NCBI GenBank assembly: GCA_964525675.1
Contig: CAZGJW010000002.1
Coordinates: 7,093-71,092 of the forward strand
DNA: 64,000 nucleotides
Direction of reading: 5' to 3'
Source of the DNA: an uncultured Spirochaetota bacterium
Lineage (GTDB): Bacteria > Spirochaetota > B62-G9 > DRHN01
Positions within the stretch are counted from its first letter, which is position 1. Each line of letters opens with the position of its first letter. The translations under genes were made by a program, and so were the position numbers. The notes under the pieces were generated by a model. That model had not been told where the DNA came from. It was given only the letters and a program-made list of their open reading frames with translations, and did no database searches. Positions 1-64,000 of the stretch are shown here, piece by piece.

Positions 1-857
1 TGGCGGTGCACTGGAGCGATGACCCGAATCAGGCCCCGGGAGCGGACGGATATTTAATCGACGATATGAACGAGGTGTACAACCTGGTATTGCCTGACCC
101 GGTCCATGATGGGCTGATGCCGCATAACCTGCAGTGGCTCGATTACGCGAACCGTCATATGCCGAAAGACGTGCACCTTACGGGGATAGATCTTGGCGGC
201 CCGTTGAATACAGCGAAGGACCTTCTGGAATCCAACCTCATGTATACTGCGTTCATCGATACACCTGATGCGATGCATTATTTCCTTGATATGGTGACAC
301 GGCTTCAGATACTGTGCAGCCGGGAGATCATCAAGGCAGCCGGGGGCCTGGAGAGGCTCACCTGCACCGATTTTGACCCGATATGGGCGCCGCTGATGTA
401 CAGGGGCTTTGTGTCTGATGACGTATGCGCTTCGCTCGGTCCGTCGATGTTCGAAGAATTCAGCATCCCATACAACAACAGGGTCATCGCCGGATTCAAC
501 GGGGCGAGGATTCATAACTGCGGGCCCAACCCTTCGGCTTACCTCTATCGGAAGCATACGGTTGATGTCATGGGTTTGAACTGCTCGTTCAAATATTCGA
601 AGGACGACCTTCACAGGTTGAAAGAGGAGTTTGGCGGCAGGGGTTTTATCGAGTTCAATTTCGATAATGAAGAAACCCCTGAAGAGATTATTGCGGGGTA
701 TGAACAGATCGCGAATGCGCTTTCTCCGGACACAGTCGCACTGCCCCTGCTCTTCCTGAACGAAACCTGGACGGATGATGATATTCGGGCGGTATATACT
801 GACCTCAGAAAAATTTCAGAGCATTATGCCGCTGAAATAAGATGGAATGAAGAATAA
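1..857 (+). CDS. URO-D (uroporphyrinogen decarboxylase / MtaA-CmuA-like) family protein, C-terminal part; the 5' end is outside the window
   Basis: The frame is open from the window edge to TAA at 855-857. The layout ...DFDPIW...FEEFSIPY...IHNCG... resembles the URO-D fold. Family call is by eye only. Confidence 0.45.
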   Translation, partial: AVHWSDDPNQAPGADGYLIDDMNEVYNLVLPDPVHDGLMPHNLQWLDYANRHMPKDVHLTGIDLGGPLNTAKDLLESNLMYTAFIDTPDAMHYFLDMVTRLQILCSREIIKAAGGLERLTCTDFDPIWAPLMYRGFVSDDVCASLGPSMFEEFSIPYNNRVIAGFNGARIHNCGPNPSAYLYRKHTVDVMGLNCSFKYSKDDLHRLKEEFGGRGFIEFNFDNEETPEEIIAGYEQIANALSPDTVALPLLFLNETWTDDDIRAVYTDLRKISEHYAAEIRWNEE

Positions 858-1085
858 TGAACAGCCGGTTCGCTGATTTCCATAAAAATTTCGATGGCTT
901 GTTAGTAAAGCCCTGCATTAATTTAGAAATGGATTTCTTCTTTAAAGTATTGTTTCCTTGCTATTTTTTTGTATTGAGTTAGGATATGAAAGATCGGGAA
1001 GGCCCGTCGCCGTGGAGATTAGTCAGTGATCTCGTATGGGTGTTCCTGGTTTTTCCAGTATATTCTATATCATTCGGTAAATAGT

Positions 1086-1778
1086 GTGCGCATTCTTATC
1101 GTCGAGGACGACAGTAAAATAGCATCCTTTGTTGTAAAGGGGCTGCGGGAAGCGGGGTATGCCGGTGATCATGTGACGAGCGGTGAAGAGGCGCTTGATT
1201 TTGCGGAATCAGTTGCCTATGACGCTGCCGTCGTCGACATTATGCTTCCGGGGATCGACGGTCTGACGCTCATCGAAAAGCTCCGCCAGAAAAAGATCAA
1301 TACACCGGTTATCATACTCAGTGCAAAGCGTACAGTCGATGACAGGATCAAGGGTCTGAAGGCCGGCGGTGACGACTACCTTACAAAGCCGTTTTCCTTT
1401 TCAGAGCTTCTCGTGCGCATACAGGCGCTTTTCAGGCGGGCGTCTATGGCTGCATCTCCCGTAAAGCTTCAGGTTGGGGATTTGTCCATAGACCTCGTCT
1501 CCCGGAAGGTGAAGCGCGGCGATATGAAGATCGAGCTAATGCCCCGGGAGTTTGCTCTGCTCGAGTTTTTGATGCGCAATGCAGGTAACGTGCTCCCGAA
1601 GACGGTCATTATGGAGCATGTATGGGATTACCATTTCGATCCGCAGACCAATGTCGTGGATGTGCTCGTGAGCCGTCTGAGAAGCAAGGTAGACAAAGAT
1701 TTCAAACACAAGGTGATTCACACCATACGCGGAGTCGGGTATGTTCTCAAAGCTCCTGAAGAGGATAACAAAGATTAA
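1086..1778 (+). CDS. OmpR/CusR-type response regulator
   Basis: Receiver motifs are RILIVEDD, DIMLPGIDG and LTKPFSFSELL. The C-terminal winged helix shows EFALLEFLMRN...TIRGVGYVL. GTG 1086 is chosen because the receiver domain begins there; the ORF is open from 1026. Confidence 0.85.
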   Translation: MRILIVEDDSKIASFVVKGLREAGYAGDHVTSGEEALDFAESVAYDAAVVDIMLPGIDGLTLIEKLRQKKINTPVIILSAKRTVDDRIKGLKAGGDDYLTKPFSFSELLVRIQALFRRASMAASPVKLQVGDLSIDLVSRKVKRGDMKIELMPREFALLEFLMRNAGNVLPKTVIMEHVWDYHFDPQTNVVDVLVSRLRSKVDKDFKHKVIHTIRGVGYVLKAPEEDNKD

Positions 1779-3141
1779 CCTGCGTCTTGCGGCACTATTC
1801 TCCGGAATTGTGGTTGCCTGCTCCTTCTTCCTCTACGGATTTACATACTTTCTTATCTACTCCTCACTCGTACATGACGACAATGAAAATGCGCGGCTCA
1901 AACTTCTTGAGTATAGCGCCTACTACCGGAGCGGCGGTGTCGATCTGTTGAGAAGAGAGATAACGCTTGAGAAGTTTTTCGGCGAGAAGAAGCTCTTTTT
2001 CCTCAGGGTTGCGGATATATGGAACAACTCACTCATACTTCTCATCCCCGAAAGATGGCGGCGGTATACTATTGAGAAGCTCAGGGAGGTCGATACTGGA
2101 AAGAACCGGAGCATCGTCCGCATGGAAGTCGGCGGTGAGAGGTATCTTCTCGAAATATCATCACTCAGGCTTCCGGACGGTAATATCCTTCAGATCGGCA
2201 CCGATATCGAGGACAGGGAACTGGTACTGAAGCACTTTCGCGATATTTCAGTTCTCGTAATAGTTCCTCTCATACTGCTGAGCTTTTTGGGCGGTTCCAT
2301 CCTTGCTGCGCGTGCGCTTCGCCCGATCCATGAACTCAATACAACCGTGAAAAGTATTATCGACACTGGCAGAATCGAGGCGCGGATTTCAGAGATGGTC
2401 GCACGAGATGAGCTCGGTGATATGGTAGTGTTGTTCAACCGGATGCTGACAAGGATTGAAAAGCTCGTAAATGGTATGCGGGAGGCTCTCGACAGCGTTG
2501 CTCATGAGCTCAAAACACCGATGACGCGGCTCAGGGGGGTGGCGGAAAGTGCTCTTCGTGAAGGAAAGACGAAGCAGGAATGCAAAGAGGCGCTTGCGGA
2601 CTGCATGGAAGAATCGGAGTATATCCTTACCATGCTGAATACGCTCATGGATATATCGGAAGCCGAAACCGGGTCAATCAAGCTCAACATCGAACAAGTC
2701 GATATTTCACCGGTTATCGAGGATATGGTGGAGCTCTACCGGTATGTTGCAGATGAGAAGGGAGTTTCGGTAACCGCTTCGGTTCAACCGGGGCTTGTCA
2801 TTCCTGTCGATCTGAGCCGTATCAGGCAGGTTCTTGCCAACCTTCTGGACAATGCGGTGAAGTATACGCAGACGGGCGGCAGTACGCATATTGAAGCTGG
2901 AGTCGATCGCGATGCTGTGGTTATATCGGTTCGGGATACCGGGAAAGGTATTTCATATGATGAGATTGACCGTATATGGGAACGGCTGTACCGCGGGGAA
3001 AGTGCCGGGGTACAGCCTGGACTTGGCCTCGGATTGAGCTTTGTAAAGGCGATTGTCGAGGCCCATAACGGGAGTGTGCGTGTTTCAAGCGAGCCGGGGC
3101 AGGGCTCTGTTTTTTACGTGCATCTCCCGCTTGAGGGATAA
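1741..3141 (+). CDS. sensor histidine kinase (2 TM, HAMP, HisKA, HATPase_c), CusS-like
   Basis: It has two N-terminal hydrophobic segments, the H-box HELKTPMT, and N/G boxes LLDNAVKYT, DTGKGI and GLGLGLS. It overlaps the regulator gene by 38 nt. Confidence 0.85.
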   Translation: MFSKLLKRITKINLRLAALFSGIVVACSFFLYGFTYFLIYSSLVHDDNENARLKLLEYSAYYRSGGVDLLRREITLEKFFGEKKLFFLRVADIWNNSLILLIPERWRRYTIEKLREVDTGKNRSIVRMEVGGERYLLEISSLRLPDGNILQIGTDIEDRELVLKHFRDISVLVIVPLILLSFLGGSILAARALRPIHELNTTVKSIIDTGRIEARISEMVARDELGDMVVLFNRMLTRIEKLVNGMREALDSVAHELKTPMTRLRGVAESALREGKTKQECKEALADCMEESEYILTMLNTLMDISEAETGSIKLNIEQVDISPVIEDMVELYRYVADEKGVSVTASVQPGLVIPVDLSRIRQVLANLLDNAVKYTQTGGSTHIEAGVDRDAVVISVRDTGKGISYDEIDRIWERLYRGESAGVQPGLGLGLSFVKAIVEAHNGSVRVSSEPGQGSVFYVHLPLEG

Positions 3142-3198
3142 TCTTGCTTGAGGGATAACTGGCAGAATAGAGAGCGTTTCCCGGTAATTTGTTGACTT

Positions 3199-3357
3199 TT
3201 ATGGTTTTATCCATTAGAATTCTGGCATTTTGTACCAGAATTTCGAATACAAATGACTATATTATACTACATTGCCGTAATATTACATACTTTAGGTAAA
3301 AACCATTAGGTAAGTGATAATTTTCAACTTCTAAGATTGGCAAGTTTACTTACCTAT
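3199..3357 (-). mobile_element. R1 repeat copy A (159 nt, MITE-like, subfamily 1)
   Basis: The reverse complement reads ATAGGTAAGTAAACTT...CACTTACCTAATGGTTTTTACC...TTCTGGTACAAAATGCCAGAA...GGATAAAACCATAA. It is alignable end to end with copies at 18753, 35561, 52001 and 60141. Confidence 0.85.
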
Positions 3358-3407
3358 GTTTCTGAAAGTATACTTAAAACGAAACCGAATACTACAGGGG
3401 AGAGCGT

Positions 3408-4421
3408 ATGGCATCGTTAAAAACATCGTATATGGGAATGGAGTTGAAAAACCCGGTTATTGCGGGTGCTAGCAGTATGACCATGAATCTTGGCAGTATC
3501 AAAAAAATAGAGGAGGCGGGGGCAGGAGCCCTTGTGATCGCTTCTCTTTTCGAGGAGCAGATACAGCTCGAACAGATGAAGCTTGAGGAGGAGCTCGAGA
3601 AGATCAAGTACAGAAATCCGGAGATGATTGAAATATTTCCCGACCTCGAGCACGCAGGGCCGCAGGAGCATCTATTGTGGGTCAGAAAGGCGAAGGAGAG
3701 CGTCGCAATTCCGGTCATTGCGAGTCTCAATGCGGTAAACCGTGAAACATGGGTCGAGTACGCCGCGCTGCTCGAGCAGACGGGTGTGGACGGTCTCGAG
3801 CTCAATTTCTTCGCAACACAGAGTGAGTTCGACAGGGCAGGGGTGGAGATAGAGGATGAACAGGTTGCCATCCTGAAAGAGATAAAGAAAAAGGTCAAAG
3901 TTCCAATTAGCGTGAAACTGAGTATTTACTATTCGAACCCCCTCCACATTATTAAAAAGCTCGACGAGGCAGGTGTAAACGGTTTCGTTCTCTTTAACAG
4001 GTTTTTTCAGCCCGATATCAATATCGATGAAGAAAAAAACATCTCCCCATTTAATTTCAGCCATGAAACGGACTACCGCCTGCCGCTCCGCTACACAGGG
4101 ATCCTGTTCGGAAATATCGAGGCCAGCATCTGCAGCAGCAGGGGGATACTGCACGGCAGGGAAGTAATAAAGATGATTCTTGCAGGCGCGGACTGCATAC
4201 AGTGCGTAAGCACGCTGTTTATAAACAAGGTCGATTATATAAAGAGCATGCTTTCGGATATCGAGAAATGGATGGACAAGAAGGGATATGTCGACCTTGC
4301 GAGTTTCAGAGGCAAAATGAGCAGGAAGAACAGCAGCGACCCGTGGACCTACACACGCGCCCAATACGTGAAGCTGCTCGTAAAGCCGGAGCAGTTCCTC
4401 AGGGATGTGAAAACTGAATAG
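3408..4421 (+). CDS. dihydroorotate dehydrogenase-like (PyrD/PreA-fold TIM-barrel flavoprotein) protein
   Basis: The 337-aa ORF has a GGGGAG SD upstream. The N-terminus MELKNPVIAGAS and the later GADCIQ... are typical of class-1 DHOD-like proteins. Confidence 0.7.
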   Translation: MASLKTSYMGMELKNPVIAGASSMTMNLGSIKKIEEAGAGALVIASLFEEQIQLEQMKLEEELEKIKYRNPEMIEIFPDLEHAGPQEHLLWVRKAKESVAIPVIASLNAVNRETWVEYAALLEQTGVDGLELNFFATQSEFDRAGVEIEDEQVAILKEIKKKVKVPISVKLSIYYSNPLHIIKKLDEAGVNGFVLFNRFFQPDINIDEEKNISPFNFSHETDYRLPLRYTGILFGNIEASICSSRGILHGREVIKMILAGADCIQCVSTLFINKVDYIKSMLSDIEKWMDKKGYVDLASFRGKMSRKNSSDPWTYTRAQYVKLLVKPEQFLRDVKTE

Positions 4422-4494
4422 AGTGACGGATATGTTTTTCATTATTGAAAACAAAGCTTCTGGGTAAAAATATCCTTTTTAATAAAAAAATCTC

Positions 4495-4522
4495 TTGACA
4501 GTACCGTACGGGAATATATAAT
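4495..4522 (+). promoter_or_regulatory. sigma70-type promoter (TTGACA-16 nt-TATAAT)
   Basis: TTGACA lies at 4495-4500 and TATAAT at 4517-4522. It sits in an AT-rich spacer upstream of a 15-codon ORF and the ABC operon. Confidence 0.5.
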
Positions 4523-4558
4523 AAATTGCGAATTGTAGTATTTTTACAGGAGGGAAGT

Positions 4559-4606
4559 ATGTATTATCTATTTGGCTTTACTCTTGATATTGTGGGAATG
4601 AAATAG
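4559..4606 (+). CDS. candidate 15-aa leader/micro-peptide MYYLFGFTLDIVGMK
   Basis: AGGAGGG lies 4-5 nt before the ATG, and the consensus promoter is 30 nt upstream. The ORF is too short for any homology argument. Confidence 0.2.
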   Translation: MYYLFGFTLDIVGMK

Positions 4607-4805
4607 CCATACAACAGCAAGATCAAACTTCAGGCGCGTACAAACATCCATTTGTAGCTCACACTTGATATTTTAAAGCAACCGTTTCAAATTCCGAATG
4701 ATAAGGGAACAGGTTTTTTTTGAATAACGCTACTTATATGACTAGTAATAAAAATAAATTTTATTTTCTTTAATAAAATAAAAAAAAATTAAACATGTTT
4801 TCAGC

Positions 4806-4829
4806 GGTTGTTCAACCGGTTGTTCAACC
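4806..4829 (+). promoter_or_regulatory. two tandem copies of the inverted repeat GGTTGttCAACC (candidate operator)
   Basis: GGTTGTTCAACC occurs at 4806-4817 and again at 4818-4829, 37 nt upstream of the SBP start codon. Confidence 0.35.
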
Positions 4830-4865
4830 ATAATCACAAATTTTTTAATTTTAAGGAGGGAAAGA

Positions 4866-6062
4866 ATGTCTAGGAAAATGAAACTGCTCACCATTGTTAC
4901 AGCGGTTGTTATTGTGCTTGGTTGTTTTGCTGTGTATCAACAGCAGGATAGTCTGACGCTGGCTGCAGCAAAAAAGGGACCGAAGAAGATCACCATTGGA
5001 TGGACTCCCCCGGATATAACGGGAGTGTTTAAGACAGCAACAGACTATTTCGAGAAAGCGGCTGAGGATGCAGTTCGCCACGGCATTGATGTGGAGGTGA
5101 TATCTCAATCACCCGCCACACATGTAGCATTTGCCGATCAGGTTGCGATTATTGAAGATTACGTCCAGAGGAAGGTGGATGTGATCGCAATATCTCCTAT
5201 TGAAGTCGAGGTGATAAAACCTGCAGTAAAGAAGGCCAATGAGGCGGGTATCCCCGTTATTATCGTCAATCTGCTTGAGCCGATACCAGGTGTTAAGGTT
5301 GCATCCTACATCGGCTTTGATAATACGGATGCCGGAAGGATCTCCGCGTATGCTCTTCTTGACTATTTCGGTGGACCTGGTGTTCTGGGAAAGGGAAAGA
5401 AAGTTGATGTTGACCGCAACACCTACCTTGACCTTGCGTGGTGGAAGGACCTCTACAAGGATGTTGATCCGAATACGGCAGATATCAAGGCGCGTGTTGC
5501 CATTATCGAGGGTATTGCAGGTGGATTTTTCTCAACTGCGCGTTTGAACGGATTCCATGAAGTGGTTGATCCCTTCCCGGGTATAACAATAGTGGGAACG
5601 CTGCCTGCAGACTGGAACAGGGAAAAGGGCATTAAAGCTGCTGAGGATTTTCTCACTTCAAATCCTTCAGGAACACTCGATGCAATCTGGGCCGCATCAA
5701 ACGAAGTGGGACTTGGTGCAATGCTGGCATGTGAATCTGCTGGAAGGCTAGAAAAGGCCGGAGAGGGTGATATCGGCGATCATTATGTTGCTATATTTAC
5801 AAACGATGTGACACCTGAATCAGCAGACCGTGTTGCCGAGGGAAAAATGGTCGCGGAGACTCACCACGGCTTTCCTGAATGGGGATGGTACGGGACTGAA
5901 TTCGCCGTGACACTTGCGATGGGCGGAAAGGTACCATATATCTTTGATATACGGCCGCGGACAATGTACAAAGAAAATGCGCGTTTGTTCTATCCCACCC
6001 CTGCTCTTGATCCGATCGACTGGGAGACAATAAAAAAAGGAGGCTCTCCCAGGGTTAAGTAA
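4866..6062 (+). CDS. sugar ABC transporter substrate-binding protein (PBP1/RbsB-like, N-terminal anchor)
   Basis: It has an AGGAGGG SD and an N-terminal hydrophobic segment. The periplasmic-binding-protein pattern is VDVIAISPIE...GIPVIIVN. It is the first gene of an SBP-SDR-ATPase-permease operon. Confidence 0.8.
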   Translation: MSRKMKLLTIVTAVVIVLGCFAVYQQQDSLTLAAAKKGPKKITIGWTPPDITGVFKTATDYFEKAAEDAVRHGIDVEVISQSPATHVAFADQVAIIEDYVQRKVDVIAISPIEVEVIKPAVKKANEAGIPVIIVNLLEPIPGVKVASYIGFDNTDAGRISAYALLDYFGGPGVLGKGKKVDVDRNTYLDLAWWKDLYKDVDPNTADIKARVAIIEGIAGGFFSTARLNGFHEVVDPFPGITIVGTLPADWNREKGIKAAEDFLTSNPSGTLDAIWAASNEVGLGAMLACESAGRLEKAGEGDIGDHYVAIFTNDVTPESADRVAEGKMVAETHHGFPEWGWYGTEFAVTLAMGGKVPYIFDIRPRTMYKENARLFYPTPALDPIDWETIKKGGSPRVK

Positions 6063-6137
6063 TGGGAATCAGGAGGGAATAGGTGCTGAAAATTGCACCT
6101 TTTCCCTCTCATTTTTTTATAAAAAGGGACTGGAGTA

Positions 6138-6899
6138 ATGAAACTGGCGAATAAAGTGGCCGTCATTACAGGTGCAGGTTCAGGTATCGGACAAACAACC
6201 GCGTTATTATTTGCAAAAGAGGGAGCAAAGGTGGTGGTTGCTGACCTTAATGTAAATGGAGGGACTAAAACTGTAGACTTGATAAAGAAGGCTGAAGGCA
6301 ACGCCGCTCTTATATTGACTGATGTTTCCGATGTATCCAGTGTGAAGAAGATGGTAAAGAGCACTGTTGACATGCACGGAGGTCTCGATATACTTATAAA
6401 TGTCGCAGGTGTATTTGCTGAGGGAGATGTGGTAAGCACATCGGAGGATGACTGGGACCGCGTGCTTGGCGTAAATCTCTCAGGCATATATCTGTGCATG
6501 AAATACTGTATACCGGTAATGATGAAAAACGGTGGGGGAGTTATTGTTAACGTTGCCTCTGAAGCGGGTCTTGTGGCAATAGCCAATCAGGTCGCATATA
6601 ATGTATCAAAAAGCGGTGTCATTGCTCTGACAAGAAGTGCGGCGATTGATTTTGTTGATAAAAATATTCGGGTAAATTGCATCTGTCCGGGAAGGGTTTT
6701 GACCCCGCTTGTGAAAAAGGTTATTAATGAATCAAAAAACCCGGATAGTACAAGGCGCCTCCTTTCTGAAGACCGTCCGTTAAAGAGAATGGGAAAACCG
6801 GAAGAGATTGCAGCAGGAATACTGTTTTTAGCATCCGATGAGGTGAAGTATGCAGTCGGGACGGTTCTTACAATAGATGGAGGTTATACGGTTCGCTAA
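6138..6899 (+). CDS. SDR family oxidoreductase
   Basis: It carries TGAGSGIG, NVAG and the YNVSKSG (YxxxK) motif. Confidence 0.85.
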   Translation: MKLANKVAVITGAGSGIGQTTALLFAKEGAKVVVADLNVNGGTKTVDLIKKAEGNAALILTDVSDVSSVKKMVKSTVDMHGGLDILINVAGVFAEGDVVSTSEDDWDRVLGVNLSGIYLCMKYCIPVMMKNGGGVIVNVASEAGLVAIANQVAYNVSKSGVIALTRSAAIDFVDKNIRVNCICPGRVLTPLVKKVINESKNPDSTRRLLSEDRPLKRMGKPEEIAAGILFLASDEVKYAVGTVLTIDGGYTVR

Positions 6900-6925
6900 G
6901 ACTTGCATGCAGAGGAAAAAAGTAC

Positions 6926-8431
6926 ATGGGAGATACGTCATTCCTGTTAAGGGCAGTAGAGATTTATAAGAGATTCCCGGGTGTTGTTGCTCTCGACAGG
7001 GTCGATTTCGATCTGAAGCGAGGTGAGGTGCATGTCTTGCTCGGTGAGAATGGTGCCGGGAAATCAACCCTCATGAAGATTTTCAGCGGCACCCTGCTAA
7101 AAGATGGCGGTCGATTGTACATTCAGGATCAGGAAGTTGAAATTGAAAGCCCGTATCACGCGCGGGATCTGGGAATCGGCATGGTGTATCAGGAACTAAG
7201 CCTTATTTCCAGCCTCAGTGTTGCTGAAAACATGTATCTGGGTAGACTTCCGAAAAGGGTAACAGGTACAGTCAACTGGCCGAAGCTCTACAACGAAGCT
7301 CGTAATCTTTTTAAAGATTTTAATGTTGATATCAATCCGAGACAGAAGGTCGGTACTCTTGGAATGGCAGAACGACAGCTTGTTGAAATTGCCAAGACGC
7401 TCTCGATGAACATACAAATACTGCTGCTCGATGAACCGACCTCGGCATTATCGGAGGATGAACGAGAAAGGTTATTCGATATTATACGGCAGCTTCAGCA
7501 AAAGGGTGTTGGTATCGTTTATGTGTCTCATCGTCTCGACGAGGTGCCGAAGATTGGTGACAGGATTACGGTGCTCAGAGATGGAAAAAAAATAGGTACG
7601 CTTCCAGTGATCGATACTGATGAAAACACTCTTATCACGATGATGGTTGGGCGGAAGCTAAAAGAAAAATTTCCAAAAGAAAAGGTAGAAATTGGCCGCG
7701 AGATTTTAGGAATTCATAACTTAACAGTTAAGGGCAAGATCAAAAATATCACCCTCAATCTCAACGAAGGTGAAATCTTGGGTATTTCCGGCCTGATGGG
7801 TGCAGGGCGAACTGAGTTTGCACGGGCGCTATTTGGTATTGATCGTATCGACAGCGGGCAGATTTTCATTGATGGAAAACCGGTAAACATTTCATCTCCA
7901 TGGGATGCAATAGCGCTGGGACTCGGCTACCTTACGGAGGACAGAAAAGACGGGCTGGTTCTCCGGTTACCAGTTTCTGCCAATATCACTCTTGCAAGTT
8001 TGAAGCATGTGCGTAATTTCGCATTCCTCCGCCATCGTACTGAAAGGAGTTTAGCAGATAAATATATAAATGAGCTCAGCATACATACGTCCGACCTCAA
8101 TCAGCAGGCTGAATTTCTCAGCGGTGGTAACCAGCAAAAAGTTGCTCTCGCAAAATGGATGTGCAGTCACTCCAGGATTATGATTTTCGATGAACCGACG
8201 CGGGGCATTGATGTCGGTTCAAAGACAGAAGTCTTTAAATTAATGAACAATCTTGTTAAAAGAAAAGTAGGGATTATTATGATCTCATCGGAGCTCCCTG
8301 AAATAATGGCTATTGCAGATAGAATTATTGTCATGTGCCGCGGTTCTATTTCTGCTGAATTTGAAAGTGGTCAGGCCACACAGGAAGATATACTGCGTTA
8401 TGCCGTAATCGGAGGGGATCGAGATGAGTGA
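6926..8431 (+). CDS. sugar ABC transporter ATP-binding protein (duplicated ABC domains, RbsA/MglA type)
   Basis: It has GENGAGKST, LLLDEPT and a second-half LSGGNQQKV / IFDEPTRGID. Length is 501 aa. Confidence 0.9.
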   Translation: MGDTSFLLRAVEIYKRFPGVVALDRVDFDLKRGEVHVLLGENGAGKSTLMKIFSGTLLKDGGRLYIQDQEVEIESPYHARDLGIGMVYQELSLISSLSVAENMYLGRLPKRVTGTVNWPKLYNEARNLFKDFNVDINPRQKVGTLGMAERQLVEIAKTLSMNIQILLLDEPTSALSEDERERLFDIIRQLQQKGVGIVYVSHRLDEVPKIGDRITVLRDGKKIGTLPVIDTDENTLITMMVGRKLKEKFPKEKVEIGREILGIHNLTVKGKIKNITLNLNEGEILGISGLMGAGRTEFARALFGIDRIDSGQIFIDGKPVNISSPWDAIALGLGYLTEDRKDGLVLRLPVSANITLASLKHVRNFAFLRHRTERSLADKYINELSIHTSDLNQQAEFLSGGNQQKVALAKWMCSHSRIMIFDEPTRGIDVGSKTEVFKLMNNLVKRKVGIIMISSELPEIMAIADRIIVMCRGSISAEFESGQATQEDILRYAVIGGDRDE

Positions 8432-9509
8432 ATCACCGTTGAAAAATGCCGGGAATGAGAATGAGAGAACTCCGTTACTCATGTGGATCGAAAAAGGCCT
8501 CGGGTTACGAAGAATCGGATGGGCAACATTACTGCGCGGTGGCCCGATAATCGCACTTCTGCTTCTTGTCCTGTATTTTTCGCTGGCTTCTCCTCATTTC
8601 TTCACAGTAGATAATTTAAAGAACATAGGTGAACAGAACGCCTATCTCATTATTCTTGCCGTGGGTCAAACGATGGTAATTATCGGCGCAGGAATTGACT
8701 TATCCGTTGGCGCGTTGATGGCGGTGTCCGCTTCAATTATGGCCGTGTTTGCTACACAGGAAGTAACCCTCTTTGGTATATTGGTTGGACCAATTCATGC
8801 AGCGCCGGCGATGCTGTTGGGATTTTTAGTCGGTGCCTTCGCAGGCTTTATCAACGGATTGGTTATTTCCAAAGGAAGGATCCCTGATTTTGTTGCCACT
8901 CTTGGTATGATGGAAGCTGCTCGCGGCGCAGCCCTCCTGGTAACCGGAGGACTGCCCATTCCCTCTCATCTGACAGCAACCGAGTTAAAGGGATATCTGC
9001 CTGATGCGATCATCTGGATGGGAGGGAAAGAAATTTTTGGGATTCCTACAGGGCCGTTGATTGCTGTTTTAGTGGTTATCATAGGTTGGTTGATTTTAAC
9101 CCAGACCGTACTGGGACGATCGATATTAGCAGTGGGAGGGAACAGGGAGGCCGCAAGGGTATCGGGCCTCAAGGTTGATCGCATCAAAATCGCTACATAT
9201 ACTATCATGGGTATGATGGCTGCAGTAGCTGGCATTGTATTAGCGGGGCGTATGAACTCAGCCAATGCTTTGATGGCTACCGGTGTAGAATTGAAGTGTA
9301 TTGCAGCAGTGGTAATAGGCGGTTCGAACCTTTTTGGCGGGGAAGGTACCATTATTGGGAGTTTGATCGGTGCAATCATCATGGGAGTTCTGGGTAACGG
9401 CCTCAACCTGCTCAGTGTCTCAGCTTTCTGGCAGCGGGTTGTGATGGGACTCGTTATCATTGGAGTTGTGATTTTCGACCAGTGGCGCCGTCGGCGGTTC
9501 GGCGCATAA
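8424..9509 (+). CDS. sugar ABC transporter permease (RbsC/AraH family)
   Basis: It is a polytopic hydrophobic 361-aa ORF. The 8-nt overlap with the ATPase gene suggests translational coupling. Confidence 0.85.
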   Translation: MSESPLKNAGNENERTPLLMWIEKGLGLRRIGWATLLRGGPIIALLLLVLYFSLASPHFFTVDNLKNIGEQNAYLIILAVGQTMVIIGAGIDLSVGALMAVSASIMAVFATQEVTLFGILVGPIHAAPAMLLGFLVGAFAGFINGLVISKGRIPDFVATLGMMEAARGAALLVTGGLPIPSHLTATELKGYLPDAIIWMGGKEIFGIPTGPLIAVLVVIIGWLILTQTVLGRSILAVGGNREAARVSGLKVDRIKIATYTIMGMMAAVAGIVLAGRMNSANALMATGVELKCIAAVVIGGSNLFGGEGTIIGSLIGAIIMGVLGNGLNLLSVSAFWQRVVMGLVIIGVVIFDQWRRRRFGA

Positions 9510-9583
9510 ACTGCGTGTTGTTTCTCAATTAATCCTGATAGAGTATTCCCTTCACTGTTTGTTATAAAAACTTATTGTAAATA

Positions 9584-9918
9584 CAATTAGCGTGAAACTG
9601 AGTATTTACTATTCGAACCCTCTTCACTTTATTAAAAAGCTCGACGGTACCGGCGTAAACGGTTTCGTGCTCTTCAACCGGTTTTTTCAGCCGGATATCG
9701 ATATCGATGAAGAAAAAAATATCTTCCCATTTAATTTCAGCCATGAAACAGACTACCGCCTGCCGTTCCGCTACGCAGGGCCCCTGTTCGGAAATATCAG
9801 GGGCAGCATCTGCAGCAGCAGGGGTATGCTGCACGGCAGGGACGCAATTAAAATGATACTCGCAGGCGCGGATTGCATACTGCAATTCTTCACGTTGCAC
9901 AAAAAATTTTGCGTTTAA
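9584..9918 (+). pseudogene. internal fragment of a DHOD-like gene (paralog remnant)
   Basis: Positions 9584-9880 align without gaps to 3904-4200 of the intact gene, with 265/297 identical by my count. There is no N-terminal half, and the tail diverges and then stops. Confidence 0.85.
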
Positions 9919-10151
9919 GAACATTCCTCCGTGCAGACAATAATTTTACAACGTCGAATTACCGTCAAACCAGCTCAATATTCTTGACATGAGTTCATTT
10001 TTCCTGTACAGTGGCAGGAAACCGGATGGGTTCTGACAGCCGGTTTTCTGTTTGAGCGGGACCATTCACCTTTACAATATGGGTATCCAGTACTTCCTGT
10101 TAAAAGTGTATTAAACATCCAATATCAGTAGGTTTTGCTGTGCTGAGAAGA

Positions 10152-10442
10152 ATGAAGATTATTGCATGCGTGCTCGTTTTCTTTGGTCTGGTTTTCAATG
10201 TGTCCGCAGGCGGCAAAAAGGAAGCGGCCGAGTCAGGAGGAAAAGAAGCACCTGAAGCAAAAGTGCTCGAAGCGGCCTTTATTCTCCACAGAACCCATGA
10301 TGACGGTACATGAAATGCCATGGCATGGGAGGGTATGCAAAAGCTCAATGAAATAGGGTATGAAACAACTGTCAGTGAAAGCCTCGATGATGTGGATGTT
10401 GCGAAGCAGGGGTGCATGGACCCGGTTTTGAGCGTTATCTGA
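10152..10442 (+). pseudogene. N-terminal stub of a BMP-family (PnrA-like) ABC substrate-binding protein with an in-frame TGA
   Basis: It encodes the signal-like MKIIACVLVFFGLVF, then ...AFILHRTHDDGT*NAMAWEGMQKLNEIGYE. The TGA sits where related proteins carry Trp. The reading frame ends after ~96 codons, whereas the family is usually >300 aa. Confidence 0.6.
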
Positions 10443-10496
10443 TGCGAAGATGTATCTTAATACGAAGATGTATCTTCATGCGAAGATGTACCTTCC
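10443..10496. repeat. three tandem 18-bp units, each containing the palindrome GAAGATgtATCTTC
   Basis: The units are gcGAAGATGTATCTTaat, acGAAGATGTATCTTCat and gcGAAGATGTAcCTTCca. They lie 59-112 nt upstream of the methyltransferase ATG. Confidence 0.8.
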
Positions 10497-10554
10497 AGTG
10501 CACCTTCTGCCTTCGTGAATCCGCTGTCTGCTCATAACGGAAGAAGCACTGTCT

Positions 10555-11841
10555 ATGAAAACAACTCACAAAATAGTGATCGGTGATTCCAGAAAGATGG
10601 ATGCGGTGGCGGATGAGTCTGTTCAGCTTGCAGTAACCTCCCCGCCGTACTGGCAGCTGAAGGACTATGGAAACGCCAGCCAGATCGGGTACAACGACAC
10701 CTATGAGGAATACATAAACAACCTGAATCTTGTATGGAGAGAAGTATACCGTGTGCTTGAACGAGGCTGCCGCCTCTGTATCAATATCGGGGATCAATTT
10801 GCCCGTTCGGCCTACTACGGGCGTTACAAGGTTATTCCGATACGAACTGAAATAATCAGGTTTTGCGAAACGATCGGATTCGACTATATGGGAGCCGTCA
10901 TCTGGCAGAAGGTGACCACCACCAATACCACTGGCGGCGCAACCATCATGGGGTCCTTCCCTTTTCCGAGAAACGGCATTTTGAAGATCGATTACGAGTA
11001 TATTCTGGTATTCAGGAAAGGGGGCACGTCGAAGAAGGTCGAAAAAGAGAGAAAGGAGCGTTCTCGGCTCACAACGGAAGAGTGGAATCGCTACTTTACC
11101 GGTCACTGGAAGTTTCCCGGCGAGAAACAGGATTCCCATTTGGCCGTTTTTCCTGTAGAGCTGCCGGACCGGCTGATAAAGATGTTCAGCTTTACGGAGG
11201 ATACGGTCCTGGATCCCTTTCTGGGAAGCGGAACAACCTCTCTGAGCGCAAAACGCCTCGAGAGAAACTCCATCGGATATGAGATCAACGAGGAGTATCT
11301 GCCCCTGATCAGGGAAAAAATCGGTATGGACAGCCCCGGGTTGTTCGGTGATTGCGAGTATATTATTGAACATCAGAAAAAAATACGTCTCGACTTCGCA
11401 GAGGAAATACACGCGCTTCCCTACATTTTCAAGGATCCGGTCGAAATCGAAAGAAAGAGTAATCCGAAGAGTCGCCGGTTTGGCTCCAAAATCGATTCAA
11501 CGCATCCATCAGGGGTCACGTACTATACGGTAAAAGAGGTTGTCAGCCCCAATACGCTCCGGTTGAACGGCGGGCTGCTGGTGAGACTCATCGGAATTGA
11601 GGTTATCGAGGGCAGTCGAGACCGGGCTTTGGCGTATCTGGAGCGTGAGACGAAGGGGAAGAGGGTTTTTTTGAAGAACGATCCTGCCCATCAAGACACG
11701 GATGTTCTTTCCTGTTATCTTTTTCTTAAAAACAAAACGTTTATCAATGCCCGCCTTATTAAATCCGGGCTCGTTTCAGTGGATACGCAGTCGGACTACA
11801 GGCATAAATCACGTTTCATCAAATACGCCAGGGATGGTTGA
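10555..11841 (+). CDS. beta-class DNA methyltransferase (SPPY motif, likely N4-C or N6-A) with a C-terminal SNase-like (thermonuclease-fold) domain
   Basis: Motif IV VTSPPYW at aa ~28 precedes motif I DPFLGSGTT at aa ~220. The last ~100 aa (LVRLIGIEVIE...KGKRVFL...LSCYLFLKNKTFINARLIKSGL) resemble the SNase OB-fold. Confidence 0.75.
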   Translation: MKTTHKIVIGDSRKMDAVADESVQLAVTSPPYWQLKDYGNASQIGYNDTYEEYINNLNLVWREVYRVLERGCRLCINIGDQFARSAYYGRYKVIPIRTEIIRFCETIGFDYMGAVIWQKVTTTNTTGGATIMGSFPFPRNGILKIDYEYILVFRKGGTSKKVEKERKERSRLTTEEWNRYFTGHWKFPGEKQDSHLAVFPVELPDRLIKMFSFTEDTVLDPFLGSGTTSLSAKRLERNSIGYEINEEYLPLIREKIGMDSPGLFGDCEYIIEHQKKIRLDFAEEIHALPYIFKDPVEIERKSNPKSRRFGSKIDSTHPSGVTYYTVKEVVSPNTLRLNGGLLVRLIGIEVIEGSRDRALAYLERETKGKRVFLKNDPAHQDTDVLSCYLFLKNKTFINARLIKSGLVSVDTQSDYRHKSRFIKYARDG

Positions 11842-12189
11842 ATCTGACTTGAAAGCATATACCACCGTATCTTTCCTGTTATCTGAAATTCAGCCGACCT
11901 GCAGCCGGTTGAATGCAGCTCGTTCGGCAACGCGAGACCGAACTGCTAGCAAGCCCCCCCTTCTACCGTTGATCCGCGAGCCCTATAAAATATCTTCTCC
12001 AGGGAACCTGTGCGCATAAAAAGATAGCCTTTTCCAGGCATATGCATTTATATTAATATTATAATATACAGGTATAATGCCACCAAGCAGCATGTGCGCT
12101 CTACTGGATTATTTAGATAATACAAGTGCTTGCACCGGCGGTATTATTCGAACATGAAGCGTCCGAATAATAATACACTGGGGAGACCT

Positions 12190-13347
12190 ATGATAACGGG
12201 AATTCCAATGGAGAGCTTTCCGGATGAAAAAAGGGTAGCGATCATACCGGCCCATGTTCCTGCGCTCATAAATGCGGGAGTTACGGTACATGTGCAGAAA
12301 AATGCAGGCAGGGCAGCAGGCTTTACGGACGAGGCCTATAGAGAGAAGGGTGCGAAGATTGTTAATGACAGAAAAAGGCTTTTCGCCGCCGCAGACATCA
12401 TCCTTCAGGTTCGAGCCGCAGGCGCAAACCCAGATAACGGACTGCAGGATATTAAACTCATGAAAAAAGGTTCTCTGCTCATCGGTTTTCTAAATCCCTA
12501 TTCATCGTCTGATATGCTCAATGCGCTCGCGAAGGCGAATGTCACCTCATTTGCAATGGAGCTTATTCCGAGGATTACCCGCGCCCAGAGTATGGATGCC
12601 CTCTCTTCAATGGCTTCTATCTCCGGGTACAAGGCAGCACTCATGGCTGCATGTGCACTCCCGAGGCTGTATCCGATGATGATGACTGCAGCGGGTACAA
12701 TCACCCCGGCGCATGTTTTCGTCATAGGCGCGGGTGTCGCCGGACTGCAGGCAGTTGCAACAGCGCATCGGGTGGGGGCGGTTGTAAATGCATACGATGT
12801 GCGGCCTGCCGTCAAAGAGCAGGTGGAAAGCCTCGGTGCGAAGTTCGTCGAATTGAACCTGGAGAGTGAAACCGCCCAGGATAAAGGCGGGTACGCAAAA
12901 GAGATGAGCAAACAGTTCTACGATAAACAGCGGGAGCTCATGGCCCGGGTTATCGCAGAGAGTGATGTTGTTATAAGCACCGCTTCAGTACCCGGTAAAA
13001 AGGCACCCCTGCTCATTACTGAAGAGATGGTAAAGTCCATGAAACCTGGTTCTGTTATCGTTGATCTTGCCGCGGAACAGGGGGGGAATTGTGTCCTCAC
13101 AAAGCCCGGCCGGACTGTTGAAAAGTATGACGTCCGTATTATTGGCCCGGTTAATCTCCCGGCAACAATGCCCTACCATGCAAGCCAGCTCTATTCAAAG
13201 AATGTGAGCTCCTTTTTGCTGCCCCTTATCAAGGAAAATTGTCTGGACCTGAGCTGCAGGGATGAGATCGCAGCCGAGACAATTTTAACCCATGAGGGGA
13301 AGGTGGCAAACGAGAGGGTAAAACAGGCGCTCGGTCTGCAGAGTTGA
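12190..13347 (+). CDS. pntAA: NAD(P) transhydrogenase subunit alpha part 1
   Basis: MITGIPMESFPDEKRVAIIP... and the Rossmann motif VFVIGAGVAGLQA are present. ATG 12190 follows GGGGAG; the ORF is open from 12130. Confidence 0.85.
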   Translation: MITGIPMESFPDEKRVAIIPAHVPALINAGVTVHVQKNAGRAAGFTDEAYREKGAKIVNDRKRLFAAADIILQVRAAGANPDNGLQDIKLMKKGSLLIGFLNPYSSSDMLNALAKANVTSFAMELIPRITRAQSMDALSSMASISGYKAALMAACALPRLYPMMMTAAGTITPAHVFVIGAGVAGLQAVATAHRVGAVVNAYDVRPAVKEQVESLGAKFVELNLESETAQDKGGYAKEMSKQFYDKQRELMARVIAESDVVISTASVPGKKAPLLITEEMVKSMKPGSVIVDLAAEQGGNCVLTKPGRTVEKYDVRIIGPVNLPATMPYHASQLYSKNVSSFLLPLIKENCLDLSCRDEIAAETILTHEGKVANERVKQALGLQS

Positions 13348-13405
13348 GGTATTGCATGCAGGTTTTTAAAAAACATAAAGCCATACTGGATAACAGGAGA
13401 ATGAT

Positions 13406-13687
13406 ATGGATAATTTTACCCTGATTCTCACGATCTTCGTGCTTGCAATATTTGTCGGTTTTGAGGTCATATCCAAGGTGCCGACCATGCTCCATACACC
13501 GCTCATGTCGGGTTCGAATGCGATATCCGGCATAACCCTGGTGGGGGCATTACTTGCGGCAGGTTCACATAAAACAACACTCACCGTGATTCTCGGGTTT
13601 CTGGCAGTGATATTCGCGACAACCAACGTTGTCGGCGGATTTGTCGTGACACACCGAATGCTTACAAAATTCAGGAGAAAGGACTGA
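13406..13687 (+). CDS. pntAB: NAD(P) transhydrogenase subunit alpha part 2 (membrane)
   Basis: It is a 93-aa hydrophobic ORF between pntAA and pntB, with an AGGAGAA SD. Confidence 0.85.
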   Translation: MDNFTLILTIFVLAIFVGFEVISKVPTMLHTPLMSGSNAISGITLVGALLAAGSHKTTLTVILGFLAVIFATTNVVGGFVVTHRMLTKFRRKD

Positions 13688-13690
13688 ACC

Positions 13691-15079
13691 ATGCCGGATA
13701 GTATTGTAAATCTCATCTATCTCCTGGCAGCGTGCCTGTTTATCATCGGGCTGAAGGGTCTTGCCCATCCAAAAACGGCGGTTCGCGGCAACCAGCTTGG
13801 TGCTTCGGGTATGTTTCTTGCCGTTGTGGTAACACTCCTGGACCGTCATATAGTGGGCTATGAAATTATCGCCGCTGGCATGGTACTGGGCTCGCTCATC
13901 GGTGTAATCCTCGCGCTCAAGATAAAGATGACCGCCATGCCCCAGCTCGTGGGTATGTTCAACGGGTTCGGTGGCGGCGCATCCCTTCTCGTTGCAGGTG
14001 CGGTGCTCATTGAAACGACGCTGATTATGAAATCCCCCTCACTCCGTTTTTCCATTGCAACGGCCTCTTCCGGAATAATCGGTGCGGTTACGTTCTGGGG
14101 AAGCCTTGTGGCATTCGGAAAGCTGCAGGGAATCGTTACTGCACGGCCTGTGCGGTACAGGGGAGAACAGGTTTTTAAGGCACTCCTTTTTCTTGGCGCG
14201 GTATTTTTGGGCGTTCTCGTGATTCTCAGTCCCGGTGACACGAAGTGGTACTGGTTTCTTGTTGCCGTCTCTTCGGTTCTCGGCGTCATGCTTACCATAG
14301 CCATTGGGGGCGCCGATATGCCGGTGGTAATCGCTTTACTCAACGCCTACTCGGGACTTGCAGCGGCAGCCACAGGATTTGTGCTCTCCAACACGGTTTT
14401 GATCATCTCCGGTTCGCTTGTCGGGGCCTCCGGTATTATCCTGACGAGAATCATGTGCAGGGCGATGAACCGATCGCTTACGAACGTTCTATTTGGAGGG
14501 GTGGGTGCTCCGGTGGAGACCGTCCCTGAAGAGGATATGTATGCAGGCAAGGTAACCTCGACATCAGCAGAAGAGGTGGCAATGATACTGAAATCAGCCC
14601 AACGTGTTGTCTTCGTGCCCGGATACGGCATGGCCGTGGCAAAGGCTCAGCACCTGGTGCGGGTGCTGTATCAGCTTTTAGAGGCGGACGGAATAGAGGT
14701 CGAGTTTGCGATTCACCCTGTAGCCGGGAGGATGCCCGGACATATGAACGTGCTGCTGGCAGAGGAGAACATACCCTACGACAGACTCAAAGAGCTTGAG
14801 GTAATCAATCCGACCTTTGAACAGACCGATGTATCGATTGTTATCGGTGCGAATGATGTTGTGAATCCCATTGCGCGGGAAGAATCCAACAGCCCGCTTG
14901 CAGGCATGCCCATTCTGAATGTGGACAGATCGCGCACCGTCGTTGTTATCAAGCGGAGCCTTGCCCCCGGATTTGCCGGTGTTCCCAATCCGCTTTTTGC
15001 GGCGGACAATACCCTGATGCTCTTCGGAGACGGGCAGAAATGCGTGCAGGACCTGATCACCGCCTATAAAGAGGCATAG
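13691..15079 (+). CDS. pntB: NAD(P) transhydrogenase subunit beta
   Basis: It is 462 aa with an N-terminal polytopic region and a C-terminal NADP(H) domain (VFVPGYGMAVAKAQH...IGANDVVNP). Confidence 0.9.
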   Translation: MPDSIVNLIYLLAACLFIIGLKGLAHPKTAVRGNQLGASGMFLAVVVTLLDRHIVGYEIIAAGMVLGSLIGVILALKIKMTAMPQLVGMFNGFGGGASLLVAGAVLIETTLIMKSPSLRFSIATASSGIIGAVTFWGSLVAFGKLQGIVTARPVRYRGEQVFKALLFLGAVFLGVLVILSPGDTKWYWFLVAVSSVLGVMLTIAIGGADMPVVIALLNAYSGLAAAATGFVLSNTVLIISGSLVGASGIILTRIMCRAMNRSLTNVLFGGVGAPVETVPEEDMYAGKVTSTSAEEVAMILKSAQRVVFVPGYGMAVAKAQHLVRVLYQLLEADGIEVEFAIHPVAGRMPGHMNVLLAEENIPYDRLKELEVINPTFEQTDVSIVIGANDVVNPIAREESNSPLAGMPILNVDRSRTVVVIKRSLAPGFAGVPNPLFAADNTLMLFGDGQKCVQDLITAYKEA

Positions 15080-15172
15080 CAATCACTTGAAATGTGCTGA
15101 AATTATATATTATGGATGACAACCGGCGTTATGAAGCGCATGGAAAGTATCATGGACGACAATCAACCGATT

Positions 15173-15349
15173 TTATTTGATCGCGCCCAGGGTAAGACCT
15201 TTTACGAGGTGTTTTTGCACCAAAATTGTGAAAATGATTACCGGCACAAGTGCAAGAATGCCACCCGCAGTCATGTATCCCCAGTTGATACCTGTTTCCT
15301 TCATAACTGCGAATCCAAGATGCTCAAACCGGCTGTGCTTTTGACACAT
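15173..15349 (-). pseudogene. C-terminal remnant of a MalG/UgpE-type ABC sugar permease
   Basis: The minus-strand translation ...GINWGYMTAGGILALVPVIIFTILVQKHLVKGLTLGAIK* is a typical permease C-terminus. Only ~45 homologous codons remain, directly after the ADH stop. Confidence 0.6.
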
Positions 15350-15370
15350 CTCAAGTATCTCTCTGACAAA

Positions 15371-16378
15371 TCATTTTTTCATTTTTATAATGACTTTTGT
15401 CGGTTTCTCTGTCCTGACAACTTCAAATGCCTTTTGATATTCATTCATACTGTAGATATAACTCACCCAGTTCTCAAGGTTAACCTTGCCTTTTTCAATA
15501 TACGAAAGCAGCTCGTCGTGGACCTCTGCCTCTGCAACCTTCGACCTGAAAATGCGTGGATCGGATTCGAGCATTGAATCATAAGGAGTATCATCCGCAG
15601 GCATGCCGTAGATATTAATCTTTCCATCTTCTTTAACAATCTGTAAACATCGAAAAAGAGCATTATTTGATCCGACTGCTTCAATAACTCTATCAAACCC
15701 GCCCCTTTTCATAATCCTTTTAACTTCAGTTGGGAGCTGATCACCTGCAACATACGCGTCGGTACCGAGTTGTGAAAAGCGATCCGACCACTTCGGCTGG
15801 CGTCCGAAGACAACAACAGGTGCAACGCCCAATATCTTTGCCCACATCACCATCGATTGTGAAGCAGGGCCTGTCCCAACTATGGCAAGTGAATGACCTT
15901 TTTTAATATTGGTATTATGAATTGTGTTCAGATTTTCCTTGAGCACGATCATAGCAGGTGCAAAATCAGGATTTATCTCTTTCGGTACAATTTGCTGGGG
16001 ATGAGGAAACGTATTATAACGTACACCCTTCTGTGCCCACACATCGGTTACGACTGCCTTCTCAGCAAATCCTCCAAACCGGCTCGAACCTGATGAGAGT
16101 GAAATATCCTTATCGTACAATCGGGGCCGCAAAACCATACACCCTTCCTTAAAACTCTGTACTTTTTTCCCTGTTTTCACTACTTCACCATACGATTCGT
16201 GACCAAGAAGAATTGGGAAGGGGCCTTTTTTAAACCTGCCCTCAATGATTTTCCAGTCCGTACTGTTACAGATACCGCAAGCATGCACAACAACAAGAGC
16301 TTCATAGTTGCCTATTACAGGCTCCTCGAGCTCCAGAATTCCAAGCTTATTTCTTTTTACAGCAAAAATACCTTTCAT
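15371..16378 (-). CDS. zinc-dependent alcohol/polyol dehydrogenase (MDR family)
   Basis: It has CGICNSTD, GHESYGEVV and the Rossmann motif AIVGTGP. Confidence 0.8.
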   Translation of the reverse strand: MKGIFAVKRNKLGILELEEPVIGNYEALVVVHACGICNSTDWKIIEGRFKKGPFPILLGHESYGEVVKTGKKVQSFKEGCMVLRPRLYDKDISLSSGSSRFGGFAEKAVVTDVWAQKGVRYNTFPHPQQIVPKEINPDFAPAMIVLKENLNTIHNTNIKKGHSLAIVGTGPASQSMVMWAKILGVAPVVVFGRQPKWSDRFSQLGTDAYVAGDQLPTEVKRIMKRGGFDRVIEAVGSNNALFRCLQIVKEDGKINIYGMPADDTPYDSMLESDPRIFRSKVAEAEVHDELLSYIEKGKVNLENWVSYIYSMNEYQKAFEVVRTEKPTKVIIKMKK

Positions 16379-16414
16379 AACTTGTATCCAGCTATTACTT
16401 AATCATACAGACTA

Positions 16415-17419
16415 TTAAATGAATTTAAGCGTACCGATATGCCCGGGCCCCTTGTACTGTGTATTGAAGGGAAGTTTATAAGGCTCTTCGTAAGGACGGA
16501 AGGGCACCATTTTTGCAATTTGATCAATTTTCCTTATTATATCCTCTGACAATGGCCCCTTCTCAACAGTTTTAACATTCTGTTCTAGCTCTCTTACAGA
16601 TTTTACACCGGTAAGAATGGTTGATACATCATTATTTGACAATAAATATCGCAATCCTAATTCAGCAACTGGTATGTCAATCTCTTTTACAAGTGCATAG
16701 AGCCTTTTAAATTGTTCACGCCTCGGAGGAGAGAGCCATCGCGCACCGTTCTCGATTTCATCTGTATAACACTCCGCAAGAGCTCCATGTTGTAGAGGAG
16801 AACCTATTATAATTCCCATATTTTTTTTATTCGCCTCGGGAATAATTGAAATAAGCGCCTCCTGCCATAAAAGGCTGTAATTAAATGCGGTAAGTACAAT
16901 ATCGTATTCCCCTGTTTTTACAATATCCGCTATTGAATATGCAGTTGTTCCTGCAATTCCTGTAAACTGAACAAGATTTTCCGACTTCAAATCATTCATT
17001 AAATCACAGACAGGGCCATAAAAATTGCCCCAATCGGGAAACCAGTTATACAGACCTGGTCTATCCGGCTCATGAATAAAAAGAATATCTATTATGTCTC
17101 GTTTAAGAAATTTCAAACTCTCGCTGAACGATCTTCGTAAATCATCTTTATCTTGTGGATTAAAGGGCAGGGGCCTGCCGCCAAGTTTTGTTGAGATGAT
17201 GTATGGGTCATTAATTCCCTCCAGTGCATATCCAAGCACCTTTTCACTATCACCATAAGCAGGAGCGGTATCGATATAGTTTATACCCAACTTCATAGCG
17301 TACCGTACTATTTGTTTTGCATTTTCAAGCGATGCTTCTTTGGATGTTTGAAACATTCCACCGCCCAGGGCCAGTTCGCTTACCTTTATTCCTGTTTTGC
17401 CCAATACTCTGTAGTTCAT
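16415..17419 (-). CDS. aldo/keto reductase
   Basis: MNYRVLGKTGIKVSELALGG...INYIDTAPAYGDSE is present. Length is 334 aa. Confidence 0.85.
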   Translation of the reverse strand: MNYRVLGKTGIKVSELALGGGMFQTSKEASLENAKQIVRYAMKLGINYIDTAPAYGDSEKVLGYALEGINDPYIISTKLGGRPLPFNPQDKDDLRRSFSESLKFLKRDIIDILFIHEPDRPGLYNWFPDWGNFYGPVCDLMNDLKSENLVQFTGIAGTTAYSIADIVKTGEYDIVLTAFNYSLLWQEALISIIPEANKKNMGIIIGSPLQHGALAECYTDEIENGARWLSPPRREQFKRLYALVKEIDIPVAELGLRYLLSNNDVSTILTGVKSVRELEQNVKTVEKGPLSEDIIRKIDQIAKMVPFRPYEEPYKLPFNTQYKGPGHIGTLKFI

Positions 17420-17458
17420 TACCTTAAATTTCTTTTTATTAATTTTTCAAAATTTTTC

Positions 17459-17486
17459 TTGACAAGAAATAGCCATTTAATATAAT
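17459..17486 (+). promoter_or_regulatory. sigma70-type promoter (TTGACA-16 nt-TATAAT) for the GntR gene
   Basis: TTGACA lies at 17459-17464 and TATAAT at 17481-17486, in the divergent spacer shared with the AKR gene. Confidence 0.5.
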
Positions 17487-17529
17487 AACATCATATTATA
17501 AAAACATAATATAATTATTTTAATAAAAA

Positions 17530-18267
17530 ATGAAAATGGTTCAACTAAATAGATTTTCTTCTGTTCCTCTATATACTCAACTCTCCCAGCAGATAAAAGA
17601 TAAAATATTAAGTGAAACTATCAAACCGGGGAACCCTTTACCGACCGAAAGTGAAATGGCGAAGATAGCGGGAGTAAGTTCTGCGGTTGTGCGGCAGGCG
17701 TACAGTTATCTAAGAAGGGCAGGATTTGCTATCACACATCGGGGAAAAGGAACTTTTGTCGCTGAAAGGAAAATAACATTTGAAATTGTACAAAAACTCG
17801 ATTCCTATGAAGAAGCTGTAAAAAGGGGGGTAAGGGTGGAAACAGAGGTGCTGGACTTTAAAGAAATCACCGATGTTCCGCACGATGTAAGAAAGAACCT
17901 TAAAATAACCGAAAACGAGGCAGTTATTTCATTAACTCGTCTTCGATCTTTCGATAAAATAAAGATGTTTTACTGGACATCTTATCTGCCTTCTTCATTA
18001 TGCCGGTCGTTGCTTGATGAAAATTTTTCTCAGGTGCCACTTTTTGAAACCTTAAAAAAAAAATTGAATATAAATGTTGCAAGATCTGAAAGATGGGCTG
18101 AAGTTACAAGGGCTGATTCGTTTAAATCTGAACTTTTTGGAATTTCGGAATTAGAACCGCTGTTGTATGTTGAAAGTATCACCTATACTGATATGGGCAT
18201 TACTATTGATTATCACAAGGGTTGGTATCGCGCCGATTGTGGAAGACTGTACTTTGAAGTAAGGTAG
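17530..18267 (+). CDS. GntR-family (HutC subfamily, UTRA domain) transcriptional regulator
   Basis: It has the N-terminal wHTH LPTESEMAKIAGVSSAVVRQAYSYLRRAGF...GKGTFV and a C-terminal UTRA-like half. Confidence 0.8.
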   Translation: MKMVQLNRFSSVPLYTQLSQQIKDKILSETIKPGNPLPTESEMAKIAGVSSAVVRQAYSYLRRAGFAITHRGKGTFVAERKITFEIVQKLDSYEEAVKRGVRVETEVLDFKEITDVPHDVRKNLKITENEAVISLTRLRSFDKIKMFYWTSYLPSSLCRSLLDENFSQVPLFETLKKKLNINVARSERWAEVTRADSFKSELFGISELEPLLYVESITYTDMGITIDYHKGWYRADCGRLYFEVR

Positions 18268-18361
18268 TATTTCCATAGGTGTTTATAAAAGCAATTAAAA
18301 TATTTACAGATTACGTTGTATGTTCTAGACAATATGGCCGTTTGAAAGAAAAGAGACATTT

Positions 18362-19261
18362 ATGAAGCTAGATGGCAAGGTGGCATTGGTTACGGGCGCT
18401 GCTCAGGGTATTGGGGAAGCTACGGCGCGTGTATTTGGTGCAGAAGGTGCATATGTGATTGCGGTTGATATTAATGGTGATAAAGTAAGCCAAAACGTTG
18501 AGTACATGAAACAAAAAGGGTATCTGGCTGAAATGATGCAAATCGATGTTTCAGATATAGATGATATTCACCGGTCTATTAGTAAAATAGTGGAAAGTCA
18601 TCGACGCATCGACATTCTCATCAACATTGCAGGGATATTTTCAAAAACCCCTATACTTAAAATTACTGAAGATGAATGGGATATGGTATTTAGTGTTAAC
18701 CTTAAAGGCACTTTTTTTCTTTCAAAAGAGGTTCTGGTAACAATGATTAAAAATAGGCAAGTTAACTTTCAAACTTAAAAGGTGCAAACCAACACCTGCC
18801 TAATGGTTTTTACCTCTAGAATGTAATTACAAGTAATTGTAACAGTATAGATAGTCAGCTTTGCATGAAATTCTGGTACAAAAAACCGTAATTTTAATGG
18901 ATAAAACCATAAGTATGGAAAAATTGTAAATGTATCCTCGCTTTCTGCAAAGAGGGGGGGAGTAACTTCCGGTATACATTACGGTGCCTCAAAGGCGGGG
19001 GTAATCTCAGTTACAAAATATTTAGCCAAGTTTAGTGCTCCTTATAACATCAATGTGAATGCGGTTGTTCCTGGCTTTGTTGACACACCAATGTTCAGGA
19101 GAAATGTTGATGCGATAGAGAACGTAATTAAATCGATCCCGATTGGTCGTGTTGCAAGGCCTGAAGAGGTCGCGAAAGTGATTATGTTCCTCGCATCTGA
19201 CGATGCCAGTTACATTACTGGTGAAATATTGGATGTAAATGGTGGAATTCTGATGGATTAA
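18362..19261 (+). pseudogene. FabG-like SDR oxidoreductase interrupted by R1 copy B
   Basis: The N-terminal half (TGAAQGIG...NIAG...MIKN) stops at a TAA inside the insert. The same frame resumes as (K)YGKIVNVSSLSAKRGG...YGASKAG...PGFVDTPM after the insert. Confidence 0.9.
18753..18912 (+). mobile_element. R1 repeat copy B (160 nt, subfamily 2) inserted in the SDR gene
   Basis: It runs ATAGGCAAGTTAAC...GGATAAAACCATAA. Removing 156 bp (the core plus one ATA) restores ATG ATT AAA AAT AAG TAT GGA AAA = MIKNKYGK. Confidence 0.9.
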
Positions 19262-19483
19262 TTGACCTTATACTATAAATGCGGTCCTGATCATTTTATT
19301 ATAATAAAATTGGGAAGATTGGGAGGAAAATCAATATTAATATGATATAAAAGGGTGAGATATTATATAATAAACAGCATTGTTGAATAACTCGTATATA
19401 GAGATTTTTGGATTAAAGAAATCGTTAAAATAATACAAAGCACGTTTTAGTTTGGATAATCACTATTACGCGAGGTAATTACG

Positions 19484-20335
19484 TTGAAAGTGAAGCCCTG
19501 GTTGTTGTTTCTACCCTCACTTGCATTGGTGATGTTCAATGCTTTTATCCCTACAGTTACTGTTATTTCCTATTCTTTGCACTACTATTTTCCATCAGTC
19601 CCGCCAGAGTATCTGGGTCTTGAACAATATCGGAGACTTTTAAGCGATCCGAATTTTCTCACTGCATTGTACAGGGGATTGCTTTTCTCTTTTGAATGTC
19701 TTGCTATCGAGGTGCCCCTTGGTCTCGCTATAGCAATGGTTCTTCCAAAAAAAGGAGTATTCGGAGGGGCTGCTCTTGCTGTTATCGCGATTCCACTGGT
19801 TATTCCCTGGATGACTGTCGGCCTCATGTGGAAATTGATGACTCAGCAGGTTGTTGGACCGATTCCATTTTTTCTTTCGAAATTGGGTATTGAGTTTGAT
19901 ATGTCCAGGCCGGTGCATGCTTTTCAAACCATTGTACTCATGGATGTCTGGCACTGGACTCCTCTCATTATTCTACTTATGTCCGCTGGATTGTCAGCAT
20001 TACCGGAAGAATATTACGAGGCGGCGAAAATTGATGGGGCTCGGGCCGGAAGAATTTTCAGGTATGTGACTTTGCCAGGGCTTAAATCTCCGCTTCTTGT
20101 TTTGCTTCTCCTGAGATTTATTGACACATTCAAGATATACGATGAAGTATGGGTGCTCACATCCGGTGGCCCGGGTAATGCTACCACTTTTCTCAGTATT
20201 TTTACCGTGAGGTTGGGAATTGGAGCTTTCAATTTAGGCTATGGTTCAGCAGTATCATTAACATTTCTATATGTAGTGTTGACCTTCAGTTTTGTTTTGA
20301 TGGTAGTTATGACCAAGGGGAGGGGGGTAAAATAG
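19484..20335 (+). CDS. carbohydrate ABC transporter permease (MalF/UgpA type)
   Basis: It has the EAA loop EYYEAAKIDGARAGRIFRYVTLPG and ~6 TM segments. The start is TTG/GTG and uncertain by a few codons. Confidence 0.85.
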   Translation: MKVKPWLLFLPSLALVMFNAFIPTVTVISYSLHYYFPSVPPEYLGLEQYRRLLSDPNFLTALYRGLLFSFECLAIEVPLGLAIAMVLPKKGVFGGAALAVIAIPLVIPWMTVGLMWKLMTQQVVGPIPFFLSKLGIEFDMSRPVHAFQTIVLMDVWHWTPLIILLMSAGLSALPEEYYEAAKIDGARAGRIFRYVTLPGLKSPLLVLLLLRFIDTFKIYDEVWVLTSGGPGNATTFLSIFTVRLGIGAFNLGYGSAVSLTFLYVVLTFSFVLMVVMTKGRGVK

Positions 20336-20337
20336 AC

Positions 20338-21147
20338 ATGAAAGAGCGGAACAAGCGGATTATCTTTACGATCATTATCTGTCTTTATCTTATCTTTACT
20401 CTCTTTCCTTTCTACTGGATGCTTAACACAGCTTTCAAGCACAAGGCTGAAGTTACGAGGGAACTTACCTTTTATCCACACCACTTTACGTTGGATTCTT
20501 TTAAACAGGTAATTAATAAACCCCTCTATAGAAGGGCACTCCTGAATTCGCTGTCAATTGCCTTTGGATCAGTTATACTCTGCTTGTCTGTTGGAATCTG
20601 GGCAGCATATGCATTCTCCCGTTATAGATTCCTGGGGGATAAGCATTTCTTCTTCTGGTTGATTACGAATCGTATGGCTCCTCCTGCGGTATTCGTTATT
20701 CCGTATTTTATGATATATTCCACGATCGGACTTTATGATACGCGTATAGGAGTAATATTGTCTCATACCCTGTTTAATTTACCGCTTACCATTTGGTTGC
20801 TTGTAGGGTTTATGAATGCCGTACCGACTGACCTTGATGAGGCTGCATTTGTTGATGGCTACACCTTCGTTGGTTATTTTAGAAAGATTTTTTTTCCAGT
20901 GATTGCACCGGGTATCGGTGTTACGGCTTTTTTTCTTTTTATATTCTCCTGGTCAGAAATGTTGCTTGGTTCAGTGCTTACTGCTTCATCAGCTAAGCCT
21001 GTAACAGTCGCTTTACTGCAAAATGTATCCATGTTTGGTGTCGAATGGGGACTGATCGCCGCTGTTTCCATATTTGCGGTATTACCTGGAATAGTGGCAG
21101 TTGCTTTTGTAAGAAAATATATCGCGAGAGGTTTCCTTGTTGGGTAA
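20338..21147 (+). CDS. carbohydrate ABC transporter permease (MalG/UgpE type)
   Basis: It has the EAA loop DLDEAAFVDGYTFVGYFRKIFFP. Confidence 0.85.
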   Translation: MKERNKRIIFTIIICLYLIFTLFPFYWMLNTAFKHKAEVTRELTFYPHHFTLDSFKQVINKPLYRRALLNSLSIAFGSVILCLSVGIWAAYAFSRYRFLGDKHFFFWLITNRMAPPAVFVIPYFMIYSTIGLYDTRIGVILSHTLFNLPLTIWLLVGFMNAVPTDLDEAAFVDGYTFVGYFRKIFFPVIAPGIGVTAFFLFIFSWSEMLLGSVLTASSAKPVTVALLQNVSMFGVEWGLIAAVSIFAVLPGIVAVAFVRKYIARGFLVG

Positions 21148-21158
21148 GGAGGTTAAGT

Positions 21159-21437
21159 TTGTTGCAAAATGTTTCTACAATTGTAAAAGGTGCTTTGTCT
21201 GCCGGTATAGGGGTAACGGCAATGTTGAGTGTTCTTGCAATTTTTGTCGGTGAGACCGAGCTAAGACGGGGATTTTTACCCTGGCCAACAACATGGGGAG
21301 ATCGGTTCTTTATTTCCCTGCTCATATTATTCCTCATTGGGTTACTATGGTTGAAGTTCATTGAACCCCTGCTTCCAATTTACGGTGCCTTGATTCTGAG
21401 TTTAATAATTGGATTTTTCATCGTAAAGTATGGTTAG
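21159..21437 (+). CDS. small hydrophobic protein (~92 aa, about 3 TM) within the ABC operon
   Basis: AAGGAGG at 21146-21152 precedes TTG 21159. The hydrophobic segments are AGIGVTAMLSVLAIFVG, FFISLLILFLIGLLWL and LILSLIIGFFIV. No family was recognised. Confidence 0.4.
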   Translation: MLQNVSTIVKGALSAGIGVTAMLSVLAIFVGETELRRGFLPWPTTWGDRFFISLLILFLIGLLWLKFIEPLLPIYGALILSLIIGFFIVKYG

Positions 21438-21584
21438 AAGTATGGCTAAATGATGAGCACATGGTTTTTTGCCTGTGAGGGTGGGGTAAGGAAAATATTC
21501 TCGCATATATACTCAATGAAGGGAGGTGAAAATACGAAGTAGCATATTCACATTTAGAGTAAAAAACGTCAGGAGGAAAAACAT

Positions 21585-23144
21585 ATGAAAGTGACAAATC
21601 GATTTTTCTACTTTTTACTCATCGTCATGTTTGTTTGTACTGCGGTGGGTGTATCCTTCGCCGGAGGAGGAGAAGGAAAGGGTAAAGCGGAAGATGTTGC
21701 GAAATATTATGCGGCTGCAGACAAATACGGAAAAACAGAGCAAGCTAAAAAGTTATACCGATGGTATGCGGATGCAGCGGCTCCCTACAGGGGTAAGACT
21801 GTCAAGACTATTCTAGAGGCTCTGCCTCCTACGCAATATCTTGCGAACACGATTGCTCCAATGTTTATAGAGATCACCGGTATAAAGCTCATTGCTGAAT
21901 TGGCTTCCAATGAGGAGGTTTACTCCAAGGAGATGCTTGAAGCTACAAGCCGTAGCGGGACCTACGATTTTTTCTACGATGATCAGGACATGATCGGTAC
22001 CTGGAATAAAAGGAAAAGTATTGCCAATTTAACACAGCTCATGAAGGATCATCCTGAAATTATCGAACCCGAGCTGGATCTGGATGATTTTATTGATGCG
22101 GTTATAAACATGTATACAGATACCGAAGGGAACCTCTGGAACCTGCCTATGGAACAATACCCGAAAGTATACATCTATCGGTCAGACCTTTTTGAAGATC
22201 CGCAGGAAAAGGCAGCATTTAAGAAGAAATACGGTTGGGATCTCAGGCCGGCAAGAACCTACGATGAATACACCGAAATTGCAGAATTCTTTACCAGGCC
22301 GGAGGAGAATCTGTATGGACATGCCTGTGCCGGGAGAAGACACCCTGCGCTTGCTTATGAATGGACTGAAGCGCTCTTTCTTCAAGCTGGGGTATGCAGT
22401 CCTGGCATCCCTTGGGGGCGGCCGATATGCGGCTGGGGCATAAAGATCAATGAAAATAATAAGATGGCTGGATGCTCCGTTTCAACAGGGGGGACGATCA
22501 ACGATCCTAAAATGGTAGAATTCTTCACTATGTACAAGAACCTGATCGATAATTTTGCACCTCCCGGTATTCTCGAGTTCATCTGGGAAGAGGAGGCAGA
22601 AAGTTTCAAGGCGGGTACAGTTGCACAAATTCCAAATTTTTATTCGCAGTTAACTCCAACCCTGGCTGCATCTGATTCGGCGGTTGTTGGTAAATTTAAA
22701 GTCACTATGCCGCCAACAACCGGGTACTGGAAAGAAGGGATGGCCCGGGGTTACTGGGATTCAGCAGGTTTTATTATTCCTGCAGCGTCGAAAAATGTAG
22801 AGCCTTCATTCTTGTTTGCCCAATTTGTCGTTTCAAAGGCTCATGAGCTTGAAAGGGCAAAGAATGTTGGCTGCACGGTGAGAAAGTCGGTTCTCGCATC
22901 ACCCGATCTTGCTGAAACAGATAGGAAACTAGGTGGTCTGATCAGTTTACAAAAAAGCCCGGAAGCACTTACTTACACCGGAACTGATCCTGCTATCGAG
23001 GAATATGCCGCCATGCTTGAGATAATATACTCTGATATTCATAGAGGGTTGACAGGTGAATGGTCTCCAAAAGAAACCTTGGACACCCTGGCAAACGAAC
23101 TGGACACCGAGTTGGGCAGGATGGGTTATCCAATTGGAAAGTGA
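21585..23144 (+). CDS. ABC transporter extracellular solute-binding protein (family 1, large 519-aa form)
   Basis: It has an AGGAGGAAAA SD and a signal-like N-terminus. It sits in an operon with two permeases and two ATPases. Confidence 0.75.
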   Translation: MKVTNRFFYFLLIVMFVCTAVGVSFAGGGEGKGKAEDVAKYYAAADKYGKTEQAKKLYRWYADAAAPYRGKTVKTILEALPPTQYLANTIAPMFIEITGIKLIAELASNEEVYSKEMLEATSRSGTYDFFYDDQDMIGTWNKRKSIANLTQLMKDHPEIIEPELDLDDFIDAVINMYTDTEGNLWNLPMEQYPKVYIYRSDLFEDPQEKAAFKKKYGWDLRPARTYDEYTEIAEFFTRPEENLYGHACAGRRHPALAYEWTEALFLQAGVCSPGIPWGRPICGWGIKINENNKMAGCSVSTGGTINDPKMVEFFTMYKNLIDNFAPPGILEFIWEEEAESFKAGTVAQIPNFYSQLTPTLAASDSAVVGKFKVTMPPTTGYWKEGMARGYWDSAGFIIPAASKNVEPSFLFAQFVVSKAHELERAKNVGCTVRKSVLASPDLAETDRKLGGLISLQKSPEALTYTGTDPAIEEYAAMLEIIYSDIHRGLTGEWSPKETLDTLANELDTELGRMGYPIGK

Positions 23145-23169
23145 GCGTGTTAACTGATTATGATGAAAC

Positions 23170-23200
23170 CGGTGAGCCATATATGGCTCACCGGGTTCTT
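23170..23200 (+). terminator. GC-rich hairpin after the SBP gene (attenuator/terminator)
   Basis: CCGGTGAGCCAta/taTGGCTCACCGG forms an ~11-bp stem 26 nt after the stop. The following T-tract is weak (GTTCTTAT). Confidence 0.5.
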
Positions 23201-23259
23201 ATAGGTAAAATAGTTTGAATAACATGAAGGACGATATAGTTTATAAAAAGGTAAGGTAA

Positions 23260-24375
23260 ATGGCATCAGTACGATTGGAAAACATTTCTAAGTCCTTTAT
23301 CGGCAAAAAAAATGTGCTGAAAGATATTTCCCTGGAGGTGACTGACCGTAGTGTGACGTCCCTCCTGGCTCCAACAGGATTTGGAAAAACGACCATTTTA
23401 AGGATAATTGCGGGTGTTGAGAAACCTGATACAGGAAGAGTCTACTTCGGAGATAAGGATGTCACAGAGATGCCAACTCAGAAGAGAAATGTAGCGATGG
23501 TATTTCAAAGTTTTGCACTCTATCCGAATATGACTGTGTATGCAAACATTGCCTCTCCCTTGAAAATTATGGGGCTTGATCAAACTGATATCGATGAAAG
23601 AGTAACAAACCAGGTGGAGTCTTTGAAGATCCAAGATCTTCTAAGTAAAACTCCACATGAATTGAGCGGTGGAGAGAGACAAAGAGTAGCAATTGCACGT
23701 GCTCTGGTCAAGGGGGCTGATGTTTATCTAATGGATGAGCCACTCACAAATCTTGACTACAAGATCCGTGAGAGCATGCGAATGGAGCTGAAAGAGATCT
23801 TTCGTGAGATAAAGGGAAGCATCATATTTGCGACGCCGGATCCAAGGGAGGTTTTATCAATGTCTACTCATGTAGCATTTCTGCAAAATGGTACAATTGG
23901 ACAGTACGGTACTACGCTCGATGTGTATAATCAGCCGAAAAACGTTGAGGTGGGTACTTACTATGGATATCCTCCCATGAACATTTTTGATGGTCAATTT
24001 GTCGAGAAAGACGGTAAATGTTTTTTGCGTGTTTTTGAAGAGATCGATTTGGATATAACTCACATGAAAGACCTTTTCAAAACTGAGAAAATATTCGATG
24101 TAGGTTTGCGGCCAAATGAAATTCGTATGAAGGATAGGTTTCAGAATGGGATGATTTCATTTTTACCAACTGTCCTGCTGAGCGAGGTTATTGGTTCTGA
24201 GACTATTGTTTATATGAAATATAAGGATGTAGAGATGAAAATGTTGGTTTCAAGATTGATTAAGTACGAGGGAAAGAAGATTGAGGTATGTTTTGATCCT
24301 TCAAATCTCTATATATTCGGGAAACAGACGAACAGACTGATCGGCAAATATATAACAAACGTGGAGAGAAAGTAG
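23260..24375 (+). CDS. ABC transporter ATP-binding protein (MalK/UgpC type) with atypical Walker A and H-loop
   Basis: Walker A is APTGFGKTT (Ala instead of the first Gly). The signature LSGGERQRV and Walker B YLMDEPL are canonical. The H-loop position reads ATPDP, with no His. Confidence 0.8.
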   Translation: MASVRLENISKSFIGKKNVLKDISLEVTDRSVTSLLAPTGFGKTTILRIIAGVEKPDTGRVYFGDKDVTEMPTQKRNVAMVFQSFALYPNMTVYANIASPLKIMGLDQTDIDERVTNQVESLKIQDLLSKTPHELSGGERQRVAIARALVKGADVYLMDEPLTNLDYKIRESMRMELKEIFREIKGSIIFATPDPREVLSMSTHVAFLQNGTIGQYGTTLDVYNQPKNVEVGTYYGYPPMNIFDGQFVEKDGKCFLRVFEEIDLDITHMKDLFKTEKIFDVGLRPNEIRMKDRFQNGMISFLPTVLLSEVIGSETIVYMKYKDVEMKMLVSRLIKYEGKKIEVCFDPSNLYIFGKQTNRLIGKYITNVERK

Positions 24376-24377
24376 CC

Positions 24378-25439
24378 ATGGCCGAGATTCATCTTGAAAA
24401 TATTTCACACAACTATGGTGGTAAGGTTTTGGCAGTCAAGAATGTTTCCATCACATTTCCCGATGGGTCGAACAATGCCTTGCTTGGGCCATCTGGATGT
24501 GGAAAAACAACTCTTATGAAGATTATAGCGGGCTTGTTAAAACCAACTGAGGGCAGAGTTTATTTTGATGGAAAAGATGTGACGGATCTTTCTGCGCAGG
24601 ACAGAAACATTGCCATGGTTTTTCAGTTTCCTGTGATCTATGACATGACAGTATTCGACAACCTGATGTTCCCCCTCCTGAGTCGAAAAATTCCTAAGAA
24701 ACAGGCTCGAGAACAGGTAATGGAAATAGCAGATGTTCTCAACTTAACCTCCTTGTTCAAAACGCGATCAAAGGATCTGGATATGGGAGCCAGACAGAGA
24801 GTGACTCTGGGAAGAGCTCTGGTGAGAAAACCGAGTGCTTTCCTCATGGATGAGCCGCTTTCAAGTATTGAGCCCGAAGGGAAATGGCATCTCAAGATGA
24901 AAATACGAGAGATTCAGGAAACACTTGAGCAAACTTTAATATATGTAACTCATGATCAATCCGAAGCACTTACCCTGGCAGATCAGATCGTTGTCATGAA
25001 CGAGGGAGAATTTTTACAATACGCATCAACGGATACAATCTATGAAGAACCGAGTAACACCTTTGTGGGGTATTTTATCGGTGATCCTGGGATGAATTTC
25101 ATAAACTGTACTCTAAAGGGTAATAGCCTGGATTGTGAAAACTTCAATTTTGATGTATCTAAATTTTCGCTTGAAAAATATGGAGAGAATTTTAAATTAG
25201 GCATCAGGCCTGAACACCTTCAGGTAAGCAGTCATGAGCAGAAAAATTGGATTCCCTCCAAATTAAAAACCGTAGAAAACCTCGGGAATATGCAAATACT
25301 ACATATATTTTCTGGTAAGCACGATATTAAAGCAAAAATGGAATCTTTTGAATTATCAGGTGATGGAAACGTGTGGATTCATTTACCGAATGATAAAGTT
25401 AGGATTTTTAAAGAGACCGGTGAGCTTGTAATTGTTTAG
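24378..25439 (+). CDS. ABC transporter ATP-binding protein (MalK/UgpC type) with a degenerate signature motif
   Basis: Walker A GPSGCGKTT, Walker B FLMDEPL and H-loop VTHDQ are canonical. The signature position reads LDMGARQRV instead of LSGGQ. Confidence 0.8.
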   Translation: MAEIHLENISHNYGGKVLAVKNVSITFPDGSNNALLGPSGCGKTTLMKIIAGLLKPTEGRVYFDGKDVTDLSAQDRNIAMVFQFPVIYDMTVFDNLMFPLLSRKIPKKQAREQVMEIADVLNLTSLFKTRSKDLDMGARQRVTLGRALVRKPSAFLMDEPLSSIEPEGKWHLKMKIREIQETLEQTLIYVTHDQSEALTLADQIVVMNEGEFLQYASTDTIYEEPSNTFVGYFIGDPGMNFINCTLKGNSLDCENFNFDVSKFSLEKYGENFKLGIRPEHLQVSSHEQKNWIPSKLKTVENLGNMQILHIFSGKHDIKAKMESFELSGDGNVWIHLPNDKVRIFKETGELVIV

Positions 25440-25564
25440 TATTGCATACATAACATTCCGTCAGGTGATTACCTGTATTCAATACACATTGATCCTTTTA
25501 TGTCGTTATTCTCTAATATCTGAGAGACCTCGAAAAAACTTACTCGTATATTAAACATTGTTCT

Positions 25565-27130
25565 TTAACTTAACAAAATATTGGTTTCATGCCTGAGCAT
25601 GTCATGCATGAGATCGCGAAGTCTAAAGTAGGTCTCTATGTACTTGTCCGTATAGTAACGGTAGGACTCATATCGCTCTCTATCGGGTTCGATTTTCAAT
25701 CGAATTCTCACCATACTCTTTACAGCTTCCTCTAAACTTTTAAACACTCCGGCACCATATGATGCCAATATTGCATCGCCAAGCAGAGGTGCATTTGGGT
25801 CCTCGGTAAGAAAAATTGGTAGACCAAGTACATCGCTATGGATTTGCATCCACAATTCACTGTTTGTCGGGCCGCCGCAAACATAAATCCCTTCGGGTTC
25901 GAAGCCAGCTTCCCGGAAAAAACGAACGATGTATTCAGTACCATAAGCAACACCTTCCATTATAGCCCGATAAAGATGAGCAGGTGTATGTTTCAACGAA
26001 AATCCCCAAACAGCACCACGGGCCTGTGAATCGGTGACGGGATTTCTATTGCCCTGCCAGTAATTAAGGAGTATCAGTCCATCCGAACCTATTTTCACTT
26101 TCTTTGCAAGTTGACTCATATATTCGTAGAGCTCAAGCCCCTTTTTCTTTGCATTTCTTTGATATTCCCGGCCTATGAAGTTGTCCTTGAACCATTTGAG
26201 TACAGAACCGGTTGAGATCTGAGAACCTTCAACAGCACACAATCCCTGTATAACCGCATCGGGAAATGCCCCGAATATTCCCTCCTTATGAATCTCCTCC
26301 TCAGATAAACCGAGCATAACATGTGATGATCCTGTTATAAGTGCAACTCTTCCCTGCCTAACAACCCCCAACCCTATCATTCCAGTAAAGGCGTCAGCAC
26401 CTCCCTGAATTACAATTGTACTGGTAGAAAGGCCTGTTTTCTTTGCCACGTTTGGGAGTATTGTACCGATCGGTTCACCAAGTTGCAGAATGTTTTCAGG
26501 AAACCGTTTTATTAAATCATCGAGGCCAATGGAATTATAAAATTTATAGGGCCAACCTCCACAGCGTGTATTATAGTACCAGCGTATGGTGACGTTGTTT
26601 ATACTTCCTACGTAATTTCCGGTAATACGATAGTTGATGTAATCCTGCAACTCACAGATGTAACGTGCATGGTCGTAAATCTCACGCTGGTTCTCCTTCA
26701 GCCATAACGCCTTGGACGGCATCCATTCGGCGGATACTCTTCCGAAACCGTTATACTTCAAAGAATCTGAGCCGCATTTTGCAATTCGCTCAGCCTGTTT
26801 GAAAGCCCGCACATCCATCCATAAAAGTGCATTTCGTAACGGTTGAAAATGTTTATCCAGAGCCAGTACGGTGCAGGAAGTGCTGTCCATACATAGGCTT
26901 GGTATCTGTTCTGGCTTTACACCTGATTCGTCAAGCAATGCTCTGATCACTTGAATAAATGCATCCCACCATTCATCTGGGTTCTGCTCAGCCCAACCGG
27001 AATAGGGAAATGTAGTTTTATATATACGTGTTTTTGAATGAATCATTTTGCCATGTTTATTAAAAAATGCAGCACGGAGGGATTCTGTGCCGAAATCAAG
27101 TGCGAGAAAATAAATGTTATCGTCATTCAT
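25565..27130 (-). CDS. FGGY-family carbohydrate kinase
   Basis: YFLALDFGTESLRAA is at the N-terminus, with GGADAF and GGPTNSELWMQ. Length is 521 aa. Confidence 0.85.
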   Translation of the reverse strand: MNDDNIYFLALDFGTESLRAAFFNKHGKMIHSKTRIYKTTFPYSGWAEQNPDEWWDAFIQVIRALLDESGVKPEQIPSLCMDSTSCTVLALDKHFQPLRNALLWMDVRAFKQAERIAKCGSDSLKYNGFGRVSAEWMPSKALWLKENQREIYDHARYICELQDYINYRITGNYVGSINNVTIRWYYNTRCGGWPYKFYNSIGLDDLIKRFPENILQLGEPIGTILPNVAKKTGLSTSTIVIQGGADAFTGMIGLGVVRQGRVALITGSSHVMLGLSEEEIHKEGIFGAFPDAVIQGLCAVEGSQISTGSVLKWFKDNFIGREYQRNAKKKGLELYEYMSQLAKKVKIGSDGLILLNYWQGNRNPVTDSQARGAVWGFSLKHTPAHLYRAIMEGVAYGTEYIVRFFREAGFEPEGIYVCGGPTNSELWMQIHSDVLGLPIFLTEDPNAPLLGDAILASYGAGVFKSLEEAVKSMVRIRLKIEPDRERYESYRYYTDKYIETYFRLRDLMHDMLRHETNILLS

Positions 27131-27433
27131 AGGTCTGCAAATTCCTTATACATTGAATGTTTTTATATCTGGTTTTATCAAGTAACCTAATTTTTTTATT
27201 TACTATTGTGATATAGTAGTATATTCGCAATTCGTTTGATTAACTTTAAAATACAAGTATTTTTAAGTCAAGAAATCATAACGTATTTTAAGATAAGATT
27301 TTGATAGTAGTATCAAATTATTTATTTTATGGTCAGTAAAACCCTTGAGTGAGATAGTATTGTAAAAACTGATGTTGAGATACAATTTTAGTTGTCGGCC
27401 ATTCTTATTTCAAGATGAATTAATTGAAGGATT

Positions 27434-27967
27434 TTGCATGTGGTCAGTACGGTAAAAACGTTTCATCAACCAGATAAACGCCTTGCAGCAGTTTGTGGAT
27501 TATTTTGTCCATCATGTACAATCTACATTGCTACAACTGAAGAACCTGAAAGACTTAAACTAATTGCAGATCGTCGCAACCTTCCAATTGACAAAGTACG
27601 CTGTTACGGATGTAGGGTTTCTATTCGTTATCCTTTCTGTGAAACATGTAAAATGTCCGAGTGTTCTAAAAATAAAGAGATTGATTTTTGTGTGGAATGT
27701 AAAGAGTTTCCCTGTGATGATTTGAAACGTTTTCAAGCTGCACGCCCACATAGAATAGAACTATGGCAAGCACAAAAACAGATATATGAATCCGGGTACG
27801 AGATGTGGTACATTGATATGCTTAAACATTATAGTTGTCCTGTATGTGGCACTATAAATTCTGCTTATGATTTATCGTGCAGGAATTGTGGAGAAACTCC
27901 AAGCTGTCCCTATGTTAAAATCCACCAGCAGAAGATTATCCATTATGTAAAAAACATGGAATTTTAA
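27434..27967 (+). CDS. DUF3795-like cysteine-rich protein
   Basis: It has CGLFCPSC...CYGC...CETC...C and later CPVCG...CRNCG. The start codon is uncertain (TTG 27434 or GTG 27440). Confidence 0.6.
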   Translation: MHVVSTVKTFHQPDKRLAAVCGLFCPSCTIYIATTEEPERLKLIADRRNLPIDKVRCYGCRVSIRYPFCETCKMSECSKNKEIDFCVECKEFPCDDLKRFQAARPHRIELWQAQKQIYESGYEMWYIDMLKHYSCPVCGTINSAYDLSCRNCGETPSCPYVKIHQQKIIHYVKNMEF

Positions 27968-28025
27968 TATAGATGATAAACTTGTCGATTAGAATCATTC
28001 AGGTGTGAGAATGAAAAATGCAGGC

Positions 28026-28715
28026 TCATTCTCCAATAATGCCTGGTCTGAGCCGCGTGATCGGCCTGGTGAGGTAGATAAATGGGGTGTCGAGCGCGGC
28101 GACGATTACCTTCAGTATATATGTGGAGAGCATGATACCGAGCACGACTTTTGTTTCATAAACACCTGCAAAGGCAGCGGTGCAGAAAATAAGGGTGTCC
28201 ACCGCCTGGGATGTCCAGGTGGAGCCGTTGTTCCTCAGCCAGAGCTGCCTTGGAAACCGCCGCCTGATCAGCTCATAGCTCAAAACATCCAGGTTCTGTG
28301 AAACGATATACGCAGCCATCGATGCCGCTATAATCCTCCACATAGGGGTGAAGAGCTGTTCCATCGGCTTGTGGTAGAGGTCCCAGCTTGCAGGTTCAAA
28401 GAGAAGGATGAAGCGGGATGAAATAAGGAACAGAAGAGATATGAAAAACCCCAGCAATACCGCCTGCCGGGCCTCCTTCGGCCCGTAGTACTCGCACAGA
28501 ATGTCCGTACCCAGAAAAATCGATGCATACAAAACATTTCCGCCGGTGGCGTCGATACCGAAAAGAACCATACCCTTCAGCACGAAGAGGTTCATCATAA
28601 TGACGTTGGCGGCGATGATTGCAACAATTCCGATCCTTCCCCAGATAGTGAACGCACTGAGCAGGAGGATGAGGTCTGTTATAATCCACGCAAGGTAAAT
28701 GAGATTGTTGTACAT
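28026..28715 (-). CDS. yhhQ: queuosine-precursor transporter (YhhQ/DUF165, VUT family)
   Basis: It is a 229-aa polytopic protein with ...GGNVLYASIFLGTDILCEYYG...RNNGSTWTSQAVDTLIF..., typical of YhhQ. Confidence 0.75.
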   Translation of the reverse strand: MYNNLIYLAWIITDLILLLSAFTIWGRIGIVAIIAANVIMMNLFVLKGMVLFGIDATGGNVLYASIFLGTDILCEYYGPKEARQAVLLGFFISLLFLISSRFILLFEPASWDLYHKPMEQLFTPMWRIIAASMAAYIVSQNLDVLSYELIRRRFPRQLWLRNNGSTWTSQAVDTLIFCTAAFAGVYETKVVLGIMLSTYILKVIVAALDTPFIYLTRPITRLRPGIIGE

Positions 28716-28926
28716 GCGGCCACCCTGACACGTGTGGTGTCAGGAACACAGTACCACAAATATCGTGGAAAAGCTACCGTTAAAAGCGGTGTATGTCCCT
28801 GCTGGAGCCGAATATCAACAGGTAACTTATTTAAAATTATCCCTGCCGTTTATACTAGCAACAGTTTTTATTGTAAAGAATGAAAACCTTCGTTTTTGCC
28901 CGCAATATCCGGGAACAGAACGCTTC

Positions 28927-29916
28927 TTAGAACTGCAGCCTGGCGCCCCCTTCAAGCATGTAGTTGCTGTTCTTGAAGTTGTATCCTCCCTGCAGGGTAA
29001 CGGCGAGCATCAGGATTTTCACCTCCAAACCGCCGAACAGTGTTGTATCGAATCCTTCAGGCTTTGCTTCCGTGCTGATCACGAGCTGCTTATTTGTAAA
29101 GTCTTCAACATAGGGGTCATACATGGAATCGGTGAGCTCGAGAGTCGTGCTTCCGGAAAGATCGGTTGTGGCCTTGCCGAATGTCTTGCTGAACCGTGCG
29201 CCCCCGAACAGGTTGATAAAGAGTATTTGAAAATTTATCTGGCCCTCTCCGCCAACGGTAAAGCCTTTCCAGTTCGTTTCAAACCCGGTTTCTGTAATGA
29301 GATTTGCAACCTGCGTCGAACCGAGTTCGGGAACATCCACGAAAACCGGTATCGAATCCCGTCCCAGCATGGTTACGTTTCCGTTGATATATTCGAAGAA
29401 ACCGCCGAAAGATGCGCCGGTCCTCAAAAGCATCAGCACCCTTTTATCCCAGAGCTCGTAGCGCAGCTTTCCGCCGATAATCATGTTGTTGAGCTGAACA
29501 CCGGCGTCCTTGTCCTCGATCTTGGGAAATCCGGCAAGTTTGCCGCCTACTTCGAAGCGCTTGATCTTGAATTTTGCATGTACTCCAATGGCGGGAACGG
29601 GGATGTATGAAAGTCCCTCGAAATCGTACTGAAGGCTCGTGCCGAGGGCGATATTTTCGGTCGGTACGAATGAGGCTCCGCCTGCAATACCTACTTCGAT
29701 ATGTTTGATCGTCGAATAGCCGACCGGATCGCCTAAAAATGTCATTGCGCCAAGGTTCGGCCCGAAGATGCTGCTGAGACCCTGCGATATTGCGGTCAGA
29801 TCCGACTCAACAGCGCCAAGGTCATATGGCTGTGGCTTTTGGGCGAATACGAATGTCCCGGGTAAAACAAGAACTGTTACGCATATAACTGTTATCAGTA
29901 TTTTTTTCCTGTTCAT
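28927..29916 (-). CDS. predicted outer-membrane beta-barrel protein (no named family recognised)
   Basis: It has the signal peptide MNRKKILITVICVTVLVLPGTFVFAQ, alternating beta-strand patterns and a C-terminal ...GGARLQF. ATG 29916 follows GGAAGGAGAAG. Confidence 0.6.
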   Translation of the reverse strand: MNRKKILITVICVTVLVLPGTFVFAQKPQPYDLGAVESDLTAISQGLSSIFGPNLGAMTFLGDPVGYSTIKHIEVGIAGGASFVPTENIALGTSLQYDFEGLSYIPVPAIGVHAKFKIKRFEVGGKLAGFPKIEDKDAGVQLNNMIIGGKLRYELWDKRVLMLLRTGASFGGFFEYINGNVTMLGRDSIPVFVDVPELGSTQVANLITETGFETNWKGFTVGGEGQINFQILFINLFGGARFSKTFGKATTDLSGSTTLELTDSMYDPYVEDFTNKQLVISTEAKPEGFDTTLFGGLEVKILMLAVTLQGGYNFKNSNYMLEGGARLQF

Positions 29917-30090
29917 AACTTCTCCTTCCACGAGTATCTTTATGAATTTGCAAAATATTTGTTTTGCAACCTGCTGTTTTTTGTATATAGTGAAATTTTA
30001 ATACACTCTGGTTCGAATTTCCACTCTACTTTATGAATATAACGCACAGTACCAATTTTATCAGGAAAATCATCGCAGATTATAAGCTGG

Positions 30091-32127
30091 TCAGGAAATC
30101 GGCGCAAAATAGCGGAATTCCATGGTAAACCACGCCCGCCCCTGGCTCATCGATCGGAGGTCCGTCGTATAGCCGAACATCTTCGAAAGCGGGGCTACAG
30201 CATCGATCTTTTCGACAGCCTGGCGGCTCAGTATATTGTTGATCTGCCCGCCCCGGGCGTTGAGATCGCCGATTATATCCCCGACGAAATCTTTCGGAGT
30301 GGTAACCTCTATCGACATGTAGGGTTCAAGCAGCACGCCTCCCGCTTTTTCACACGCCTCATCAAAAGCATCGGCAGCGGCAGCGCTATAGCCGATCTCG
30401 GAGGAGCTCGACTGGTTGAACGAGCCTCCTTCAAGAACGGCATGTATATCTATCATTGGATAACCGGCGACAGTCCCCCGCTCCATGGCGTTGAAGACCG
30501 CCTCTTCAATGGTATCGATAAACATGCGCGGGATCTGGGTTTCCGGAGCACTGTTTTCGAACTTGTTTCCTGCACCCCGTTCGAGCGGGTGCACAGAGAT
30601 TATAACGTGACCGGTGTGGTCCTTTCCGGCGATCTGGCGGTGAAATTGCGCTTCTGCCCGTGACTCGCCGGTAATTGTTTCCCTGTAGGCAACCTGCGGT
30701 TTCCCCACATTTGCCTCAACACCGAACTCCCTGATCATTCTCTGGGTGAGCACCTCGAGGTGCAGCTCCCCCATACCGGAAATGATTTTTTGCCCCGTAT
30801 CTTCATCCGTTCTTACGGCAAAGGTCGGGTCCTCGCGGGACAGCTTTTCAAGGGCGTTTTCGAGTTTAGCCTGACTCCCCGCATTTTTCGGCTCTATGGC
30901 GATTGATATAACAGGGTCGGGAAATACCGGTCGTTCGAGCAGAATTTGCTTGCCTTCACTGCACAGCGTATCTCCGGTCTGAGTCACTTTGAAGCCGACG
31001 ATGACACCGATGTCTCCTGCAGAAATGTTTTCGGTGTTGACCCGCCTGTTGGAATACATACGTATTATTCGGTTGGCCCGCTCCCGCTTTTTTTTATTTA
31101 CATTGTACACGGTGTTGCCGTTTTGTATCTTTCCTGAATAAACGCGTATGTAGGTGAGTATTCCCGCCTGGCTGTCGTTATACAGCTTGAAAGCAAGAGC
31201 TGCAAGCGGCTCCTTTTCGCTCGAATGCCGAATTTCCGGGCTGCCGGTTTTTGGATTTATTCCGTTTACCGGCGGTATCTCGAGGGGCGAGGGAAGAAAA
31301 TCAACAATGCCGTCCATAAGCGGCTGTACTCCCATGTTTCTAAGAGAGGAACCGCAATACACCGGCACGCCATGGTACGAGATTGCGGCGGATTTCAACA
31401 GCCTGAGTATGTCCTCTTCCTCCAGGTCCCCATTTTCAAGGTACTTTTCGAGGAGCTCGTCATCCTCTTCAGCAATTTTTTCGAGCAGTTCATGCCTCCT
31501 CTTCGCTGCATCGTTTTTTAAATAATCGGGAATTTCTCCATATTCACAGGTCTCTCCGTATTCCCCGGACCACCGTATCGACTGCATTCTGACGAGGTCC
31601 ACCACACCTTCAAAGTTGTCTTCGGCACCGATCGGCATCTGGAGCACAAGCGGATTCGAGCCGAGCTTCGTTTCGAGCATTCGTACGCTTTCACTGAAGT
31701 TTGCACCGATGCGGTCCATTTTATTGATATATGCAAGCCGCGGGATGTTGTAGCTGTCTGCCTGATGCCAGACTGTCTCACTCTGCGGTTCAACGCCCTG
31801 AACCGCATCGAAAATAACCACCGCGCCGTCGAGCACACGCAGAGAGCGTTCGACCTCCACGGTAAAATCAACATGGCCGGGCGTATCGATTATGTTGATG
31901 GCGCAACCGCGCCAGTGGCAGGTTATGGATGCAGCGGTAATTGTTATACCGCGCTGCTGCTCCTGCTCCATCCAGTCCATCGTCGCCTGGCCGTTATCGA
32001 CCTCCCCGATTTTGTGTGAGAGGCCGCTGTAGTACAGAATCCGTTCGGTTGTCGTGGTCTTTCCAGCATCTATGTGCGCAATAATGCCGATGTTTCTAAG
32101 CTCTTCTATTTTTACGGTTTCAGGCAT
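30091..32127 (-). CDS. elongation factor G paralog (EF-G2-like, 678 aa)
   Basis: It carries [21 protein letters not shown] and [16 protein letters not shown]. Confidence 0.9.
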
Positions 32128-33235
32128 TTTTACACTCGGTCAGAACCCGGTTGTATACCTCGGAGTATACCGTAGAACTTCCGCTGTACAGGTGTTCTTC
32201 GATCACTCCTTCGATTTCAGGGTTAATCCACTTAATATACCCGTGATCTTTTTTGAAAACAATGGATTTGAGGGATTGTTCCAGCCCGTTTACTTCATAG
32301 GCCGCATTGCGATACCGGGCTGCTTCAAGGTTTTCTTCAAGAAGCTCATAGAGATATGAAATATTGAATAGGTGTTCACTGACAATGTCGGAAGAGTATT
32401 TCCGGTCGAGGGGACCCCGGTGCATCCGGGGAATACGCATGGGAATACTTTCATTTTTAAAAAGCTGTATAAGAAAATTTTTGACCCATCTGTACCGTAA
32501 TGTGAGCAAATGCGGGTCGGAGAGGATTTTTGAAGTCTCTGTCCATTTGGGGTTATTGAAAAATGCGGAGGTCGGGCTATAACCGGAAAAGAGCACCCAC
32601 TGCGCACCGCTTTGTTTTGTAGTTCTCACCAATGACGCGAGATTTTCTTCATCGTCATTGACGAGTGGAATAATCGGAATAATTGCAATGCCTGCAGGGA
32701 TGCCTTCGCTGTTTAGTATTTTTATTGATTCGAGCCGCCGTTCTGGTGACGGCACTCCCTCTTCGAGCCGGGAGGAGAGGGCACTGTTTTTTGTTAAAAT
32801 TGTGCAGGTAATCCTGATTCTATCCTTTTCAGCGAATTTCTTGAGGAGTTCGATATCCTGCAGCAGGGCGTCTGATTTGGTCTGAATATTGACTGCGTAG
32901 CCCCCCCTGTAGAGAACCTTCAGTATATCCGTTATGTTCTTATTCAAGGAGGGATCGGGATGGTAAATGTCGCTGAGTAAACCAAGCCCGACCGTCTGAT
33001 TTCTTTCAGGAAGTTCGTATGAAAACACAAGGCCCTTCTCCCTGGGTGTTCTCCTCGTATTACAGTAACTGCACTGATATGGACATTCGCTATATATATC
33101 GATGAAGTATTTTGTCCAGTACCAGTAGTCAATTTTCCCCAGACCGATAACGGCGGGTGATAGGGCGGCAATTTTTTTTTGCACAATTTCCTCCACAAAA
33201 ATCCGCTTTTCTCTTATAATTTTCGAAGTAATCAA
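32120..33235 (-). CDS. radical SAM protein (SplB / DNA-photolyase-like group)
   Basis: It has the CPYQCSYC (CX3CX2C) motif near the N-terminus. Its stop overlaps the EF-G start by 8 nt. The start codon (TTG 33235) is uncertain. Confidence 0.7.
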
Positions 33236-33316
33236 TACGAACTTAAGAAAAAAGCTCGCAGAGCCGGCTTTAAAATACGTGCCGGTTTCACGTGTTTCGG
33301 AAAGGAACGGACTGTC

Positions 33317-34891
33317 ATGAAGATTCTGTATGGTGTTCCAATATACACAATGGACAGCAAACGAGGTATCGAAGAGTCAATTGTCATCAGTGACGGCGTG
33401 ATTAAGTTTACCGGAGATTTTGATGTAGCCCGTCGGTTGTACCCGAGAGCTGAAAAGGTAAACCTGCAGTTCGGATGCATTCTCCCGGGTTTTATCGATG
33501 CGCATCTGCACCTGAAGAAATATTCACTTCTATACAGAGAGCTCGATTTGACTGAGGCGTCAGCGCAAAACGAGCTTTTCGAAAAACTAAAGGCATGTGT
33601 CGCCTCTAAAAAGGAGAATCAGTGGATAGCCGGCGCAGGTGCGGATTTCACACTTTTACATGGAATGTCGAAGAAAGAGCTTGATCCCATCGCCCCTAAC
33701 AATCCTATTATTCTGTACAGTAAGGACCTGCACACCGCAATTGTGAACACACGGGCTCTGCAGATCGCCCAGGTTGACACACACCGCGCAGATCCTCTCG
33801 GCGGTATCATAGAGAGGGATGAATCGGGGTTTCCTACCGGTATTTTGAGAGAGCGGGCGATTGAGCTGGTAAAGAAAATCATACCCCAGGAAAAAACACG
33901 AAAAGTCGATGAAGCTCTTGAAGGGGGTATACACAGGCTCATGTCAAACGGGATCACCTCTCTGTGTGACTGTTCGGTATATGCACCGGAATCCTCCATA
34001 ACGAGCATTATGAAAATTTGGAGGAAGGGAAAGATGAAAGTGCGTGCGGTCCTCATGTTCGGTGACCGAGAGGCTTTTCGGTTGGGCAATCTCGGTATCC
34101 CGTCGCAGTTCGGAAACGACAGTGTTATACTCGGCGGGTGCAAGGTTATTTTAGACGGCTCGCTTTCCTCTGAGACAGCGTATATGAGCCGACCATACGC
34201 AGGAAAAACCAGCAGCGGGATGCTGCTTATGAACGAAACCGAGCTTTATGAAGTGCTGAAGCGGGCCCATTCGCACTACATAGGGACTGCGGTACATGCT
34301 ATAGGGGACCGTGCAAATCAGGTTGCGCTCAACGTATATGAGAAATTAAAGAAAGAGGTTGGAATCCCTGCGGTAATCAGGCGGATAGAGCATGCCCAGA
34401 TACTGCGGGATGAAGATATCGGCAGATTCGCCTCAATCGGTGTAATACCGGTCGTCAATCCGGTTCACCTGCCGATGGACAGAGAGAAAGCGTTGAAGCT
34501 TCTCGGCCCCGATGCAAGGCTGCTTTACAGGCTGGGAAGCCTTCTGTCTGCAGGTGCGGTGCTTGCATTCGGTTCCGATGCGCCGGTTGCACCGGTGAAC
34601 CCCCTTCATGGAATCTATGCAGCGGCGGAGCGAAAAAATTTCACCGACGGACCCCAGCTTCGATTCTTTCCAAAGGAGAAAATATCACTCGAAGATGCCG
34701 TATATGCATACACGATGGGCAGCGCAATATCCATGGGTCTCGAAAATAGAATCGGCAGTCTGGAAATCGGGAAGCTTGCAGATCTCGTTTATCTTTCAAA
34801 GGATATACTGAAGGAAGGCGCCGAATCGCTGCATGACGCGGTCGTGCTGCAGACGATTATCGGCGGTGAAACGGTCTTTGAGAAAAGCTGA
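33317..34891 (+). CDS. amidohydrolase family (YtcJ-like, Amidohydro_3) metal-dependent hydrolase
   Basis: MKILYGVPIYTMD...GFIDAHLHL (HxH) and the later VHAIGD and IEHAQ are present. ATG 33317 is preferred over the upstream-extended ORF. Confidence 0.8.
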   Translation: MKILYGVPIYTMDSKRGIEESIVISDGVIKFTGDFDVARRLYPRAEKVNLQFGCILPGFIDAHLHLKKYSLLYRELDLTEASAQNELFEKLKACVASKKENQWIAGAGADFTLLHGMSKKELDPIAPNNPIILYSKDLHTAIVNTRALQIAQVDTHRADPLGGIIERDESGFPTGILRERAIELVKKIIPQEKTRKVDEALEGGIHRLMSNGITSLCDCSVYAPESSITSIMKIWRKGKMKVRAVLMFGDREAFRLGNLGIPSQFGNDSVILGGCKVILDGSLSSETAYMSRPYAGKTSSGMLLMNETELYEVLKRAHSHYIGTAVHAIGDRANQVALNVYEKLKKEVGIPAVIRRIEHAQILRDEDIGRFASIGVIPVVNPVHLPMDREKALKLLGPDARLLYRLGSLLSAGAVLAFGSDAPVAPVNPLHGIYAAAERKNFTDGPQLRFFPKEKISLEDAVYAYTMGSAISMGLENRIGSLEIGKLADLVYLSKDILKEGAESLHDAVVLQTIIGGETVFEKS

Positions 34892-35091
34892 GAGAAATCT
34901 TGCCGGGGATTTTATGACGGACAGGTTAAATCTGAAGAAGATTTGAGAGAGGCTTTAACACGATATCACTGAAGCGGCGAGGTTTTCCGCGTTTTTATTA
35001 TAGCTGTAAAATAGTATTGACAAAGTATTAAAGACTGTGTAGTTTTATTCATCCTTTTTTGGAAATATGTATCTTTGTAAGGAGTTTGTTA

Positions 35092-35292
35092 GTGCCAGAA
35101 GGAAAAGTAAAATGGTTTAACGAGAAGAAGGGTTTTGGTTTCATCAGCATGGATGATGGAAGCGATGTTTTCGTCCATTATTCGGAAATCGATATGGAAG
35201 GATTCAAAACGCTTGTTCAGGATCAGCCTGTGGTATTTGAGATCAAGGAAGGCCCGAAGGGGCCTCAGGCAATTAATGTTAGATCCAAATAA
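35092..35292 (+). CDS. cspA: cold-shock protein (CSD)
   Basis: [15 protein letters not shown] (RNP1) and DVFVHYS (RNP2) are present. GTG 35092 follows AGGAG. Confidence 0.9.
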
Positions 35293-35560
35293 GCTGTTCT
35301 GGTAATGCCTCGTTCGACGGTTCCTGCAACTTTTGCGTTCCGTCCAGGTATTGAAACTTTAGTCTGCAGGAATCACTCTTCAGTCTGCATCGGGTGAAGG
35401 GGATGCGATGTGCGTCGACCTGTTCACATGATGCGGATTCTTCCGGAAGCTCAGCTGTGCCCGTATCTGTTGACATCAGCAGCGCACAAGAATATATTCA
35501 GCTAGTGCTACAGCGAAACTTTACCATTTTATGGCAATCTAATAATAATAAAGGTAATAA

Positions 35561-35741
35561 ATAGGTAAGTAAACTTGTCAATTTTAGAAGTTGAAAATTA
35601 TCACTTACCTAATGGTTTTTACCAATAGTATGTAATATTATGGCAATGTAGTATAATTTAGTCATTTGTATTCGAAATTCTGGTACAAAAGGAAAAGATA
35701 TCACTTCGCTAGACCAGAATTCTAAATAGATAAAACCATAA
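35561..35741 (+). mobile_element. R1 repeat copy C (181 nt, subfamily 1, enlarged 3' hairpin loop)
   Basis: It runs ATAGGTAAGTAAACTT...GATAAAACCATAA. The TTCTGGT...ACCAGAA hairpin has a 28-nt loop. It lies between the inverted 18-mers at 35505-35522 and 35786-35803. Confidence 0.85.
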
Positions 35742-35820
35742 GCCTACAAACATGATAAAATGTACTTAAAATGACTTTTTAAGCAAAAGTTTCGCTGTAG
35801 TACTTGGTCGAGAGGGAAAT

Positions 35821-36828
35821 ATGAAGGAGAGATCATTTAGCGGTATTCAACCGTCGGGAGTCATACATATCGGTAATTATCTCGGCGCAATCAAAAACTG
35901 GGTTGAACTTATCGAAAATTATGAGTGCATCTTCTGTGTCGTCGATTACCACGCCATTACCATTGAGTATGAACCGCCGGAACTGAGAGAAAGGATTATC
36001 GAAGCGGCAAAAACACTTATCGCATCCGGTATAGATCCTGACCGGTGCACCCTGTTCGTTCAGTCGGAAGTTCCCGAGCATACTGAGCTGACATGGATTC
36101 TGAGTTCTATAGCAACGATTGCCGAGCTCGAGAGAATGACCCAATTCAAGGATAAGAAACTGCAGCATTCCGACAATATCAATACCGGCCTGCTAACCTA
36201 CCCGGTTTTAATGGCGAGTGACATCATTGTGTACAAGGCCCAGGTTGTACCTGTGGGTGACGACCAGCGTCAACACCTCGAACTTACCCGGGAGATTGTA
36301 CGGCGGTTCAACGGTAAGTTCGGCGACACTTTCCCGGAACCGAAAACTCTTTTGGGAGAGGCTCCCCGCATCAAGGGGCTGGACGGCAGCGCGAAGATGA
36401 GCAAGAGCCTCAATAACTATATTGCGCTTATTGAGGAAGAGGATGTTCTGTGGGAAAAGCTGAGAACAGCGGTTACCGATCCCGCGCGAATCAGGCGATC
36501 AGACCCGGGCGACCCACACATCTGTAATATATTTTCCCTGCATCGGTATTTCTCAACAGATGAGGAGATCGGTTACATCGAGAAGGGATGTAAAACGGCG
36601 GGGATCGGATGCATTGAATGCAAGAAAATACTTGCAAAAAATATTAACAACATAATTGCTCCAATAAGGGAAAAGAAGAAGGAGCTTGACAGAAATACCA
36701 CATATGTGCTGGATGTGCTTGAGGAGGGACGGAAGCACTGCAGCTCGATCGCATGTAATACCATGAACGAAGTAAGGGAAAAAATCGGGGTGAATTTCCG
36801 CCGGGATCTTCTCAGTAACCTAAAATAA
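35821..36828 (+). CDS. trpS: tryptophan--tRNA ligase
   Basis: It has the HIGH-type HIGNYLGA, KMSKS and a typical class-I TrpRS layout. Length is 335 aa. Confidence 0.95.
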   Translation: MKERSFSGIQPSGVIHIGNYLGAIKNWVELIENYECIFCVVDYHAITIEYEPPELRERIIEAAKTLIASGIDPDRCTLFVQSEVPEHTELTWILSSIATIAELERMTQFKDKKLQHSDNINTGLLTYPVLMASDIIVYKAQVVPVGDDQRQHLELTREIVRRFNGKFGDTFPEPKTLLGEAPRIKGLDGSAKMSKSLNNYIALIEEEDVLWEKLRTAVTDPARIRRSDPGDPHICNIFSLHRYFSTDEEIGYIEKGCKTAGIGCIECKKILAKNINNIIAPIREKKKELDRNTTYVLDVLEEGRKHCSSIACNTMNEVREKIGVNFRRDLLSNLK

Positions 36829-36933
36829 ATTATCTTTGATACCCAGTCCTGCCAAGGATCGGTCCCAAGGGGACGTAATCCGCCGCGAAGTGGTTTTTCC
36901 CAGGGGGACTTTCCCCAGGGGGACATACGCCAC
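36808..36933 (+). repeat. R2 repeat, copy a (overlaps the last 7 codons of trpS)
   Basis: CTTCTCAGTAACCTAAAATAAATTATCTTTGATACCCAGTCC...CCCAGGGGGAC x2...GGGACATACGCCAC is homologous, with indels, to 49020-49159. Confidence 0.75.
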
Positions 36934-37028
36934 CTCTGAAGGGCTGATACTCTTAAAAAATACTTTTTATTTAACGGATAAAGTAGTACTATAGCACTAC
37001 ATTCGCAGAAGAGAGGGGGTGAGACTAC

Positions 37029-37244
37029 GTGGCGGTTGTGAAAGTTGAAGAAGGTGAAAGTATCGACAGGGCGTTGAAGCGGTTCAAACGCGAGTGTGAG
37101 AGAGACGGTATCCTTCGCGAATGGAAGAGGCGGGCCTATTACGAAAAACCTGCTGTTCAGAGAAAGAATAAAAAGAAGGCTGCCGAGAGAAGACGATTAA
37201 AAAAGATGAGAAAAATGCAGATAAGGTCACACCGGAGGTATTAA
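37029..37244 (+). CDS. rpsU: 30S ribosomal protein S21
   Basis: (M)AVVKVEEGESIDRALKRFKRECERDGILRE...KKKAAERRRLKK is present. It has a GTG start after GAGGGGG. Confidence 0.9.
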   Translation: MAVVKVEEGESIDRALKRFKRECERDGILREWKRRAYYEKPAVQRKNKKKAAERRRLKKMRKMQIRSHRRY

Positions 37245-37261
37245 ATCCAGTTTTCAAGGAT

Positions 37262-37297
37262 AAAAATCCCCTTATATTCAAAATAAGGGGATTTTTT
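37262..37297 (+). terminator. Rho-independent terminator after rpsU
   Basis: It has a 10-bp stem ATCCCCTTAT/ATAAGGGGAT, a 7-nt loop and a TTTTTT tract. The flanking A-run makes it potentially bidirectional. Confidence 0.85.
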
Positions 37298-37326
37298 ATG
37301 CACCAAGCGGAAGAACATGTTATAAC

Positions 37327-37367
37327 ATAGGCAAGCGAGCTTGCAAACATAAAGGGTTTAAACCAAA
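37327..37367 (+). repeat. R1 truncated copy F (5' hairpin module only)
   Basis: ATAGGCAAGCGAGCTTGCAAACATAAAGGGTTTAAACCAA aligns to the first ~40 nt of copies B and D. It lacks the CACTTGCCTAATGG arm and everything 3' of it. Confidence 0.6.
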
Positions 37368-37387
37368 TAAATATTTCAGTAGGGTAT

Positions 37388-38767
37388 ATGGACTGTTGTA
37401 ATAAAGTACTGATAATGGGGCTCGGCCTGCATGGCGGTGGCGCGGGTGCCGCAAACTATTTCGTTTCACGTGGTTGCCAGGTGGTCGTAACAGACCTTAA
37501 AAGCGAAGACGAGCTTGCCGACGGCATTAAGATGCTGAAGCAGAGGGAAAAAATTCGGTTCGTTTTGGGCAGGCATGAGTACAATGATTTTCGGGATGCT
37601 GATCTGATCGTAAGAAACCCCGGTGTTCCGAAAGATTCTCCGTACATTGCGTACGCGAAGGAGCAGGGGACCGCAATTGACACCGATGTAGGTGTTTTTC
37701 TCGACTGCATGAGAAAAAAAACACGCAATATCATCGGAGTGACCGGCACGAAGGGAAAATCGACGACCGCCTCCCTGATTCATACTATTTTAAAGATGAA
37801 ACACTCCGATGCGCTTCTTGCGGGAAACATAACCGTGTCTGTGTTTGATATCCTGCCCCAGGTGACAACCGATACGTATATCGTGCTTGAGCTGTCCAGT
37901 TTTCAGCTTGGCGGGATCGAGAATAAACAGTTCAGCCCGAGGCTCGGTGTGTTTACGAATTTCATGGAGGACCACCTCGATTATTACGATGGCATGGATG
38001 AATATTTTAAAGACAAAGCGGTGCTCTATCGGTTTCAGCGCAGGGGAGATGTCATTGTTGTGAACAGGGACAACGATGTATTCCGCAGGGTCTCTCCCGG
38101 AAAGGGGGTTAAGATGCTCAGTTTCGGGCTGACGAAAAACTTCAGCGGGTCGGGCGTATTTATACAGAAAGATGGTAAAAGAGACGTGCTGTACTTCAAA
38201 AAACATGATCAAACGTGGCGGTTGTTTGACGCAGGGGTCATACATCTTCGAGGCAGGCATAACCTGTACAATATGCTCGCAGCCGTCGCAGCATGCGTGT
38301 CGGAGGGTATCGATCCGTCTGAAATCCGTGATGCCGTTTTCGGCTTCAAGGGCCTTCCCCACCGGCTGGAGTATATTGCTACCAAGAGCGGAGTGCACTT
38401 TATCAATGACTCGGCTGCTACCATGCCTGATGCCGCTGTTGAAGGAATCAACAGCATAGAAGGGGAGGTTACCCTCATTGCAGGCGGTTCGGACAAGGGC
38501 TTGACCCTTGGTACGCTTGTCCGGACTGTGAAGGAAAAGGTAAAAAACCTGATATTGCTTGAAGGCTCCGGTACAAAGCGGCTGATTGGGGAGGGGCTTG
38601 AGGAGTATTGTATGTTCGATGATTTTAAAGAAGCGGTGTCCCGCGCGTATGCTGTTTCCGCTCCGGGAATGACGGTACTGCTGTCACCCGGCTTTGCGAG
38701 CTTCGGTATGTTCATGAATGAGTTTGACAGGGGCAATCAGTTCAGGGATATAGTCAGCAATCTTTAA
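37388..38767 (+). CDS. murD: UDP-N-acetylmuramoyl-L-alanine--D-glutamate ligase
   Basis: It has the GVTGTKGKSTT P-loop and the Mur ligase three-domain length (459 aa). Confidence 0.9.
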   Translation: MDCCNKVLIMGLGLHGGGAGAANYFVSRGCQVVVTDLKSEDELADGIKMLKQREKIRFVLGRHEYNDFRDADLIVRNPGVPKDSPYIAYAKEQGTAIDTDVGVFLDCMRKKTRNIIGVTGTKGKSTTASLIHTILKMKHSDALLAGNITVSVFDILPQVTTDTYIVLELSSFQLGGIENKQFSPRLGVFTNFMEDHLDYYDGMDEYFKDKAVLYRFQRRGDVIVVNRDNDVFRRVSPGKGVKMLSFGLTKNFSGSGVFIQKDGKRDVLYFKKHDQTWRLFDAGVIHLRGRHNLYNMLAAVAACVSEGIDPSEIRDAVFGFKGLPHRLEYIATKSGVHFINDSAATMPDAAVEGINSIEGEVTLIAGGSDKGLTLGTLVRTVKEKVKNLILLEGSGTKRLIGEGLEEYCMFDDFKEAVSRAYAVSAPGMTVLLSPGFASFGMFMNEFDRGNQFRDIVSNL

Positions 38768-38795
38768 CGAGGATTATCGGTGATTTGGAGGTTGT

Positions 38796-40208
38796 ATGAT
38801 TGAAGGCAGAAGTGAAGAGGAGCAAAAACTTTTTAAAACAATTCGGGTATACGGTCAGGAGCACATCCTTCGCTTCTGGGATGAAATCGACGAACAGGGT
38901 AAAAATGAACTTGTCCGGGATATTCAAAAGGTCGATTTCCATCTGATCGAGCAGGTCACGCCACTCCTCATCGAGAAAGAGTTGCAGATACGGAAGGTGA
39001 AAAGACCGGATGTAATCTTTATCCCCGGGACAGAGGAAGAGCACAGGCGGCAACAGGAGGCGAAGGAGTACGGTGAGGCATTGATAGCCTCTTCCAAAAC
39101 TGCAGTCTTTACCGCTGCGGGAGGGCAGAGTTCACGCCTGGGGATCGATGCCCCGAAGGGAACGTTTCCGGTAAGCCCAATCAGTGGGAAAAGCCTGTTC
39201 GAGGTGCACGCTCATAAAATCGCCTATATGCAGAACAAGTTTCACGTGCAGATCCCGTGGATAATCATGGTGAGTGATACAAACAGGGATCAGACCGAGA
39301 AATTCTTTGAACAAAATAGCTATTTCGGGCTCAGTCCGGGGCTCGTCCGGTTTATTGAACAGATGATGTTTCCCGCCGTGGATGGAAAGGGACGGCTATT
39401 TTTAAAGGAAAAAAACAGGCTGTTCATGAGCCCTGGCGGCCATGGCGGCACTTTTTCAACATTGAAAAACTCAGGCGCGCATGCCTGGCTCAAAGACATC
39501 GGTGTAGAGGAAATTTTCTACTTTCAGGTCGATAATGTACTCGTAAAGGTGCTCGATCCCGTTTTTCTCGGCTATCATTCGCTGAACAGGTGTGATATGT
39601 CGTCAAAGTGTGTAGAGAAGAGGAATTCGGAGGAAAAGATCGGTGTTTTCGTTGTGGAGGAAGGAAAGATAGGGGTTGTCGAGTATTCTGAGCTCGATTC
39701 CGTCATTCTCGAGGGAGGAGGCGACCCGCGGATGGAACTGTCGGGCGGAAGTATAGCTATACATTCGATAAACCTCGACTTTGCCGTCCGCATCACTGAA
39801 AAGAACCTGAAACTCCCGTTTCATATCGCTCATAAGAAAATTCCCCATGTCGGACCCGACGGCAATAGTATTGAACCCGATGAGCCGAACGGCTATAAGC
39901 TGGAAACGTTTATTTTTGATGCACTCAAAAGCGCCGAACGTTCAATTATCATGGAAGTATCGCGACGGGAGGAGTTTTCTCCGCTGAAGAATAGAAGTGG
40001 AGAGGATTCTCCGGACACCGTCTTGTATGACCAGCAGCTTCTTTTTGCAGAGTGGTTTGAATCCGCAGGTATACGTGTACCGCGAAGGCGGGACGGAACA
40101 CCCCTGTACAGGCTCGAAGTGTCACCGCTCTTCGCACCGTGTAAAGAGGATTTTATTGCGGCAATCCCACAGAATACGGAAATAGAGGGAGACACCTGTA
40201 TTGAGTGA
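38796..40208 (+). CDS. UDPGP-family (UAP1/UGP-type) UTP--sugar-1-phosphate uridylyltransferase
   Basis: It has AAGGQSSRLG...PKG, PGGHGG and FQVDN, characteristic of the eukaryote-type UDP-sugar pyrophosphorylase family. Confidence 0.75.
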   Translation: MIEGRSEEEQKLFKTIRVYGQEHILRFWDEIDEQGKNELVRDIQKVDFHLIEQVTPLLIEKELQIRKVKRPDVIFIPGTEEEHRRQQEAKEYGEALIASSKTAVFTAAGGQSSRLGIDAPKGTFPVSPISGKSLFEVHAHKIAYMQNKFHVQIPWIIMVSDTNRDQTEKFFEQNSYFGLSPGLVRFIEQMMFPAVDGKGRLFLKEKNRLFMSPGGHGGTFSTLKNSGAHAWLKDIGVEEIFYFQVDNVLVKVLDPVFLGYHSLNRCDMSSKCVEKRNSEEKIGVFVVEEGKIGVVEYSELDSVILEGGGDPRMELSGGSIAIHSINLDFAVRITEKNLKLPFHIAHKKIPHVGPDGNSIEPDEPNGYKLETFIFDALKSAERSIIMEVSRREEFSPLKNRSGEDSPDTVLYDQQLLFAEWFESAGIRVPRRRDGTPLYRLEVSPLFAPCKEDFIAAIPQNTEIEGDTCIE

Positions 40209-40221
40209 TCTGAGAAATAAG

Positions 40222-40866
40222 ATGCCTGCGGACATATTAGTGCAGGGTGGATGTGTGAAGAACAGAATTGTCATAGCGTCCAAGAACAGCGGAAAGGTGA
40301 AAGAGATTCGTGGAATCCTCAGCTCGGCAGGGCCCCGGATGGAGATTCTCGATCTGACAGAACTCTCCTACGCCGAAAAAATCGATGAAATCGGGAATAA
40401 TTTTATTGAAAATGCGATTATCAAGGCAAAAGCGGTGTATGTAAAATTCAAACTCCCCGTCATTGCCGATGATTCAGGTCTCTGCGTGGAAGCCCTTGGC
40501 GGCAGGCCGGGTGTTTTTTCGGCACGATTCGCAGGGCCGTATGCTACGGACGAAGAGAACAACCGTCTTCTTATTGAAAAAATGAAAAATGTTCGGGAGA
40601 AAGACAGGAAAGCGTGGTTTTCCTGTGTTGCGGTTTTTTATTACGCGGAAAACAGATATTTTAGCTGCGAGGGCCGGGTGTACGGGGTTATTGCCGAAAA
40701 GCCCGTTGGGAGGGGCGGCTTCGGCTACGATCCGCTTTTCTATCTGCCGTCGTACGGGAAAACCATGGCTCAGCTGAAATCTGCGGAAAAAAACAGTATA
40801 AGCCACAGGGGAAAAGCTTTCAGAGCCCTGAAAAAATATATTGATGAATATTTTCGCACAATGTGA
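40222..40866 (+). CDS. rdgB: dITP/XTP pyrophosphatase (RdgB/HAM1 family)
   Basis: It has IVIASKNSGKVKE, ADDSGLCVEALGGRPGVFSAR, FGYDPLF and SHRG. The start is uncertain (TTG 40201, ATG 40222 or GTG 40255). Confidence 0.85.
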   Translation: MPADILVQGGCVKNRIVIASKNSGKVKEIRGILSSAGPRMEILDLTELSYAEKIDEIGNNFIENAIIKAKAVYVKFKLPVIADDSGLCVEALGGRPGVFSARFAGPYATDEENNRLLIEKMKNVREKDRKAWFSCVAVFYYAENRYFSCEGRVYGVIAEKPVGRGGFGYDPLFYLPSYGKTMAQLKSAEKNSISHRGKAFRALKKYIDEYFRTM

Positions 40867-40939
40867 ACAGCCTGGAACCATGATTTTCTCACTATGTTCC
40901 AGCACATTTTCAGGTGCAGTGAACAGGGTAGGACGAAAA

Positions 40940-41098
40940 ATGAGTATCGGAACTTTGGTCGGCATTGCTGTTCTTGCGTCCTCAGTGTCTCTTACAACCT
41001 ATCTCGTTATCTGGAGTACCCATTCAATCAATAATATCAACAGAAAAAAAGGCCGGACGCTTCGTGAAATTCTGAAGGAGAGACGTGGTGAAAAATAA
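40940..41098 (+). CDS. possible 52-aa single-TM protein
   Basis: MSIGTLVGIAVLASSVSLTTYLVIW... is followed by a basic tail. It overlaps the start of the downstream permease. There is no homology argument. Confidence 0.3.
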   Translation: MSIGTLVGIAVLASSVSLTTYLVIWSTHSINNINRKKGRTLREILKERRGEK

Positions 41099-43355
41099 CA
41101 ATCAGTCCACAGAGGGCCCTGTTGTCCATGCTGAACTGTCAAGAGACCTTTCTCTCTTTCACATTACAATGATGGGCCTGGGAATGATGATAGGCGCGGG
41201 TGTTTTTTTAGGTATTGGGAATTCGCTTTACCATGCCGGTCCGGGCGGTGCAATTCTGACTTTTGCCCTCAATGGTGTTATCGCGCTGTTCACAGCCATG
41301 TCGTATGCGGAGTTGAGCTCCGCAGTGCCTCACGCCGGTGGTGCGTATAATTTCGCGCGTATCGGGTTCGGCCGGGCTACCAGCTTTTTTGCAGGGTGGA
41401 TGGAATGGTTTGCATCTTCAGTTGCCGGCAGCATGTATGCGCTTACCTTCGCCATATACACACTCCGTTATTTCGAGCAGTTGGGTCTTCTTTCATGGCT
41501 GCCCGTTACCATTGAAGCTGCGGTAAAGGTTCTGGCCGTCGCCGCAGCTGTGTTTTTTATTTTAATAAATTACAGGGGCGCTTCCGAAACCGGGAAAATT
41601 GGTGCATTCTTCACAATGGGCCAGATGTTGTTCCTGGTGGCTATCGGTATCGTGGGAATATTCGTAGCCATCAGGGACCCGATTCGCTTCAAGAACTTCA
41701 GCCCATTTGTTCCATACGGCTGGATACGGATACTCGTTACAATGGGTTTTACCTATGTTGCCTTCGAAGGGTTTGAGGTGATTGCCCAGGCTGGGGATGA
41801 AACGATAGAACCCAGGAAGAACCTGCCGAAAGCAATGATTTTTTCGGTCTATATCGCTGCAGTAGTATACGTGGTTGTTGCATTTGCGACTATTGTATCG
41901 GTTAAGGAGGGCATGCCCGGTGTAGAGGGAGCGCCCTGGGAGTGGATCGGCAGTTTCAAAGAGAGGGGATTCGGTGAAGCGGTGTCCCGGCTCCTTCCTA
42001 TGGGAGACATCCTCCTTACGCTCGCCGTAATATTTGCGTCGACCTCGGCCCTGAATGCAACCATTTATTCAGCAACAAGAGCATCGTACGCGCTCGGCAG
42101 GGACAGTATGCTCTCCCCGTTGTTTTCGAGGATTTCATCCAGGAGGAATACACCAGTAGGCGCTCTTTCCATGACCGGTTTGATTGTCATTGTCGTCGCA
42201 GTGTTTCTGCCGACTCTCCATGTTGCATCGAGCGCGAGCATTATGTTTCTTTTTCTCTTTTTCATGGTGAACCTCTCCGTCATAAAGATACGATACAATA
42301 TGGGTGATGAGCTTGTATATGGATTTGTTATGCCGCTGTTTCCTGTTTTTCCCCTCATTGCAATAGTGATGCAGGCCGTGCTTGCCGTGTGGCTCGTGCA
42401 CATGAGTTTTATCGCCTGGATCGTTGCCCCGTCCTGGATTCTTTGCGGCATGCTGATTTATCTGCTGTATTCGCGAAAGCACGCGAAACGGGGAGAGCAT
42501 GATATCTATGTTCTCGAGGAGGAGGAAGAAGCGCCCCAGGGTAAAGAGTACCGAATAATGGTTTCCCTTGCGAACCCCGACACCGCAATTCCGATGGTCA
42601 GGTCGACGTACAGGCTGTGCGGTGCAAAAGGTGCGCATGTTGAGCTGCTCCATATGGTGCCTGTGCCTGACCAGGTTCCTCTTGCAGATGCGCATCACTA
42701 TATGGTGGCCGGCAAAGAGGCGATGATCGAGGTGATGCTGTATCTGGCTCCTCTCTTCTCAGTCAGCACCACAATTCGGTACTGCAGGAGTATCGCACGG
42801 GGCATTGTGAGTGCTGTTCGGGAGAAAAAGATAGATATGCTTATTATGGGCTACAGGGGGGGGAGAAAAGCGCACGGCTTTCGGCTTGGAAGCACGGTTG
42901 ATCCTGTCATTGAACGCGCGCCATGCAATACGGTGATTTTCAAAGGCATTACAGACAGGGAGTACCGTCGTGTTCTGGTACCCGTAGCGGGCGGGCCGAA
43001 CAGTGCTTTTGCTCTGGAGGTGGCAACTATGCTCGCGGACAGTGATGAAGGGGAAGTTGTTGTAATGACCGTGGACACCGGCGGGAGAAGGCTCGATCTC
43101 GCGCAGTTTTTGAGAAATAATGTCGGCCTACTGCATATGGACAGGGTGCGTAAAAAAATCGTGCTGTCCGATGATGTTGTTCATGCTATTGTGGAAGAGT
43201 CGAAAAATTATGACCTCGTTGTTATCGGCATTTCCAACAGAAGCCGTATATATAGAATGAACATGCCCCGGATTATCGCAGACTCTATTACCACACCTCT
43301 TGTGATGGTAAGGTCACCGGGAGGGGTCAGCTCGATGATCAGGAGGTTTGTGTGA
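41085..43355 (+). CDS. APC-family amino-acid/polyamine permease fused to tandem universal-stress-protein (Usp) domains
   Basis: About 470 aa are polytopic (ITMMGLGMMIGAGVF...). The C-terminal part carries two Usp-like modules (...IDMLIMGYRG..., ...YDLVVIGISNRS...). Confidence 0.75.
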   Translation: MVKNNNQSTEGPVVHAELSRDLSLFHITMMGLGMMIGAGVFLGIGNSLYHAGPGGAILTFALNGVIALFTAMSYAELSSAVPHAGGAYNFARIGFGRATSFFAGWMEWFASSVAGSMYALTFAIYTLRYFEQLGLLSWLPVTIEAAVKVLAVAAAVFFILINYRGASETGKIGAFFTMGQMLFLVAIGIVGIFVAIRDPIRFKNFSPFVPYGWIRILVTMGFTYVAFEGFEVIAQAGDETIEPRKNLPKAMIFSVYIAAVVYVVVAFATIVSVKEGMPGVEGAPWEWIGSFKERGFGEAVSRLLPMGDILLTLAVIFASTSALNATIYSATRASYALGRDSMLSPLFSRISSRRNTPVGALSMTGLIVIVVAVFLPTLHVASSASIMFLFLFFMVNLSVIKIRYNMGDELVYGFVMPLFPVFPLIAIVMQAVLAVWLVHMSFIAWIVAPSWILCGMLIYLLYSRKHAKRGEHDIYVLEEEEEAPQGKEYRIMVSLANPDTAIPMVRSTYRLCGAKGAHVELLHMVPVPDQVPLADAHHYMVAGKEAMIEVMLYLAPLFSVSTTIRYCRSIARGIVSAVREKKIDMLIMGYRGGRKAHGFRLGSTVDPVIERAPCNTVIFKGITDREYRRVLVPVAGGPNSAFALEVATMLADSDEGEVVVMTVDTGGRRLDLAQFLRNNVGLLHMDRVRKKIVLSDDVVHAIVEESKNYDLVVIGISNRSRIYRMNMPRIIADSITTPLVMVRSPGGVSSMIRRFV

Positions 43356-44109
43356 TGTATTTGCTAGCCCAGACGGCAGTTATGGCGCCGACGTACCCTG
43401 CGTCCCGGGGATCCGACAAAAGGTGGTCGGCTCTGTCCAATGATATAAAGCTCTTTGGATGTTTTGCAGTCTGAAAGATATCGGCCGCGTTATCGATACC
43501 CACTATTCTGTCAAGCGGGGAGTGGAAGACGATCAATGCCCTGTTCAGTCCGCGTATTGCTTTTTTCGTGTCCGTCTTCCAGAGATCATCCAGGAACTGT
43601 TTTTTGATCCTGAAGCTGCGCCCTGCAATGATCACTTCGGTTTCTCCTTTTTTTTTCATCTCTTCGCTGTCGAGAGGCAGAAGTTTGTTTATATGGGCGG
43701 GATCGCAGGGCGCGGCGATTGTTGCAACAGCAACGGATGAGGCTATGGAGGAAGTGGCCTGTAAAACGGCAGCACCCCCGAATGAGTGCCCGATAAGGAG
43801 CTCGGGAGCCCGAAATTCTTTCTCCATAAAATCGGCTGCGGCGCGTAAATCATCCGTGTTGGAAGTGAAGTTCGTATCCGAGAATTTGCCCTCACTTTCT
43901 CCCAGACCGGTAAAGTCGAAACGAAGCACTCCGAAACCGTTTTCCGTCAGCGCGCGATCAATATTCGAAAATGTCTTGTAGTTTTTTGAGCAGGTGAAAC
44001 AGTGGGCAAGAAGCGCATAGTGCTCCGGTGTTTCGGAATCCGGTGTATCGATATAGGCACTGAGGCTGTGCCCGTTGTGGTTTTTAAAAGAAACCTTTTT
44101 TGATTCCAT
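43339..44109 (-). CDS. alpha/beta-fold hydrolase
   Basis: It has the GHSFGG nucleophile elbow. ATG 44109 (MESKKVSF...) is preferred over the longer ORF to 44214. Confidence 0.7.
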   Translation of the reverse strand: MESKKVSFKNHNGHSLSAYIDTPDSETPEHYALLAHCFTCSKNYKTFSNIDRALTENGFGVLRFDFTGLGESEGKFSDTNFTSNTDDLRAAADFMEKEFRAPELLIGHSFGGAAVLQATSSIASSVAVATIAAPCDPAHINKLLPLDSEEMKKKGETEVIIAGRSFRIKKQFLDDLWKTDTKKAIRGLNRALIVFHSPLDRIVGIDNAADIFQTAKHPKSFISLDRADHLLSDPRDAGYVGAITAVWASKYITQTS

Positions 44110-44350
44110 GCTGTTCTCATGCCTATGTGTGTATGGTTTTATGATAGAAAAAGTTACAGACAAATTTTTTGTTTCGGTATCAGCTAACATAATGTATATG
44201 GCTTGTGATTTCAAGGTAATACCGTGCAGGATGATTTGTGTCTGTTCCGATGTGTTTGAAGGATGTACTGCCTGGAGAATTTATCTTGTTTTTTAACGCA
44301 GCCGCTCCTATTGTTTTATTCATCGTTTACATTATTCCGGGAGAGATACA

Positions 44351-44644
44351 GTGCCGTTTATTACTGTTAAGAACACGGATGACAGGGTAGAAACCGATCT
44401 TGTCACATCTCTGCTTGTGGCTCTGCAGCGCCAGCAGATACCCATCGATACGGTCTGCGGGGGGAAAGCCCAGTGCGGCAGGTGCGTAGTCCGGATTTTG
44501 AATGGAAGTGAGTTTTTAACGAAAAAAAAGCCTGCTGAGATACTGCGCCTCGATACACTGAAGGCTGATAAGACAATGCGCTTGGCCTGCCAGACTTATA
44601 CGCGTGGTAATATCGAGATTGAAATCATCAATATACGGAAATAA
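44351..44644 (+). CDS. 2Fe-2S ferredoxin-like protein
   Basis: It has the CGGKAQCGRC...LACQ cysteine pattern in a 97-aa ORF. Confidence 0.6.
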   Translation: MPFITVKNTDDRVETDLVTSLLVALQRQQIPIDTVCGGKAQCGRCVVRILNGSEFLTKKKPAEILRLDTLKADKTMRLACQTYTRGNIEIEIINIRK

Positions 44645-44873
44645 GCTGTATGCGCGGTTTGGGGCTTGCGGTTCGGCTGAACGACGTTTAAAAATTGAGT
44701 TGCAATAAACCTTTTTCGTTATACAATTATTACTGTTGTGAGATGGATATACCCAAAATGGTCTCATTTTTATAAACTTCAATAAGGTACTCCGCGCGAA
44801 TTTGGATACCGGTGCGATGATTCGAGAAAAGAAGAAATATATAAACCGGGTGTTTTGGAATGCCTGACTAATC

Positions 44874-44902
44874 TTGACTCTCAGGAGATATTTTTATACT
44901 AT
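44874..44902 (+). promoter_or_regulatory. sigma70-type promoter (TTGACT-17 nt-TACTAT) upstream of the carboxyltransferase cluster
   Basis: TTGACT lies at 44874-44879 and TACTAT at 44897-44902, ~75 nt before ATG 44976. Confidence 0.45.
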
Positions 44903-44975
44903 AAAAAAACTTCAAATAAAACCTGCACATTCGTCTTGATGTATTTCCTGACTATCCCTTCGCTATGGAGGCCTT

Positions 44976-46529
44976 ATGGGAACTGTTGAGAAAAGAAATA
45001 TAGAATTGGGAAGAAAAAAATCCCTCGTAAGGCAGATGGGCGGCGAACAGCAAATAGCAAAACAGCGCGAAAAGGGTAAATTGACGGCGCGTGAGAGAGT
45101 AGATCTCTTCTTTGATAAGGATACCTTTCACGAAGTGGATATGTTTGTGAGACATTACAGCACGAACTTCGGTCTGGACCGCATGGTAATCCCATCCGAT
45201 GGCGTTGTTACCGGACATGGACTCGTGAACGGAAGGCACGTATGCGCGTATTTTCAGGATTTTACATCGAGAGGCGGGTCGCTTGGTGAAATGCATGCGG
45301 CAAAGATATGTAAAATCATGGACAAGGCGATGAAAGCGGGACTGCCGATTGTCGGATTCAACGATTCGGGAGGAGCCCGCATTCAGGAAGGGATTGATGC
45401 CCTGAAAGGGTATGGGAATATTTTTTTCAGGAATGCCCGGGCATCCGGTGTGATACCGCAGATTTCCGCCATAATGGGACCATGCGCGGGCGGTGCTGTA
45501 TACTCGCCTGCGATGACGGACTTTGTATTTATGGTTAAGCATACGAGCTACATGTATATTACAGGTCCCGATGTTATACGGGCCGTTACCGGAGAGCGTA
45601 CCGGTCATGAAGAACTCGGCGGCGCAATCGCCCATAATACAAAAAGCGGTAATGCGCATTTTGCATGTGAGAACGAAGAAGACACAATGAACTGCATAAA
45701 AACGCTTTTAGGCTTTCTTCCGAGCAACAATATGGAGGACCCTCCGTATTATGAACCTGTAGACGATCCGCGGCGAATCTGCCCCGATCTTGACTCTATC
45801 ATTCCTGACAACCCGAGAAAGAGCTACAACATGAAAGAGGTCATCCACAATGTTGTGGACGACGGCTATATTTTTGAACCGCATAAGTACTTTGCCGAAA
45901 ACCTTATTGTCGCCTTTGCGCGGTTGAACGGGAGGGTTGTCGGTATTATTGCAAACCACCCTCAGTTTCTTGCCGGCTGCCTCGACATTGATGCGTCTGA
46001 CAAGGCAAGCAGGTTTATTAGAACCTGCGATGCATTCAATATTCCATTGATAACCTTTGCAGATGTTCCAGGGTACCTTCCCGGAACCGATCAGGAATGG
46101 AGCGGCATTATCCGCCACGGGGCGAAACTGCTTTGGAGCTATTCAGAGGCGACTGTGCCGAAAATGACTGTCATCACGCGAAAAGATTACGGCGGTGCCT
46201 ATATTGCGATGAGCTCGAGCCACCTCGGTGCAGACATGGTCTTTGCGTGGCCGACTGCTGAGATAGCGGTTATGGGTGCTGAAGGTGCGGTGAATATTAT
46301 TTACAGGAAAGATATCGAAGGGGCAAAACATCCCGAAAAGATTCGGCAGGAGAAGATCAAAGAGTACGAGGAGCTTCTCTGCAACCCCTACATTGCGGCC
46401 AGCAGAGGATATGTGGATGCTGTTATAAAACCGTCTGAAACACGCATGCGTCTGATCAAGGCACTCGAGTTGTTAAAGACAAAAAATGAAACGCTGCCGC
46501 CGAAAAAGCACGGTAACATACCGCTGTAA
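44976..46529 (+). CDS. acyl-CoA carboxyltransferase (methylmalonyl-CoA carboxyltransferase 12S / PccB / MmdA family)
   Basis: It is 517 aa with GGEQQIAKQREKGKLTARERVDLF..., GFNDSGGARIQEG and the GxAYIAM region, typical of the family. It has a GGAGG SD. Confidence 0.9.
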   Translation: MGTVEKRNIELGRKKSLVRQMGGEQQIAKQREKGKLTARERVDLFFDKDTFHEVDMFVRHYSTNFGLDRMVIPSDGVVTGHGLVNGRHVCAYFQDFTSRGGSLGEMHAAKICKIMDKAMKAGLPIVGFNDSGGARIQEGIDALKGYGNIFFRNARASGVIPQISAIMGPCAGGAVYSPAMTDFVFMVKHTSYMYITGPDVIRAVTGERTGHEELGGAIAHNTKSGNAHFACENEEDTMNCIKTLLGFLPSNNMEDPPYYEPVDDPRRICPDLDSIIPDNPRKSYNMKEVIHNVVDDGYIFEPHKYFAENLIVAFARLNGRVVGIIANHPQFLAGCLDIDASDKASRFIRTCDAFNIPLITFADVPGYLPGTDQEWSGIIRHGAKLLWSYSEATVPKMTVITRKDYGGAYIAMSSSHLGADMVFAWPTAEIAVMGAEGAVNIIYRKDIEGAKHPEKIRQEKIKEYEELLCNPYIAASRGYVDAVIKPSETRMRLIKALELLKTKNETLPPKKHGNIPL

Positions 46530-46581
46530 TACGGCTGTTAAACGTGCGGATAGCACACGCGGACTTGATTTACTGAAGGGT

Positions 46582-46956
46582 ATGCAGGTGAACAGGAAGC
46601 AGATTGCGGCAATTACCGGCGTTATGTATTACCTTCAGGAAGAGAGGCGAAAGCTTCTGGATCAGATGGGTATCATTCCGTACAGCATGATAAATCGCTG
46701 GAGTATGCACGGCCGCCAAACGATAATGAAATTAAGGACCCGCGCTCAGCTGAGAACTCTCGGGTCCCATATGTGCCTGCCCTTCTTGAATCATATGATG
46801 TTGAATAACGGAAGAGTTCCTGCGCCTCTGCATCGAATAAAAAACCTTGCAGTGGCTCAAAACATGCTCAAAACTCAGGCGCAGATTCGAAAAGCACAGA
46901 TACAAAAAATGAAGATGAAATCACCGGGTCAATATGTATCGGAGGGACGGGTCTGA
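46582..46956 (+). CDS. small subunit-like protein (OadG-like N-terminal motif?), function unknown
   Basis: MQVNRKQIAAITGVMYYLQEE... resembles the AAI..A...Y motif of decarboxylase gamma/delta subunits. The rest is basic and low-complexity. Its position between the two carboxyltransferase genes supports that it is real. Confidence 0.35.
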   Translation: MQVNRKQIAAITGVMYYLQEERRKLLDQMGIIPYSMINRWSMHGRQTIMKLRTRAQLRTLGSHMCLPFLNHMMLNNGRVPAPLHRIKNLAVAQNMLKTQAQIRKAQIQKMKMKSPGQYVSEGRV

Positions 46957-47051
46957 TTCCGGGATTTTAATTTTCGAGATTTCTATTTTTTGGATTGCGG
47001 ATCATGAAGGCAACTGGTTCATTCTTACAGCGAAACAGGGGATTTCCCCGG

Positions 47052-48938
47052 ATGATTTCAATAAAAAAACCTATTAGCGTCATGATTACCGCATTCAGGG
47101 ACGGATTTCAATCGGTGTACGGTGCACGGGTTCTGACGGAGGATTTTCTCCCTGCCGTGGAGGCGGCTGTGGAAGCGGGACTATCCCACTTCGAAGCCGG
47201 GGGCGGGGCCCGGTTTCAGTCTCTATTTTTCTACTGCAACGAAAATGCCTTCGACATGATGGACTCATTCAGAAAGGTTGCGGGGCCGGAGGCAAACCTG
47301 CAGACGCTCGCGCGCGGTATCAATGTCGTGGGCCTGGACTCACAGAGCAGCGATATAATCAAACTGCACGCCCAGCTTTTTAAAAAACACGGAATAACGA
47401 CAATACGGAACTTCGATGCGCTGAATGATGTTGATAATCTCGACTATAGTGGCCGCTGTATCGTCGATGCCGGCTTGAGACATGAGATATGCATTACCCT
47501 CATGGCGCTTCCGCCTAGCGTTGAGGGCGCCCATACCCCAGAATTCTATTTCCAGGTGCTTAAAAATATCCTTGATGCCGGGATTCCCTTCGATTCACTC
47601 TGCTACAAGGATGCATCGGGTACTACCACCCCCGATACAGTGTACCAGACGATAAAGAAAGCCAGATCGAGGCTTTCGAGAAAGGTTCCAATCAGGTTTC
47701 ACACCCACGAAACAGCAGGCACCAGCATCGCAACGAGTATTGCCGCTCTGGAGGCGGGAGCAACGGCAATCGACTGCTCGCTCGCGCCTGTGTCAGGCGG
47801 CACCAGCCAGCCAGATATTGTTGTCATGTACCATGCGCTGCGTGGGACCAACTTTGATATTGGAGTCGATATCGACAAAGTTATGAAAGCGGAGGAGGTT
47901 TTCAAGGAATGCATGGCGGATTATGAGGTATTTCCGGAGGCCTCCAGAGTAGAACCGATGATTCTCTACTCACCGATGCCTGGCGGTGCTCTGACTGCGA
48001 ACACGCAGATGATGCGGGATAACAACATGCTGGACAGGTATCATGAAGTAATTACAGAGATGGGGGAAGTCGTGGCAATGGGAGGATTCGGCACCTCGGT
48101 TACACCGGTCTCTCAGTTTTACTTTCAGCAGGCATTCAACAACGTCATGATCGGGCCCTGGAAGAAGATTGCTGAGGGGTACGGGAAGATGGTGCTCGGT
48201 TATTTCGGCAAGACGCCGGTGCCCCCCAACCCGGAAATCGTAAAACTCGCGCAGGAGCAGCTCAATCTTGAATCGACTACGAGAAGCCCACGGCTCATCA
48301 ACGATGAGGATCCGACAAAGGGTGTGGAAACTGCAAAGGTGATGCTGGAGGAGAACAAACTGCCTGCAACAGATGAGAATATCTTTATCGCTGCTACGTG
48401 CAAAGAAAAAGGCATCATGTTTTTAAAAGGGAACGCGCGGGTGAATATCCGTAAAAGTTCCACTGGAAAAAAATCAGACAATAAACAGTACGTTGGCGAT
48501 GAAGTCTTGCCCAAGCCGGAAGGGCTTAGAAGTTTTGATGTGTATGTCGATGATGAGCACTTCAGAGTAGAGATAAACGAACCGAACGGACTTCCCGCTG
48601 TCTCTCAGAATCCGGGTATGCGGGGCCTGTATCGTCCCCCTGTATCGGGAAATGTACCCGCCGGAAGCGTTTCAGCCGGCTCTGGAAAGAAGAACAATCC
48701 GGGCCAGGTCGGAGAAGGTGAAACAGCGGTGCGCGCGCCACTTCCGGGCATAATTATTCGTTATGAAAAAAAAGTGGGCGACCGGGTAAAGGTCGGCGAC
48801 ACAGTTGTGGTTGTAGAGGCAATGAAAATGAACAATAATATAGATGCTCATTGTGACGGGACAGTAATCCGGATTCCCCACAAGGCAGGTACGAATATCG
48901 CCAAAAACGATGTTCTCTGCGTTATAAAGTACGAATAA
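47052..48938 (+). CDS. pyruvate/oxaloacetate carboxyltransferase (5S / OadA / PycB type) fused to a C-terminal biotinyl domain
   Basis: It has an HMGL-like domain (ITAFRDGFQS...FHTHETAG) and a C-terminal VVVEAMKMNNNI biotin attachment motif. The start is uncertain (46995, 47004 or 47052). Confidence 0.85.
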   Translation: MISIKKPISVMITAFRDGFQSVYGARVLTEDFLPAVEAAVEAGLSHFEAGGGARFQSLFFYCNENAFDMMDSFRKVAGPEANLQTLARGINVVGLDSQSSDIIKLHAQLFKKHGITTIRNFDALNDVDNLDYSGRCIVDAGLRHEICITLMALPPSVEGAHTPEFYFQVLKNILDAGIPFDSLCYKDASGTTTPDTVYQTIKKARSRLSRKVPIRFHTHETAGTSIATSIAALEAGATAIDCSLAPVSGGTSQPDIVVMYHALRGTNFDIGVDIDKVMKAEEVFKECMADYEVFPEASRVEPMILYSPMPGGALTANTQMMRDNNMLDRYHEVITEMGEVVAMGGFGTSVTPVSQFYFQQAFNNVMIGPWKKIAEGYGKMVLGYFGKTPVPPNPEIVKLAQEQLNLESTTRSPRLINDEDPTKGVETAKVMLEENKLPATDENIFIAATCKEKGIMFLKGNARVNIRKSSTGKKSDNKQYVGDEVLPKPEGLRSFDVYVDDEHFRVEINEPNGLPAVSQNPGMRGLYRPPVSGNVPAGSVSAGSGKKNNPGQVGEGETAVRAPLPGIIIRYEKKVGDRVKVGDTVVVVEAMKMNNNIDAHCDGTVIRIPHKAGTNIAKNDVLCVIKYE

Positions 48939-48956
48939 TGTGTGAACTTTCACGGG

Positions 48957-49159
48957 CCTCTTCTAAGTAACTTCTCACGAAGTTACTTCATGATATTCGG
49001 TCCCGAAGTGGCATACGCCTCTTCTAAGTAACTTCAAATAAATTATCTTTGATACCCAGTCCCGGGAGGATGTATCCTGCCAAGAATCGGACGCGAAGCG
49101 ACATATCCCGCCAGGGACATATCCCGCCAGGGACATATCCTTACAGGGACATACGCCAC
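48957..49159 (+). repeat. R2 repeat, copy b, with an extra 61-bp leading unit and four 16-bp tandem units
   Basis: CCTCTTCTAAGTAACTTC occurs at 48957 and 49018. A 10-bp perfect hairpin AAGTAACTTC-tcac-GAAGTTACTT lies at 48965-48988. AAATAAATTATCTTTGATACCCAGTCC is shared with 36824-36850. The 16-mers (c)AGGGACATATCCCGC span 49096-49159. Confidence 0.8.
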
Positions 49160-49183
49160 TTTAAACTACAGGGGAGGTGCAGA

Positions 49184-50593
49184 ATGCAGGCGGAGTTGTT
49201 TTCACACGGTGCGGCTGAAGAAGTTACCGGGTCGAAGCATTTTCTAAAGACAGGAGATCGTCTTTTGCAGATCGACTGCGGGGCTTTCCAGGGCCGGAGG
49301 GAGGAGTCGGATGAAAAAAACAGAAATTGGGATTTTGATGCGTCGGCAGTGGATGGCGTTGTTCTTACTCACGCGCATTTCGATCACTGCGGTCTGGTGC
49401 CGCTTTTGAGAAAAAAGGATTTTGCGGGGAATATCTACACAACTCCTGCAAGCAGGGATCTGGCAAGCCTGATAATGATGGATTCAGCCCACATTCAGGC
49501 AAAAGATCTGGAGTATTTACGAAAAAAGGCGAAAAAGAGAGGGGAAGTATTCGACGGGGAAGCCCTGTACACCGAACGGGATGTCATATCATCCCTCGAG
49601 CAATTCATCACCATATCATACCACCGCTCTTTTTATATCGGTGATAATGTGGAAGTTCGGTTTTTTGATGCGGGGCATATACTGGGCTCGGCCCTTGCAC
49701 TCGTAAAATTGCGACAGAGCTCGGAAGAGCTTGCCGTTGGTTTCAGCGGCGACTTAGGGAGAAAAAACCTGCCAATACTCCGTGACCCGGAGATGCTTCC
49801 TGCAGTGGATTACCTCGTTATGGAAAGCACGTACGGAAACCGGCTGCACGATCCTGTTGAGACTGCATCTGAAAAACTGGCACAGATAGTTCGGCAGACT
49901 GCGGATAAAGGCGGGAAGATCATTATCCCTGCCTTCGCAGTCGAACGCACGCAGGAGCTCGTGTACATACTCCATCTGTTAAATGATGAGAACCGTATTC
50001 CGAAGATACCGGTGTACGTCGATAGCCCCATGGCTACCAATGCCACCTCGATATTCCGCGTCCATCAAGAGTGCTACGACGAAGAAATCAGGCAGGCCTT
50101 TATGGATCACCATGAGAATCCCTTCGGTTTCAACGAACTGACCTACGTGGTAAACACTGAGCACAGCAAGAGGCTCAACACACTCAAAGGCCCGGCAATC
50201 ATCATATCGGCCTCAGGCATGTGTGAATCAGGACGTATTCTGCACCATCTGGCGAACAATATCGAGGACCCTAAAAACACCGTGCTCATCGTCGGGTTCA
50301 TGGCGCAGAATACCCTCGGGCGGAGGCTGCTGGAAAAACAGTCAGAGGTGAGAATATTCGGCGACACCTATCGACTGAAGGCGAGTGTGGAGGTTCTCAA
50401 CACCTTCAGCGCTCATGCGGATTACAACGATATTCTCGAGTACATAAACGGGCTCGAGAAAAGCCGTTTGAAAGAGATATTTCTGGTGCACGGTGAACCG
50501 GAGGCACAGAAAAACCTCAAGGGCCTGCTGGAGGAACGGGGATACCGTATCCGAATAGTCAGATATGGAGAGCGCTATCCTTTGCGAGTGTAA
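49184..50593 (+). CDS. MBL-fold beta-CASP hydrolase (RNA-metabolising metallo-beta-lactamase type)
   Basis: It has HAHFDHCG (HxHxDH) and later beta-CASP-like motifs (ESTYG, HADY). ATG 49184 follows GGGGAGG. Confidence 0.8.
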   Translation: MQAELFSHGAAEEVTGSKHFLKTGDRLLQIDCGAFQGRREESDEKNRNWDFDASAVDGVVLTHAHFDHCGLVPLLRKKDFAGNIYTTPASRDLASLIMMDSAHIQAKDLEYLRKKAKKRGEVFDGEALYTERDVISSLEQFITISYHRSFYIGDNVEVRFFDAGHILGSALALVKLRQSSEELAVGFSGDLGRKNLPILRDPEMLPAVDYLVMESTYGNRLHDPVETASEKLAQIVRQTADKGGKIIIPAFAVERTQELVYILHLLNDENRIPKIPVYVDSPMATNATSIFRVHQECYDEEIRQAFMDHHENPFGFNELTYVVNTEHSKRLNTLKGPAIIISASGMCESGRILHHLANNIEDPKNTVLIVGFMAQNTLGRRLLEKQSEVRIFGDTYRLKASVEVLNTFSAHADYNDILEYINGLEKSRLKEIFLVHGEPEAQKNLKGLLEERGYRIRIVRYGERYPLRV

Positions 50594-50686
50594 GAACGAT
50601 GAAGCGAAGTATCTCCTGAATACGGTATTATTAGCCAACTTTCCGGCAGTGCTGATGTGTCAGGGGTTATTGCTACCGAGCCTATT

Positions 50687-51712
50687 CTATTTGCCCTTTT
50701 TAACGAATGCCTTCAGTTTTTCCAGCTGCTCTTCGCTACCTGATGCGATAAGGGTATCGTTTTCGCGGAGCTTTGCCGATGCGATCGACATGGTTGATGT
50801 CGGATTGACGCGCGTTCTGCCGCCGGTATCGTGTATACCGATGATAAGCGCTCCGGTGCTCTGCCCCACACCGGATTCACGTAACGTCTTGCCTACGAGT
50901 GGTGACTCCGGATCAACGAGTACCTCTTCCAGGCGCATGGGAACATCAACCCCCGCGCCTTCGATGATTATATCGAGAAAGTTTACAACCGAAGGGCGCA
51001 GAATAATCGATGCAAGACGACGGCCAGCAATTTGCTTAGGAGAAATGACACGGTTTGCACCTGCTTTTATGAGCTTTCGTATGGTGCGTTCTTCGCTGGC
51101 CTTGGCAACGATAAGGAGGCCGGCATTGAGCTGTCGGGCAGTCAGCACAGTGAATACATTCGCCTCATCGTCGGGGAGCACTGAGACGAATCCACGGGCA
51201 TGTTCGATATTCGCCTCGATCAGCACCTCGTCGTTAACTGCATCTCCTTTTATAAAGAGAATCGACTCGTCTCGTCCCAGTTCCGATTTCTCAGGATTTG
51301 TATCGATGATGAGGAATTTTACACCGGCCCGCTTGAATTCGAGCGCAACCTCCCGACCGGTATCTCCGCAACCGCAGATTATATAGTGATCCTTGATTCT
51401 TTTTATGTTCTTCTTCATCCGGCGCTCCCGCATGGTCTGTATGAACAGGCCTTCGAATATATATGAAATCAATGTCGTAAATGAGTAACCAACCGTGGCG
51501 ATACTGAAGATGAGATAGATAATGGTAAAGTGCCTTCCCGCTTCTGAGAGAGGGTGCACTTCATTGAATCCGACCGTTGTCAATGTGATAAATGCCATGT
51601 ACAGGCTGTCCTCAAAAGGCCATCCCTCGATAAGGGAATAACCGATTGTACCACCGGCAACGATCAGTATGACGGAACATATTGCGATGAGAAAACGGAC
51701 AAACGGCGACAT
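50687..51712 (-). CDS. 2-TM ion channel with RCK (TrkA-N/TrkA-C) domains; atypical filter TVGFNE
   Basis: It has two TM segments flanking ITLTTVGFNEV, then the Rossmann motif IICGCGDTGREVA and a TrkA-C-like end. Confidence 0.75.
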   Translation of the reverse strand: MSPFVRFLIAICSVILIVAGGTIGYSLIEGWPFEDSLYMAFITLTTVGFNEVHPLSEAGRHFTIIYLIFSIATVGYSFTTLISYIFEGLFIQTMRERRMKKNIKRIKDHYIICGCGDTGREVALEFKRAGVKFLIIDTNPEKSELGRDESILFIKGDAVNDEVLIEANIEHARGFVSVLPDDEANVFTVLTARQLNAGLLIVAKASEERTIRKLIKAGANRVISPKQIAGRRLASIILRPSVVNFLDIIIEGAGVDVPMRLEEVLVDPESPLVGKTLRESGVGQSTGALIIGIHDTGGRTRVNPTSTMSIASAKLRENDTLIASGSEEQLEKLKAFVKKGK

Positions 51713-52000
51713 AGAACAGGTTTTTTTCTCACGAGGTATATTTGTTCGTTGTGTACTATATACTATATAAGCGGCAAATGCAACAAGATATCAGTCTCGG
51801 CCGTTGTCTCCGTAAAAAATCAAATGGTGCAAGAGCGGTTTCTACTGCGTTCGATTTTTACACGTCTGAACCGCTGAAAGTTGGCGATTTGTATCTTCTA
51901 AGATTGACGATTTCAGTTATCTATATTTATTCTTAACGGGAGGGGAACCCGTTGTTTTGGCGATTCGGATATATCGTATCGAAAATGTCACCGTAAACAT

Positions 52001-52158
52001 ATAGGCAAGTGAACTTCCAAACGTAAAAGGTTCAAATCGACACTTGCCTAATGGTTTTTACCTATAGAATGCAATGATAGGTAATTGTAACATAATAAGT
52101 CAGTTGAGCATAAAAATTCTGGTACAAAAAACCAGAATTTTAATGGATAAAACCATAA
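52001..52158 (+). mobile_element. R1 repeat copy D (158 nt, subfamily 2)
   Basis: It runs ATAGGCAAGTGAACTTCC...CACTTGCCTAATGGTTTTTACC...TTCTGGTACAAAAAACCAGAA...GGATAAAACCATAA. It ends 12 nt before ATG 52171. Confidence 0.85.
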
Positions 52159-52170
52159 TTGGAGTGTATC

Positions 52171-54957
52171 ATGTACCTCGCCCTTGTCGGATGCAGTATT
52201 TTTAGGAACGAGATCGAGTTTCTCGATACGCGAATTAAAAACAGCATCGAGTATTACTGGCTTGCACAGCGTCTGCACAATAAACCGCTCGAACTTCGAA
52301 AGATGGTCCAGAATGAAATAGACGCAATCGACAAAAGCGGCAAGAAATATGACGCAGTTATTTTATTGTACGGACTCTGCAGCAAGGGAGTTGCGGGCAT
52401 ATACTCCAAAAACTACAGGCTTGTCATTCCAAAGGTGCAGGATTGTATCTCCATCCTTCTCGGTTCAAGAAAAAGGTATGCCGAGCACTTCAAAGAGAAG
52501 CCGGGCACATACTGGTTTACCAAGGGTTGGATTGAAACCGGTTTCGACCCCGGCAAGCGCACAAAGTACAACGGCGTGTTCGATCCCTATAAGGAGAAGT
52601 ACAAACAGTACAGGAAGAAGTTCGATGAGGAGGTTTCCCGGTACCTCATAAATGAGTGGGATCAGCACTGGATACAAAATTATACCACGCTCGCCTTTAT
52701 AGACTGGGACATGAAGGATTCCCAGCGGTTCAGAAAAAAAGCAGTCCAGAGCGCAAAAAGCCTCGGACTCGAGTTTGAACCCCTTGAAGGAAACCCCCGT
52801 ATACTCCTGGATCTGTTGAACGGAAATTGGAAGAAGGATGATTTTCTCGTTGTTCCTCCCGGCATGAAAATCATGCCTTCCTATACCGACGACATCCTTA
52901 CATGCAGCAGTGAAGAGGCAGAAGCTGCCGCTGTTTCGGATGATTCCGGGCATCGGGAGGCCGGTGCACACGAAAGAAAAGGTTTAGGGCTCGGTATCGA
53001 CGCAGGCGGCACGTATACGGATACGGTGCTGTACGATTTTTCTGAAAACCGTGTTGTTGCATGGGCAAAAGCCCTGACGACGCATGATGATTATACGCGG
53101 GGTATAGAGGCCTCTCTCGATAAACTTGCCGCTGAAATTCCGGAAGAACTATTCAGCACGGTGGGGCTTGTTTCTCTTTCAACGACCCTTGCAACGAACG
53201 CGATAGTTGAGGGCAAGGGAGGAAGAGCCGGTATTATCCTTATCGGGTATGACCGGTATACGCTGAAGGGGATAAGCCTCGAGCCTGCAGTGGTGGTCCG
53301 CGGAAAACACAGCATCGAAGGAGAATCAGTCGAACCGCTCGATCTGAACGAGGCGAAGGCCGCAATCCGGGAGCTCATTTCACACGGTATCGATGCATTT
53401 GCGGTTTCAAGCGAAGTGGGGGCGAGGAATCCGGAGTACGAGCTGAAGGTAAAAGAGCTGATACAGCAAACAACTGATCTCCCTGTTGTATGCGGAAGCG
53501 AGCTCACGGATGAGCTCAACTGTGTGAAACGCGCGAACACCTGTTATTTCAATGCACGACTCATCCCGCTCGTAACGCATCTCTTAACTTCGGTGAAGGA
53601 TGTTCTGTCGAAAAAGGGGGTTGCAGCTCCCGTTATGGTTGTAAAGGGAGACGGGACGCTTATGGGAGAAAATGCTGCAAAGACCAGGCCCGTTGAAATG
53701 GTGCTTTCCGGCCCGGCTGCGAGTGTAATCGGCGGTGCGTATCTTGCGGGATTGAAAGACGGGTACGTTGTCGATATGGGCGGCACCACAACGGATGCAG
53801 CGATCGTCGAAAACGGGTTTGTCGCATTCAAGAATGAGGGTATCAGTATCGAAGGATTCAGAACCGCTGTGAAAACGGTAGATATCCACACCTTCGGACT
53901 TGGCGGGGACAGTTATATTACGTACAACTACCGTGATAAAAGTATTCATGTCGGGCCGCGACGGGTTGTGCCTCTCTGCTATCTCGCGGATCAGTTCCCT
54001 CAGGTTCTTTCACAGCTTTCTGAAAAAAGCTCCGATGCGCGGGGTGAAGAAATACTCGTTCAGCCTGTAGATTATTTTATGTTTCAAAAGGATATACGGG
54101 GCCATGATTTTCATCCCCAGGAAGAGGCGATCGTTTCTATTTTGAAAAAAAACGGACCGATGCCGCGTGAACAGCTTGTGCGAAAAGTCAAGGCATCGGG
54201 TCTCTCTCTTTTGAGAACAGAGCGACTCGAGATGTTCGGATATATATTTCGTTCAGCGCTGACACCGACTGATGTACTGCACGCTGCAGACAAAATTTCT
54301 TTCTGGAACAAAGAGGCTGCAAAGAGAGCCGTCGAACTGTATGCCGTGCGTGCCGGCTGTTCTGCCCGGGAGTTTATGGATCGCGTTCTTCGGGAGTTTT
54401 ATCGAAACCTCATATACCAGCTTTTGTCCTTTATTTTCAGGGAGGATAAAAGTATTCACGACAGGGATGGGCTTTCCCACAACATCTCGCACCACCTATT
54501 CTCCACAAAGAAACAGTTTCATATAGATGTGCGCCTGAAAAAGCCGATTGTATTTATAGGGGCGCCGTCACCCTCGTACGCTGAAAACCTCAAGGAGTAT
54601 ATCGATCTCAAGGTTCATGTGCCGGAGTATAATGCCGTGGCAAATGCAATCGGGGCAATTACCGGCGCAGTGCGAGAGGTGGTTACCATTCTTATCAGGC
54701 CCGAGGAGGGAAGGGGGTTTACCGCATTTGCCCCTGACAGAAAAATAAACTATAAAACGTTGAAGGACGCCAAGCACGCGATGTCCGGGCTTGCGAGTGA
54801 TCTTGTCCGCGAGCGAGCGCGGCTTTCGGGCGCGCGAAACGTGGACGTAAAACTGAAAGTTGAGGACAAAAAGGTTAAACTCTCCAGGGACGATGAGGTG
54901 TATCTCGAAACGGTTATTACCGCTTCAGTGTCCTCTGTTCCCGCCATGAAACGATAG
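52171..54957 (+). CDS. DUF1638-like N-terminal domain fused to a hydantoinase/oxoprolinase (HyuA, ASKHA-fold) region
   Basis: The N-terminal ~230 aa (ALVGCSIF..E...YDAVILLYGLCS...KVQDCISILLGS) are DUF1638-like. GLGIDAGGTYTDTVLYDF onwards is hydantoinase_A-like. GGAG precedes ATG 52171. Confidence 0.65.
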   Translation: MYLALVGCSIFRNEIEFLDTRIKNSIEYYWLAQRLHNKPLELRKMVQNEIDAIDKSGKKYDAVILLYGLCSKGVAGIYSKNYRLVIPKVQDCISILLGSRKRYAEHFKEKPGTYWFTKGWIETGFDPGKRTKYNGVFDPYKEKYKQYRKKFDEEVSRYLINEWDQHWIQNYTTLAFIDWDMKDSQRFRKKAVQSAKSLGLEFEPLEGNPRILLDLLNGNWKKDDFLVVPPGMKIMPSYTDDILTCSSEEAEAAAVSDDSGHREAGAHERKGLGLGIDAGGTYTDTVLYDFSENRVVAWAKALTTHDDYTRGIEASLDKLAAEIPEELFSTVGLVSLSTTLATNAIVEGKGGRAGIILIGYDRYTLKGISLEPAVVVRGKHSIEGESVEPLDLNEAKAAIRELISHGIDAFAVSSEVGARNPEYELKVKELIQQTTDLPVVCGSELTDELNCVKRANTCYFNARLIPLVTHLLTSVKDVLSKKGVAAPVMVVKGDGTLMGENAAKTRPVEMVLSGPAASVIGGAYLAGLKDGYVVDMGGTTTDAAIVENGFVAFKNEGISIEGFRTAVKTVDIHTFGLGGDSYITYNYRDKSIHVGPRRVVPLCYLADQFPQVLSQLSEKSSDARGEEILVQPVDYFMFQKDIRGHDFHPQEEAIVSILKKNGPMPREQLVRKVKASGLSLLRTERLEMFGYIFRSALTPTDVLHAADKISFWNKEAAKRAVELYAVRAGCSAREFMDRVLREFYRNLIYQLLSFIFREDKSIHDRDGLSHNISHHLFSTKKQFHIDVRLKKPIVFIGAPSPSYAENLKEYIDLKVHVPEYNAVANAIGAITGAVREVVTILIRPEEGRGFTAFAPDRKINYKTLKDAKHAMSGLASDLVRERARLSGARNVDVKLKVEDKKVKLSRDDEVYLETVITASVSSVPAMKR

Positions 54958-55104
54958 GCAATGGTTTTTGCCTCAATTTCATCAATTAAAGACGTGCATT
55001 GAGGAAAAGATAGTACAAAAAAGCGTTTTGATAATGGAAGAAAGCCACAGGCACGTGAACAACCGGGACTTTTCAAAACAAGACTTTTCCCGTATACTTA
55101 AGCG

Positions 55105-57681
55105 ATGAAACATTTCTTCTTTGCAATCGCACTCACCATTTCTTTGTTTCCCGGAGTCCTTTTCGGTCAGCAGGGCGGACAAGGACAGGAACCTGATTCA
55201 GTACCGCTGGAGGATAATCAATACAACAGGATATATCAACTGCTTAAAGGGTCTGACCTCGACGCCCTGCGAGATGCCTGCAGCGAAAGAGGATTGCCGG
55301 CTGACGGTGATGAGGCGGCGTTGAAGCGGAGACTCATGAATGATGAGATACGCAGGAGCCGAAGCACTTTTGAAACGAGATCAGCTGAGAGCGAGCCTGA
55401 AGCTATAATTCTCAATAATGCCGATTTTATCCGCACCCGGAAAAACGAGGCGGGTGAGGAGATCATTGTTCTGAATGGAAATGTCGATGTCAATTACGGT
55501 GGAAGGCATATACAGGCCGATGAGGTTCGAATCAATGTGGACAGGGAGATTGTGCGAGGAAGTGGTACTGTTCGCTTTGAAGAGGGAAAGAAGGTATACA
55601 CCGGGGACAGTTTTTACTACAATCAGAAAACGGATGAGGGCATTTTTTTCAGGGCAAAAACTTCTATTGAAGACTTCATATATACAGGCAGCATGATCGA
55701 GAGGATACAGGGAACGGATAAGTTTGTTTCAGATGACCTGACTTTGACGACCTGTAATATACGCTACCCTCACTACAGAATTGAAGCAAAACGGCTTTTT
55801 TTTTATGATTCAGAACGGGCGCTCGTAAAAAATGCTTCCCTCTACTTCGGACAGGACAATGTTCTCAACCTGCCCTACATGTACAGGAATTTGAAAGATC
55901 ACGCATTCAAGTCATCCATCCAATTCAGGGATCGGTCGGGGCTTGTGCTCCAGAATACGTACACCCCGCTGAAAACAGATGAAAAAGAAATTGAGCTCAA
56001 GGGTGATTTCTATGAACGGCTCGGTGTATATGCAGGGGCCGATTACATTTCTTCGTACCCTCTGGGCGAAACCGAGCTCCGGTTTTCAGCAGCGCTTTCG
56101 AATGATGTATATTACTACGATGAAGTCAAGGAGCACTGGAGCCCGCTCGGCCCTTCTGATGCCGAAGATTATTCGATCACCCGTTCCGGGCGCTATAATA
56201 TTGGGCTGTATCAGAAGATTGTTATCGAGAAGGCCTATACCAACACAGCAGAGATCAGTTTCTCCCATATGACGGATCCGTACTATGAGTACGATTTCGA
56301 ACGGAGAAGTCAGAGGTTCGACCTTTTCGATGTAATCGGGCAGGCAGAGTCGGATTTTCCGCGAAAGGGGTCGGGGTACACATGGTTTTTCAACGACACC
56401 TTCCAGTACAACAGCCTCACACTTTCTCTTCAGAACAGTATCCGGTTCGAACCGCAGCGCAATACCGATGAGGATATCGTCTCTATGCCCGACTACTACG
56501 AGTACCGGCTGTACACAATCGCCGCTCCGCAGGTTTCAGTATACCATACAGCGGACATATTCACCGGGTCGGATTCGGCCCTGTTTTCAGACCTGACCTA
56601 TACGGGTACAACAAATTATGCGCATGTACTGTACTACGATGAGAATGAAAGAATCGAAAGCGAGGTGAACAAGGCAAATGCTGCCCTGGACCTTACGAGG
56701 GATTACATTGTGGGAAATTATATCAGGATTACCCCTGAAGTCGAAGGGGGAGCGCAGGGACAGGCCCATGTAGACCCCACGTCGAGTGAAACGACGGACG
56801 ACAGGCAGAACACATATGCCTACGGCCGTACTACCGACGAGTTTCAATTCGGGTCCGAGAATTTGTATGCCCTGTTCACCTACGATCTCAAGTACAAGTT
56901 CGCAGGACCTGAAGATCTCTACACCTATCACCGGTTCAGAGTACATCAGATGGATTTTCTCGGGTTTGCTAAAGTTTACGGCTTCACCGAGATGCTCGAA
57001 ACCTCGTATGATCTCAGGCCGGTCTATGACTGGGACAGCGGCAGCTACCGGGCAGTTGAATTTGACATAAGCCGTTTCAACCCTCTGAAGAATACGCTGA
57101 CCTATGCGCCGACCGAGCGTATTCTGATCAGCGATGTATTTTTATACGACATCTCTTCCCTCCGGCCGACAATGAATAAGCTCACTTCAGATCTTTCGAG
57201 CAGGGATATCGATCTTTTTGGGAACACGCTTGTCGTATCATGGGGCCTGGGGTGGAACCACTACTTTCAGAATCCGACACTCGATACCTTCGATTCTCTC
57301 TTTCAGATCGATCTTTCTTTCAGAAGGTACCTGAAGACCTACTTTAAAGTGCTCTCCAGAAATGAGAGTCTCTGGCGGTACTTTCCGGGTACCGCTGCCG
57401 AAAGAGGCGTTGAAGCGGTGAACCCTGTTATTGACCTGCTCAAATCCTTCAATTATTTCAACCGCGATGACAGAATATCTTCTCTTTTCAAGATGAAGCG
57501 GATATCTTTTGGATTTGTCCATGAGCTCCATGACTGGGATCTGAAGTTTGACTACACAGGAAACAGGGAGCTTTCCTATGACGGAAGCCGTTACATCTGG
57601 GATAATACGTATACTGTAAGCATAGGGCTGCGGGAAGTGAAGAGTGTTGACGTTCATACAAAGATAAAGGAACAGCGCTAG
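55105..57681 (+). CDS. LptD/OstA-like outer-membrane protein with an N-terminal SAP-like motif
   Basis: It has a signal peptide and LDALRDACSERGLPADGDEAALKRRL (SAP-like). An OstA-type region follows (VLNGNVDVNYGGRHIQADEVRINVD...GTVRFEEG), then a long Tyr/Phe-rich beta-barrel-like C-terminus. Confidence 0.65.
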   Translation: MKHFFFAIALTISLFPGVLFGQQGGQGQEPDSVPLEDNQYNRIYQLLKGSDLDALRDACSERGLPADGDEAALKRRLMNDEIRRSRSTFETRSAESEPEAIILNNADFIRTRKNEAGEEIIVLNGNVDVNYGGRHIQADEVRINVDREIVRGSGTVRFEEGKKVYTGDSFYYNQKTDEGIFFRAKTSIEDFIYTGSMIERIQGTDKFVSDDLTLTTCNIRYPHYRIEAKRLFFYDSERALVKNASLYFGQDNVLNLPYMYRNLKDHAFKSSIQFRDRSGLVLQNTYTPLKTDEKEIELKGDFYERLGVYAGADYISSYPLGETELRFSAALSNDVYYYDEVKEHWSPLGPSDAEDYSITRSGRYNIGLYQKIVIEKAYTNTAEISFSHMTDPYYEYDFERRSQRFDLFDVIGQAESDFPRKGSGYTWFFNDTFQYNSLTLSLQNSIRFEPQRNTDEDIVSMPDYYEYRLYTIAAPQVSVYHTADIFTGSDSALFSDLTYTGTTNYAHVLYYDENERIESEVNKANAALDLTRDYIVGNYIRITPEVEGGAQGQAHVDPTSSETTDDRQNTYAYGRTTDEFQFGSENLYALFTYDLKYKFAGPEDLYTYHRFRVHQMDFLGFAKVYGFTEMLETSYDLRPVYDWDSGSYRAVEFDISRFNPLKNTLTYAPTERILISDVFLYDISSLRPTMNKLTSDLSSRDIDLFGNTLVVSWGLGWNHYFQNPTLDTFDSLFQIDLSFRRYLKTYFKVLSRNESLWRYFPGTAAERGVEAVNPVIDLLKSFNYFNRDDRISSLFKMKRISFGFVHELHDWDLKFDYTGNRELSYDGSRYIWDNTYTVSIGLREVKSVDVHTKIKEQR

Positions 57682-57789
57682 GTATAAGGGCTCGCGAATC
57701 AGCGGGTGGGCCGAATGCGATCCGACGGGGTTCATTCAGCTGACTGCAGGTTGGATGAATGCATTCAGTGCATACCAGCGCAGGTACGC

Positions 57790-58773
57790 ATGCACGCATC
57801 GGTAATTATTCCAACGCATAACAGAGAAGAAATCCTCGTTCGGGTTCTGAGTTACTATGCATGTCAGGCGAAACCTGACGGGGATTTCGAGATACTGGTG
57901 GTTGATGACGGTTCGACGGACGGTACAGAATCGCTTTTCAATGATTTGAAGGATGTGCAGATAGACAAAAATTCCAATATTTTATTCGAATACACCGACA
58001 GAATCCGGGCAGTAAAGAAGGGGTGGTACCTCCCGGATACGGATGAAAGCCTCTTTATCGGCAAGAACAGCCTTTTTGTATGGTATATACGGATTAAAAA
58101 ATCGGGACGATCGGCGGCGCGCAATGTGGGAATCGGTTTTTCATCCTACCCGCTCATAATTTTTGTGGATGATGATATATTTGTCGAGCCGGAATTTATT
58201 AAAAAACATAGTGCCGCACATGGGAAAGATGATGGGCTTGTTGTCATGGGTAAGGTCATACATACGCAGGAGCTTGACAACCCATTCTCCGCCGCCTGGA
58301 AACTCAAGGATATAAATACGGCCTTTCTCTCTACGGGAAACGCATCGGTATTGAAAAAATACATTATACAGGCCGGCCTTTTCGACGAGCGATACACGGT
58401 ATACGGCTGGGAGGATTTTGATCTCGGCATTCATCTGCAGGAAATCGGGGTGCGTTCGATAAAGAGGAAAATTTACGGGTACCACTACGATCCGCCAGGA
58501 ACATTCATCTCACCACGCGATGTGTACGAAAAGGAGAAGGAACGGGGTATAAGTGCGGTATATTTTTACACCGGGCATCCGCTGAAATGGGTAGCGAGAT
58601 TTACGCTTATTCACAGCAGATTCTTTCGGGCGTTCTTTAGGGTGCTTGGATATGATAACTGGTTCCTTTCAAAGAAGAGAATCTCATTTTTCAAGGGTTT
58701 GATACTGCTTATCATTCGGTACAAGGGTTATTTCGACGGAATAGACGAGGGAAAGAAGAATAGTAATGGCTGA
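57790..58773 (+). CDS. glycosyltransferase family 2
   Basis: It has SVIIPTHNREE, VVDDGSTDGT and a DDD motif. ATG 57790 is preferred. Confidence 0.8.
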   Translation: MHASVIIPTHNREEILVRVLSYYACQAKPDGDFEILVVDDGSTDGTESLFNDLKDVQIDKNSNILFEYTDRIRAVKKGWYLPDTDESLFIGKNSLFVWYIRIKKSGRSAARNVGIGFSSYPLIIFVDDDIFVEPEFIKKHSAAHGKDDGLVVMGKVIHTQELDNPFSAAWKLKDINTAFLSTGNASVLKKYIIQAGLFDERYTVYGWEDFDLGIHLQEIGVRSIKRKIYGYHYDPPGTFISPRDVYEKEKERGISAVYFYTGHPLKWVARFTLIHSRFFRAFFRVLGYDNWFLSKKRISFFKGLILLIIRYKGYFDGIDEGKKNSNG

Positions 58774-60019
58774 AAAAGAGGACCTCATTATCTTTTCAAA
58801 CGGCCCGGGCGAGGTGTCGACCTGGGTGCTGCCGATAGTCGAGTCAATCCGCAAAAGAAGCGAACTTGCCGGACGGTACAATATAACCCTCATCATGCAT
58901 CCCTGCCAGTTCGGCTCAGGCACCGAGCATAAAGTCGCCGGGGATTTCGAGGGTGTGGACAAAACCGTGACCCCCGGCCAGTACATAAAGATGCTCTTTT
59001 TCGGCGCAGGGACCTACAGCTTCAGCAGGAAAGGCGTTGTTTTCTCGCTCGGCGGCGACCTGCTGCATCCCGTCCTGTTCCACAGGAGAATACGGGGAAA
59101 GTATACGCTGTATGCGTATAGCCAAAACACCGGGTATGAAAAGCACTACGAAAGGATTTTTGTGAGAAACGGCTACGTCAGAGACAAGTACCTCAAACGC
59201 GGTGTTCCGCCCGACAGGGTAGTCATTGCCGGGGATCTCGTGTACAGCTCGCTCTCCTATCTTCTGGACAGGGATGCGGCGCGGAAGGAGGCCGGAGTTA
59301 CAAACGGGGAGAATATGGTGGTGTTCATGCCGGGCAGCAGGGACTTTGAGGTAAAATATATGCTGCCTGTTTTCCTCAAGGTTATGGACGGTCTTACCGA
59401 ACGGATACCGAATGTCAGGGTATTTATTCTGAAATCTCCCTATATCTCGTATAAGCTTATCGAGCGAAGCCTTGAAATGGGAGGCAGGATCAGGGAGGCG
59501 GAGAGCCTGCCCGGTGCATTGAAGAGAGGCGATGGGTGGGAAATCGAATACGCCGGGAGTAAGAAGGTGAGCATACTCGAAGGCGGGCTTGAGCGCTGGG
59601 GAAAGGGGGTGGATTTTGCGGTAACTCTGCCCGGCACGAATACTATACAGCTTGCCTACCGGAAAATCCCCGAGCTCGTGGTTGCCGCCTTGAACAAGCC
59701 GGATGTCATTCCCGTTGAAGGGGTGTTCGGACTTTTGAAATGGGTACCCGTTATCGGAAAACCTGTTTTGAAAAGGGCGGTTTTGCGTTACGCGCAGGAG
59801 TTTCCGTTTGCAGCGCTTCCAAATATCTATGCGGGAGAGGAGGTCGTGCCGGAGCTTTTCGGTATGCTCCAGACCGCCGACATCACATCCAGGCTCGTTG
59901 ACATATTCGAAAAGGGTGAGGAAAAAGACATTGCAAAGAGGCTTTCGAAGTTTACACCGAGCCAGGACCCGGCCCGGCTGATCGTAAACGCTGTGTGGGG
60001 CAATGAGCAGCCCGGCTGA
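58766..60019 (+). CDS. lipid-A-disaccharide synthase-related (LpxB/GT19-like) protein
   Basis: The 417-aa ORF overlaps the GT2 stop (ATGGCTGA). The N-terminal IIFSNGPGEV and later PGSR... resemble LpxB-related proteins. Family call is by eye. Confidence 0.5.
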   Translation: MAEKEDLIIFSNGPGEVSTWVLPIVESIRKRSELAGRYNITLIMHPCQFGSGTEHKVAGDFEGVDKTVTPGQYIKMLFFGAGTYSFSRKGVVFSLGGDLLHPVLFHRRIRGKYTLYAYSQNTGYEKHYERIFVRNGYVRDKYLKRGVPPDRVVIAGDLVYSSLSYLLDRDAARKEAGVTNGENMVVFMPGSRDFEVKYMLPVFLKVMDGLTERIPNVRVFILKSPYISYKLIERSLEMGGRIREAESLPGALKRGDGWEIEYAGSKKVSILEGGLERWGKGVDFAVTLPGTNTIQLAYRKIPELVVAALNKPDVIPVEGVFGLLKWVPVIGKPVLKRAVLRYAQEFPFAALPNIYAGEEVVPELFGMLQTADITSRLVDIFEKGEEKDIAKRLSKFTPSQDPARLIVNAVWGNEQPG

Positions 60020-60140
60020 TCGAGAATATGTCTTTAAGATGACCATCCGGATGATTGTGAATGTGCTTTTCGCGACCAGCAGCTCTGGTTTAATCGCACA
60101 AGTGTGTTTCATTAATACTTTTCGCCGGCGCCAATACGGT

Positions 60141-60300
60141 TTATGATTTTATCCATTAAAATTACGGTTTTTTGTACCAGAATTTCATGCAAAGCTGACT
60201 ATCTATACTGTTACAATTACTTGTAATTACATTCTAGAGGTAAAAACCATTAGGCAAGTGCCGGTTTTAATTGTTAAAGTTTGGAAGTTCACTTGCCTAT
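60141..60300 (-). mobile_element. R1 repeat copy E (160 nt, subfamily 2)
   Basis: The reverse complement differs from copy B at only 2 of the last 120 nt but at 10 of 30 positions in the 5' hairpin loop. Confidence 0.85.
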
Positions 60301-60390
60301 TATTAATCTCAAGTACGCATTAATTGTAAAGTTTCATCTTCTCTTTTTTCATATCGATTCAAAGTAAATTTATTGAGGAGGAATCATACA

Positions 60391-61473
60391 ATGCAGTATA
60401 AAAAACTCGGAAACAGCGGATTGATTGTCAGTGTGCTCTCATTGGGTACAATGCAGTTCGGGAAAAAGATGAATATGGGCGGACTGGACCAGAAGGCGAC
60501 GAACGAAATGGTGTGTTTTGCCCTGGACCATGGGATAAATTTTGTTGATACTGCCGATGTATACAGTCTGGGAGAGAGCGAAACTCTCGTCGGCAACGCA
60601 CTGAAGGGTGTACGGGAGGAAATCGTGCTTGCAACGAAGGTGCGTCTGCCCATGAGTGATAATTTCAACAGAAGCGGGGCAACGCGGGTGAACATAATGC
60701 GCGGCATCGAAAGCAGCTTGAAGCGCCTGCAGACGGATTACGTTGATTTATACCAGGTGCACGGCTGGGACAGCAATACTCCTTTAGAGGAAACCGTCCG
60801 CACTCTCGACGACCTCGTTCGTCAGGGCAAGGTTCGCTATATAGGTCTCAGTAATTACCTCGCCTGGCAGGCGGCTACGGCATTAGGTATTCAGGAGCGG
60901 ATGCAGCTCGAAAAGTTCGCGACCGCTCAGCTACACTACAGCCTCGTGGATAGAGGTCTCGAGCACGAATGGATATCTTTTGCCCGGTACCACAATATCG
61001 GAATACTTGTATGGAGCCCGCTGGCGGGCGGTTTTTTAAGCGGCAAATACGATAAAAACTCACCTGCGCCTTCAGGAACCAGATTCGCGGAAGCCGGGAG
61101 GTTCGTACCCTTTGACACCGAACGAGGGTACAGAATCGTGGGTGTTCTTCGTGCGGTAGCGGACAGGCATGGTGTTTCACCGGCCCAGGTGGCGTTGAAG
61201 TGGCTCCTCACACAGCCCGCGGTATGCTCGGTGATCACTGCTGCACGGAAGATCACCCATCTCGAAGACAATATAAAATCCCTCGATCTCGTGTTGTCGG
61301 AAGAAGACCGCGCGAAACTTGACGATGTGTCGCATCCGGGCACTCAGTACCCGAAATGGATGGTCCTCCAGCTAGATCAGGCCGAAGACCCGCGTCCGAA
61401 GATACTCGAACCGGAACGGTATGCAGACGGCGGACCCTGGAAAGACCTGCGGGGAAGCAAATGGCAGGAGTAG
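60391..61473 (+). CDS. aldo/keto reductase
   Basis: MQYKKLGNSGLIVSVLSLGT...INFVDTADVYS is present. It has a GAGGAGG SD. Confidence 0.85.
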   Translation: MQYKKLGNSGLIVSVLSLGTMQFGKKMNMGGLDQKATNEMVCFALDHGINFVDTADVYSLGESETLVGNALKGVREEIVLATKVRLPMSDNFNRSGATRVNIMRGIESSLKRLQTDYVDLYQVHGWDSNTPLEETVRTLDDLVRQGKVRYIGLSNYLAWQAATALGIQERMQLEKFATAQLHYSLVDRGLEHEWISFARYHNIGILVWSPLAGGFLSGKYDKNSPAPSGTRFAEAGRFVPFDTERGYRIVGVLRAVADRHGVSPAQVALKWLLTQPAVCSVITAARKITHLEDNIKSLDLVLSEEDRAKLDDVSHPGTQYPKWMVLQLDQAEDPRPKILEPERYADGGPWKDLRGSKWQE

Positions 61474-61499
61474 GGTACCGATGGTTGGCTGCATTCATA

Positions 61500-62882
61500 C
61501 TACAGCTCGTCAACCTCCAGCCCGAGCACGCGAGCCATCAGCCGTATCTCGGTGCTCCTGTGGCCTGTTATGATGAGGTTGTGATGTGAGTAGAACTTGT
61601 CCATCAGGCTGTACCCGTTTTTTACCCGTATCAGCGCTCCGTTTCTGCAGTCGGTGCCGGGGTACTGGACATAACCGGTCAAATTCCCCTGGATAACCTG
61701 CAGCTTTGTAAGCGTGGGATCGAGCTTTGCAAGGGTAACCGGACCAACCGGCATGCGGCCGTCGATGGCCGTTGCATTGTCGTCGACGATGGAAAGAACC
61801 CTGGGGCGCAGTGTCCATTCAGTGCAGAACGGCCGGGGTACGACCCCGAAATACCCGCAGTGTACTACCAGGAGATGGTTTTCCGGCTCGTCCACGTCGG
61901 GGAATTTGTCGATTTTTTCATGCTTCAGGGCTGACAGACCCATGAGAAAGGGATAGATATTGCTCATCATTATCGGCGCGTCGAGCGATTTGTGGATGAT
62001 GAACTTGGTTAAAAGAGACATGACGTCAGCCTCGCACGCCCATAGTATGCCCAGTTCTTCATAGAGCATATCCCAGGCGAGGCAGGGTGTCGTGTCAGAG
62101 TAGAATGATTCGTTGAGACAGTTTATGCCGACTCCCTTTATGCTGCCATCTTTCGCGATTGCACGTTTTACCGCAATGTATACCTTGACCGCGCTGTTGA
62201 GCATGCGCTTCGACACGCCCTCGGTTTTAAGCTCTGTGTTGGCGGCAGACTTCGGGCCCGAAGAGGACATTGTGCCGGAACCCGATCCAACCAGCCTGTT
62301 CCAGTTTTCCCACGCCTCTTCAGCTTCGCTGTCGCTGATTTTCTGCGCCTCCCCGCCCATTTTCTTGAAGCTCTTTTTAACGATACGTATACCGAATTTC
62401 TGCTGTATGAGGTCTGTGCATTGTTTTTCCCACCAGAAGAAACGTTTGAAGATGTCACTCTGCATCCCTTCGCCCGGGTTGTCCTGAAACACGAGGAATT
62501 TCGTGTTCTTCATAGCCCGTTTCAGGGCGAGGCTTTTACAGATCTTTCTTGTGAGGTCAAGGTTGTAGGGTGAAAATACATTCAAACCCTCTGTTTTTAA
62601 AAAGTTCACTATCTCCCAGTCCCACATTTTGACCGTGCCGAATTCCGATGTGGCAACAACCAAAGGCAGCCTTGTTTTTTTAAGGGCATCGACCTGCCTG
62701 TATGCCTCTCCGACGAGCTGCGGAAAAATAACCGCATCCGCCTCGGGAAGCGGAGAACCCACCTCAACAGGTTTCAGCACCTCCGCCTCCTCTGAAAGGA
62801 GTTTTGACAGGGCCTTCAGCTGCGTCTCGAATTCATCCTTGTCGGCTGTTTTGAAAAATAGTGGTACAAGTCGTGCCTTCAT
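61500..62882 (-). CDS. sugar-isomerase-like protein (L-fucose/L-arabinose isomerase family?)
   Basis: It is a 460-aa ORF with coding-like composition, located between sugar genes. The family assignment is a weak impression only. Confidence 0.3.
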   Translation of the reverse strand: MKARLVPLFFKTADKDEFETQLKALSKLLSEEAEVLKPVEVGSPLPEADAVIFPQLVGEAYRQVDALKKTRLPLVVATSEFGTVKMWDWEIVNFLKTEGLNVFSPYNLDLTRKICKSLALKRAMKNTKFLVFQDNPGEGMQSDIFKRFFWWEKQCTDLIQQKFGIRIVKKSFKKMGGEAQKISDSEAEEAWENWNRLVGSGSGTMSSSGPKSAANTELKTEGVSKRMLNSAVKVYIAVKRAIAKDGSIKGVGINCLNESFYSDTTPCLAWDMLYEELGILWACEADVMSLLTKFIIHKSLDAPIMMSNIYPFLMGLSALKHEKIDKFPDVDEPENHLLVVHCGYFGVVPRPFCTEWTLRPRVLSIVDDNATAIDGRMPVGPVTLAKLDPTLTKLQVIQGNLTGYVQYPGTDCRNGALIRVKNGYSLMDKFYSHHNLIITGHRSTEIRLMARVLGLEVDEL

Positions 62883-63069
62883 TGTACCCTCCTCATTCAG
62901 GTTCTGTTATTCGGACGCTTCAAATCCGAATGATGCCGCCGGTGAGCGGCATTAGCCATACTATATAAAAACGAAAAAATTGGAATTCTTTAATCTTTAT
63001 CTTGACAAAATACTGTGTCCACTGGATAATAGAAAGGTAAAATTCTTTTTTTAATGAGGGAGGTAGGTT

Positions 63070-64000
63070 ATGAAAAAATCAAAACTGTTTTTATTTGCCG
63101 TTGTGTTGCTGACGCTTGTTTCGTTTACGGTCTTGATTCCTGCAACGCTTCTGGCAAAGGATGACAAACCGGGTGCGGGAATGTACTTTCGCCTTGTTAC
63201 CCACGGTGGTAATGATCCATTCTGGGCTGTATTCCAGCAGGGTATGAGAGACGCGGCAGATGAGCTCGGGTGCAGGGCGGATATCGATCTCTGCGGGAGT
63301 GACCAGAACCTCATGCAGAAGCGTTTTCAGGAAGCTGTTGCAATGAGGCCTGACGGAATTGCACTGGTCATCAATGACAACACCATGTGGGATAAGCCGG
63401 TTGCGGATGCAATTGCAAAGGGGATTCCGGTTATCGGTACGAATAACGATGATCAGAAGGGCTCCGCCGGAAACGCGCGCCTGTGCTATATCGGGCAGAA
63501 CGAGCGGCGTGCCGGTTTGATGATCGGTAGGGCCGTTTTTGCTGCGGCGAAGGCGGGGGGCAAGAACATGCGGACCCTCAAGGTTGCTGCTGCAGTCGAG
63601 GTCCCCGGCGCAAACTACGGTGTTGTAAGAAGCCAGGGCATCAAGGATGCCATGGAGGAGTACGGCATACAGGGTGACATCGATATCATCGATGCGACGC
63701 TTGAAATGACTACGGCTGAATCGAGAATCACCTCCTACCTGATCGGGCATCCGGATACCGGTGCCATATTCGGGCTCGGCGGAATCTGCACCGACAGGAT
63801 TACATCGGGACTGAAGAATGCAAAGAAGAGTCCCGGGCAGATTCCTGGAGGCGGTTTCGATGCAACTCCCGGCACCCTTACCGGCCTGAAAACCGGGTAC
63901 ATGGTTGCATCGATCGATCAGCAGCAGTATTTGCAGGGGTATTTTTCGGTGTACGTGCTGTACCTGTATAAAAAGTACGGATTCCTTCCGCAGATCGATA
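63070..64000 (+). CDS. sugar ABC transporter substrate-binding protein (PBP1 type), 3' end outside the window
   Basis: GAGGGAGG precedes the ATG. It has the signal peptide MKKSKLFLFAVVLLTLVSF and ...THGGNDPFWAVFQQG...GIPVIGTNND.... The frame is open to the window end. Confidence 0.8.
   Translation, partial: MKKSKLFLFAVVLLTLVSFTVLIPATLLAKDDKPGAGMYFRLVTHGGNDPFWAVFQQGMRDAADELGCRADIDLCGSDQNLMQKRFQEAVAMRPDGIALVINDNTMWDKPVADAIAKGIPVIGTNNDDQKGSAGNARLCYIGQNERRAGLMIGRAVFAAAKAGGKNMRTLKVAAAVEVPGANYGVVRSQGIKDAMEEYGIQGDIDIIDATLEMTTAESRITSYLIGHPDTGAIFGLGGICTDRITSGLKNAKKSPGQIPGGGFDATPGTLTGLKTGYMVASIDQQQYLQGYFSVYVLYLYKKYGFLPQID

Follow-up and report, generated by a model that had tools for sequence, protein, structure and literature searches.

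We identified a mobile, non-coding DNA element, R1, in a 64,000-nucleotide stretch of DNA (the window) from an uncultured Spirochaetota bacterium. R1 is small and recently active, and it has no known parent transposon. The explanation that we favor, with a probability of about 0.5, is that R1 is a recently active, non-autonomous transposable DNA element of an uncultured Spirochaetota clade that is moved in trans as a folded single strand by an HUH-type transposase. R1 is very likely mobile and non-autonomous, and the single-strand HUH mechanism is proposed only tentatively. An IS200/IS605-like element is the best reading of R1. However, membership in that family is not established because the end hairpins are unlike, strand bias is absent, and the transposase was not found.

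Copies, termini and internal architecture

An earlier note on this DNA, made from its letters alone, had described a hairpin-rich repeat in five full copies and one truncated copy. The coordinates and strands of all five full copies proved correct, and the truncated copy was also recovered (Table 1). The three (+) and two (-) copies lie on a uniformly G-rich strand. With an HMM trained on the five copies themselves, their E-values are 7e-39 to 7e-45, although using these as evidence of significance would be circular. The repeat is nevertheless beyond chance, because three conserved motifs occur exactly five times each compared with 0.25–2.6 expected from shuffles, and because the same HMM finds copies in unrelated genomes. 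Copy D is nearest to the family consensus and has the best CM score (187.5 bits), and copies E and B are 92.5% identical. Copy F matches weakly at model positions 1–38 only (5'-part HMM, E 0.012), and is plausibly a remnant of R1.

All five full copies carry the termini given in the earlier note, ATAGGYAAGT and GATAAAAYCATAA, and these are not terminal inverted repeats. When the 3' end is reverse-complemented (GGTTTTATCC), it has GG alone in common with the 5' GGCAAGTGAAC, and a direct comparison of the outermost 20 nt of each end gives the same result. The helices described there were likewise all found: H1 with its C:G to T:A double change, a closing helix paired at 11 of 14 positions with a G:T wobble in copy E, and a TTCTGGT/ACCAGAA hairpin whose loop measures 7 nt in copy D and 28 nt in copy C. 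The 3' arm of this last hairpin is degenerate (ACCGTAA) in copies B and E. One correction concerns the boundaries. The mobile unit is best read as ATAGG...AAAACC, since empty sites assign the last ATA(A), previously included in the repeat, to the target.

An internal 22-mer, CACTTGCCTAATGGTTTTTACC, can pair at 20 of its 22 positions with the right end (GGATAAAACCAT) plus the left end (TAGGCAAGTG) of the element. The two hairpins would therefore bring both R1 termini side by side. This 'splint' is invariant enough among copies that it was used as a search pattern.

Table 1. Features of R1 and its insertion sites in the window, in order of position.
Feature	Position	Strand	Remarks
R1 copy A	3199-3357	(-)	Subfamily A/C; mobile unit 3203-3357; target ATA 3200-3202; antisense to both neighbors, a histidine kinase gene (1741-3141) and a DHO_dh-like gene (3408-4421)
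N-terminal half of disrupted SDR/FabG-like gene	18362-18752	(+)	Pfam adh_short positions 1-127 of 195
R1 copy B	18753-18912	(+)	Subfamily B/E; mobile unit 18753-18908; target ATA 18909-18911; within short-chain dehydrogenase gene
C-terminal half of disrupted SDR gene	18909-19261	(+)	In frame with N-terminal half after removal of R1 (..TMIKN/KYGKIVNVSS..)
Empty R1 target, GCAAATAT/ATA/ACAAAC	24352-24354 (ATA)	(+)	Between two ABC ATPase genes
R1 copy C	35561-35741	(+)	Subfamily A/C; upstream of trpS (35821-36828); 21-nt module GGAAAAGATATCACTTCGCTAGA in 3' hairpin loop
R1 copy F (plausible remnant of 5' end)	37327-37367	(+)	H1 5' arm and loop only; upstream of murD
R1 copy D	52001-52158	(+)	Mobile unit 52001-52154; target ATA 52155-52157; 12 nt separate its end from the DUF1638/hydantoinase start codon downstream
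Hairpin H1 of copy D	52002-52050	(+)	Outer stem 52002-52011 with 52041-52050 (TAGGCAAGTG/CACTTGCCTA); interior with AACTT/AAGGT inner stem and 3' bulge receiving module insertions
Internal 22-mer 'splint' of copy D	52041-52062	(+)	Evident from the sequence itself
3' hairpin H4 of copy D	52117-52137	(+)	TTCTGGT-ACAAAAA-ACCAGAA; chief loop-expansion site in other copies
Closing helix 3' arm of copy D	52145-52156	(+)	GGATAAAACCAT; last two bases (AT) from target triplet
R1 copy E	60141-60300	(-)	Subfamily B/E; mobile unit 60145-60300; target ATA 60142-60144; flanked by LpxB-like gene and aldo/keto reductase gene

Across three Spirochaetota MAG species and numerous metagenome contigs we recovered about 185 copies of R1 (121 distinct sequences at 122 sites), none of which contains an ORF. 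Four copy variants gave no match to Rfam at gathering or relaxed thresholds. The window gave nothing at gathering score with Rfam 15, copy D returned only microRNA-type noise (E of at least 0.17), and two expanded copies returned nothing. R1 has no match among the curated covariance models of Rfam 15. Plasmid and phage collections hold no similarity to R1 either, and together these negatives back the earlier view that the family is unrecognised.

Close relatives differ by the presence of a complete R1 block

We found five pairs of filled and empty sites, including two that are reciprocal within one pair of genomes, in which R1 appears or disappears as the block 5'-ATAGG...AAAACC-3' between close relatives. 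At copy B the filled site reads ...ATGATTAAAA(ATAGG...AAAACC)ATAAGTATGG, compared with ...ATGATAAAAA/ATAAATATGG at the empty site in three relatives (L042, L043 and L044). This insertion has killed a short-chain dehydrogenase gene. The ORF of the N-terminal half continues into R1 and stops at 18778, and a syntenic relative encodes an intact ortholog of 255 aa (P0001, 90% identical). The empty target between the ABC ATPase genes in turn corresponds to a position that holds an R1 copy in L042 (9087-9250). R1 can inactivate genes, and bursts of near-identical copies exist, with seven copies at separate loci of one MAG being 97–100% identical. A head-to-tail dimer, in which two different subfamilies are joined through a single ATA, also speaks for movement. 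This demonstrable mobility is the decisive point that the earlier note had missed.

All five empty sites contain a single ATA. In every pair, the ATA to the right of the inserted element matches the target, and the left-hand triplet departs from it in two pairs (ATTA and GCA). The target is asymmetric, with A at 62–80% at positions -5 to -2, followed by ATA and then W-W-T. From the single ATA of the empty sites, the matching right-hand ATA and the deviations on the left, R1 inserts in an oriented fashion between an A-rich run and ATA, probably without target duplication, although the latter point rests on two of five pairs and post-insertion mutation could mimic it.

The other three pairs have the exact look of a 3-bp duplication, and ATA is found on both flanks at 107 of 122 sites. 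Both observations would be expected of a classical cut-and-paste (DDE) MITE with a 3-bp ATA (or 2-bp TA) target-site duplication, degenerate ends, and hairpins that are incidental or regulatory. R1 is also small, non-coding, multicopy and insertion-polymorphic, as MITEs are, its lack of replication-strand bias (below) fits, and TA in AT-rich intergenic regions is the target of numerous bacterial MITEs. However, at the 15 sites where a triplet other than ATA occurs the two sides never match, and in two pairs the left triplet is off target and the right is not. DDE targets are usually symmetric, whereas the A-run of R1 lies on one side only. Terminal inverted repeats are absent beyond GG...CC, and the hairpins are kept by compensatory changes, so that we consider such a MITE unlikely. 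R1 does resemble classical MITEs such as Correia/NEMIS, ERIC and RUP, which are about 100–250 bp, AT-rich, non-coding and strongly structured, with tens to hundreds of mostly intergenic copies, an AT/TA-containing target and occasional gene disruption. It differs in lacking terminal inverted repeats, in probably leaving the target unduplicated, and in folding into two stacked hairpins instead of a single long one.

Quite unlikely as well is conservative site-specific recombination via a short ATA/TA core and a double-stranded circle, whether by an IS110-type DEDD enzyme with bridge RNA or by an IS607-type serine recombinase or a tyrosine recombinase. It would explain why terminal inverted repeats and true duplication are both absent and why one short core occurs at both junctions and in the target. 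It would also fit the tandem junction ACC-ATA-GG of the head-to-tail dimer. A precedent is the ssr9 module of ISPpu9 (IS110 family), a small structured non-coding module that is spread by a borrowed IS110 transposase and, like R1, occurs solo (PMC12288879). However, ISPpu9 targets specific REP sequences and its transposase is in the same genome (PMC12288879), whereas no DEDD enzyme was seen for R1 and its target is low in information, at ~11 bits (a rough estimate from base counts), far below the bridge-RNA-guided targets of IS110. No long specific target exists, as the flanks have only the A-run, ATA and W-W-T in common. Symmetric half-sites around the core are absent, the GCA left triplet beside an ATA target is hard to square with core identity, and no recombinase was found in the R1-bearing loci or the window.

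Fold, covariation and orientation

Compared with shuffles, copy D folds with z-scores of -5.2 on the (+) strand, -6.2 on the (-) strand and -5.9 as DNA. Both strands of R1 fold equally well, and counts of G:T versus A:C single out no folded strand. The suggestion that the structure is under selection is only modestly supported, and the covariation, although real, is modest. In the model-fitted alignment of 122 distinct copies, double changes occur in 13 pairs compared with 7.1 +/- 1.6 when shuffled, and none of 500 shuffles reached the observed covariation values. However, an unfitted alignment of 21 sequences has only two pairs with double changes, a value that shuffles reach in 240 of 500 trials. 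Pair 6:46 of H1 is C:G in 83 copies, T:A in 26 and T:G in 11, across different loop types, and H4 has some double changes at all seven pairs, the pairing being retained while the sequence varies. The closing helix shows no covariation and is simply invariant. Insertions of at least 4 nt are confined to loops and bulges (H1, about 30; center, about 28; H4, 37), and the stems carry none.

IS200/IS605 copies usually show orientation bias. Relative to flanking GC skew, which is only a proxy for replication direction, R1 shows no significant bias (63:50, p = 0.30), with a split of 41 versus 30 at sites where absolute skew exceeds 0.05. With respect to genes, 76 of 111 copies are co-directional with the downstream gene, 32 of these ending at most 40 nt from its start codon, and 26 copies are antisense to both neighbors. 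We looked for a conserved promoter or terminator in R1 and found none.

The strong fold (z about -5 to -6), loop-restricted expansions like those of structured RNAs, some covariation, and the many co-directional copies close to start codons could together reflect a structured RNA gene or cis-regulatory RNA (e.g. a 5' UTR element), kept for its RNA function with mobility being secondary. This is very unlikely, however, given that neither orientation nor partner gene is fixed, that R1 is present or absent between near relatives with one copy inside a coding gene, and that both strands fold equally. The antisense copies and the missing promoter, terminator and Rfam match also count against it, and tandem slippage units inside R1 (CCTGTGCCCTTGGTAC x1–4) resemble neutral DNA. 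Highly improbable is an RNA intermediate, with target-primed reverse transcription from a nick after AAAAATA and an opposite-strand transcript beginning and ending in UAU, which would suit the sharp boundaries, absent inverted repeats, A-run target, 3-nt microhomology at both ends and remnant F (as aborted copying), but for which no reverse transcriptase and no poly-A or other tail was seen, truncated copies being rare and no bacterial SINE-like element of this type being known.

A putative single-strand route and related elements

In the favored reading, R1 would move as a folded single strand, with a mobilising enzyme encoded neither in R1 nor in the window. H1 (the left terminus with positions 41–50) is predicted to stack on the closing helix (positions 51–62 with the right terminus and the first two target bases), and a single internal 22-nt segment would thereby keep both ends and the target AT adjacent. 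A structure-recognising HUH-type transposase (IS200/IS605-like, 'peel and paste') would then cut the opposite strand after ...TAT at both boundaries, and the element would reintegrate on the 3' side of a T-TAT site, leaving that site unduplicated.

On the opposite strand, the left flank of R1 is [T/A]TAT and the element ends in CTAT, which may represent the CL/CR arrangement of the IS200/IS605 family. TTAT flanks 62% of copies (among 121 distinct element sequences, TTAT 75, ATAT 21, CTAT 8, GTAT 6 and TCAT 6), and it is a known target/TAM in this family (ISDge10; PMC13507860). Hairpins, base-paired cleavage sites and the lack of duplication are also the logic of IS200/IS605 (PMC3201880). Like the non-autonomous PATE-type derivatives of IS200/IS605 and the 'peel and paste' elements IS608, ISDra2 and ISDge10, R1 has no terminal inverted repeats and has hairpins at both ends. 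The likeness extends to oriented insertion adjoining a 3–4-nt target, probably without duplication, to the TTAT-like flank and CTAT end, and to cleavage and target bases that are predicted to pair with an internal segment.

However, the end hairpins of R1 are mutually unlike and are terminal rather than subterminal. The two hairpins of IS608 resemble one another and are 19 and 10 nt away from where cleavage occurs (PMC3201880), whereas in R1 the stems of H1 (TAGGCAAGTG) and of the closing helix (ATGGTTTT) differ in sequence, reach the termini, and are alike only in their WWGG/CCWW feet. The end pairing is 10–12 bp, not 4 nt. R1 further differs in having no strand bias, no TnpA or TnpB found nearby, and no sequence similarity to any record searched.

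As the earlier note had reported, there is no transposase or recombinase in the window, here among all 54 non-overlapping ORFs with a minimum length of 70 aa. Pfam was run on about 47 of them and NCBIfam on those still lacking annotation, which leaves about ten without any. Six-frame ORFs from 1.37 Mb of R1-bearing loci, searched by phmmer and motif with two TnpA query sequences, yielded no Y1/HUH transposase, and no multicopy protein was found in the same loci. The TnpA(Y1)/RAYT-type partner suggested earlier was thus found neither there nor in the window; the insertion anatomy of R1 points toward such a partner. Points against the HUH reading are the missing transposase, ORF-less copies, unlike and flush hairpins, lack of orientation bias, weak unfitted covariation, a closing helix without covariation, G:T and A:C counts that favor neither strand, and the two-of-five basis for the absence of duplication.

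REP/BIME sequences with RAYT are also hairpin repeats, with proposed handling by a domesticated HUH enzyme and a 5' (G/A)TAG-like tag beside the palindrome. However, REPs are 20–40 nt and GC-rich, with a GTAG/CGTC tag and clustered inverted pairs, whereas R1 is at least 155 nt, AT-rich, solitary and clearly mobile. REPs are not known to jump into genes. The size of R1 (155–400 nt), its G+C content of about 30% and its solitary copies do not fit a REP/BIME.

The BOX elements of Streptococcus pneumoniae resemble R1 in being modular, with conserved end modules and a variable number of internal units, and for these too no transposase is known. The sequences are unrelated, and R1 differs in its defined insertion sites and demonstrated presence/absence, and in a module logic of loop expansions and local tandem duplications.

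Copies of the repeat and their distribution

R1 is a non-coding, hairpin-rich repeat of about 160 nt with the ends GGTTTTATCC... and ...CACTTGCCTAT, and its mobile unit is best read as 5'-ATAGG...AAAACC-3'. Five full copies with common termini had been proposed in an earlier note, and their positions in the window were confirmed exactly; copy F is a remnant, with a weak match over 38 nt at the 5' end. An HMM built from copies A to E scores each with an E-value of 7e-39 to 7e-45, values that are circular because those copies built the model. Support independent of the HMM comes from three R1 motifs with five occurrences each, compared with 0.25–2.6 expected. Copies B and E are 92.5% identical and A and C 86%, the other pairs share 65–87% identity, and D is closest to the consensus. 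The window itself has ordinary chromosomal content (two-component regulators, ABC sugar transport, EF-G, TrpRS, MurD and carboxylases).

Coordinates of R1 copies and of other features, in the window or in the fetched locus named
Feature	Position	Strand	Remark
R1 copy A	3199-3357	-	full
R1 copy B	18753-18912	+	full
R1 copy C	35561-35741	+	full
R1 copy D	52001-52158	+	full
R1 copy E	60141-60300	-	full
R1 copy F	37327-37367	+	remnant
R2 copy	36810-36945	-	second repeat family
R2 copy	49100-49153		second repeat family
ORF	21585-23144	+	no significant Pfam/NCBIfam match
ORF	28927-29931	-	no significant Pfam/NCBIfam match
ORF	55105-57681	+	no significant Pfam/NCBIfam match
ORF	61500-62882	-	no significant Pfam/NCBIfam match
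ORF	63091-63750	-	no significant Pfam/NCBIfam match
Low-G+C region	16000-28000
N6/N4 DNA methylase	10555-11841
Small ORF	9562-9924		unannotated, strand opposite to methylase
Small ORF	10100-10417		unannotated, strand opposite to methylase
Chimeric R1 copy	L088 7597-7754
Chimeric R1 copy	L129 42-199
Truncated R1 3' end	L104 ~11100-11470	-	directly behind small ORF

A 22-mer from the conserved core has 39 occurrences in the GTDB species set, spread over three MAG species of uncultured Spirochaetota plus one 2-kb contig binned as Dehalococcoidales. The MAGs bearing R1 are CAZFTJ01, CAYSRJ01 and JAGLSF01; the genome of the window, which matches contig Ga0315551_10000291 of JGI metagenome 3300032062, is a fourth R1-bearing lineage. 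With a looser pattern, more than 112 metagenome stretches are found among the matches listed. The fetched loci (1.37 Mb) contain 185 R1 5' ends and 152 complete copies, which represent 121 different sequences and 122 separate sites and have a modal length of 158–160 nt (range 133–399 nt). No match was found in viral contigs, blastn against plasmid and phage collections returned no similar record, and no Rfam family resembles R1 at gathering or relaxed thresholds (window and three copy variants). The sole match outside Spirochaetota (L018, CAYVML010000315.1, 2.1 kb) lies on a contig that terminates within the element and carries ABC permease ORFs similar to those of the window; mis-binning is the likelier explanation, ahead of horizontal spread.

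Many MAG or metagenome contigs or fetched stretches terminate within R1 (L013, L016, L025, L033, L046, L070, L084/L129, L102, L116, L119, L132 and L142), and the element therefore fragments assemblies of these genomes, a practical effect.

Filled and empty sites

R1 is a real element, previously undescribed, non-autonomous and recently active, whose ends have an unusual architecture. Copy B interrupts a short-chain dehydrogenase (SDR) gene, an example of the pseudogenes that R1 generates: the N-terminal 130 codons read into R1 and the rest lies in frame beyond it. In a syntenic relative with the same gene order (GntR regulator, SDR, two ABC permeases) the SDR gene is intact, 255 aa long and 90% identical. 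The empty site there reads ...ATGATAAAAA|ATAAATATGG, and the filled site ...ATGATTAAAA[ATAGG...AAAACC]ATAAGTATGG. The same relative carries an R1 copy flanked by two ABC ATPase genes, at a site that is empty in the window. Three further filled/empty pairs were identified among the loci, two of them reciprocal between one pair of genomes; for the orthologous pair L021/L039, with a spacer that is not alignable, a precise empty site was not obtainable. Seven copies at unrelated loci of MAG CAZFTJ01 are 97–100% identical, which indicates a recent burst.

Each of the five empty sites has one ATA, and in all five filled sites the right-hand ATA matches the target; the left-hand triplet deviates in two pairs, with ATTA in one and GCA in another. 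ATA is present on both sides at 107 of the 122 sites, and at the 15 exceptional sites the left and right triplets are never identical. Among right-side variants, 8 of 12 differ in the third base only (ATG at six sites, ATT at two). The simplest reading of these junctions is that R1 would bring its own ATA and insert with an A-run to its left and a target ATR to its right, without duplication. A DDE-type MITE that duplicates ATA remains as a rival to this reading. The target is asymmetric, with A at 62–80% from -5 to -2, then ATA, then W-W-T. Read on the opposite strand, R1 lies 3' of [T/A]TAT (TTAT in 62% of copies) and terminates in CTAT. Direct comparison of the ends led us to reject terminal inverted repeats.

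Contig Ga0315555_1000221 carries two copies of different subfamilies, head to tail, with one ATA common to both; the junction of right and left ends, AAAACCATAGGYAAGT, is known at this tandem site. Conservative recombination via an ATA core, in the style of ISPpu9/ssr9, likewise remains as an alternative. Two copies are chimeric, with the 5' hairpin of one subfamily but a centre and 3' part from another, a sign that R1 copies have recombined or undergone gene conversion with one another.

Predicted fold and internal modules

The 5' hairpin, H1, pairs the left terminus (2–11) with 41–50, and the closing helix pairs 51–62 with the right terminus (145–156), so that all but two positions of the 22-mer 41–62 (20 of 22) are complementary to the right end plus the left end. 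The termini would abut when R1 folds as a single strand, and A51 and T52 within this 22-mer are the predicted partners of target bases A155 and T156. Copy D folds with z-scores of -5.2 and -6.2 on the two strands, and -5.9 as DNA, relative to shuffled sequence.

In a model-fitted alignment of the 122 distinct copies, 89.8% of cells are paired, compared with 29–49% when partners are slid. Double changes occur in 13 pairs, compared with 7.1 +/- 1.6 after shuffling (0 of 500 shuffles reach 13), and such changes affect every one of the seven pairs of the 3' hairpin to some extent. H1 pair 6:46 is C:G in 83 copies, T:A in 26 and T:G in 11, and the variants are spread over different H1 loop types. 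Only two pairs covary in an unfitted 21-sequence alignment, which is not significant. The closing helix is invariant and shows no covariation. Wobble counts (G:T 197 vs A:C 156) single out neither strand as the one that folds.

Insertions of at least 4 nt are confined to three places: about 30 copies carry them within H1, about 28 in the centre and 37 in the loop of the 3' hairpin. Some of these insertions, several in number, duplicate adjacent sequence in tandem and have diverged from it (TAAATGCCTGATGGTG beside CACTTGCCTAATGGTT; CCTGTGCCCTTGGTAC in one to four copies), and others are GC-rich hairpin modules. Modules of this kind of about 70 nt occur inside R1 only, and we rejected them as an independent nested element; a hammerhead-like CUGAUGA in one is not conserved and was also dismissed. 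Short derivatives of 76–109 nt retain H1 and the closing helix alone, and a search for solo closing-helix units (a possible inner MITE with 12–14-bp inverted ends) gave none convincing. Likeness to attC or dif sites was rejected, as their box consensus does not fit.

Candidate mode of movement and surrounding genes

To find an autonomous parent, we matched each R1 5' end to the 3' end closest to it. Wherever the gap exceeded 400 nt, it proved to be a copy with a diverged 3' end or a contig end; orphan 3' ends are truncations or the tandem dimer, and none of the approximately 185 R1 copies is autonomous. All-against-all protein clustering of the 1.37 Mb of loci gave no multicopy protein, and phmmer and motif searches for a Y1 transposase, with two approximate TnpA query sequences, gave no match. 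Pfam and NCBIfam detected no transposase, integrase or recombinase among the window ORFs, about ten of which carry no annotation. The large unmatched ORFs (219–858 aa) are never repeated in the loci, so on present evidence there is no candidate transposase among them; one of 519 aa has conserved synteny with an ABC transporter.

IS608 follows a single-strand HUH transposition logic (PMC3201880), which R1 resembles in its mobility, lack of inverted ends, probable non-duplication and oriented short target, in the mimicry of the target by an element end, and in pairing that is apparently under selection. In addition, TTAT is a documented target/TAM of ISDge10, a member of that family (PMC13507860). 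Based on these features and this precedent, we favour R1 as a hairpin-dependent, single-strand element mobilised in trans. However, its end hairpins are dissimilar and terminal and it has no strand bias; given this, and the lack of an autonomous copy and of a Y1 or repeated protein in the 1.37 Mb, membership in the HUH family is not established. Retro-mobility of R1 also remains a rival.

The class of small mobile repeats is already known, and it is the build of R1 that is new. It is rather unlikely that this build represents an undescribed kind of transposon, either a self-synapsing single-stranded element with an enzyme family new to transposition or an orphan guide-RNA-bearing element homed by a TnpB-like nuclease. 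In the self-synapsing case, one internal 22-nt splint would pair with both termini and the target dinucleotide, and the end-pairing and target-reading for which other elements use proteins or bridge RNAs would fall to R1 DNA or its transcript. R1 is a well-documented addition to the few bacterial non-autonomous elements without inverted ends, from a phylum in which mobile DNA has received little study. The anatomy of R1 offers a concrete, testable model of a minimal element that sets its own ends and target through base pairing of one internal segment. The enzyme that moves it, once found, could turn out to belong to a new lineage of HUH or other recombinases.

Copies other than B lie outside the ORFs called here, disrupted genes having been screened at B alone. 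R1 has the same orientation as the downstream gene in 76 of 111 copies, and 32 of these 76 end within 40 nt of the start codon, where R1 may alter expression; 26 copies run antisense to the genes on both sides, and convergent neighbours flank only 8. R1 orientation shows no relation to local GC skew (63:50), and promoter and terminator scans of R1 gave nothing exceeding shuffles. A function primarily at the RNA level remains a further alternative. In L104, a truncated 3' end follows a small ORF whose C-terminus (..GDYRIVYRIENEYIFILGICHRKEIYKK..), judged by eye only, is RelE/ParE-type toxin-like.

A second repeat family, R2, is unrelated to R1. It consists of two to four tandem 15–16-nt units (GGGATATGTCCCTGGC-like) followed by CGATCCTTGRCAGGACTRGGTATCAAANAGTAACTT-loop-AAGTTACTTAGAAG, with 12 distinct copies, and is found at L009, L023, L057, L060, L061, L066, L082, L112, L115, L150 and L152. 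R2 is nested within an R1 copy (L023), abuts an R1 5' end (L150) or replaces one (L009). The spacing of its CTTGACA...TATCA looks promoter-like.

The low-G+C region of the window (0.38–0.44 vs about 0.48–0.50 elsewhere) encodes the GntR regulator, the disrupted SDR, a sugar ABC transporter and an FGGY kinase. This region may represent an acquired island, and is not bounded by R1 copies. The DNA methylase gene and the two small ORFs that it adjoins (9562-11841) may form a restriction-modification locus or that of an orphan methylase.

Follow-up and report, generated by a model that had tools for sequence, protein, structure and literature searches.

A short repeat in a dehydrogenase gene and its family of non-coding elements in uncultured Spirochaetota

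The 64,000-nucleotide stretch of Spirochaetota DNA analysed here (the window) carries, at 18362-19261, the two parts of what reads as one FabG-like SDR gene, with a copy of a repeat that we call R1 lying between them. The locus raises the question of whether this repeat came in as a mobile element and broke the gene, and, if so, what kind of element it is and by which route it could move.

A dehydrogenase gene in two parts

The 5' part of the gene (18362-18755, plus strand), recognised from its open reading frame and translation, from Pfam and from alignment, holds the Rossmann fold with the TGxxxGxG NAD(P)-binding motif (TGAAQGIG, residues 11-18) and ends in the target AAAAATA. In a check of the sequence, the frame opened at 18362 runs to ...LVTMIKN, with AAT at 18752-18754, and the next letters are AGGCAAG. 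The left ATA (18753-18755, plus strand), the target trinucleotide that stands single in the empty site, is followed by R1 copy B (18756-18911, plus strand), an insertion of 156 bp in which the right-hand ATA (18909-18911) is counted. The SDR frame is back at 18911 (KYGKIVNVSSLSAKRGG...YGASKAG, stop codon at 19259-19261), and the 3' part (18912-19261, plus strand), in phase and severed from the native start, encodes the catalytic Ser141, Tyr155 and Lys159.

When 18756-18911 is deleted in silico, a 247-aa SDR protein results, and its alignment with eight homologues (46-91% identity) is free of gaps at the junction. S141, Y155 and K159 are invariant across this alignment and all are encoded 3' of the junction, while PF00106, PF13561 and PF08659 (adh_short/KR) match the 138-aa fragment as well as the homologues. 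The insert holds five in-frame stops, the first a TAA at 18776-18778; standing between the start and these three residues, they keep the catalytic Ser-Tyr-Lys from being translated with the N-terminal domain. With its NAD(P)-binding half thus parted from its Ser-Tyr-Lys half, the SDR gene is a pseudogene. For annotation, 18362-19261 is one pseudogene split by a repeat and not two small genes; the gene callers' current products at the locus are proteins of 138 aa and 68 aa.

The gene lies directly downstream of a GntR/UTRA transcription regulator (17530-18267, plus strand; Pfam GntR and UTRA on the identical JGI gene). Its closest full-length homologue, P0001, is an intact SDR of 91% protein identity encoded on three JGI contigs (L003, L004 and L005) from a sister population. 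The gene order of these contigs matches that of the window: Zn-ADH, aldo-keto reductase, GntR, SDR, two permeases, DUF2160, a 519-aa protein, two ABC ATPases and an FGGY kinase. To the left and right of the insert, the DNA of the window aligns with theirs at 83-91% nucleotide identity. The empty site reads ATGATAAAAAATAAATATGG; the window reads ATGATTAAAAATA, then the insert GGCAAG...AACCATA, then AGTATGG. The gap between filled and empty site is exactly 156 bp, with a placement ambiguity of 3 nt (ATA), and ATA-element-ATA in the window corresponds to a single ATA in the syntenic sister locus, which is about 87-91% identical in nucleotides.

A sequence-only reading of this DNA had proposed a precise, in-phase insertion of 156 bp into an SDR gene with collinear halves, the first gene after the GntR regulator in an ABC-transporter locus, and a truncation before the catalytic Ser-Tyr-Lys; it had named orthologous SDR genes or empty sites as the check. 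The 156-bp gap, the gap-free alignment, the locus annotation and the position of the three residues 3' of the insert bear out these claims in turn, and the intact orthologue with its single ATA supplies the comparison that it had recommended.

Other observations concern the surroundings of the gene. From 19484 to 27130, downstream of the split SDR, the window encodes two permeases, DUF2160, the 519-aa protein, two ATPases and the FGGY kinase, a locus that we take to resemble rhizobial glycerol/polyol ABC uptake operons. In the sister population the GntR regulator is of full length (245 aa) on L005 130-867 and is called truncated on L003 2446-3006 and L004 2556-3167 (186 aa and 203 aa); these differences may be strain-level frameshifts or sequencing errors.

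Repeats often break assemblies, and one of the contigs carrying this locus (L007) ends within the element, so that a repeat misplaced within an intact gene had to be considered. The insertion is present at 99.7-100% identity in independent assemblies, namely JGI 3300032062 (L001 and L006), Logan SRR9700688 (L007) and an NCBI contig of 105 kb. Identical junctions in several independent assemblies and samples argue against an assembly artefact, as does the fact that an intact SDR allele at about 100% identity was found nowhere among 5.8 billion clustered proteins, and we put the probability of such an artefact close to nil.

Neither half of the SDR gene carries further lesions. From P0001 the upstream half differs at 14 of 134 aa and the downstream half at 9 of 113 aa, as counted by eye in the alignment. 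The untranslated half has suffered no extra decay; the insertion is young relative to the population split and recent relative to the protein divergence of about 9% from the intact orthologue. The disrupted dehydrogenase is probably dispensable; an SDR paralogue, 38% identical, lies in the window at 6138-6899. The knock-out of a gene by a repeat is an ordinary event; of more interest here is the family to which the element belongs.

Spread, mobility and target of the R1 family

Searches with blastn and nhmmer find five full R1 copies and one fragment in the window, the nhmmer E-values of the five ranging from 1e-48 to 1e-32, far beyond chance. Besides copy B, which these searches place at 18753-18911 (plus strand), they are an intergenic copy at 3200-3357 (minus strand) between a histidine kinase gene and a DHO_dh-like gene, one at 35561-35740 (plus strand) flanked by a cold-shock gene and a tRNA synthetase gene, and intergenic copies at 52001-52157 (plus strand) and 60142-60300 (minus strand), the last with 92% identity to copy B. 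The copy at 35561-35740 bears an extra hairpin of about 22 nt in the loop of P3, a predicted hairpin described below, and its orthologous site is empty in L053. The fragment, a decayed 5' piece of about 40 nt (37324-37366, plus strand) that has lost the 3' strand of the terminal hairpin P1, lies between rpsU and murD.

Some features of the window stand apart from R1. A direct repeat of 297 bp with 89% identity occurs at 3904-4200, within the DHO_dh-like ORF 3408-4421, and at 9584-9880, where it overlaps an unannotated 120-aa ORF (9562-9924, minus strand); it is probably a duplicated gene fragment. Large ORFs without a Pfam match at E<=1e-5 are found at 55105-57681 (858 aa), 61500-62882 (minus strand, 460 aa) and 28927-29931 (minus strand, 334 aa). 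The search for an extension past the window end yielded just a 4-kb contig.

Beyond the window, a two-block pattern run on GTDB genomes finds 26 R1 loci, confined to two uncultured Spirochaetota MAGs, and a 22-mer from the left part finds at least 113 loci on JGI metagenome contigs. In the collected loci, nhmmer counts 124 full copies, which occupy 90 distinct insertion sites. The members of R1 are short mobile DNA elements, non-coding and found in one lineage of uncultured Spirochaetota; they typically measure 153-160 bp, and variants span a range of about 60 to about 350 bp. For 41 of the 90 copies the nearest neighbour is at least 98% identical; part of these neighbours may be orthologous copies in sister strains. 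Neither PLSDB plasmids nor INPHARED phages have a blastn match to the consensus, and IMG/VR viral contigs gave none in pattern scans. The literature on the conserved R1 13-mer and on spirochaete MITEs offered nothing relevant, and the family is apparently undescribed.

Mobility, which the sequence-only reading had deduced from copy B, is upheld by seven more pairs of filled and empty orthologous sites. The gaps of the eight pairs measure 153-178 bp, and the empty sites have a single ATA each, one divergent pair excepted. One pair is reciprocal: R1 lies between two ATPase genes at L003 9087-9247 and is absent from the window at 24352-24354 (plus strand), a vacant target (CAAATATATA followed by ACAAAC) that is occupied in the sister population of L003, L004 and L005. 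Alignments of orthologous DNA between populations about 90-94% identical also end repeatedly at R1 boundaries. R1 is active enough for populations that are about 90-97% identical to differ in it, and so it marks strain-level turnover in these sediment-type Spirochaetota.

The copy at L003 9087-9247 has peculiarities of its own. It lies where the upstream ABC ATPase gene ends and replaces that gene's last codons, the product ending in ...SKYIR instead of ...GKYITNVERK, and its left junction is ATTAGG, with an extra T compared with the usual ATAGG. A boundary model prompted by this copy, in which the element would be TAGG...CCAT between A and A, was discarded because it breaks the SDR frame at copy B.

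Among the 90 sites only copy B is truly intragenic. This rarity implies strong selection against intragenic copies, a target bias towards AT-rich spacers, or both. R1 is small, non-coding, multi-copy and strain-polymorphic, as a classical MITE is by definition, and we regard it as very probable that a mobile non-autonomous element knocked out the SDR gene.

The target logo, rebuilt from the 90 sites, is one-sided, an A-tract and then ATA. A occupies positions -8 to -4 in 54, 78, 73, 57 and 51 of the 90 sites, ATA stands at -3 to -1, and to its right follow A/T, A/T and T (54/90), the composition being near background after about +2. Present in empty sites as well, the A-tract is part of the target and not of the element. 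Copy B used AAAAATA, followed by A, within the SDR gene. The target resembles the 3' end of R1 itself, TAAAACCATA (AAAACCATA), and in line with this likeness two head-to-tail dimers have one ATA in common (L096 9085-9243 with 9241-9400, and L074 7598-7754 with 7752-7909). ATA is found at both ends at 83 of the 90 sites; the remaining seven are all discordant between left and right. Occurring once in empty and twice in filled sites, ATA fits a 3-bp duplication or an element-borne ATA equally.

On the right side, the 7-nt flank AGTATGG is common to two unrelated insertions, at window 18912-18918 and in L013. It is palindromic with the element end (CCATA-AG-TATGG), and L028 has CCATACGTAT; such flanks may hint at a weak ATA..TAT preference.

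Predicted fold and possible routes of movement

R1 has no terminal inverted repeats: its ends, GGCAAGTGAACTT and GGTTTTATCCATT, have only 4 of 13 positions in common (GG..TT). The inverted repeats that it does contain pair each terminus with an internal site. In copy B, folding predicts a terminal hairpin P1 (18754-18802, plus strand; TAGGCAAGTT / CACCTGCCTA), whose foot takes in the TA of the left ATA, and a P2 domain (18803-18910, plus strand) closed by a helix of ATGGTTTT (18803-18810) with AAAACCAT (18903-18910). Inside P2, beside a variable central hairpin, lies the P3 hairpin (18868-18876 / 18886-18894, plus strand). In the consensus, P1 (TAGGCAAGTG / CACTTGCCTA) starts at the T of the left ATA, P2 (ATGGTTTT / AAAACCAT) comes directly after it and ends one base short of the 3' terminus, and P3 is AAATTCTGG / CCAGAATTT. 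The stems of P1 and P2 are dissimilar (TAGGCAAGT vs ATGGTTTT). Because P1 has its foot at the 5' end, P2 has its foot at the 3' end and the two helices adjoin, the joined ends of R1 have their complement in an internal 17-mer, ACTTGCCTAATGGTTTT.

All R1 subfamilies take this same predicted architecture, with RNA and DNA energy parameters alike. Across 60 distinct copies, 94.3% of cells are paired, compared with 36-54% when the partners are slid. A double change from C-G to U-A in P1 is seen in 20 of the 60 sequences; such changes affect just 2 of 27 pairs and are probably single events, so that covariation support is thin and the fold is conserved mostly through the youth of the sequence. Wobble pairs have no strand preference. 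Mini-variants of about 60-110 nt retain P1, ATGGTTTTTACC and AAAACCATA. A description of R1 as two independent palindromic units was abandoned: no solo unit 2 occurs, and the solo unit 1 at 37324 is the decayed fragment.

The loops hold optional modules, namely a 15-nt tandem unit, hairpins of about 22 nt and GC-rich inserts of about 75-100 nt. The 15-nt unit, TGGTACCTGTGCCCT, is repeated one to four times within the P3 hairpin (L024 at about 680-760; also L014, L030, L033 and L017). One subfamily carries a GC-rich module of about 75 nt (GATCGGGCTCG...GGTCGGAAGAAC) in the P1 loop (L015 2130-2400, L022 6807-7059 and L025 3745-4074; also L124, L133 with two copies, L143 and L149), and related modules occupy the P3 loop in L026, L029 and L003 10360-10600; this module may be a second, nested small repeat. 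Chimeric copies, with the P1 of one subfamily and the centre or 3' part of another, occur at L074:7598-7754 and L074:7752-7909 and in copy B compared with L096:9241-9400, which suggests recombination or gene conversion among R1 copies.

A fold that unites both flanks at one junction could also serve to remove the insert from RNA or to skip it in translation, by a small intron, by processing and ligation or by ribosomal bypass, and the SDR would then still work. The insert length, a multiple of 3, and the sense orientation of copy B would suit such a reading. The family as a whole speaks against it, with one intragenic site in 90 and an orientation that is random relative to neighbouring genes. 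The Rfam 15 covariance models, any of transposon-associated RNAs and self-splicing introns among them, give no match at the gathering threshold in the window, just noise at E up to 10 on 18700-18960. The ends break the rules of group I introns, the insert not ending in G, and those of group II (no GUGYG...AY). For bypass, the sequence has no matching take-off and landing codons to restore the KYG frame; the known ribosomal hop covers 50 nt, and a gap of 156 nt is three times that. Removal or skipping of this kind is highly improbable, and the reading of copy B as a mobile element that inactivated the gene is retained.

As to the route of movement, an element that lacks inverted repeats, has a one-sided target and ends in hairpins points to an asymmetric enzyme. 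IS200/IS605 elements lack inverted repeats, insert 3' of a short fixed sequence and have hairpin ends and precise junctions (PMC5027513), and a single-strand route like theirs is, tentatively, the best fit for R1. An enzyme supplied in trans would recognise the folded ends and cut one strand after ATA; R1 would travel as a single-stranded circle and would be inserted 3' of the A-tract and ATA without duplication, as in the 'peel and paste' of IS200/IS605. The left ATA would then belong to the target and the right ATA to the element. The junctions fit equally well the two routes between which the sequence-only reading had not chosen, insertion 3' of ATA and a 3-bp ATA duplication, and conservative recombination at an ATA core accounts for them no less well; the evidence cuts both ways. 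Hairpin placement speaks against the single-strand route. In IS200/IS605 the hairpins resemble each other and lie subterminally, at some distance from the cleavage sites, and the guide sequences are 5' of the hairpin foot (PMC5027513); those of R1 abut its ends.

Also against the single-strand route, for which a bias towards the lagging-strand template is expected, orientation shows no bias relative to local GC skew (46:38, p=0.45), a proxy that is imperfect on MAG fragments, and is equally flat at |skew|>0.08 (15:13). The window itself has positive skew throughout and holds three plus-strand and two minus-strand copies. Relative to neighbouring ORFs, too, no bias of orientation is found. Together with the wobble pairs, these counts led us to discard a strand-specific function.

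The search for an enzyme covered 1.39 Mb of collected DNA. A six-frame motif scan found no Y1 IS200-type transposase, a further point against the single-strand route, and a motif scan no tyrosine recombinase; Pfam on the ORFs of the window gave no transposase, and no parent IS with R1 ends lies within the 1.39 Mb. Matches of nhmmer to the left end only, considered as an autonomous parent, proved to be long-insert, mini or truncated copies. All-vs-all clustering of ORFs for a parent returned only ABC transporters and similar families, and an all-vs-all DNA comparison for multi-copy IS-like segments of 400-6000 bp returned just orthologous blocks broken by R1.

A double-stranded circle integrated by conservative site-specific recombination, through a tyrosine or serine recombinase or an IS110-type DEDD enzyme, is a weaker possibility. 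The crossover would fall in an ATA core common to the joined ends (AAAACCATA followed by GG) and to a target that mimics them (AAAANATA). Such a route would accommodate the ATA at both junctions and its single occurrence in each empty site, the likeness of the target's left arm to the element's right arm, the ATA shared in tandem dimers, the absence of inverted repeats and an orientation unbiased with respect to GC skew and neighbouring genes. It has a precedent in the ssr9 small-RNA module, which forms minicircles via the transposase of the IS110-family ISPpu9 (PMC12288879). Against it, the target's right arm is unlike the element's left end (GGCAAGT), IS110 targets are normally long and specific (REP sequences, for example) where the R1 motif is short and degenerate, a motif scan of the 1.39 Mb gave no tyrosine recombinase, and no IS110-like gene was seen.

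The same ATA, single in empty and double in filled sites, would be a true duplication if R1 were an ordinary MITE, mobilised by a DDE transposase whose cuts at ATA are staggered by 3 bp. R1 is small, abundant, polymorphic and biased towards intergenic sites, as MITEs typically are, and the lack of orientation bias agrees with this. The ends speak otherwise, agreeing at 4 of 13 positions (GGCAAGTGAACTT / GGTTTTATCCATT) with no terminal inverted repeats, and the strongly asymmetric target departs from the near-palindromic preference expected of a two-fold symmetric transpososome. At each of the seven sites where an end is not ATA, left and right disagree, and no matching IS was found in the 1.39 Mb. 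We hold a DDE route to be unlikely.

What probability lies beyond the single-strand, recombination and DDE routes is the remainder left to other ones. An undescribed class of self-templating element, with the internal 17-mer ACTTGCCTAATGGTTTT as a built-in guide and a non-classical enzyme, is a long shot. The 17-mer would hold both ends and pick targets that mimic the right end (A-tract and ATA), and the enzyme, of the host or encoded by a single-copy gene, would differ both from classical DDE transposases and from the canonical TnpA of IS200/IS605. It might, for example, be a nucleic-acid-guided recombinase, R1 then being essentially 'guide plus ends'.

R1 beside known mobile repeats

Classical bacterial MITEs such as the Correia/NEMIS elements of Neisseria are non-coding, of about 150 bp, present in many copies and mostly intergenic. 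R1 resembles Correia/NEMIS in size, intergenic bias, presence/absence polymorphism and the occasional gene knock-out, and differs from classical MITEs in its asymmetric target and its lack of terminal inverted repeats.

Pneumococcal BOX elements and REPIN/RAYT systems are modular structured repeats, the REPs measuring 20-40 nt with a GTAG/CGTC head. R1 is likewise modular, with variable internal modules, tandem sub-units (the 15-nt TGGTACCTGTGCCCT, one to four times) and a strong predicted fold; it has no sequence relationship to them, and it has defined ends and documented precise insertions. As with BOX and REPIN, no transposase is adjacent to R1, whose mobilising enzyme may thus be encoded elsewhere by a gene present once.

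Rickettsia palindromic elements are structured, of about 100-150 bp, and can lie in phase within protein genes, where they are translated in the host protein. R1 departs from them, with five in-frame stops in copy B and 89 of the 90 sites outside genes.

Closer in several ways are the non-autonomous derivatives of IS200/IS605 (palindrome-associated elements and MITEs), which like R1 have end hairpins and no inverted repeats and are inserted, with clean junctions, directly 3' of a conserved short motif that is present on one side only (PMC5027513). The hairpins of R1 nevertheless start at the termini and abut the cleavage points, and its left and right stems are unrelated, whereas in IS608 the hairpins are subterminal and alike. 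The R1 target is longer and looser (A-tract and ATA) than those of IS200/IS605, its orientation is free of GC-skew bias and no Y1 transposase accompanies it in the 1.39 Mb. The ssr9 module of ISPpu9 is, like R1, a small non-coding module without inverted repeats, and in spreading on its own via a transposase supplied in trans it can be set beside R1 (PMC12288879). It differs in travelling with an identified IS110 transposase and in inserting in REP sequences (PMC12288879), neither of which is seen for R1.

R1 is noteworthy in being small, in lacking inverted repeats and in having a target that copies the 3' end of the element, and with 90 insertion sites, eight filled/empty pairs, tandem dimers and mini-variants it forms a clean natural data set. 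The identity of its mobilising enzyme would tell whether HUH single-strand transposition can proceed in the absence of a replication-strand bias or an enzyme of a different kind is at work. In its behaviour R1 recalls MITEs and palindrome-associated elements, yet it departs from MITEs in lacking inverted repeats and from IS200/IS605 in hairpin placement and strand bias. Because it fails a defining test of each of these families, it is best filed under the small non-autonomous mobile repeats of bacteria.

Follow-up and report, generated by a model that had tools for sequence, protein, structure and literature searches.

RUP of Streptococcus pneumoniae and the Correia elements of Neisseria are TA-inserting MITE families with discrete or mosaic subtypes, and the Tn3-derived TIMEs are reportedly mosaic. 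The repeat described here was examined in a 64-kb (64,000-nucleotide) window, the whole stretch of DNA analysed, from an uncultured Spirochaetota bacterium. It resembles these families in its size class (~100–250 nt), in being non-coding, present in many copies and mostly intergenic, in its TA-containing duplication, and in having subfamilies of internal modules and chimeras between them. It differs from them at its ends and in its orientation: RUP, Correia elements and TIMEs are bounded by clear terminal inverted repeats and can insert either way round, whereas the ends of the present repeat share GG/CC only and insertion occurs in one orientation. A further difference is that no parent insertion sequence was found in the collected loci or the window. 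The lack of terminal inverted repeats and the strict insertion orientation place the repeat outside the usual MITE definition.

The PATEs of the IS200/IS605 group and the REP/REPIN sequences, which HUH Y1 transposases move, offer a second comparison. Like them, the present repeat lacks terminal inverted repeats, has hairpins at or near its ends, inserts in one orientation next to a motif confined to the left flank (A-rich, then ATA) and needs no true duplication; oriented insertion 3' of a short conserved target without inverted repeats, as in IS200/IS605-type elements, was thus found here. A possible difference lies in its orientation, which showed no significant bias either relative to local GC skew (44:32, p = 0.21, a noisy proxy on 10-kb pieces) or relative to gene direction (37:26). 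Unlike theirs, its end hairpins are dissimilar, and the 5' hairpin, H1, starts at the first base of the element and not some bases inside. No gene for TnpA, RAYT or TnpB was seen in the loci and the stretch examined.

The IS110/IS1111 elements, with their bridge RNAs and seekRNAs, share with the present repeat an oriented insertion, the absence of terminal inverted repeats, a short junction core (here TA or ATA) and the size of a structured RNA. Unlike in the bridge-RNA and seekRNA systems, the loop allele of the present repeat does not covary with the target, and in place of the 11–14-nt guided site of IS110 there is a low-information target consisting of an A-run and ATA. No DEDD (RuvC-like) recombinase was found among the 29 window ORFs compared with Pfam (three without a match), and the loci contain no repeated IS-like DNA.

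The window contains five full copies, A to E. Copy A (3199–3357, minus strand) belongs to the alpha lineage and has a compensated stem, TAGGTAAGT/ACTTACCTA. Copy C (35561–35741, plus strand) is also of the alpha lineage, with an insert of ~22 nt in its 3' hairpin loop and an empty allele of its site in the contig L033. Copy D (52001–52158, plus strand) carries the delta (consensus-like) H1 allele, and copy E (60141–60300, minus strand; H1 tip at 60260–60290) is of the beta lineage, with H1 type 3, body type 2 and tail type 2. Four H1-tip alleles are present together within this one stretch. A weak match to the 5' half of H1, ATAGGCAAGCGAGCTTGCAAACATAAAGGGTTTAAACC (37327–37365, plus strand; nhmmer E = 0.006), lies just upstream of a MurD-like ligase gene and may be a decayed solo remnant or a chance match.

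Copy B (18753–18912, plus strand) consists of an ATA (18753–18755), the mobile unit GG...CC (18756–18908) and a second ATA (18909–18911), followed by an A of the flank. The basal stem of H1 has a 5' strand, TAGGCAAGT (18754–18762), that takes in the TA of the duplicated ATA, and a 3' strand, ACCTGCCTA (18794–18802), with an A·C mismatch at pair 8/44 that is found in B and in the gamma lineage. The apical part between these strands (18763–18793, one base more than the stretch reported by the first-pass annotation) carries the gamma-prime allele. The 3' strand runs into an invariant core, CCTAATGGTTTTTACCT (18799–18815), which is the interval with the recombination breakpoint described below and has an entropy of 0 over alignment columns 51–60. 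An internal pairing segment, ACCTGCC-TAA-TGGTTTT in B (18795–18811) and ACTTGCC-TAA-TGGTTTT in the family consensus, is made up of the H1 3' strand (18795–18801) and the core and is complementary to both ends of the element. Further downstream, a second conserved core, AAATTCTGGTACAAAA (18868–18883), provides the 5' strand and loop of a small predicted hairpin, and the conserved 3' end, AATGGATAAAACCATA (18896–18911), is predicted to pair with ATGGTTTT of the core.

This copy splits a short-chain dehydrogenase (SDR) gene on the plus strand into a 5' part (18362–18755) and a 3' part (18912–19261, the end being deduced from the 247-aa rejoined length). The insertion lies at codon 131, between …MIKN and KYGK…, and removal of 156 nt restores an intact protein of 247 aa that matches residues 1–235 of the 236 in adh_short_C2 in one stretch. 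The same SDR-disrupting insertion is present in the independent contig L018. B looks like a recent gene-disrupting insertion. The family is otherwise mostly intergenic: no long open frame extends across 96 of its 100 insertions, B being the clear exception.

Other repeats also occur in the window. An unrelated conserved intergenic repeat at 36807–36930 and 49020–49153 (also at L005 25–100 and L012 1091–1173) starts with TTGATACCCAGTCC...TCCTGCCAAGGATCGG and continues in tandem units of 15–16 nt, either two copies of TTTCCCCAGGGGGAC or 3.4 copies of GACATATCCCGCCAGG; it is common to both Spirochaetota MAGs mentioned below and has no Rfam match. A direct repeat of 297 nt, with copies at 3904–4200 and 9584–9880 that are 5.7 kb apart and 89% identical, is probably a duplicated gene fragment, since it overlaps both a short ORF and one with a DHO_dh/Dus-like match.

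To sample the family, a pattern of two invariant blocks was run against a species-representative genome collection and gave 15 exact matches, all in two uncultured Spirochaetota MAGs, and a similar pattern gave 96 stretches on contigs of sediment metagenomes. A profile search over the collected DNA returned 149 matches, of which 116 were full length, corresponding to 100 distinct insertion loci as judged by their flanks. These copies are 156–270 nt long, and no ORF was seen in the ~160-nt element, which is small, non-coding and multi-copy as MITEs are. The repeat family is found so far only in uncultured Spirochaetota. Copy D gave no match by BLAST against plasmid and phage collections, nor did a pattern scan of viral contigs; Rfam gave no gathering-level match in the stretch, and B and one long-form copy had only chance-level matches (E of at least 0.65). 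Given the lack of an Rfam match and its absence from plasmid, phage and viral collections, the family appears to be undescribed.

The alignment of the 100 loci resolves the element into four near-invariant blocks, namely the basal 9-bp stem of H1, CCTAATGGTTTTTACC, AAATTCTGGTACAAAA and the AATGGATAAAACCATA end, separated by three variable modules (H1 tip, body and tail). Because alignment gaps left RNAalifold with only a fragment of the long-range stem when diverse copies were aligned with MAFFT, base pairs were counted by anchoring on the conserved blocks. The claim of the first-pass annotation that a covarying stem frames the tip was borne out by one compensated pair, 6/46, which is C-G in 62 loci, T-A in 30 and T-G in 3. 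Many G-T pairs and a few double changes occur in the small 3' hairpin, and strand-specific evidence is mixed.

Some copies depart from this plan in length. Long forms of ~235–270 nt (L006 2165–2397, L012 6808–7058, L030 12733–13001, L083, two copies in L088, L100 and L108) carry in the H1 tip a GC-rich insert of ~73 nt, with GGGCTCG...CGAGCCC and a CGGCC-GAA-GGCCG hairpin with compensatory changes, and in some of them the body and the 3' hairpin loop contain additional inserts. By blastn-short, these insert modules occur inside this repeat family only. A set of gamma copies (for example L017 1961–2146, L028, L042 11425–11595, L097, L105, L109 and L111) has a duplicated 3' end, …GGATAAAACCTTAATGGATAAAACCATAA, that extends ~15 nt beyond the model boundary.

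The comparison that had drawn attention to the H1 tip was that of copy B with the reverse complement of copy E. Both are 160 nt long and align without gaps, and they differ at positions 11, 17, 25, 28, 29, 30, 32, 33, 39, 40, 44 and 155, so that 10 of the 30 sites at positions 11–40 differ against 2 of the 120 at positions 41–160. Our recount reproduced the figures given earlier, and the 30-mers quoted for B and E and the variant quoted for D were exact. The clustering is real (Fisher's exact test, 10/30 vs 2/130, p = 6.7e-7). The differences are of mixed types (T/G, T/C, A/T, A/C, G/A, G/T, C/A and A/G).

Across many copies, the tip did not behave as the hypervariable stretch that it had been taken for. 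Mean column entropy was ~0.8 bits in loop columns 21–40 and 0.66–0.93 bits in body columns 61–110. Module typing of the 100 loci resolved every variable module into a small number of discrete alleles, stable inside a lineage, and defined four main lineages of 23, 12, 11 and 8 loci. Within lineages, the loop accumulated 0.0086 differences per site, the body 0.0100, the tail 0.0185 and the conserved blocks 0.001–0.009; between lineages, the loop differed at 6–13 of 30 positions (20–43%), the body at 15–24 of 50 (30–48%), the tail at 4–5 of 28 and each conserved block at 0–2. The loop is thus not hypervariable, its within-lineage rate being like that of the body. The exact loop 30-mers of B and E are alleles that recur at 10 and 11 distinct loci, respectively. 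The first-pass annotation had named two outcomes that would speak against its reading, a loop whose variability, over many copies, does not exceed that of the remainder, and tip variants that follow the subfamilies. On the evidence of the within- and between-lineage rates and of the discrete shared alleles, both largely apply, with the recombinants as exceptions to the second.

Ten differences within 30 nt of copies that are otherwise 98% identical could also suggest localised hypermutation or diversification of the loop, through mutagenic retrohoming of the kind seen in diversity-generating retroelements or through damage to a single-stranded loop. Against this, both versions of the tip are fixed alleles at about ten loci each, and the within-lineage loop rate equals that of the body; the differences between B and E are mixed and not adenine-specific, and a scan of 29 window ORFs revealed no reverse transcriptase. 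Hypermutation is refuted by the allele sharing, and we assign it next to no probability.

The origin of the contrast between B and E becomes apparent when B is compared with each lineage in parts. Over its first 46 nt, B agrees with the gamma lineage at 46 positions, with no mismatches and a single 15-nt gap, and with the locus L062_9241 at 46 of 46 positions without a gap. The remaining 114 nt match E, of the beta lineage, at 113 of 114 positions, and match gamma at 91 positions, with 19 mismatches and 4 gaps. Together, these figures identify B as a recombinant. The last gamma-specific base of B is at position 44, in H1, identity with gamma continuing to position 46, and the first beta-specific base is at position 63, which places the exchange inside the invariant core CCTAATGGTTTTTACCT. 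An exchange at this point, next to the stem, accounts for the sharply bounded contrast of 10/30 and 2/120. Of the two explanations that had been offered for the tip, module exchange is thus supported, at least 13 of the 100 loci, B among them, being chimeric, and the specificity or guide loop is not.

A mosaic of this kind could in principle result from the mis-joining of two repeat copies in metagenome assembly, since long identical stretches, such as the 116 nt common to B and E, can confuse short-read assemblers. For B, this is very improbable. A single SDR gene supplies both of its flanks, which join in frame into a full-length domain when the copy is removed, and the unique left flank leads without a break into the gamma-type H1 and on beyond the 17-nt core. 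L018, a separate contig, matches window 18611–21484 with 100% identity over 2874 nt, and L062_9241 is a second locus with the same H1 on the same body. The loci as a whole come from metagenome assemblies of mixed populations, and some chimeric loci other than B could be assembly artefacts.

Discordant combinations of modules were found in at least 13 of the 100 loci, including the types (2,1,1), (3,2,1), (3,3,4), (3,5,2), (4,2,1) and (4,2,2), the last being that of B. An alpha body carries a delta H1 in L071_8882, and a gamma body carries a beta H1 in L095. In L077, a beta H1 and a beta tail enclose a delta-type body, while L075 and L085_6673 have an alpha tail on a beta body. Some chimeras are present at more than one site. 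In L045_7597, a delta loop sits on an alpha stem, a combination for which a single crossover is insufficient and a short conversion patch is needed. These data show that inter-lineage chimeras exist and that the switches lie within conserved blocks, although the position of the breakpoints at conserved cores is partly forced, since a breakpoint can be placed only within blocks that are already invariant.

Two loci contain head-to-tail tandem dimers that share a single ATA at a CCATAGG junction (L045 7597–7909, minus strand, and L062 9085–9401, plus strand), and both dimers are built of module chimeras. From its sequence, the pair of units in L045 looks like the reciprocal products of an alpha-type and a delta-type copy. 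Recombination between a circular copy and a resident one would be expected to yield such dimers; alternatively, they may have arisen by independent adjacent insertions.

The mobile unit was delimited by three filled/empty pairs, in which a single ATA at the empty site corresponds to ATA-GG...CC-ATA, with ~156 nt added, at the filled one; tandem copies share one ATA. Two strains that are ~94.5% identical show reciprocal presence and absence (L005 2888–2952 / 6486–6648 and L037 1951–2109 / 5636–5700) and thereby provide clean empty-site alleles, and the site filled by copy C is empty in L033 (13217–13290). The filled sites have a target-site duplication in which the repeated unit may equally be TA, ATA or an end borne by the element. 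Upstream of the insertion, positions −5 to −1 are 58–87% A and are followed by an invariant ATA, which has one orientation relative to the element in 100 of 100 copies, while the right flank is weakly conserved (A in 74% at the base after ATA, T in 60% two bases further). The repeat is therefore mobile, with a common target for all alleles, and the strain differences in presence and absence, together with the one disrupted gene, show that the family is recently active in sediment spirochaetes. A division of the element into two separate TA-flanked foldback units, the H1 hairpin and the ATGGTTTT...AAAACCAT unit, was considered and rejected as a description of the mobile unit because empty sites lack both parts together.

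The common target bears directly on whether the tip could be a programmable guide, in the style of bridge RNA, seekRNA or omega RNA, with its alleles directing insertion to different sites. The tip lies in the loop of a hairpin whose stem is conserved and covaries, and the one-orientation insertion without terminal inverted repeats recalls the RNA-guided IS110 elements. There is also a documented precedent: the small-RNA module ssr9 hitch-hikes on the IS110-family transposase of ISPpu9, so that an RNA-only module propagates with the enzyme (PMC12288879). However, loci that share one loop 30-mer, 10 for the allele of B and 11 for that of E, are inserted at unrelated sites, and the flank logo, an A-rich left flank followed by ATA, is alike for H1 alleles 1–4. 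The longest exact matches between a loop and its own 60-nt flanks, on both strands, did not exceed 9 nt and were distributed like those of permuted pairs (19 8-mers vs 11 expected, 4 9-mers vs 1.7 expected and none longer). Mutual information between flank position and module type likewise gave no allele dependence except at positions +3, +6 and +12, where the associations are spurious and reflect the boundary shifted by the duplicated 3' end of gamma copies (AAAACCTTAATGGATAAAACCATAA). By neither measure, therefore, did the loop correlate with flanking sequence.

The resemblances between loop and flank that had been pointed out in E and B were examined individually. In E, the loop has a match of 15/16, 21–35 nt upstream of the element (AAACTTTAACAATTAA vs AAACTTT-ACAATTAA); this match exists but is weak, its score being reached by 31 of 2000 shuffled flanks (p ~0.016, uncorrected for the several flanks compared). 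In B, the best local alignments of the element with either flank do not involve the loop and are not significant (942/2000 and 208/2000 shuffles). The tip also tolerates indels of 15 nt (gamma vs gamma-prime) and ~73 nt (the long forms), its predicted apical fold differs among alleles, and neither ~1 Mb of host DNA nor the 29 scanned window ORFs (three without a Pfam match) yielded a recombinase gene. The fixed alleles shared between unrelated sites, the identical flank logos, the lack of an excess of matches and the tolerance of indels and altered folds leave the guide reading unsupported; for nearby flanks it is largely refuted, and overall we consider it highly unlikely.

The tip alleles might instead be specificity types for a trans-acting partner, such as variants of a transposase or an RNA-binding protein, with recombination reflecting selection for new combinations. 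The alleles are indeed sharply discrete and well conserved within lineages, and four of them coexist in one 64-kb stretch. Yet any tip works with any body or tail, as at least 13 chimeras attest, some at several sites; the tip can be expanded by 73 nt, its apical folds are not conserved, and no candidate partner was found. This makes a role as specificity type improbable, while the discrete tip alleles could still have some function, for example the binding of a lineage-specific factor. Taken together, the evidence makes it very probable that the element is a small non-coding mobile repeat with discrete tip alleles, that B is a recombinant of a gamma tip with a beta body and tail, and that the tip is not a guide.

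We next consider how such an element might move. No terminal inverted repeats were found at the outer ends, where the left end, GGCAAGTGAAC, and the reverse complement of the right end, GGTTTTATCCA, have only GG in common; the inverted repeats are internal and comprise the H1 stem and ATGGTTTT/AAAACCAT. In the predicted fold, both termini pair with the internal segment ACTTGCC-TAA-TGGTTTT to give H1 and an abutting long-range stem. Read in reverse complement, this segment corresponds almost exactly to the joined ends, AAAACCA-TA-GGCAAGT, and in the diverged short copies L020_2496 and L056_1524 the corresponding segment, CTTGCC-TA-TGG, is their exact reverse complement, which suggests that one central splint pairs with both termini. 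With both termini paired to this 17-nt splint, the two ends would be presented to an enzyme next to each other, whether in a folded single strand or at a circle junction. That the family moves by a mechanism undescribed for small bacterial repeats, in which the splint brings the ends together, the H1 tip is an exchangeable accessory module and dimers arise from a circular copy, is nevertheless unlikely.

The search for a mobilising enzyme covered the window and the collected loci. Among the 29 window ORFs compared with Pfam (three without a match), none was a transposase, and a scan for the end and core motifs over all loci (~1 Mb) and the window yielded only deletion derivatives and long forms and no autonomous version carrying an ORF. 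All-against-all DNA comparison of the loci found no IS-sized repeats, only syntenic strain pairs, and the multi-copy proteins in the corresponding ORF comparison were 30–50%-identical paralogues, probably transporter components, and not transposases. Promoter and terminator scans of three copies revealed no consistent site. The strict orientation and the lack of inverted repeats speak against a standard DDE element that acts on inverted-repeat ends. This leaves as candidates for transposition an HUH enzyme working on single strands, a site-specific enzyme that depends on the core, or something new.

The history of copy B that best fits these observations begins with recombination between two lineages, joining a gamma H1 tip to a beta body and tail at the invariant 17-nt core just 3' of the H1 stem. 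Ordinary recombination driven by homology, gene conversion or template switching between copies presumably brought about the exchange, and the identical cores and copies arranged head to tail in tandem may have aided it. The recombinant then transposed, L062_9241 having the same H1 and same body at another site. The H1 tip would serve as a dispensable spacer, and mobilisation would occur in trans, by an enzyme absent from the DNA examined.

The family appears to be an undescribed variant of the small non-autonomous bacterial repeats, one without inverted-repeat ends. The result is mainly corrective, in that the apparent programmable loop proves to be an allele swap between subfamilies, and it cautions against inferring guide-like variation from a handful of copies. 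Since the family lies outside the usual MITE definition, having no terminal inverted repeats and a strict orientation, the enzyme that mobilises it could be worth identifying.
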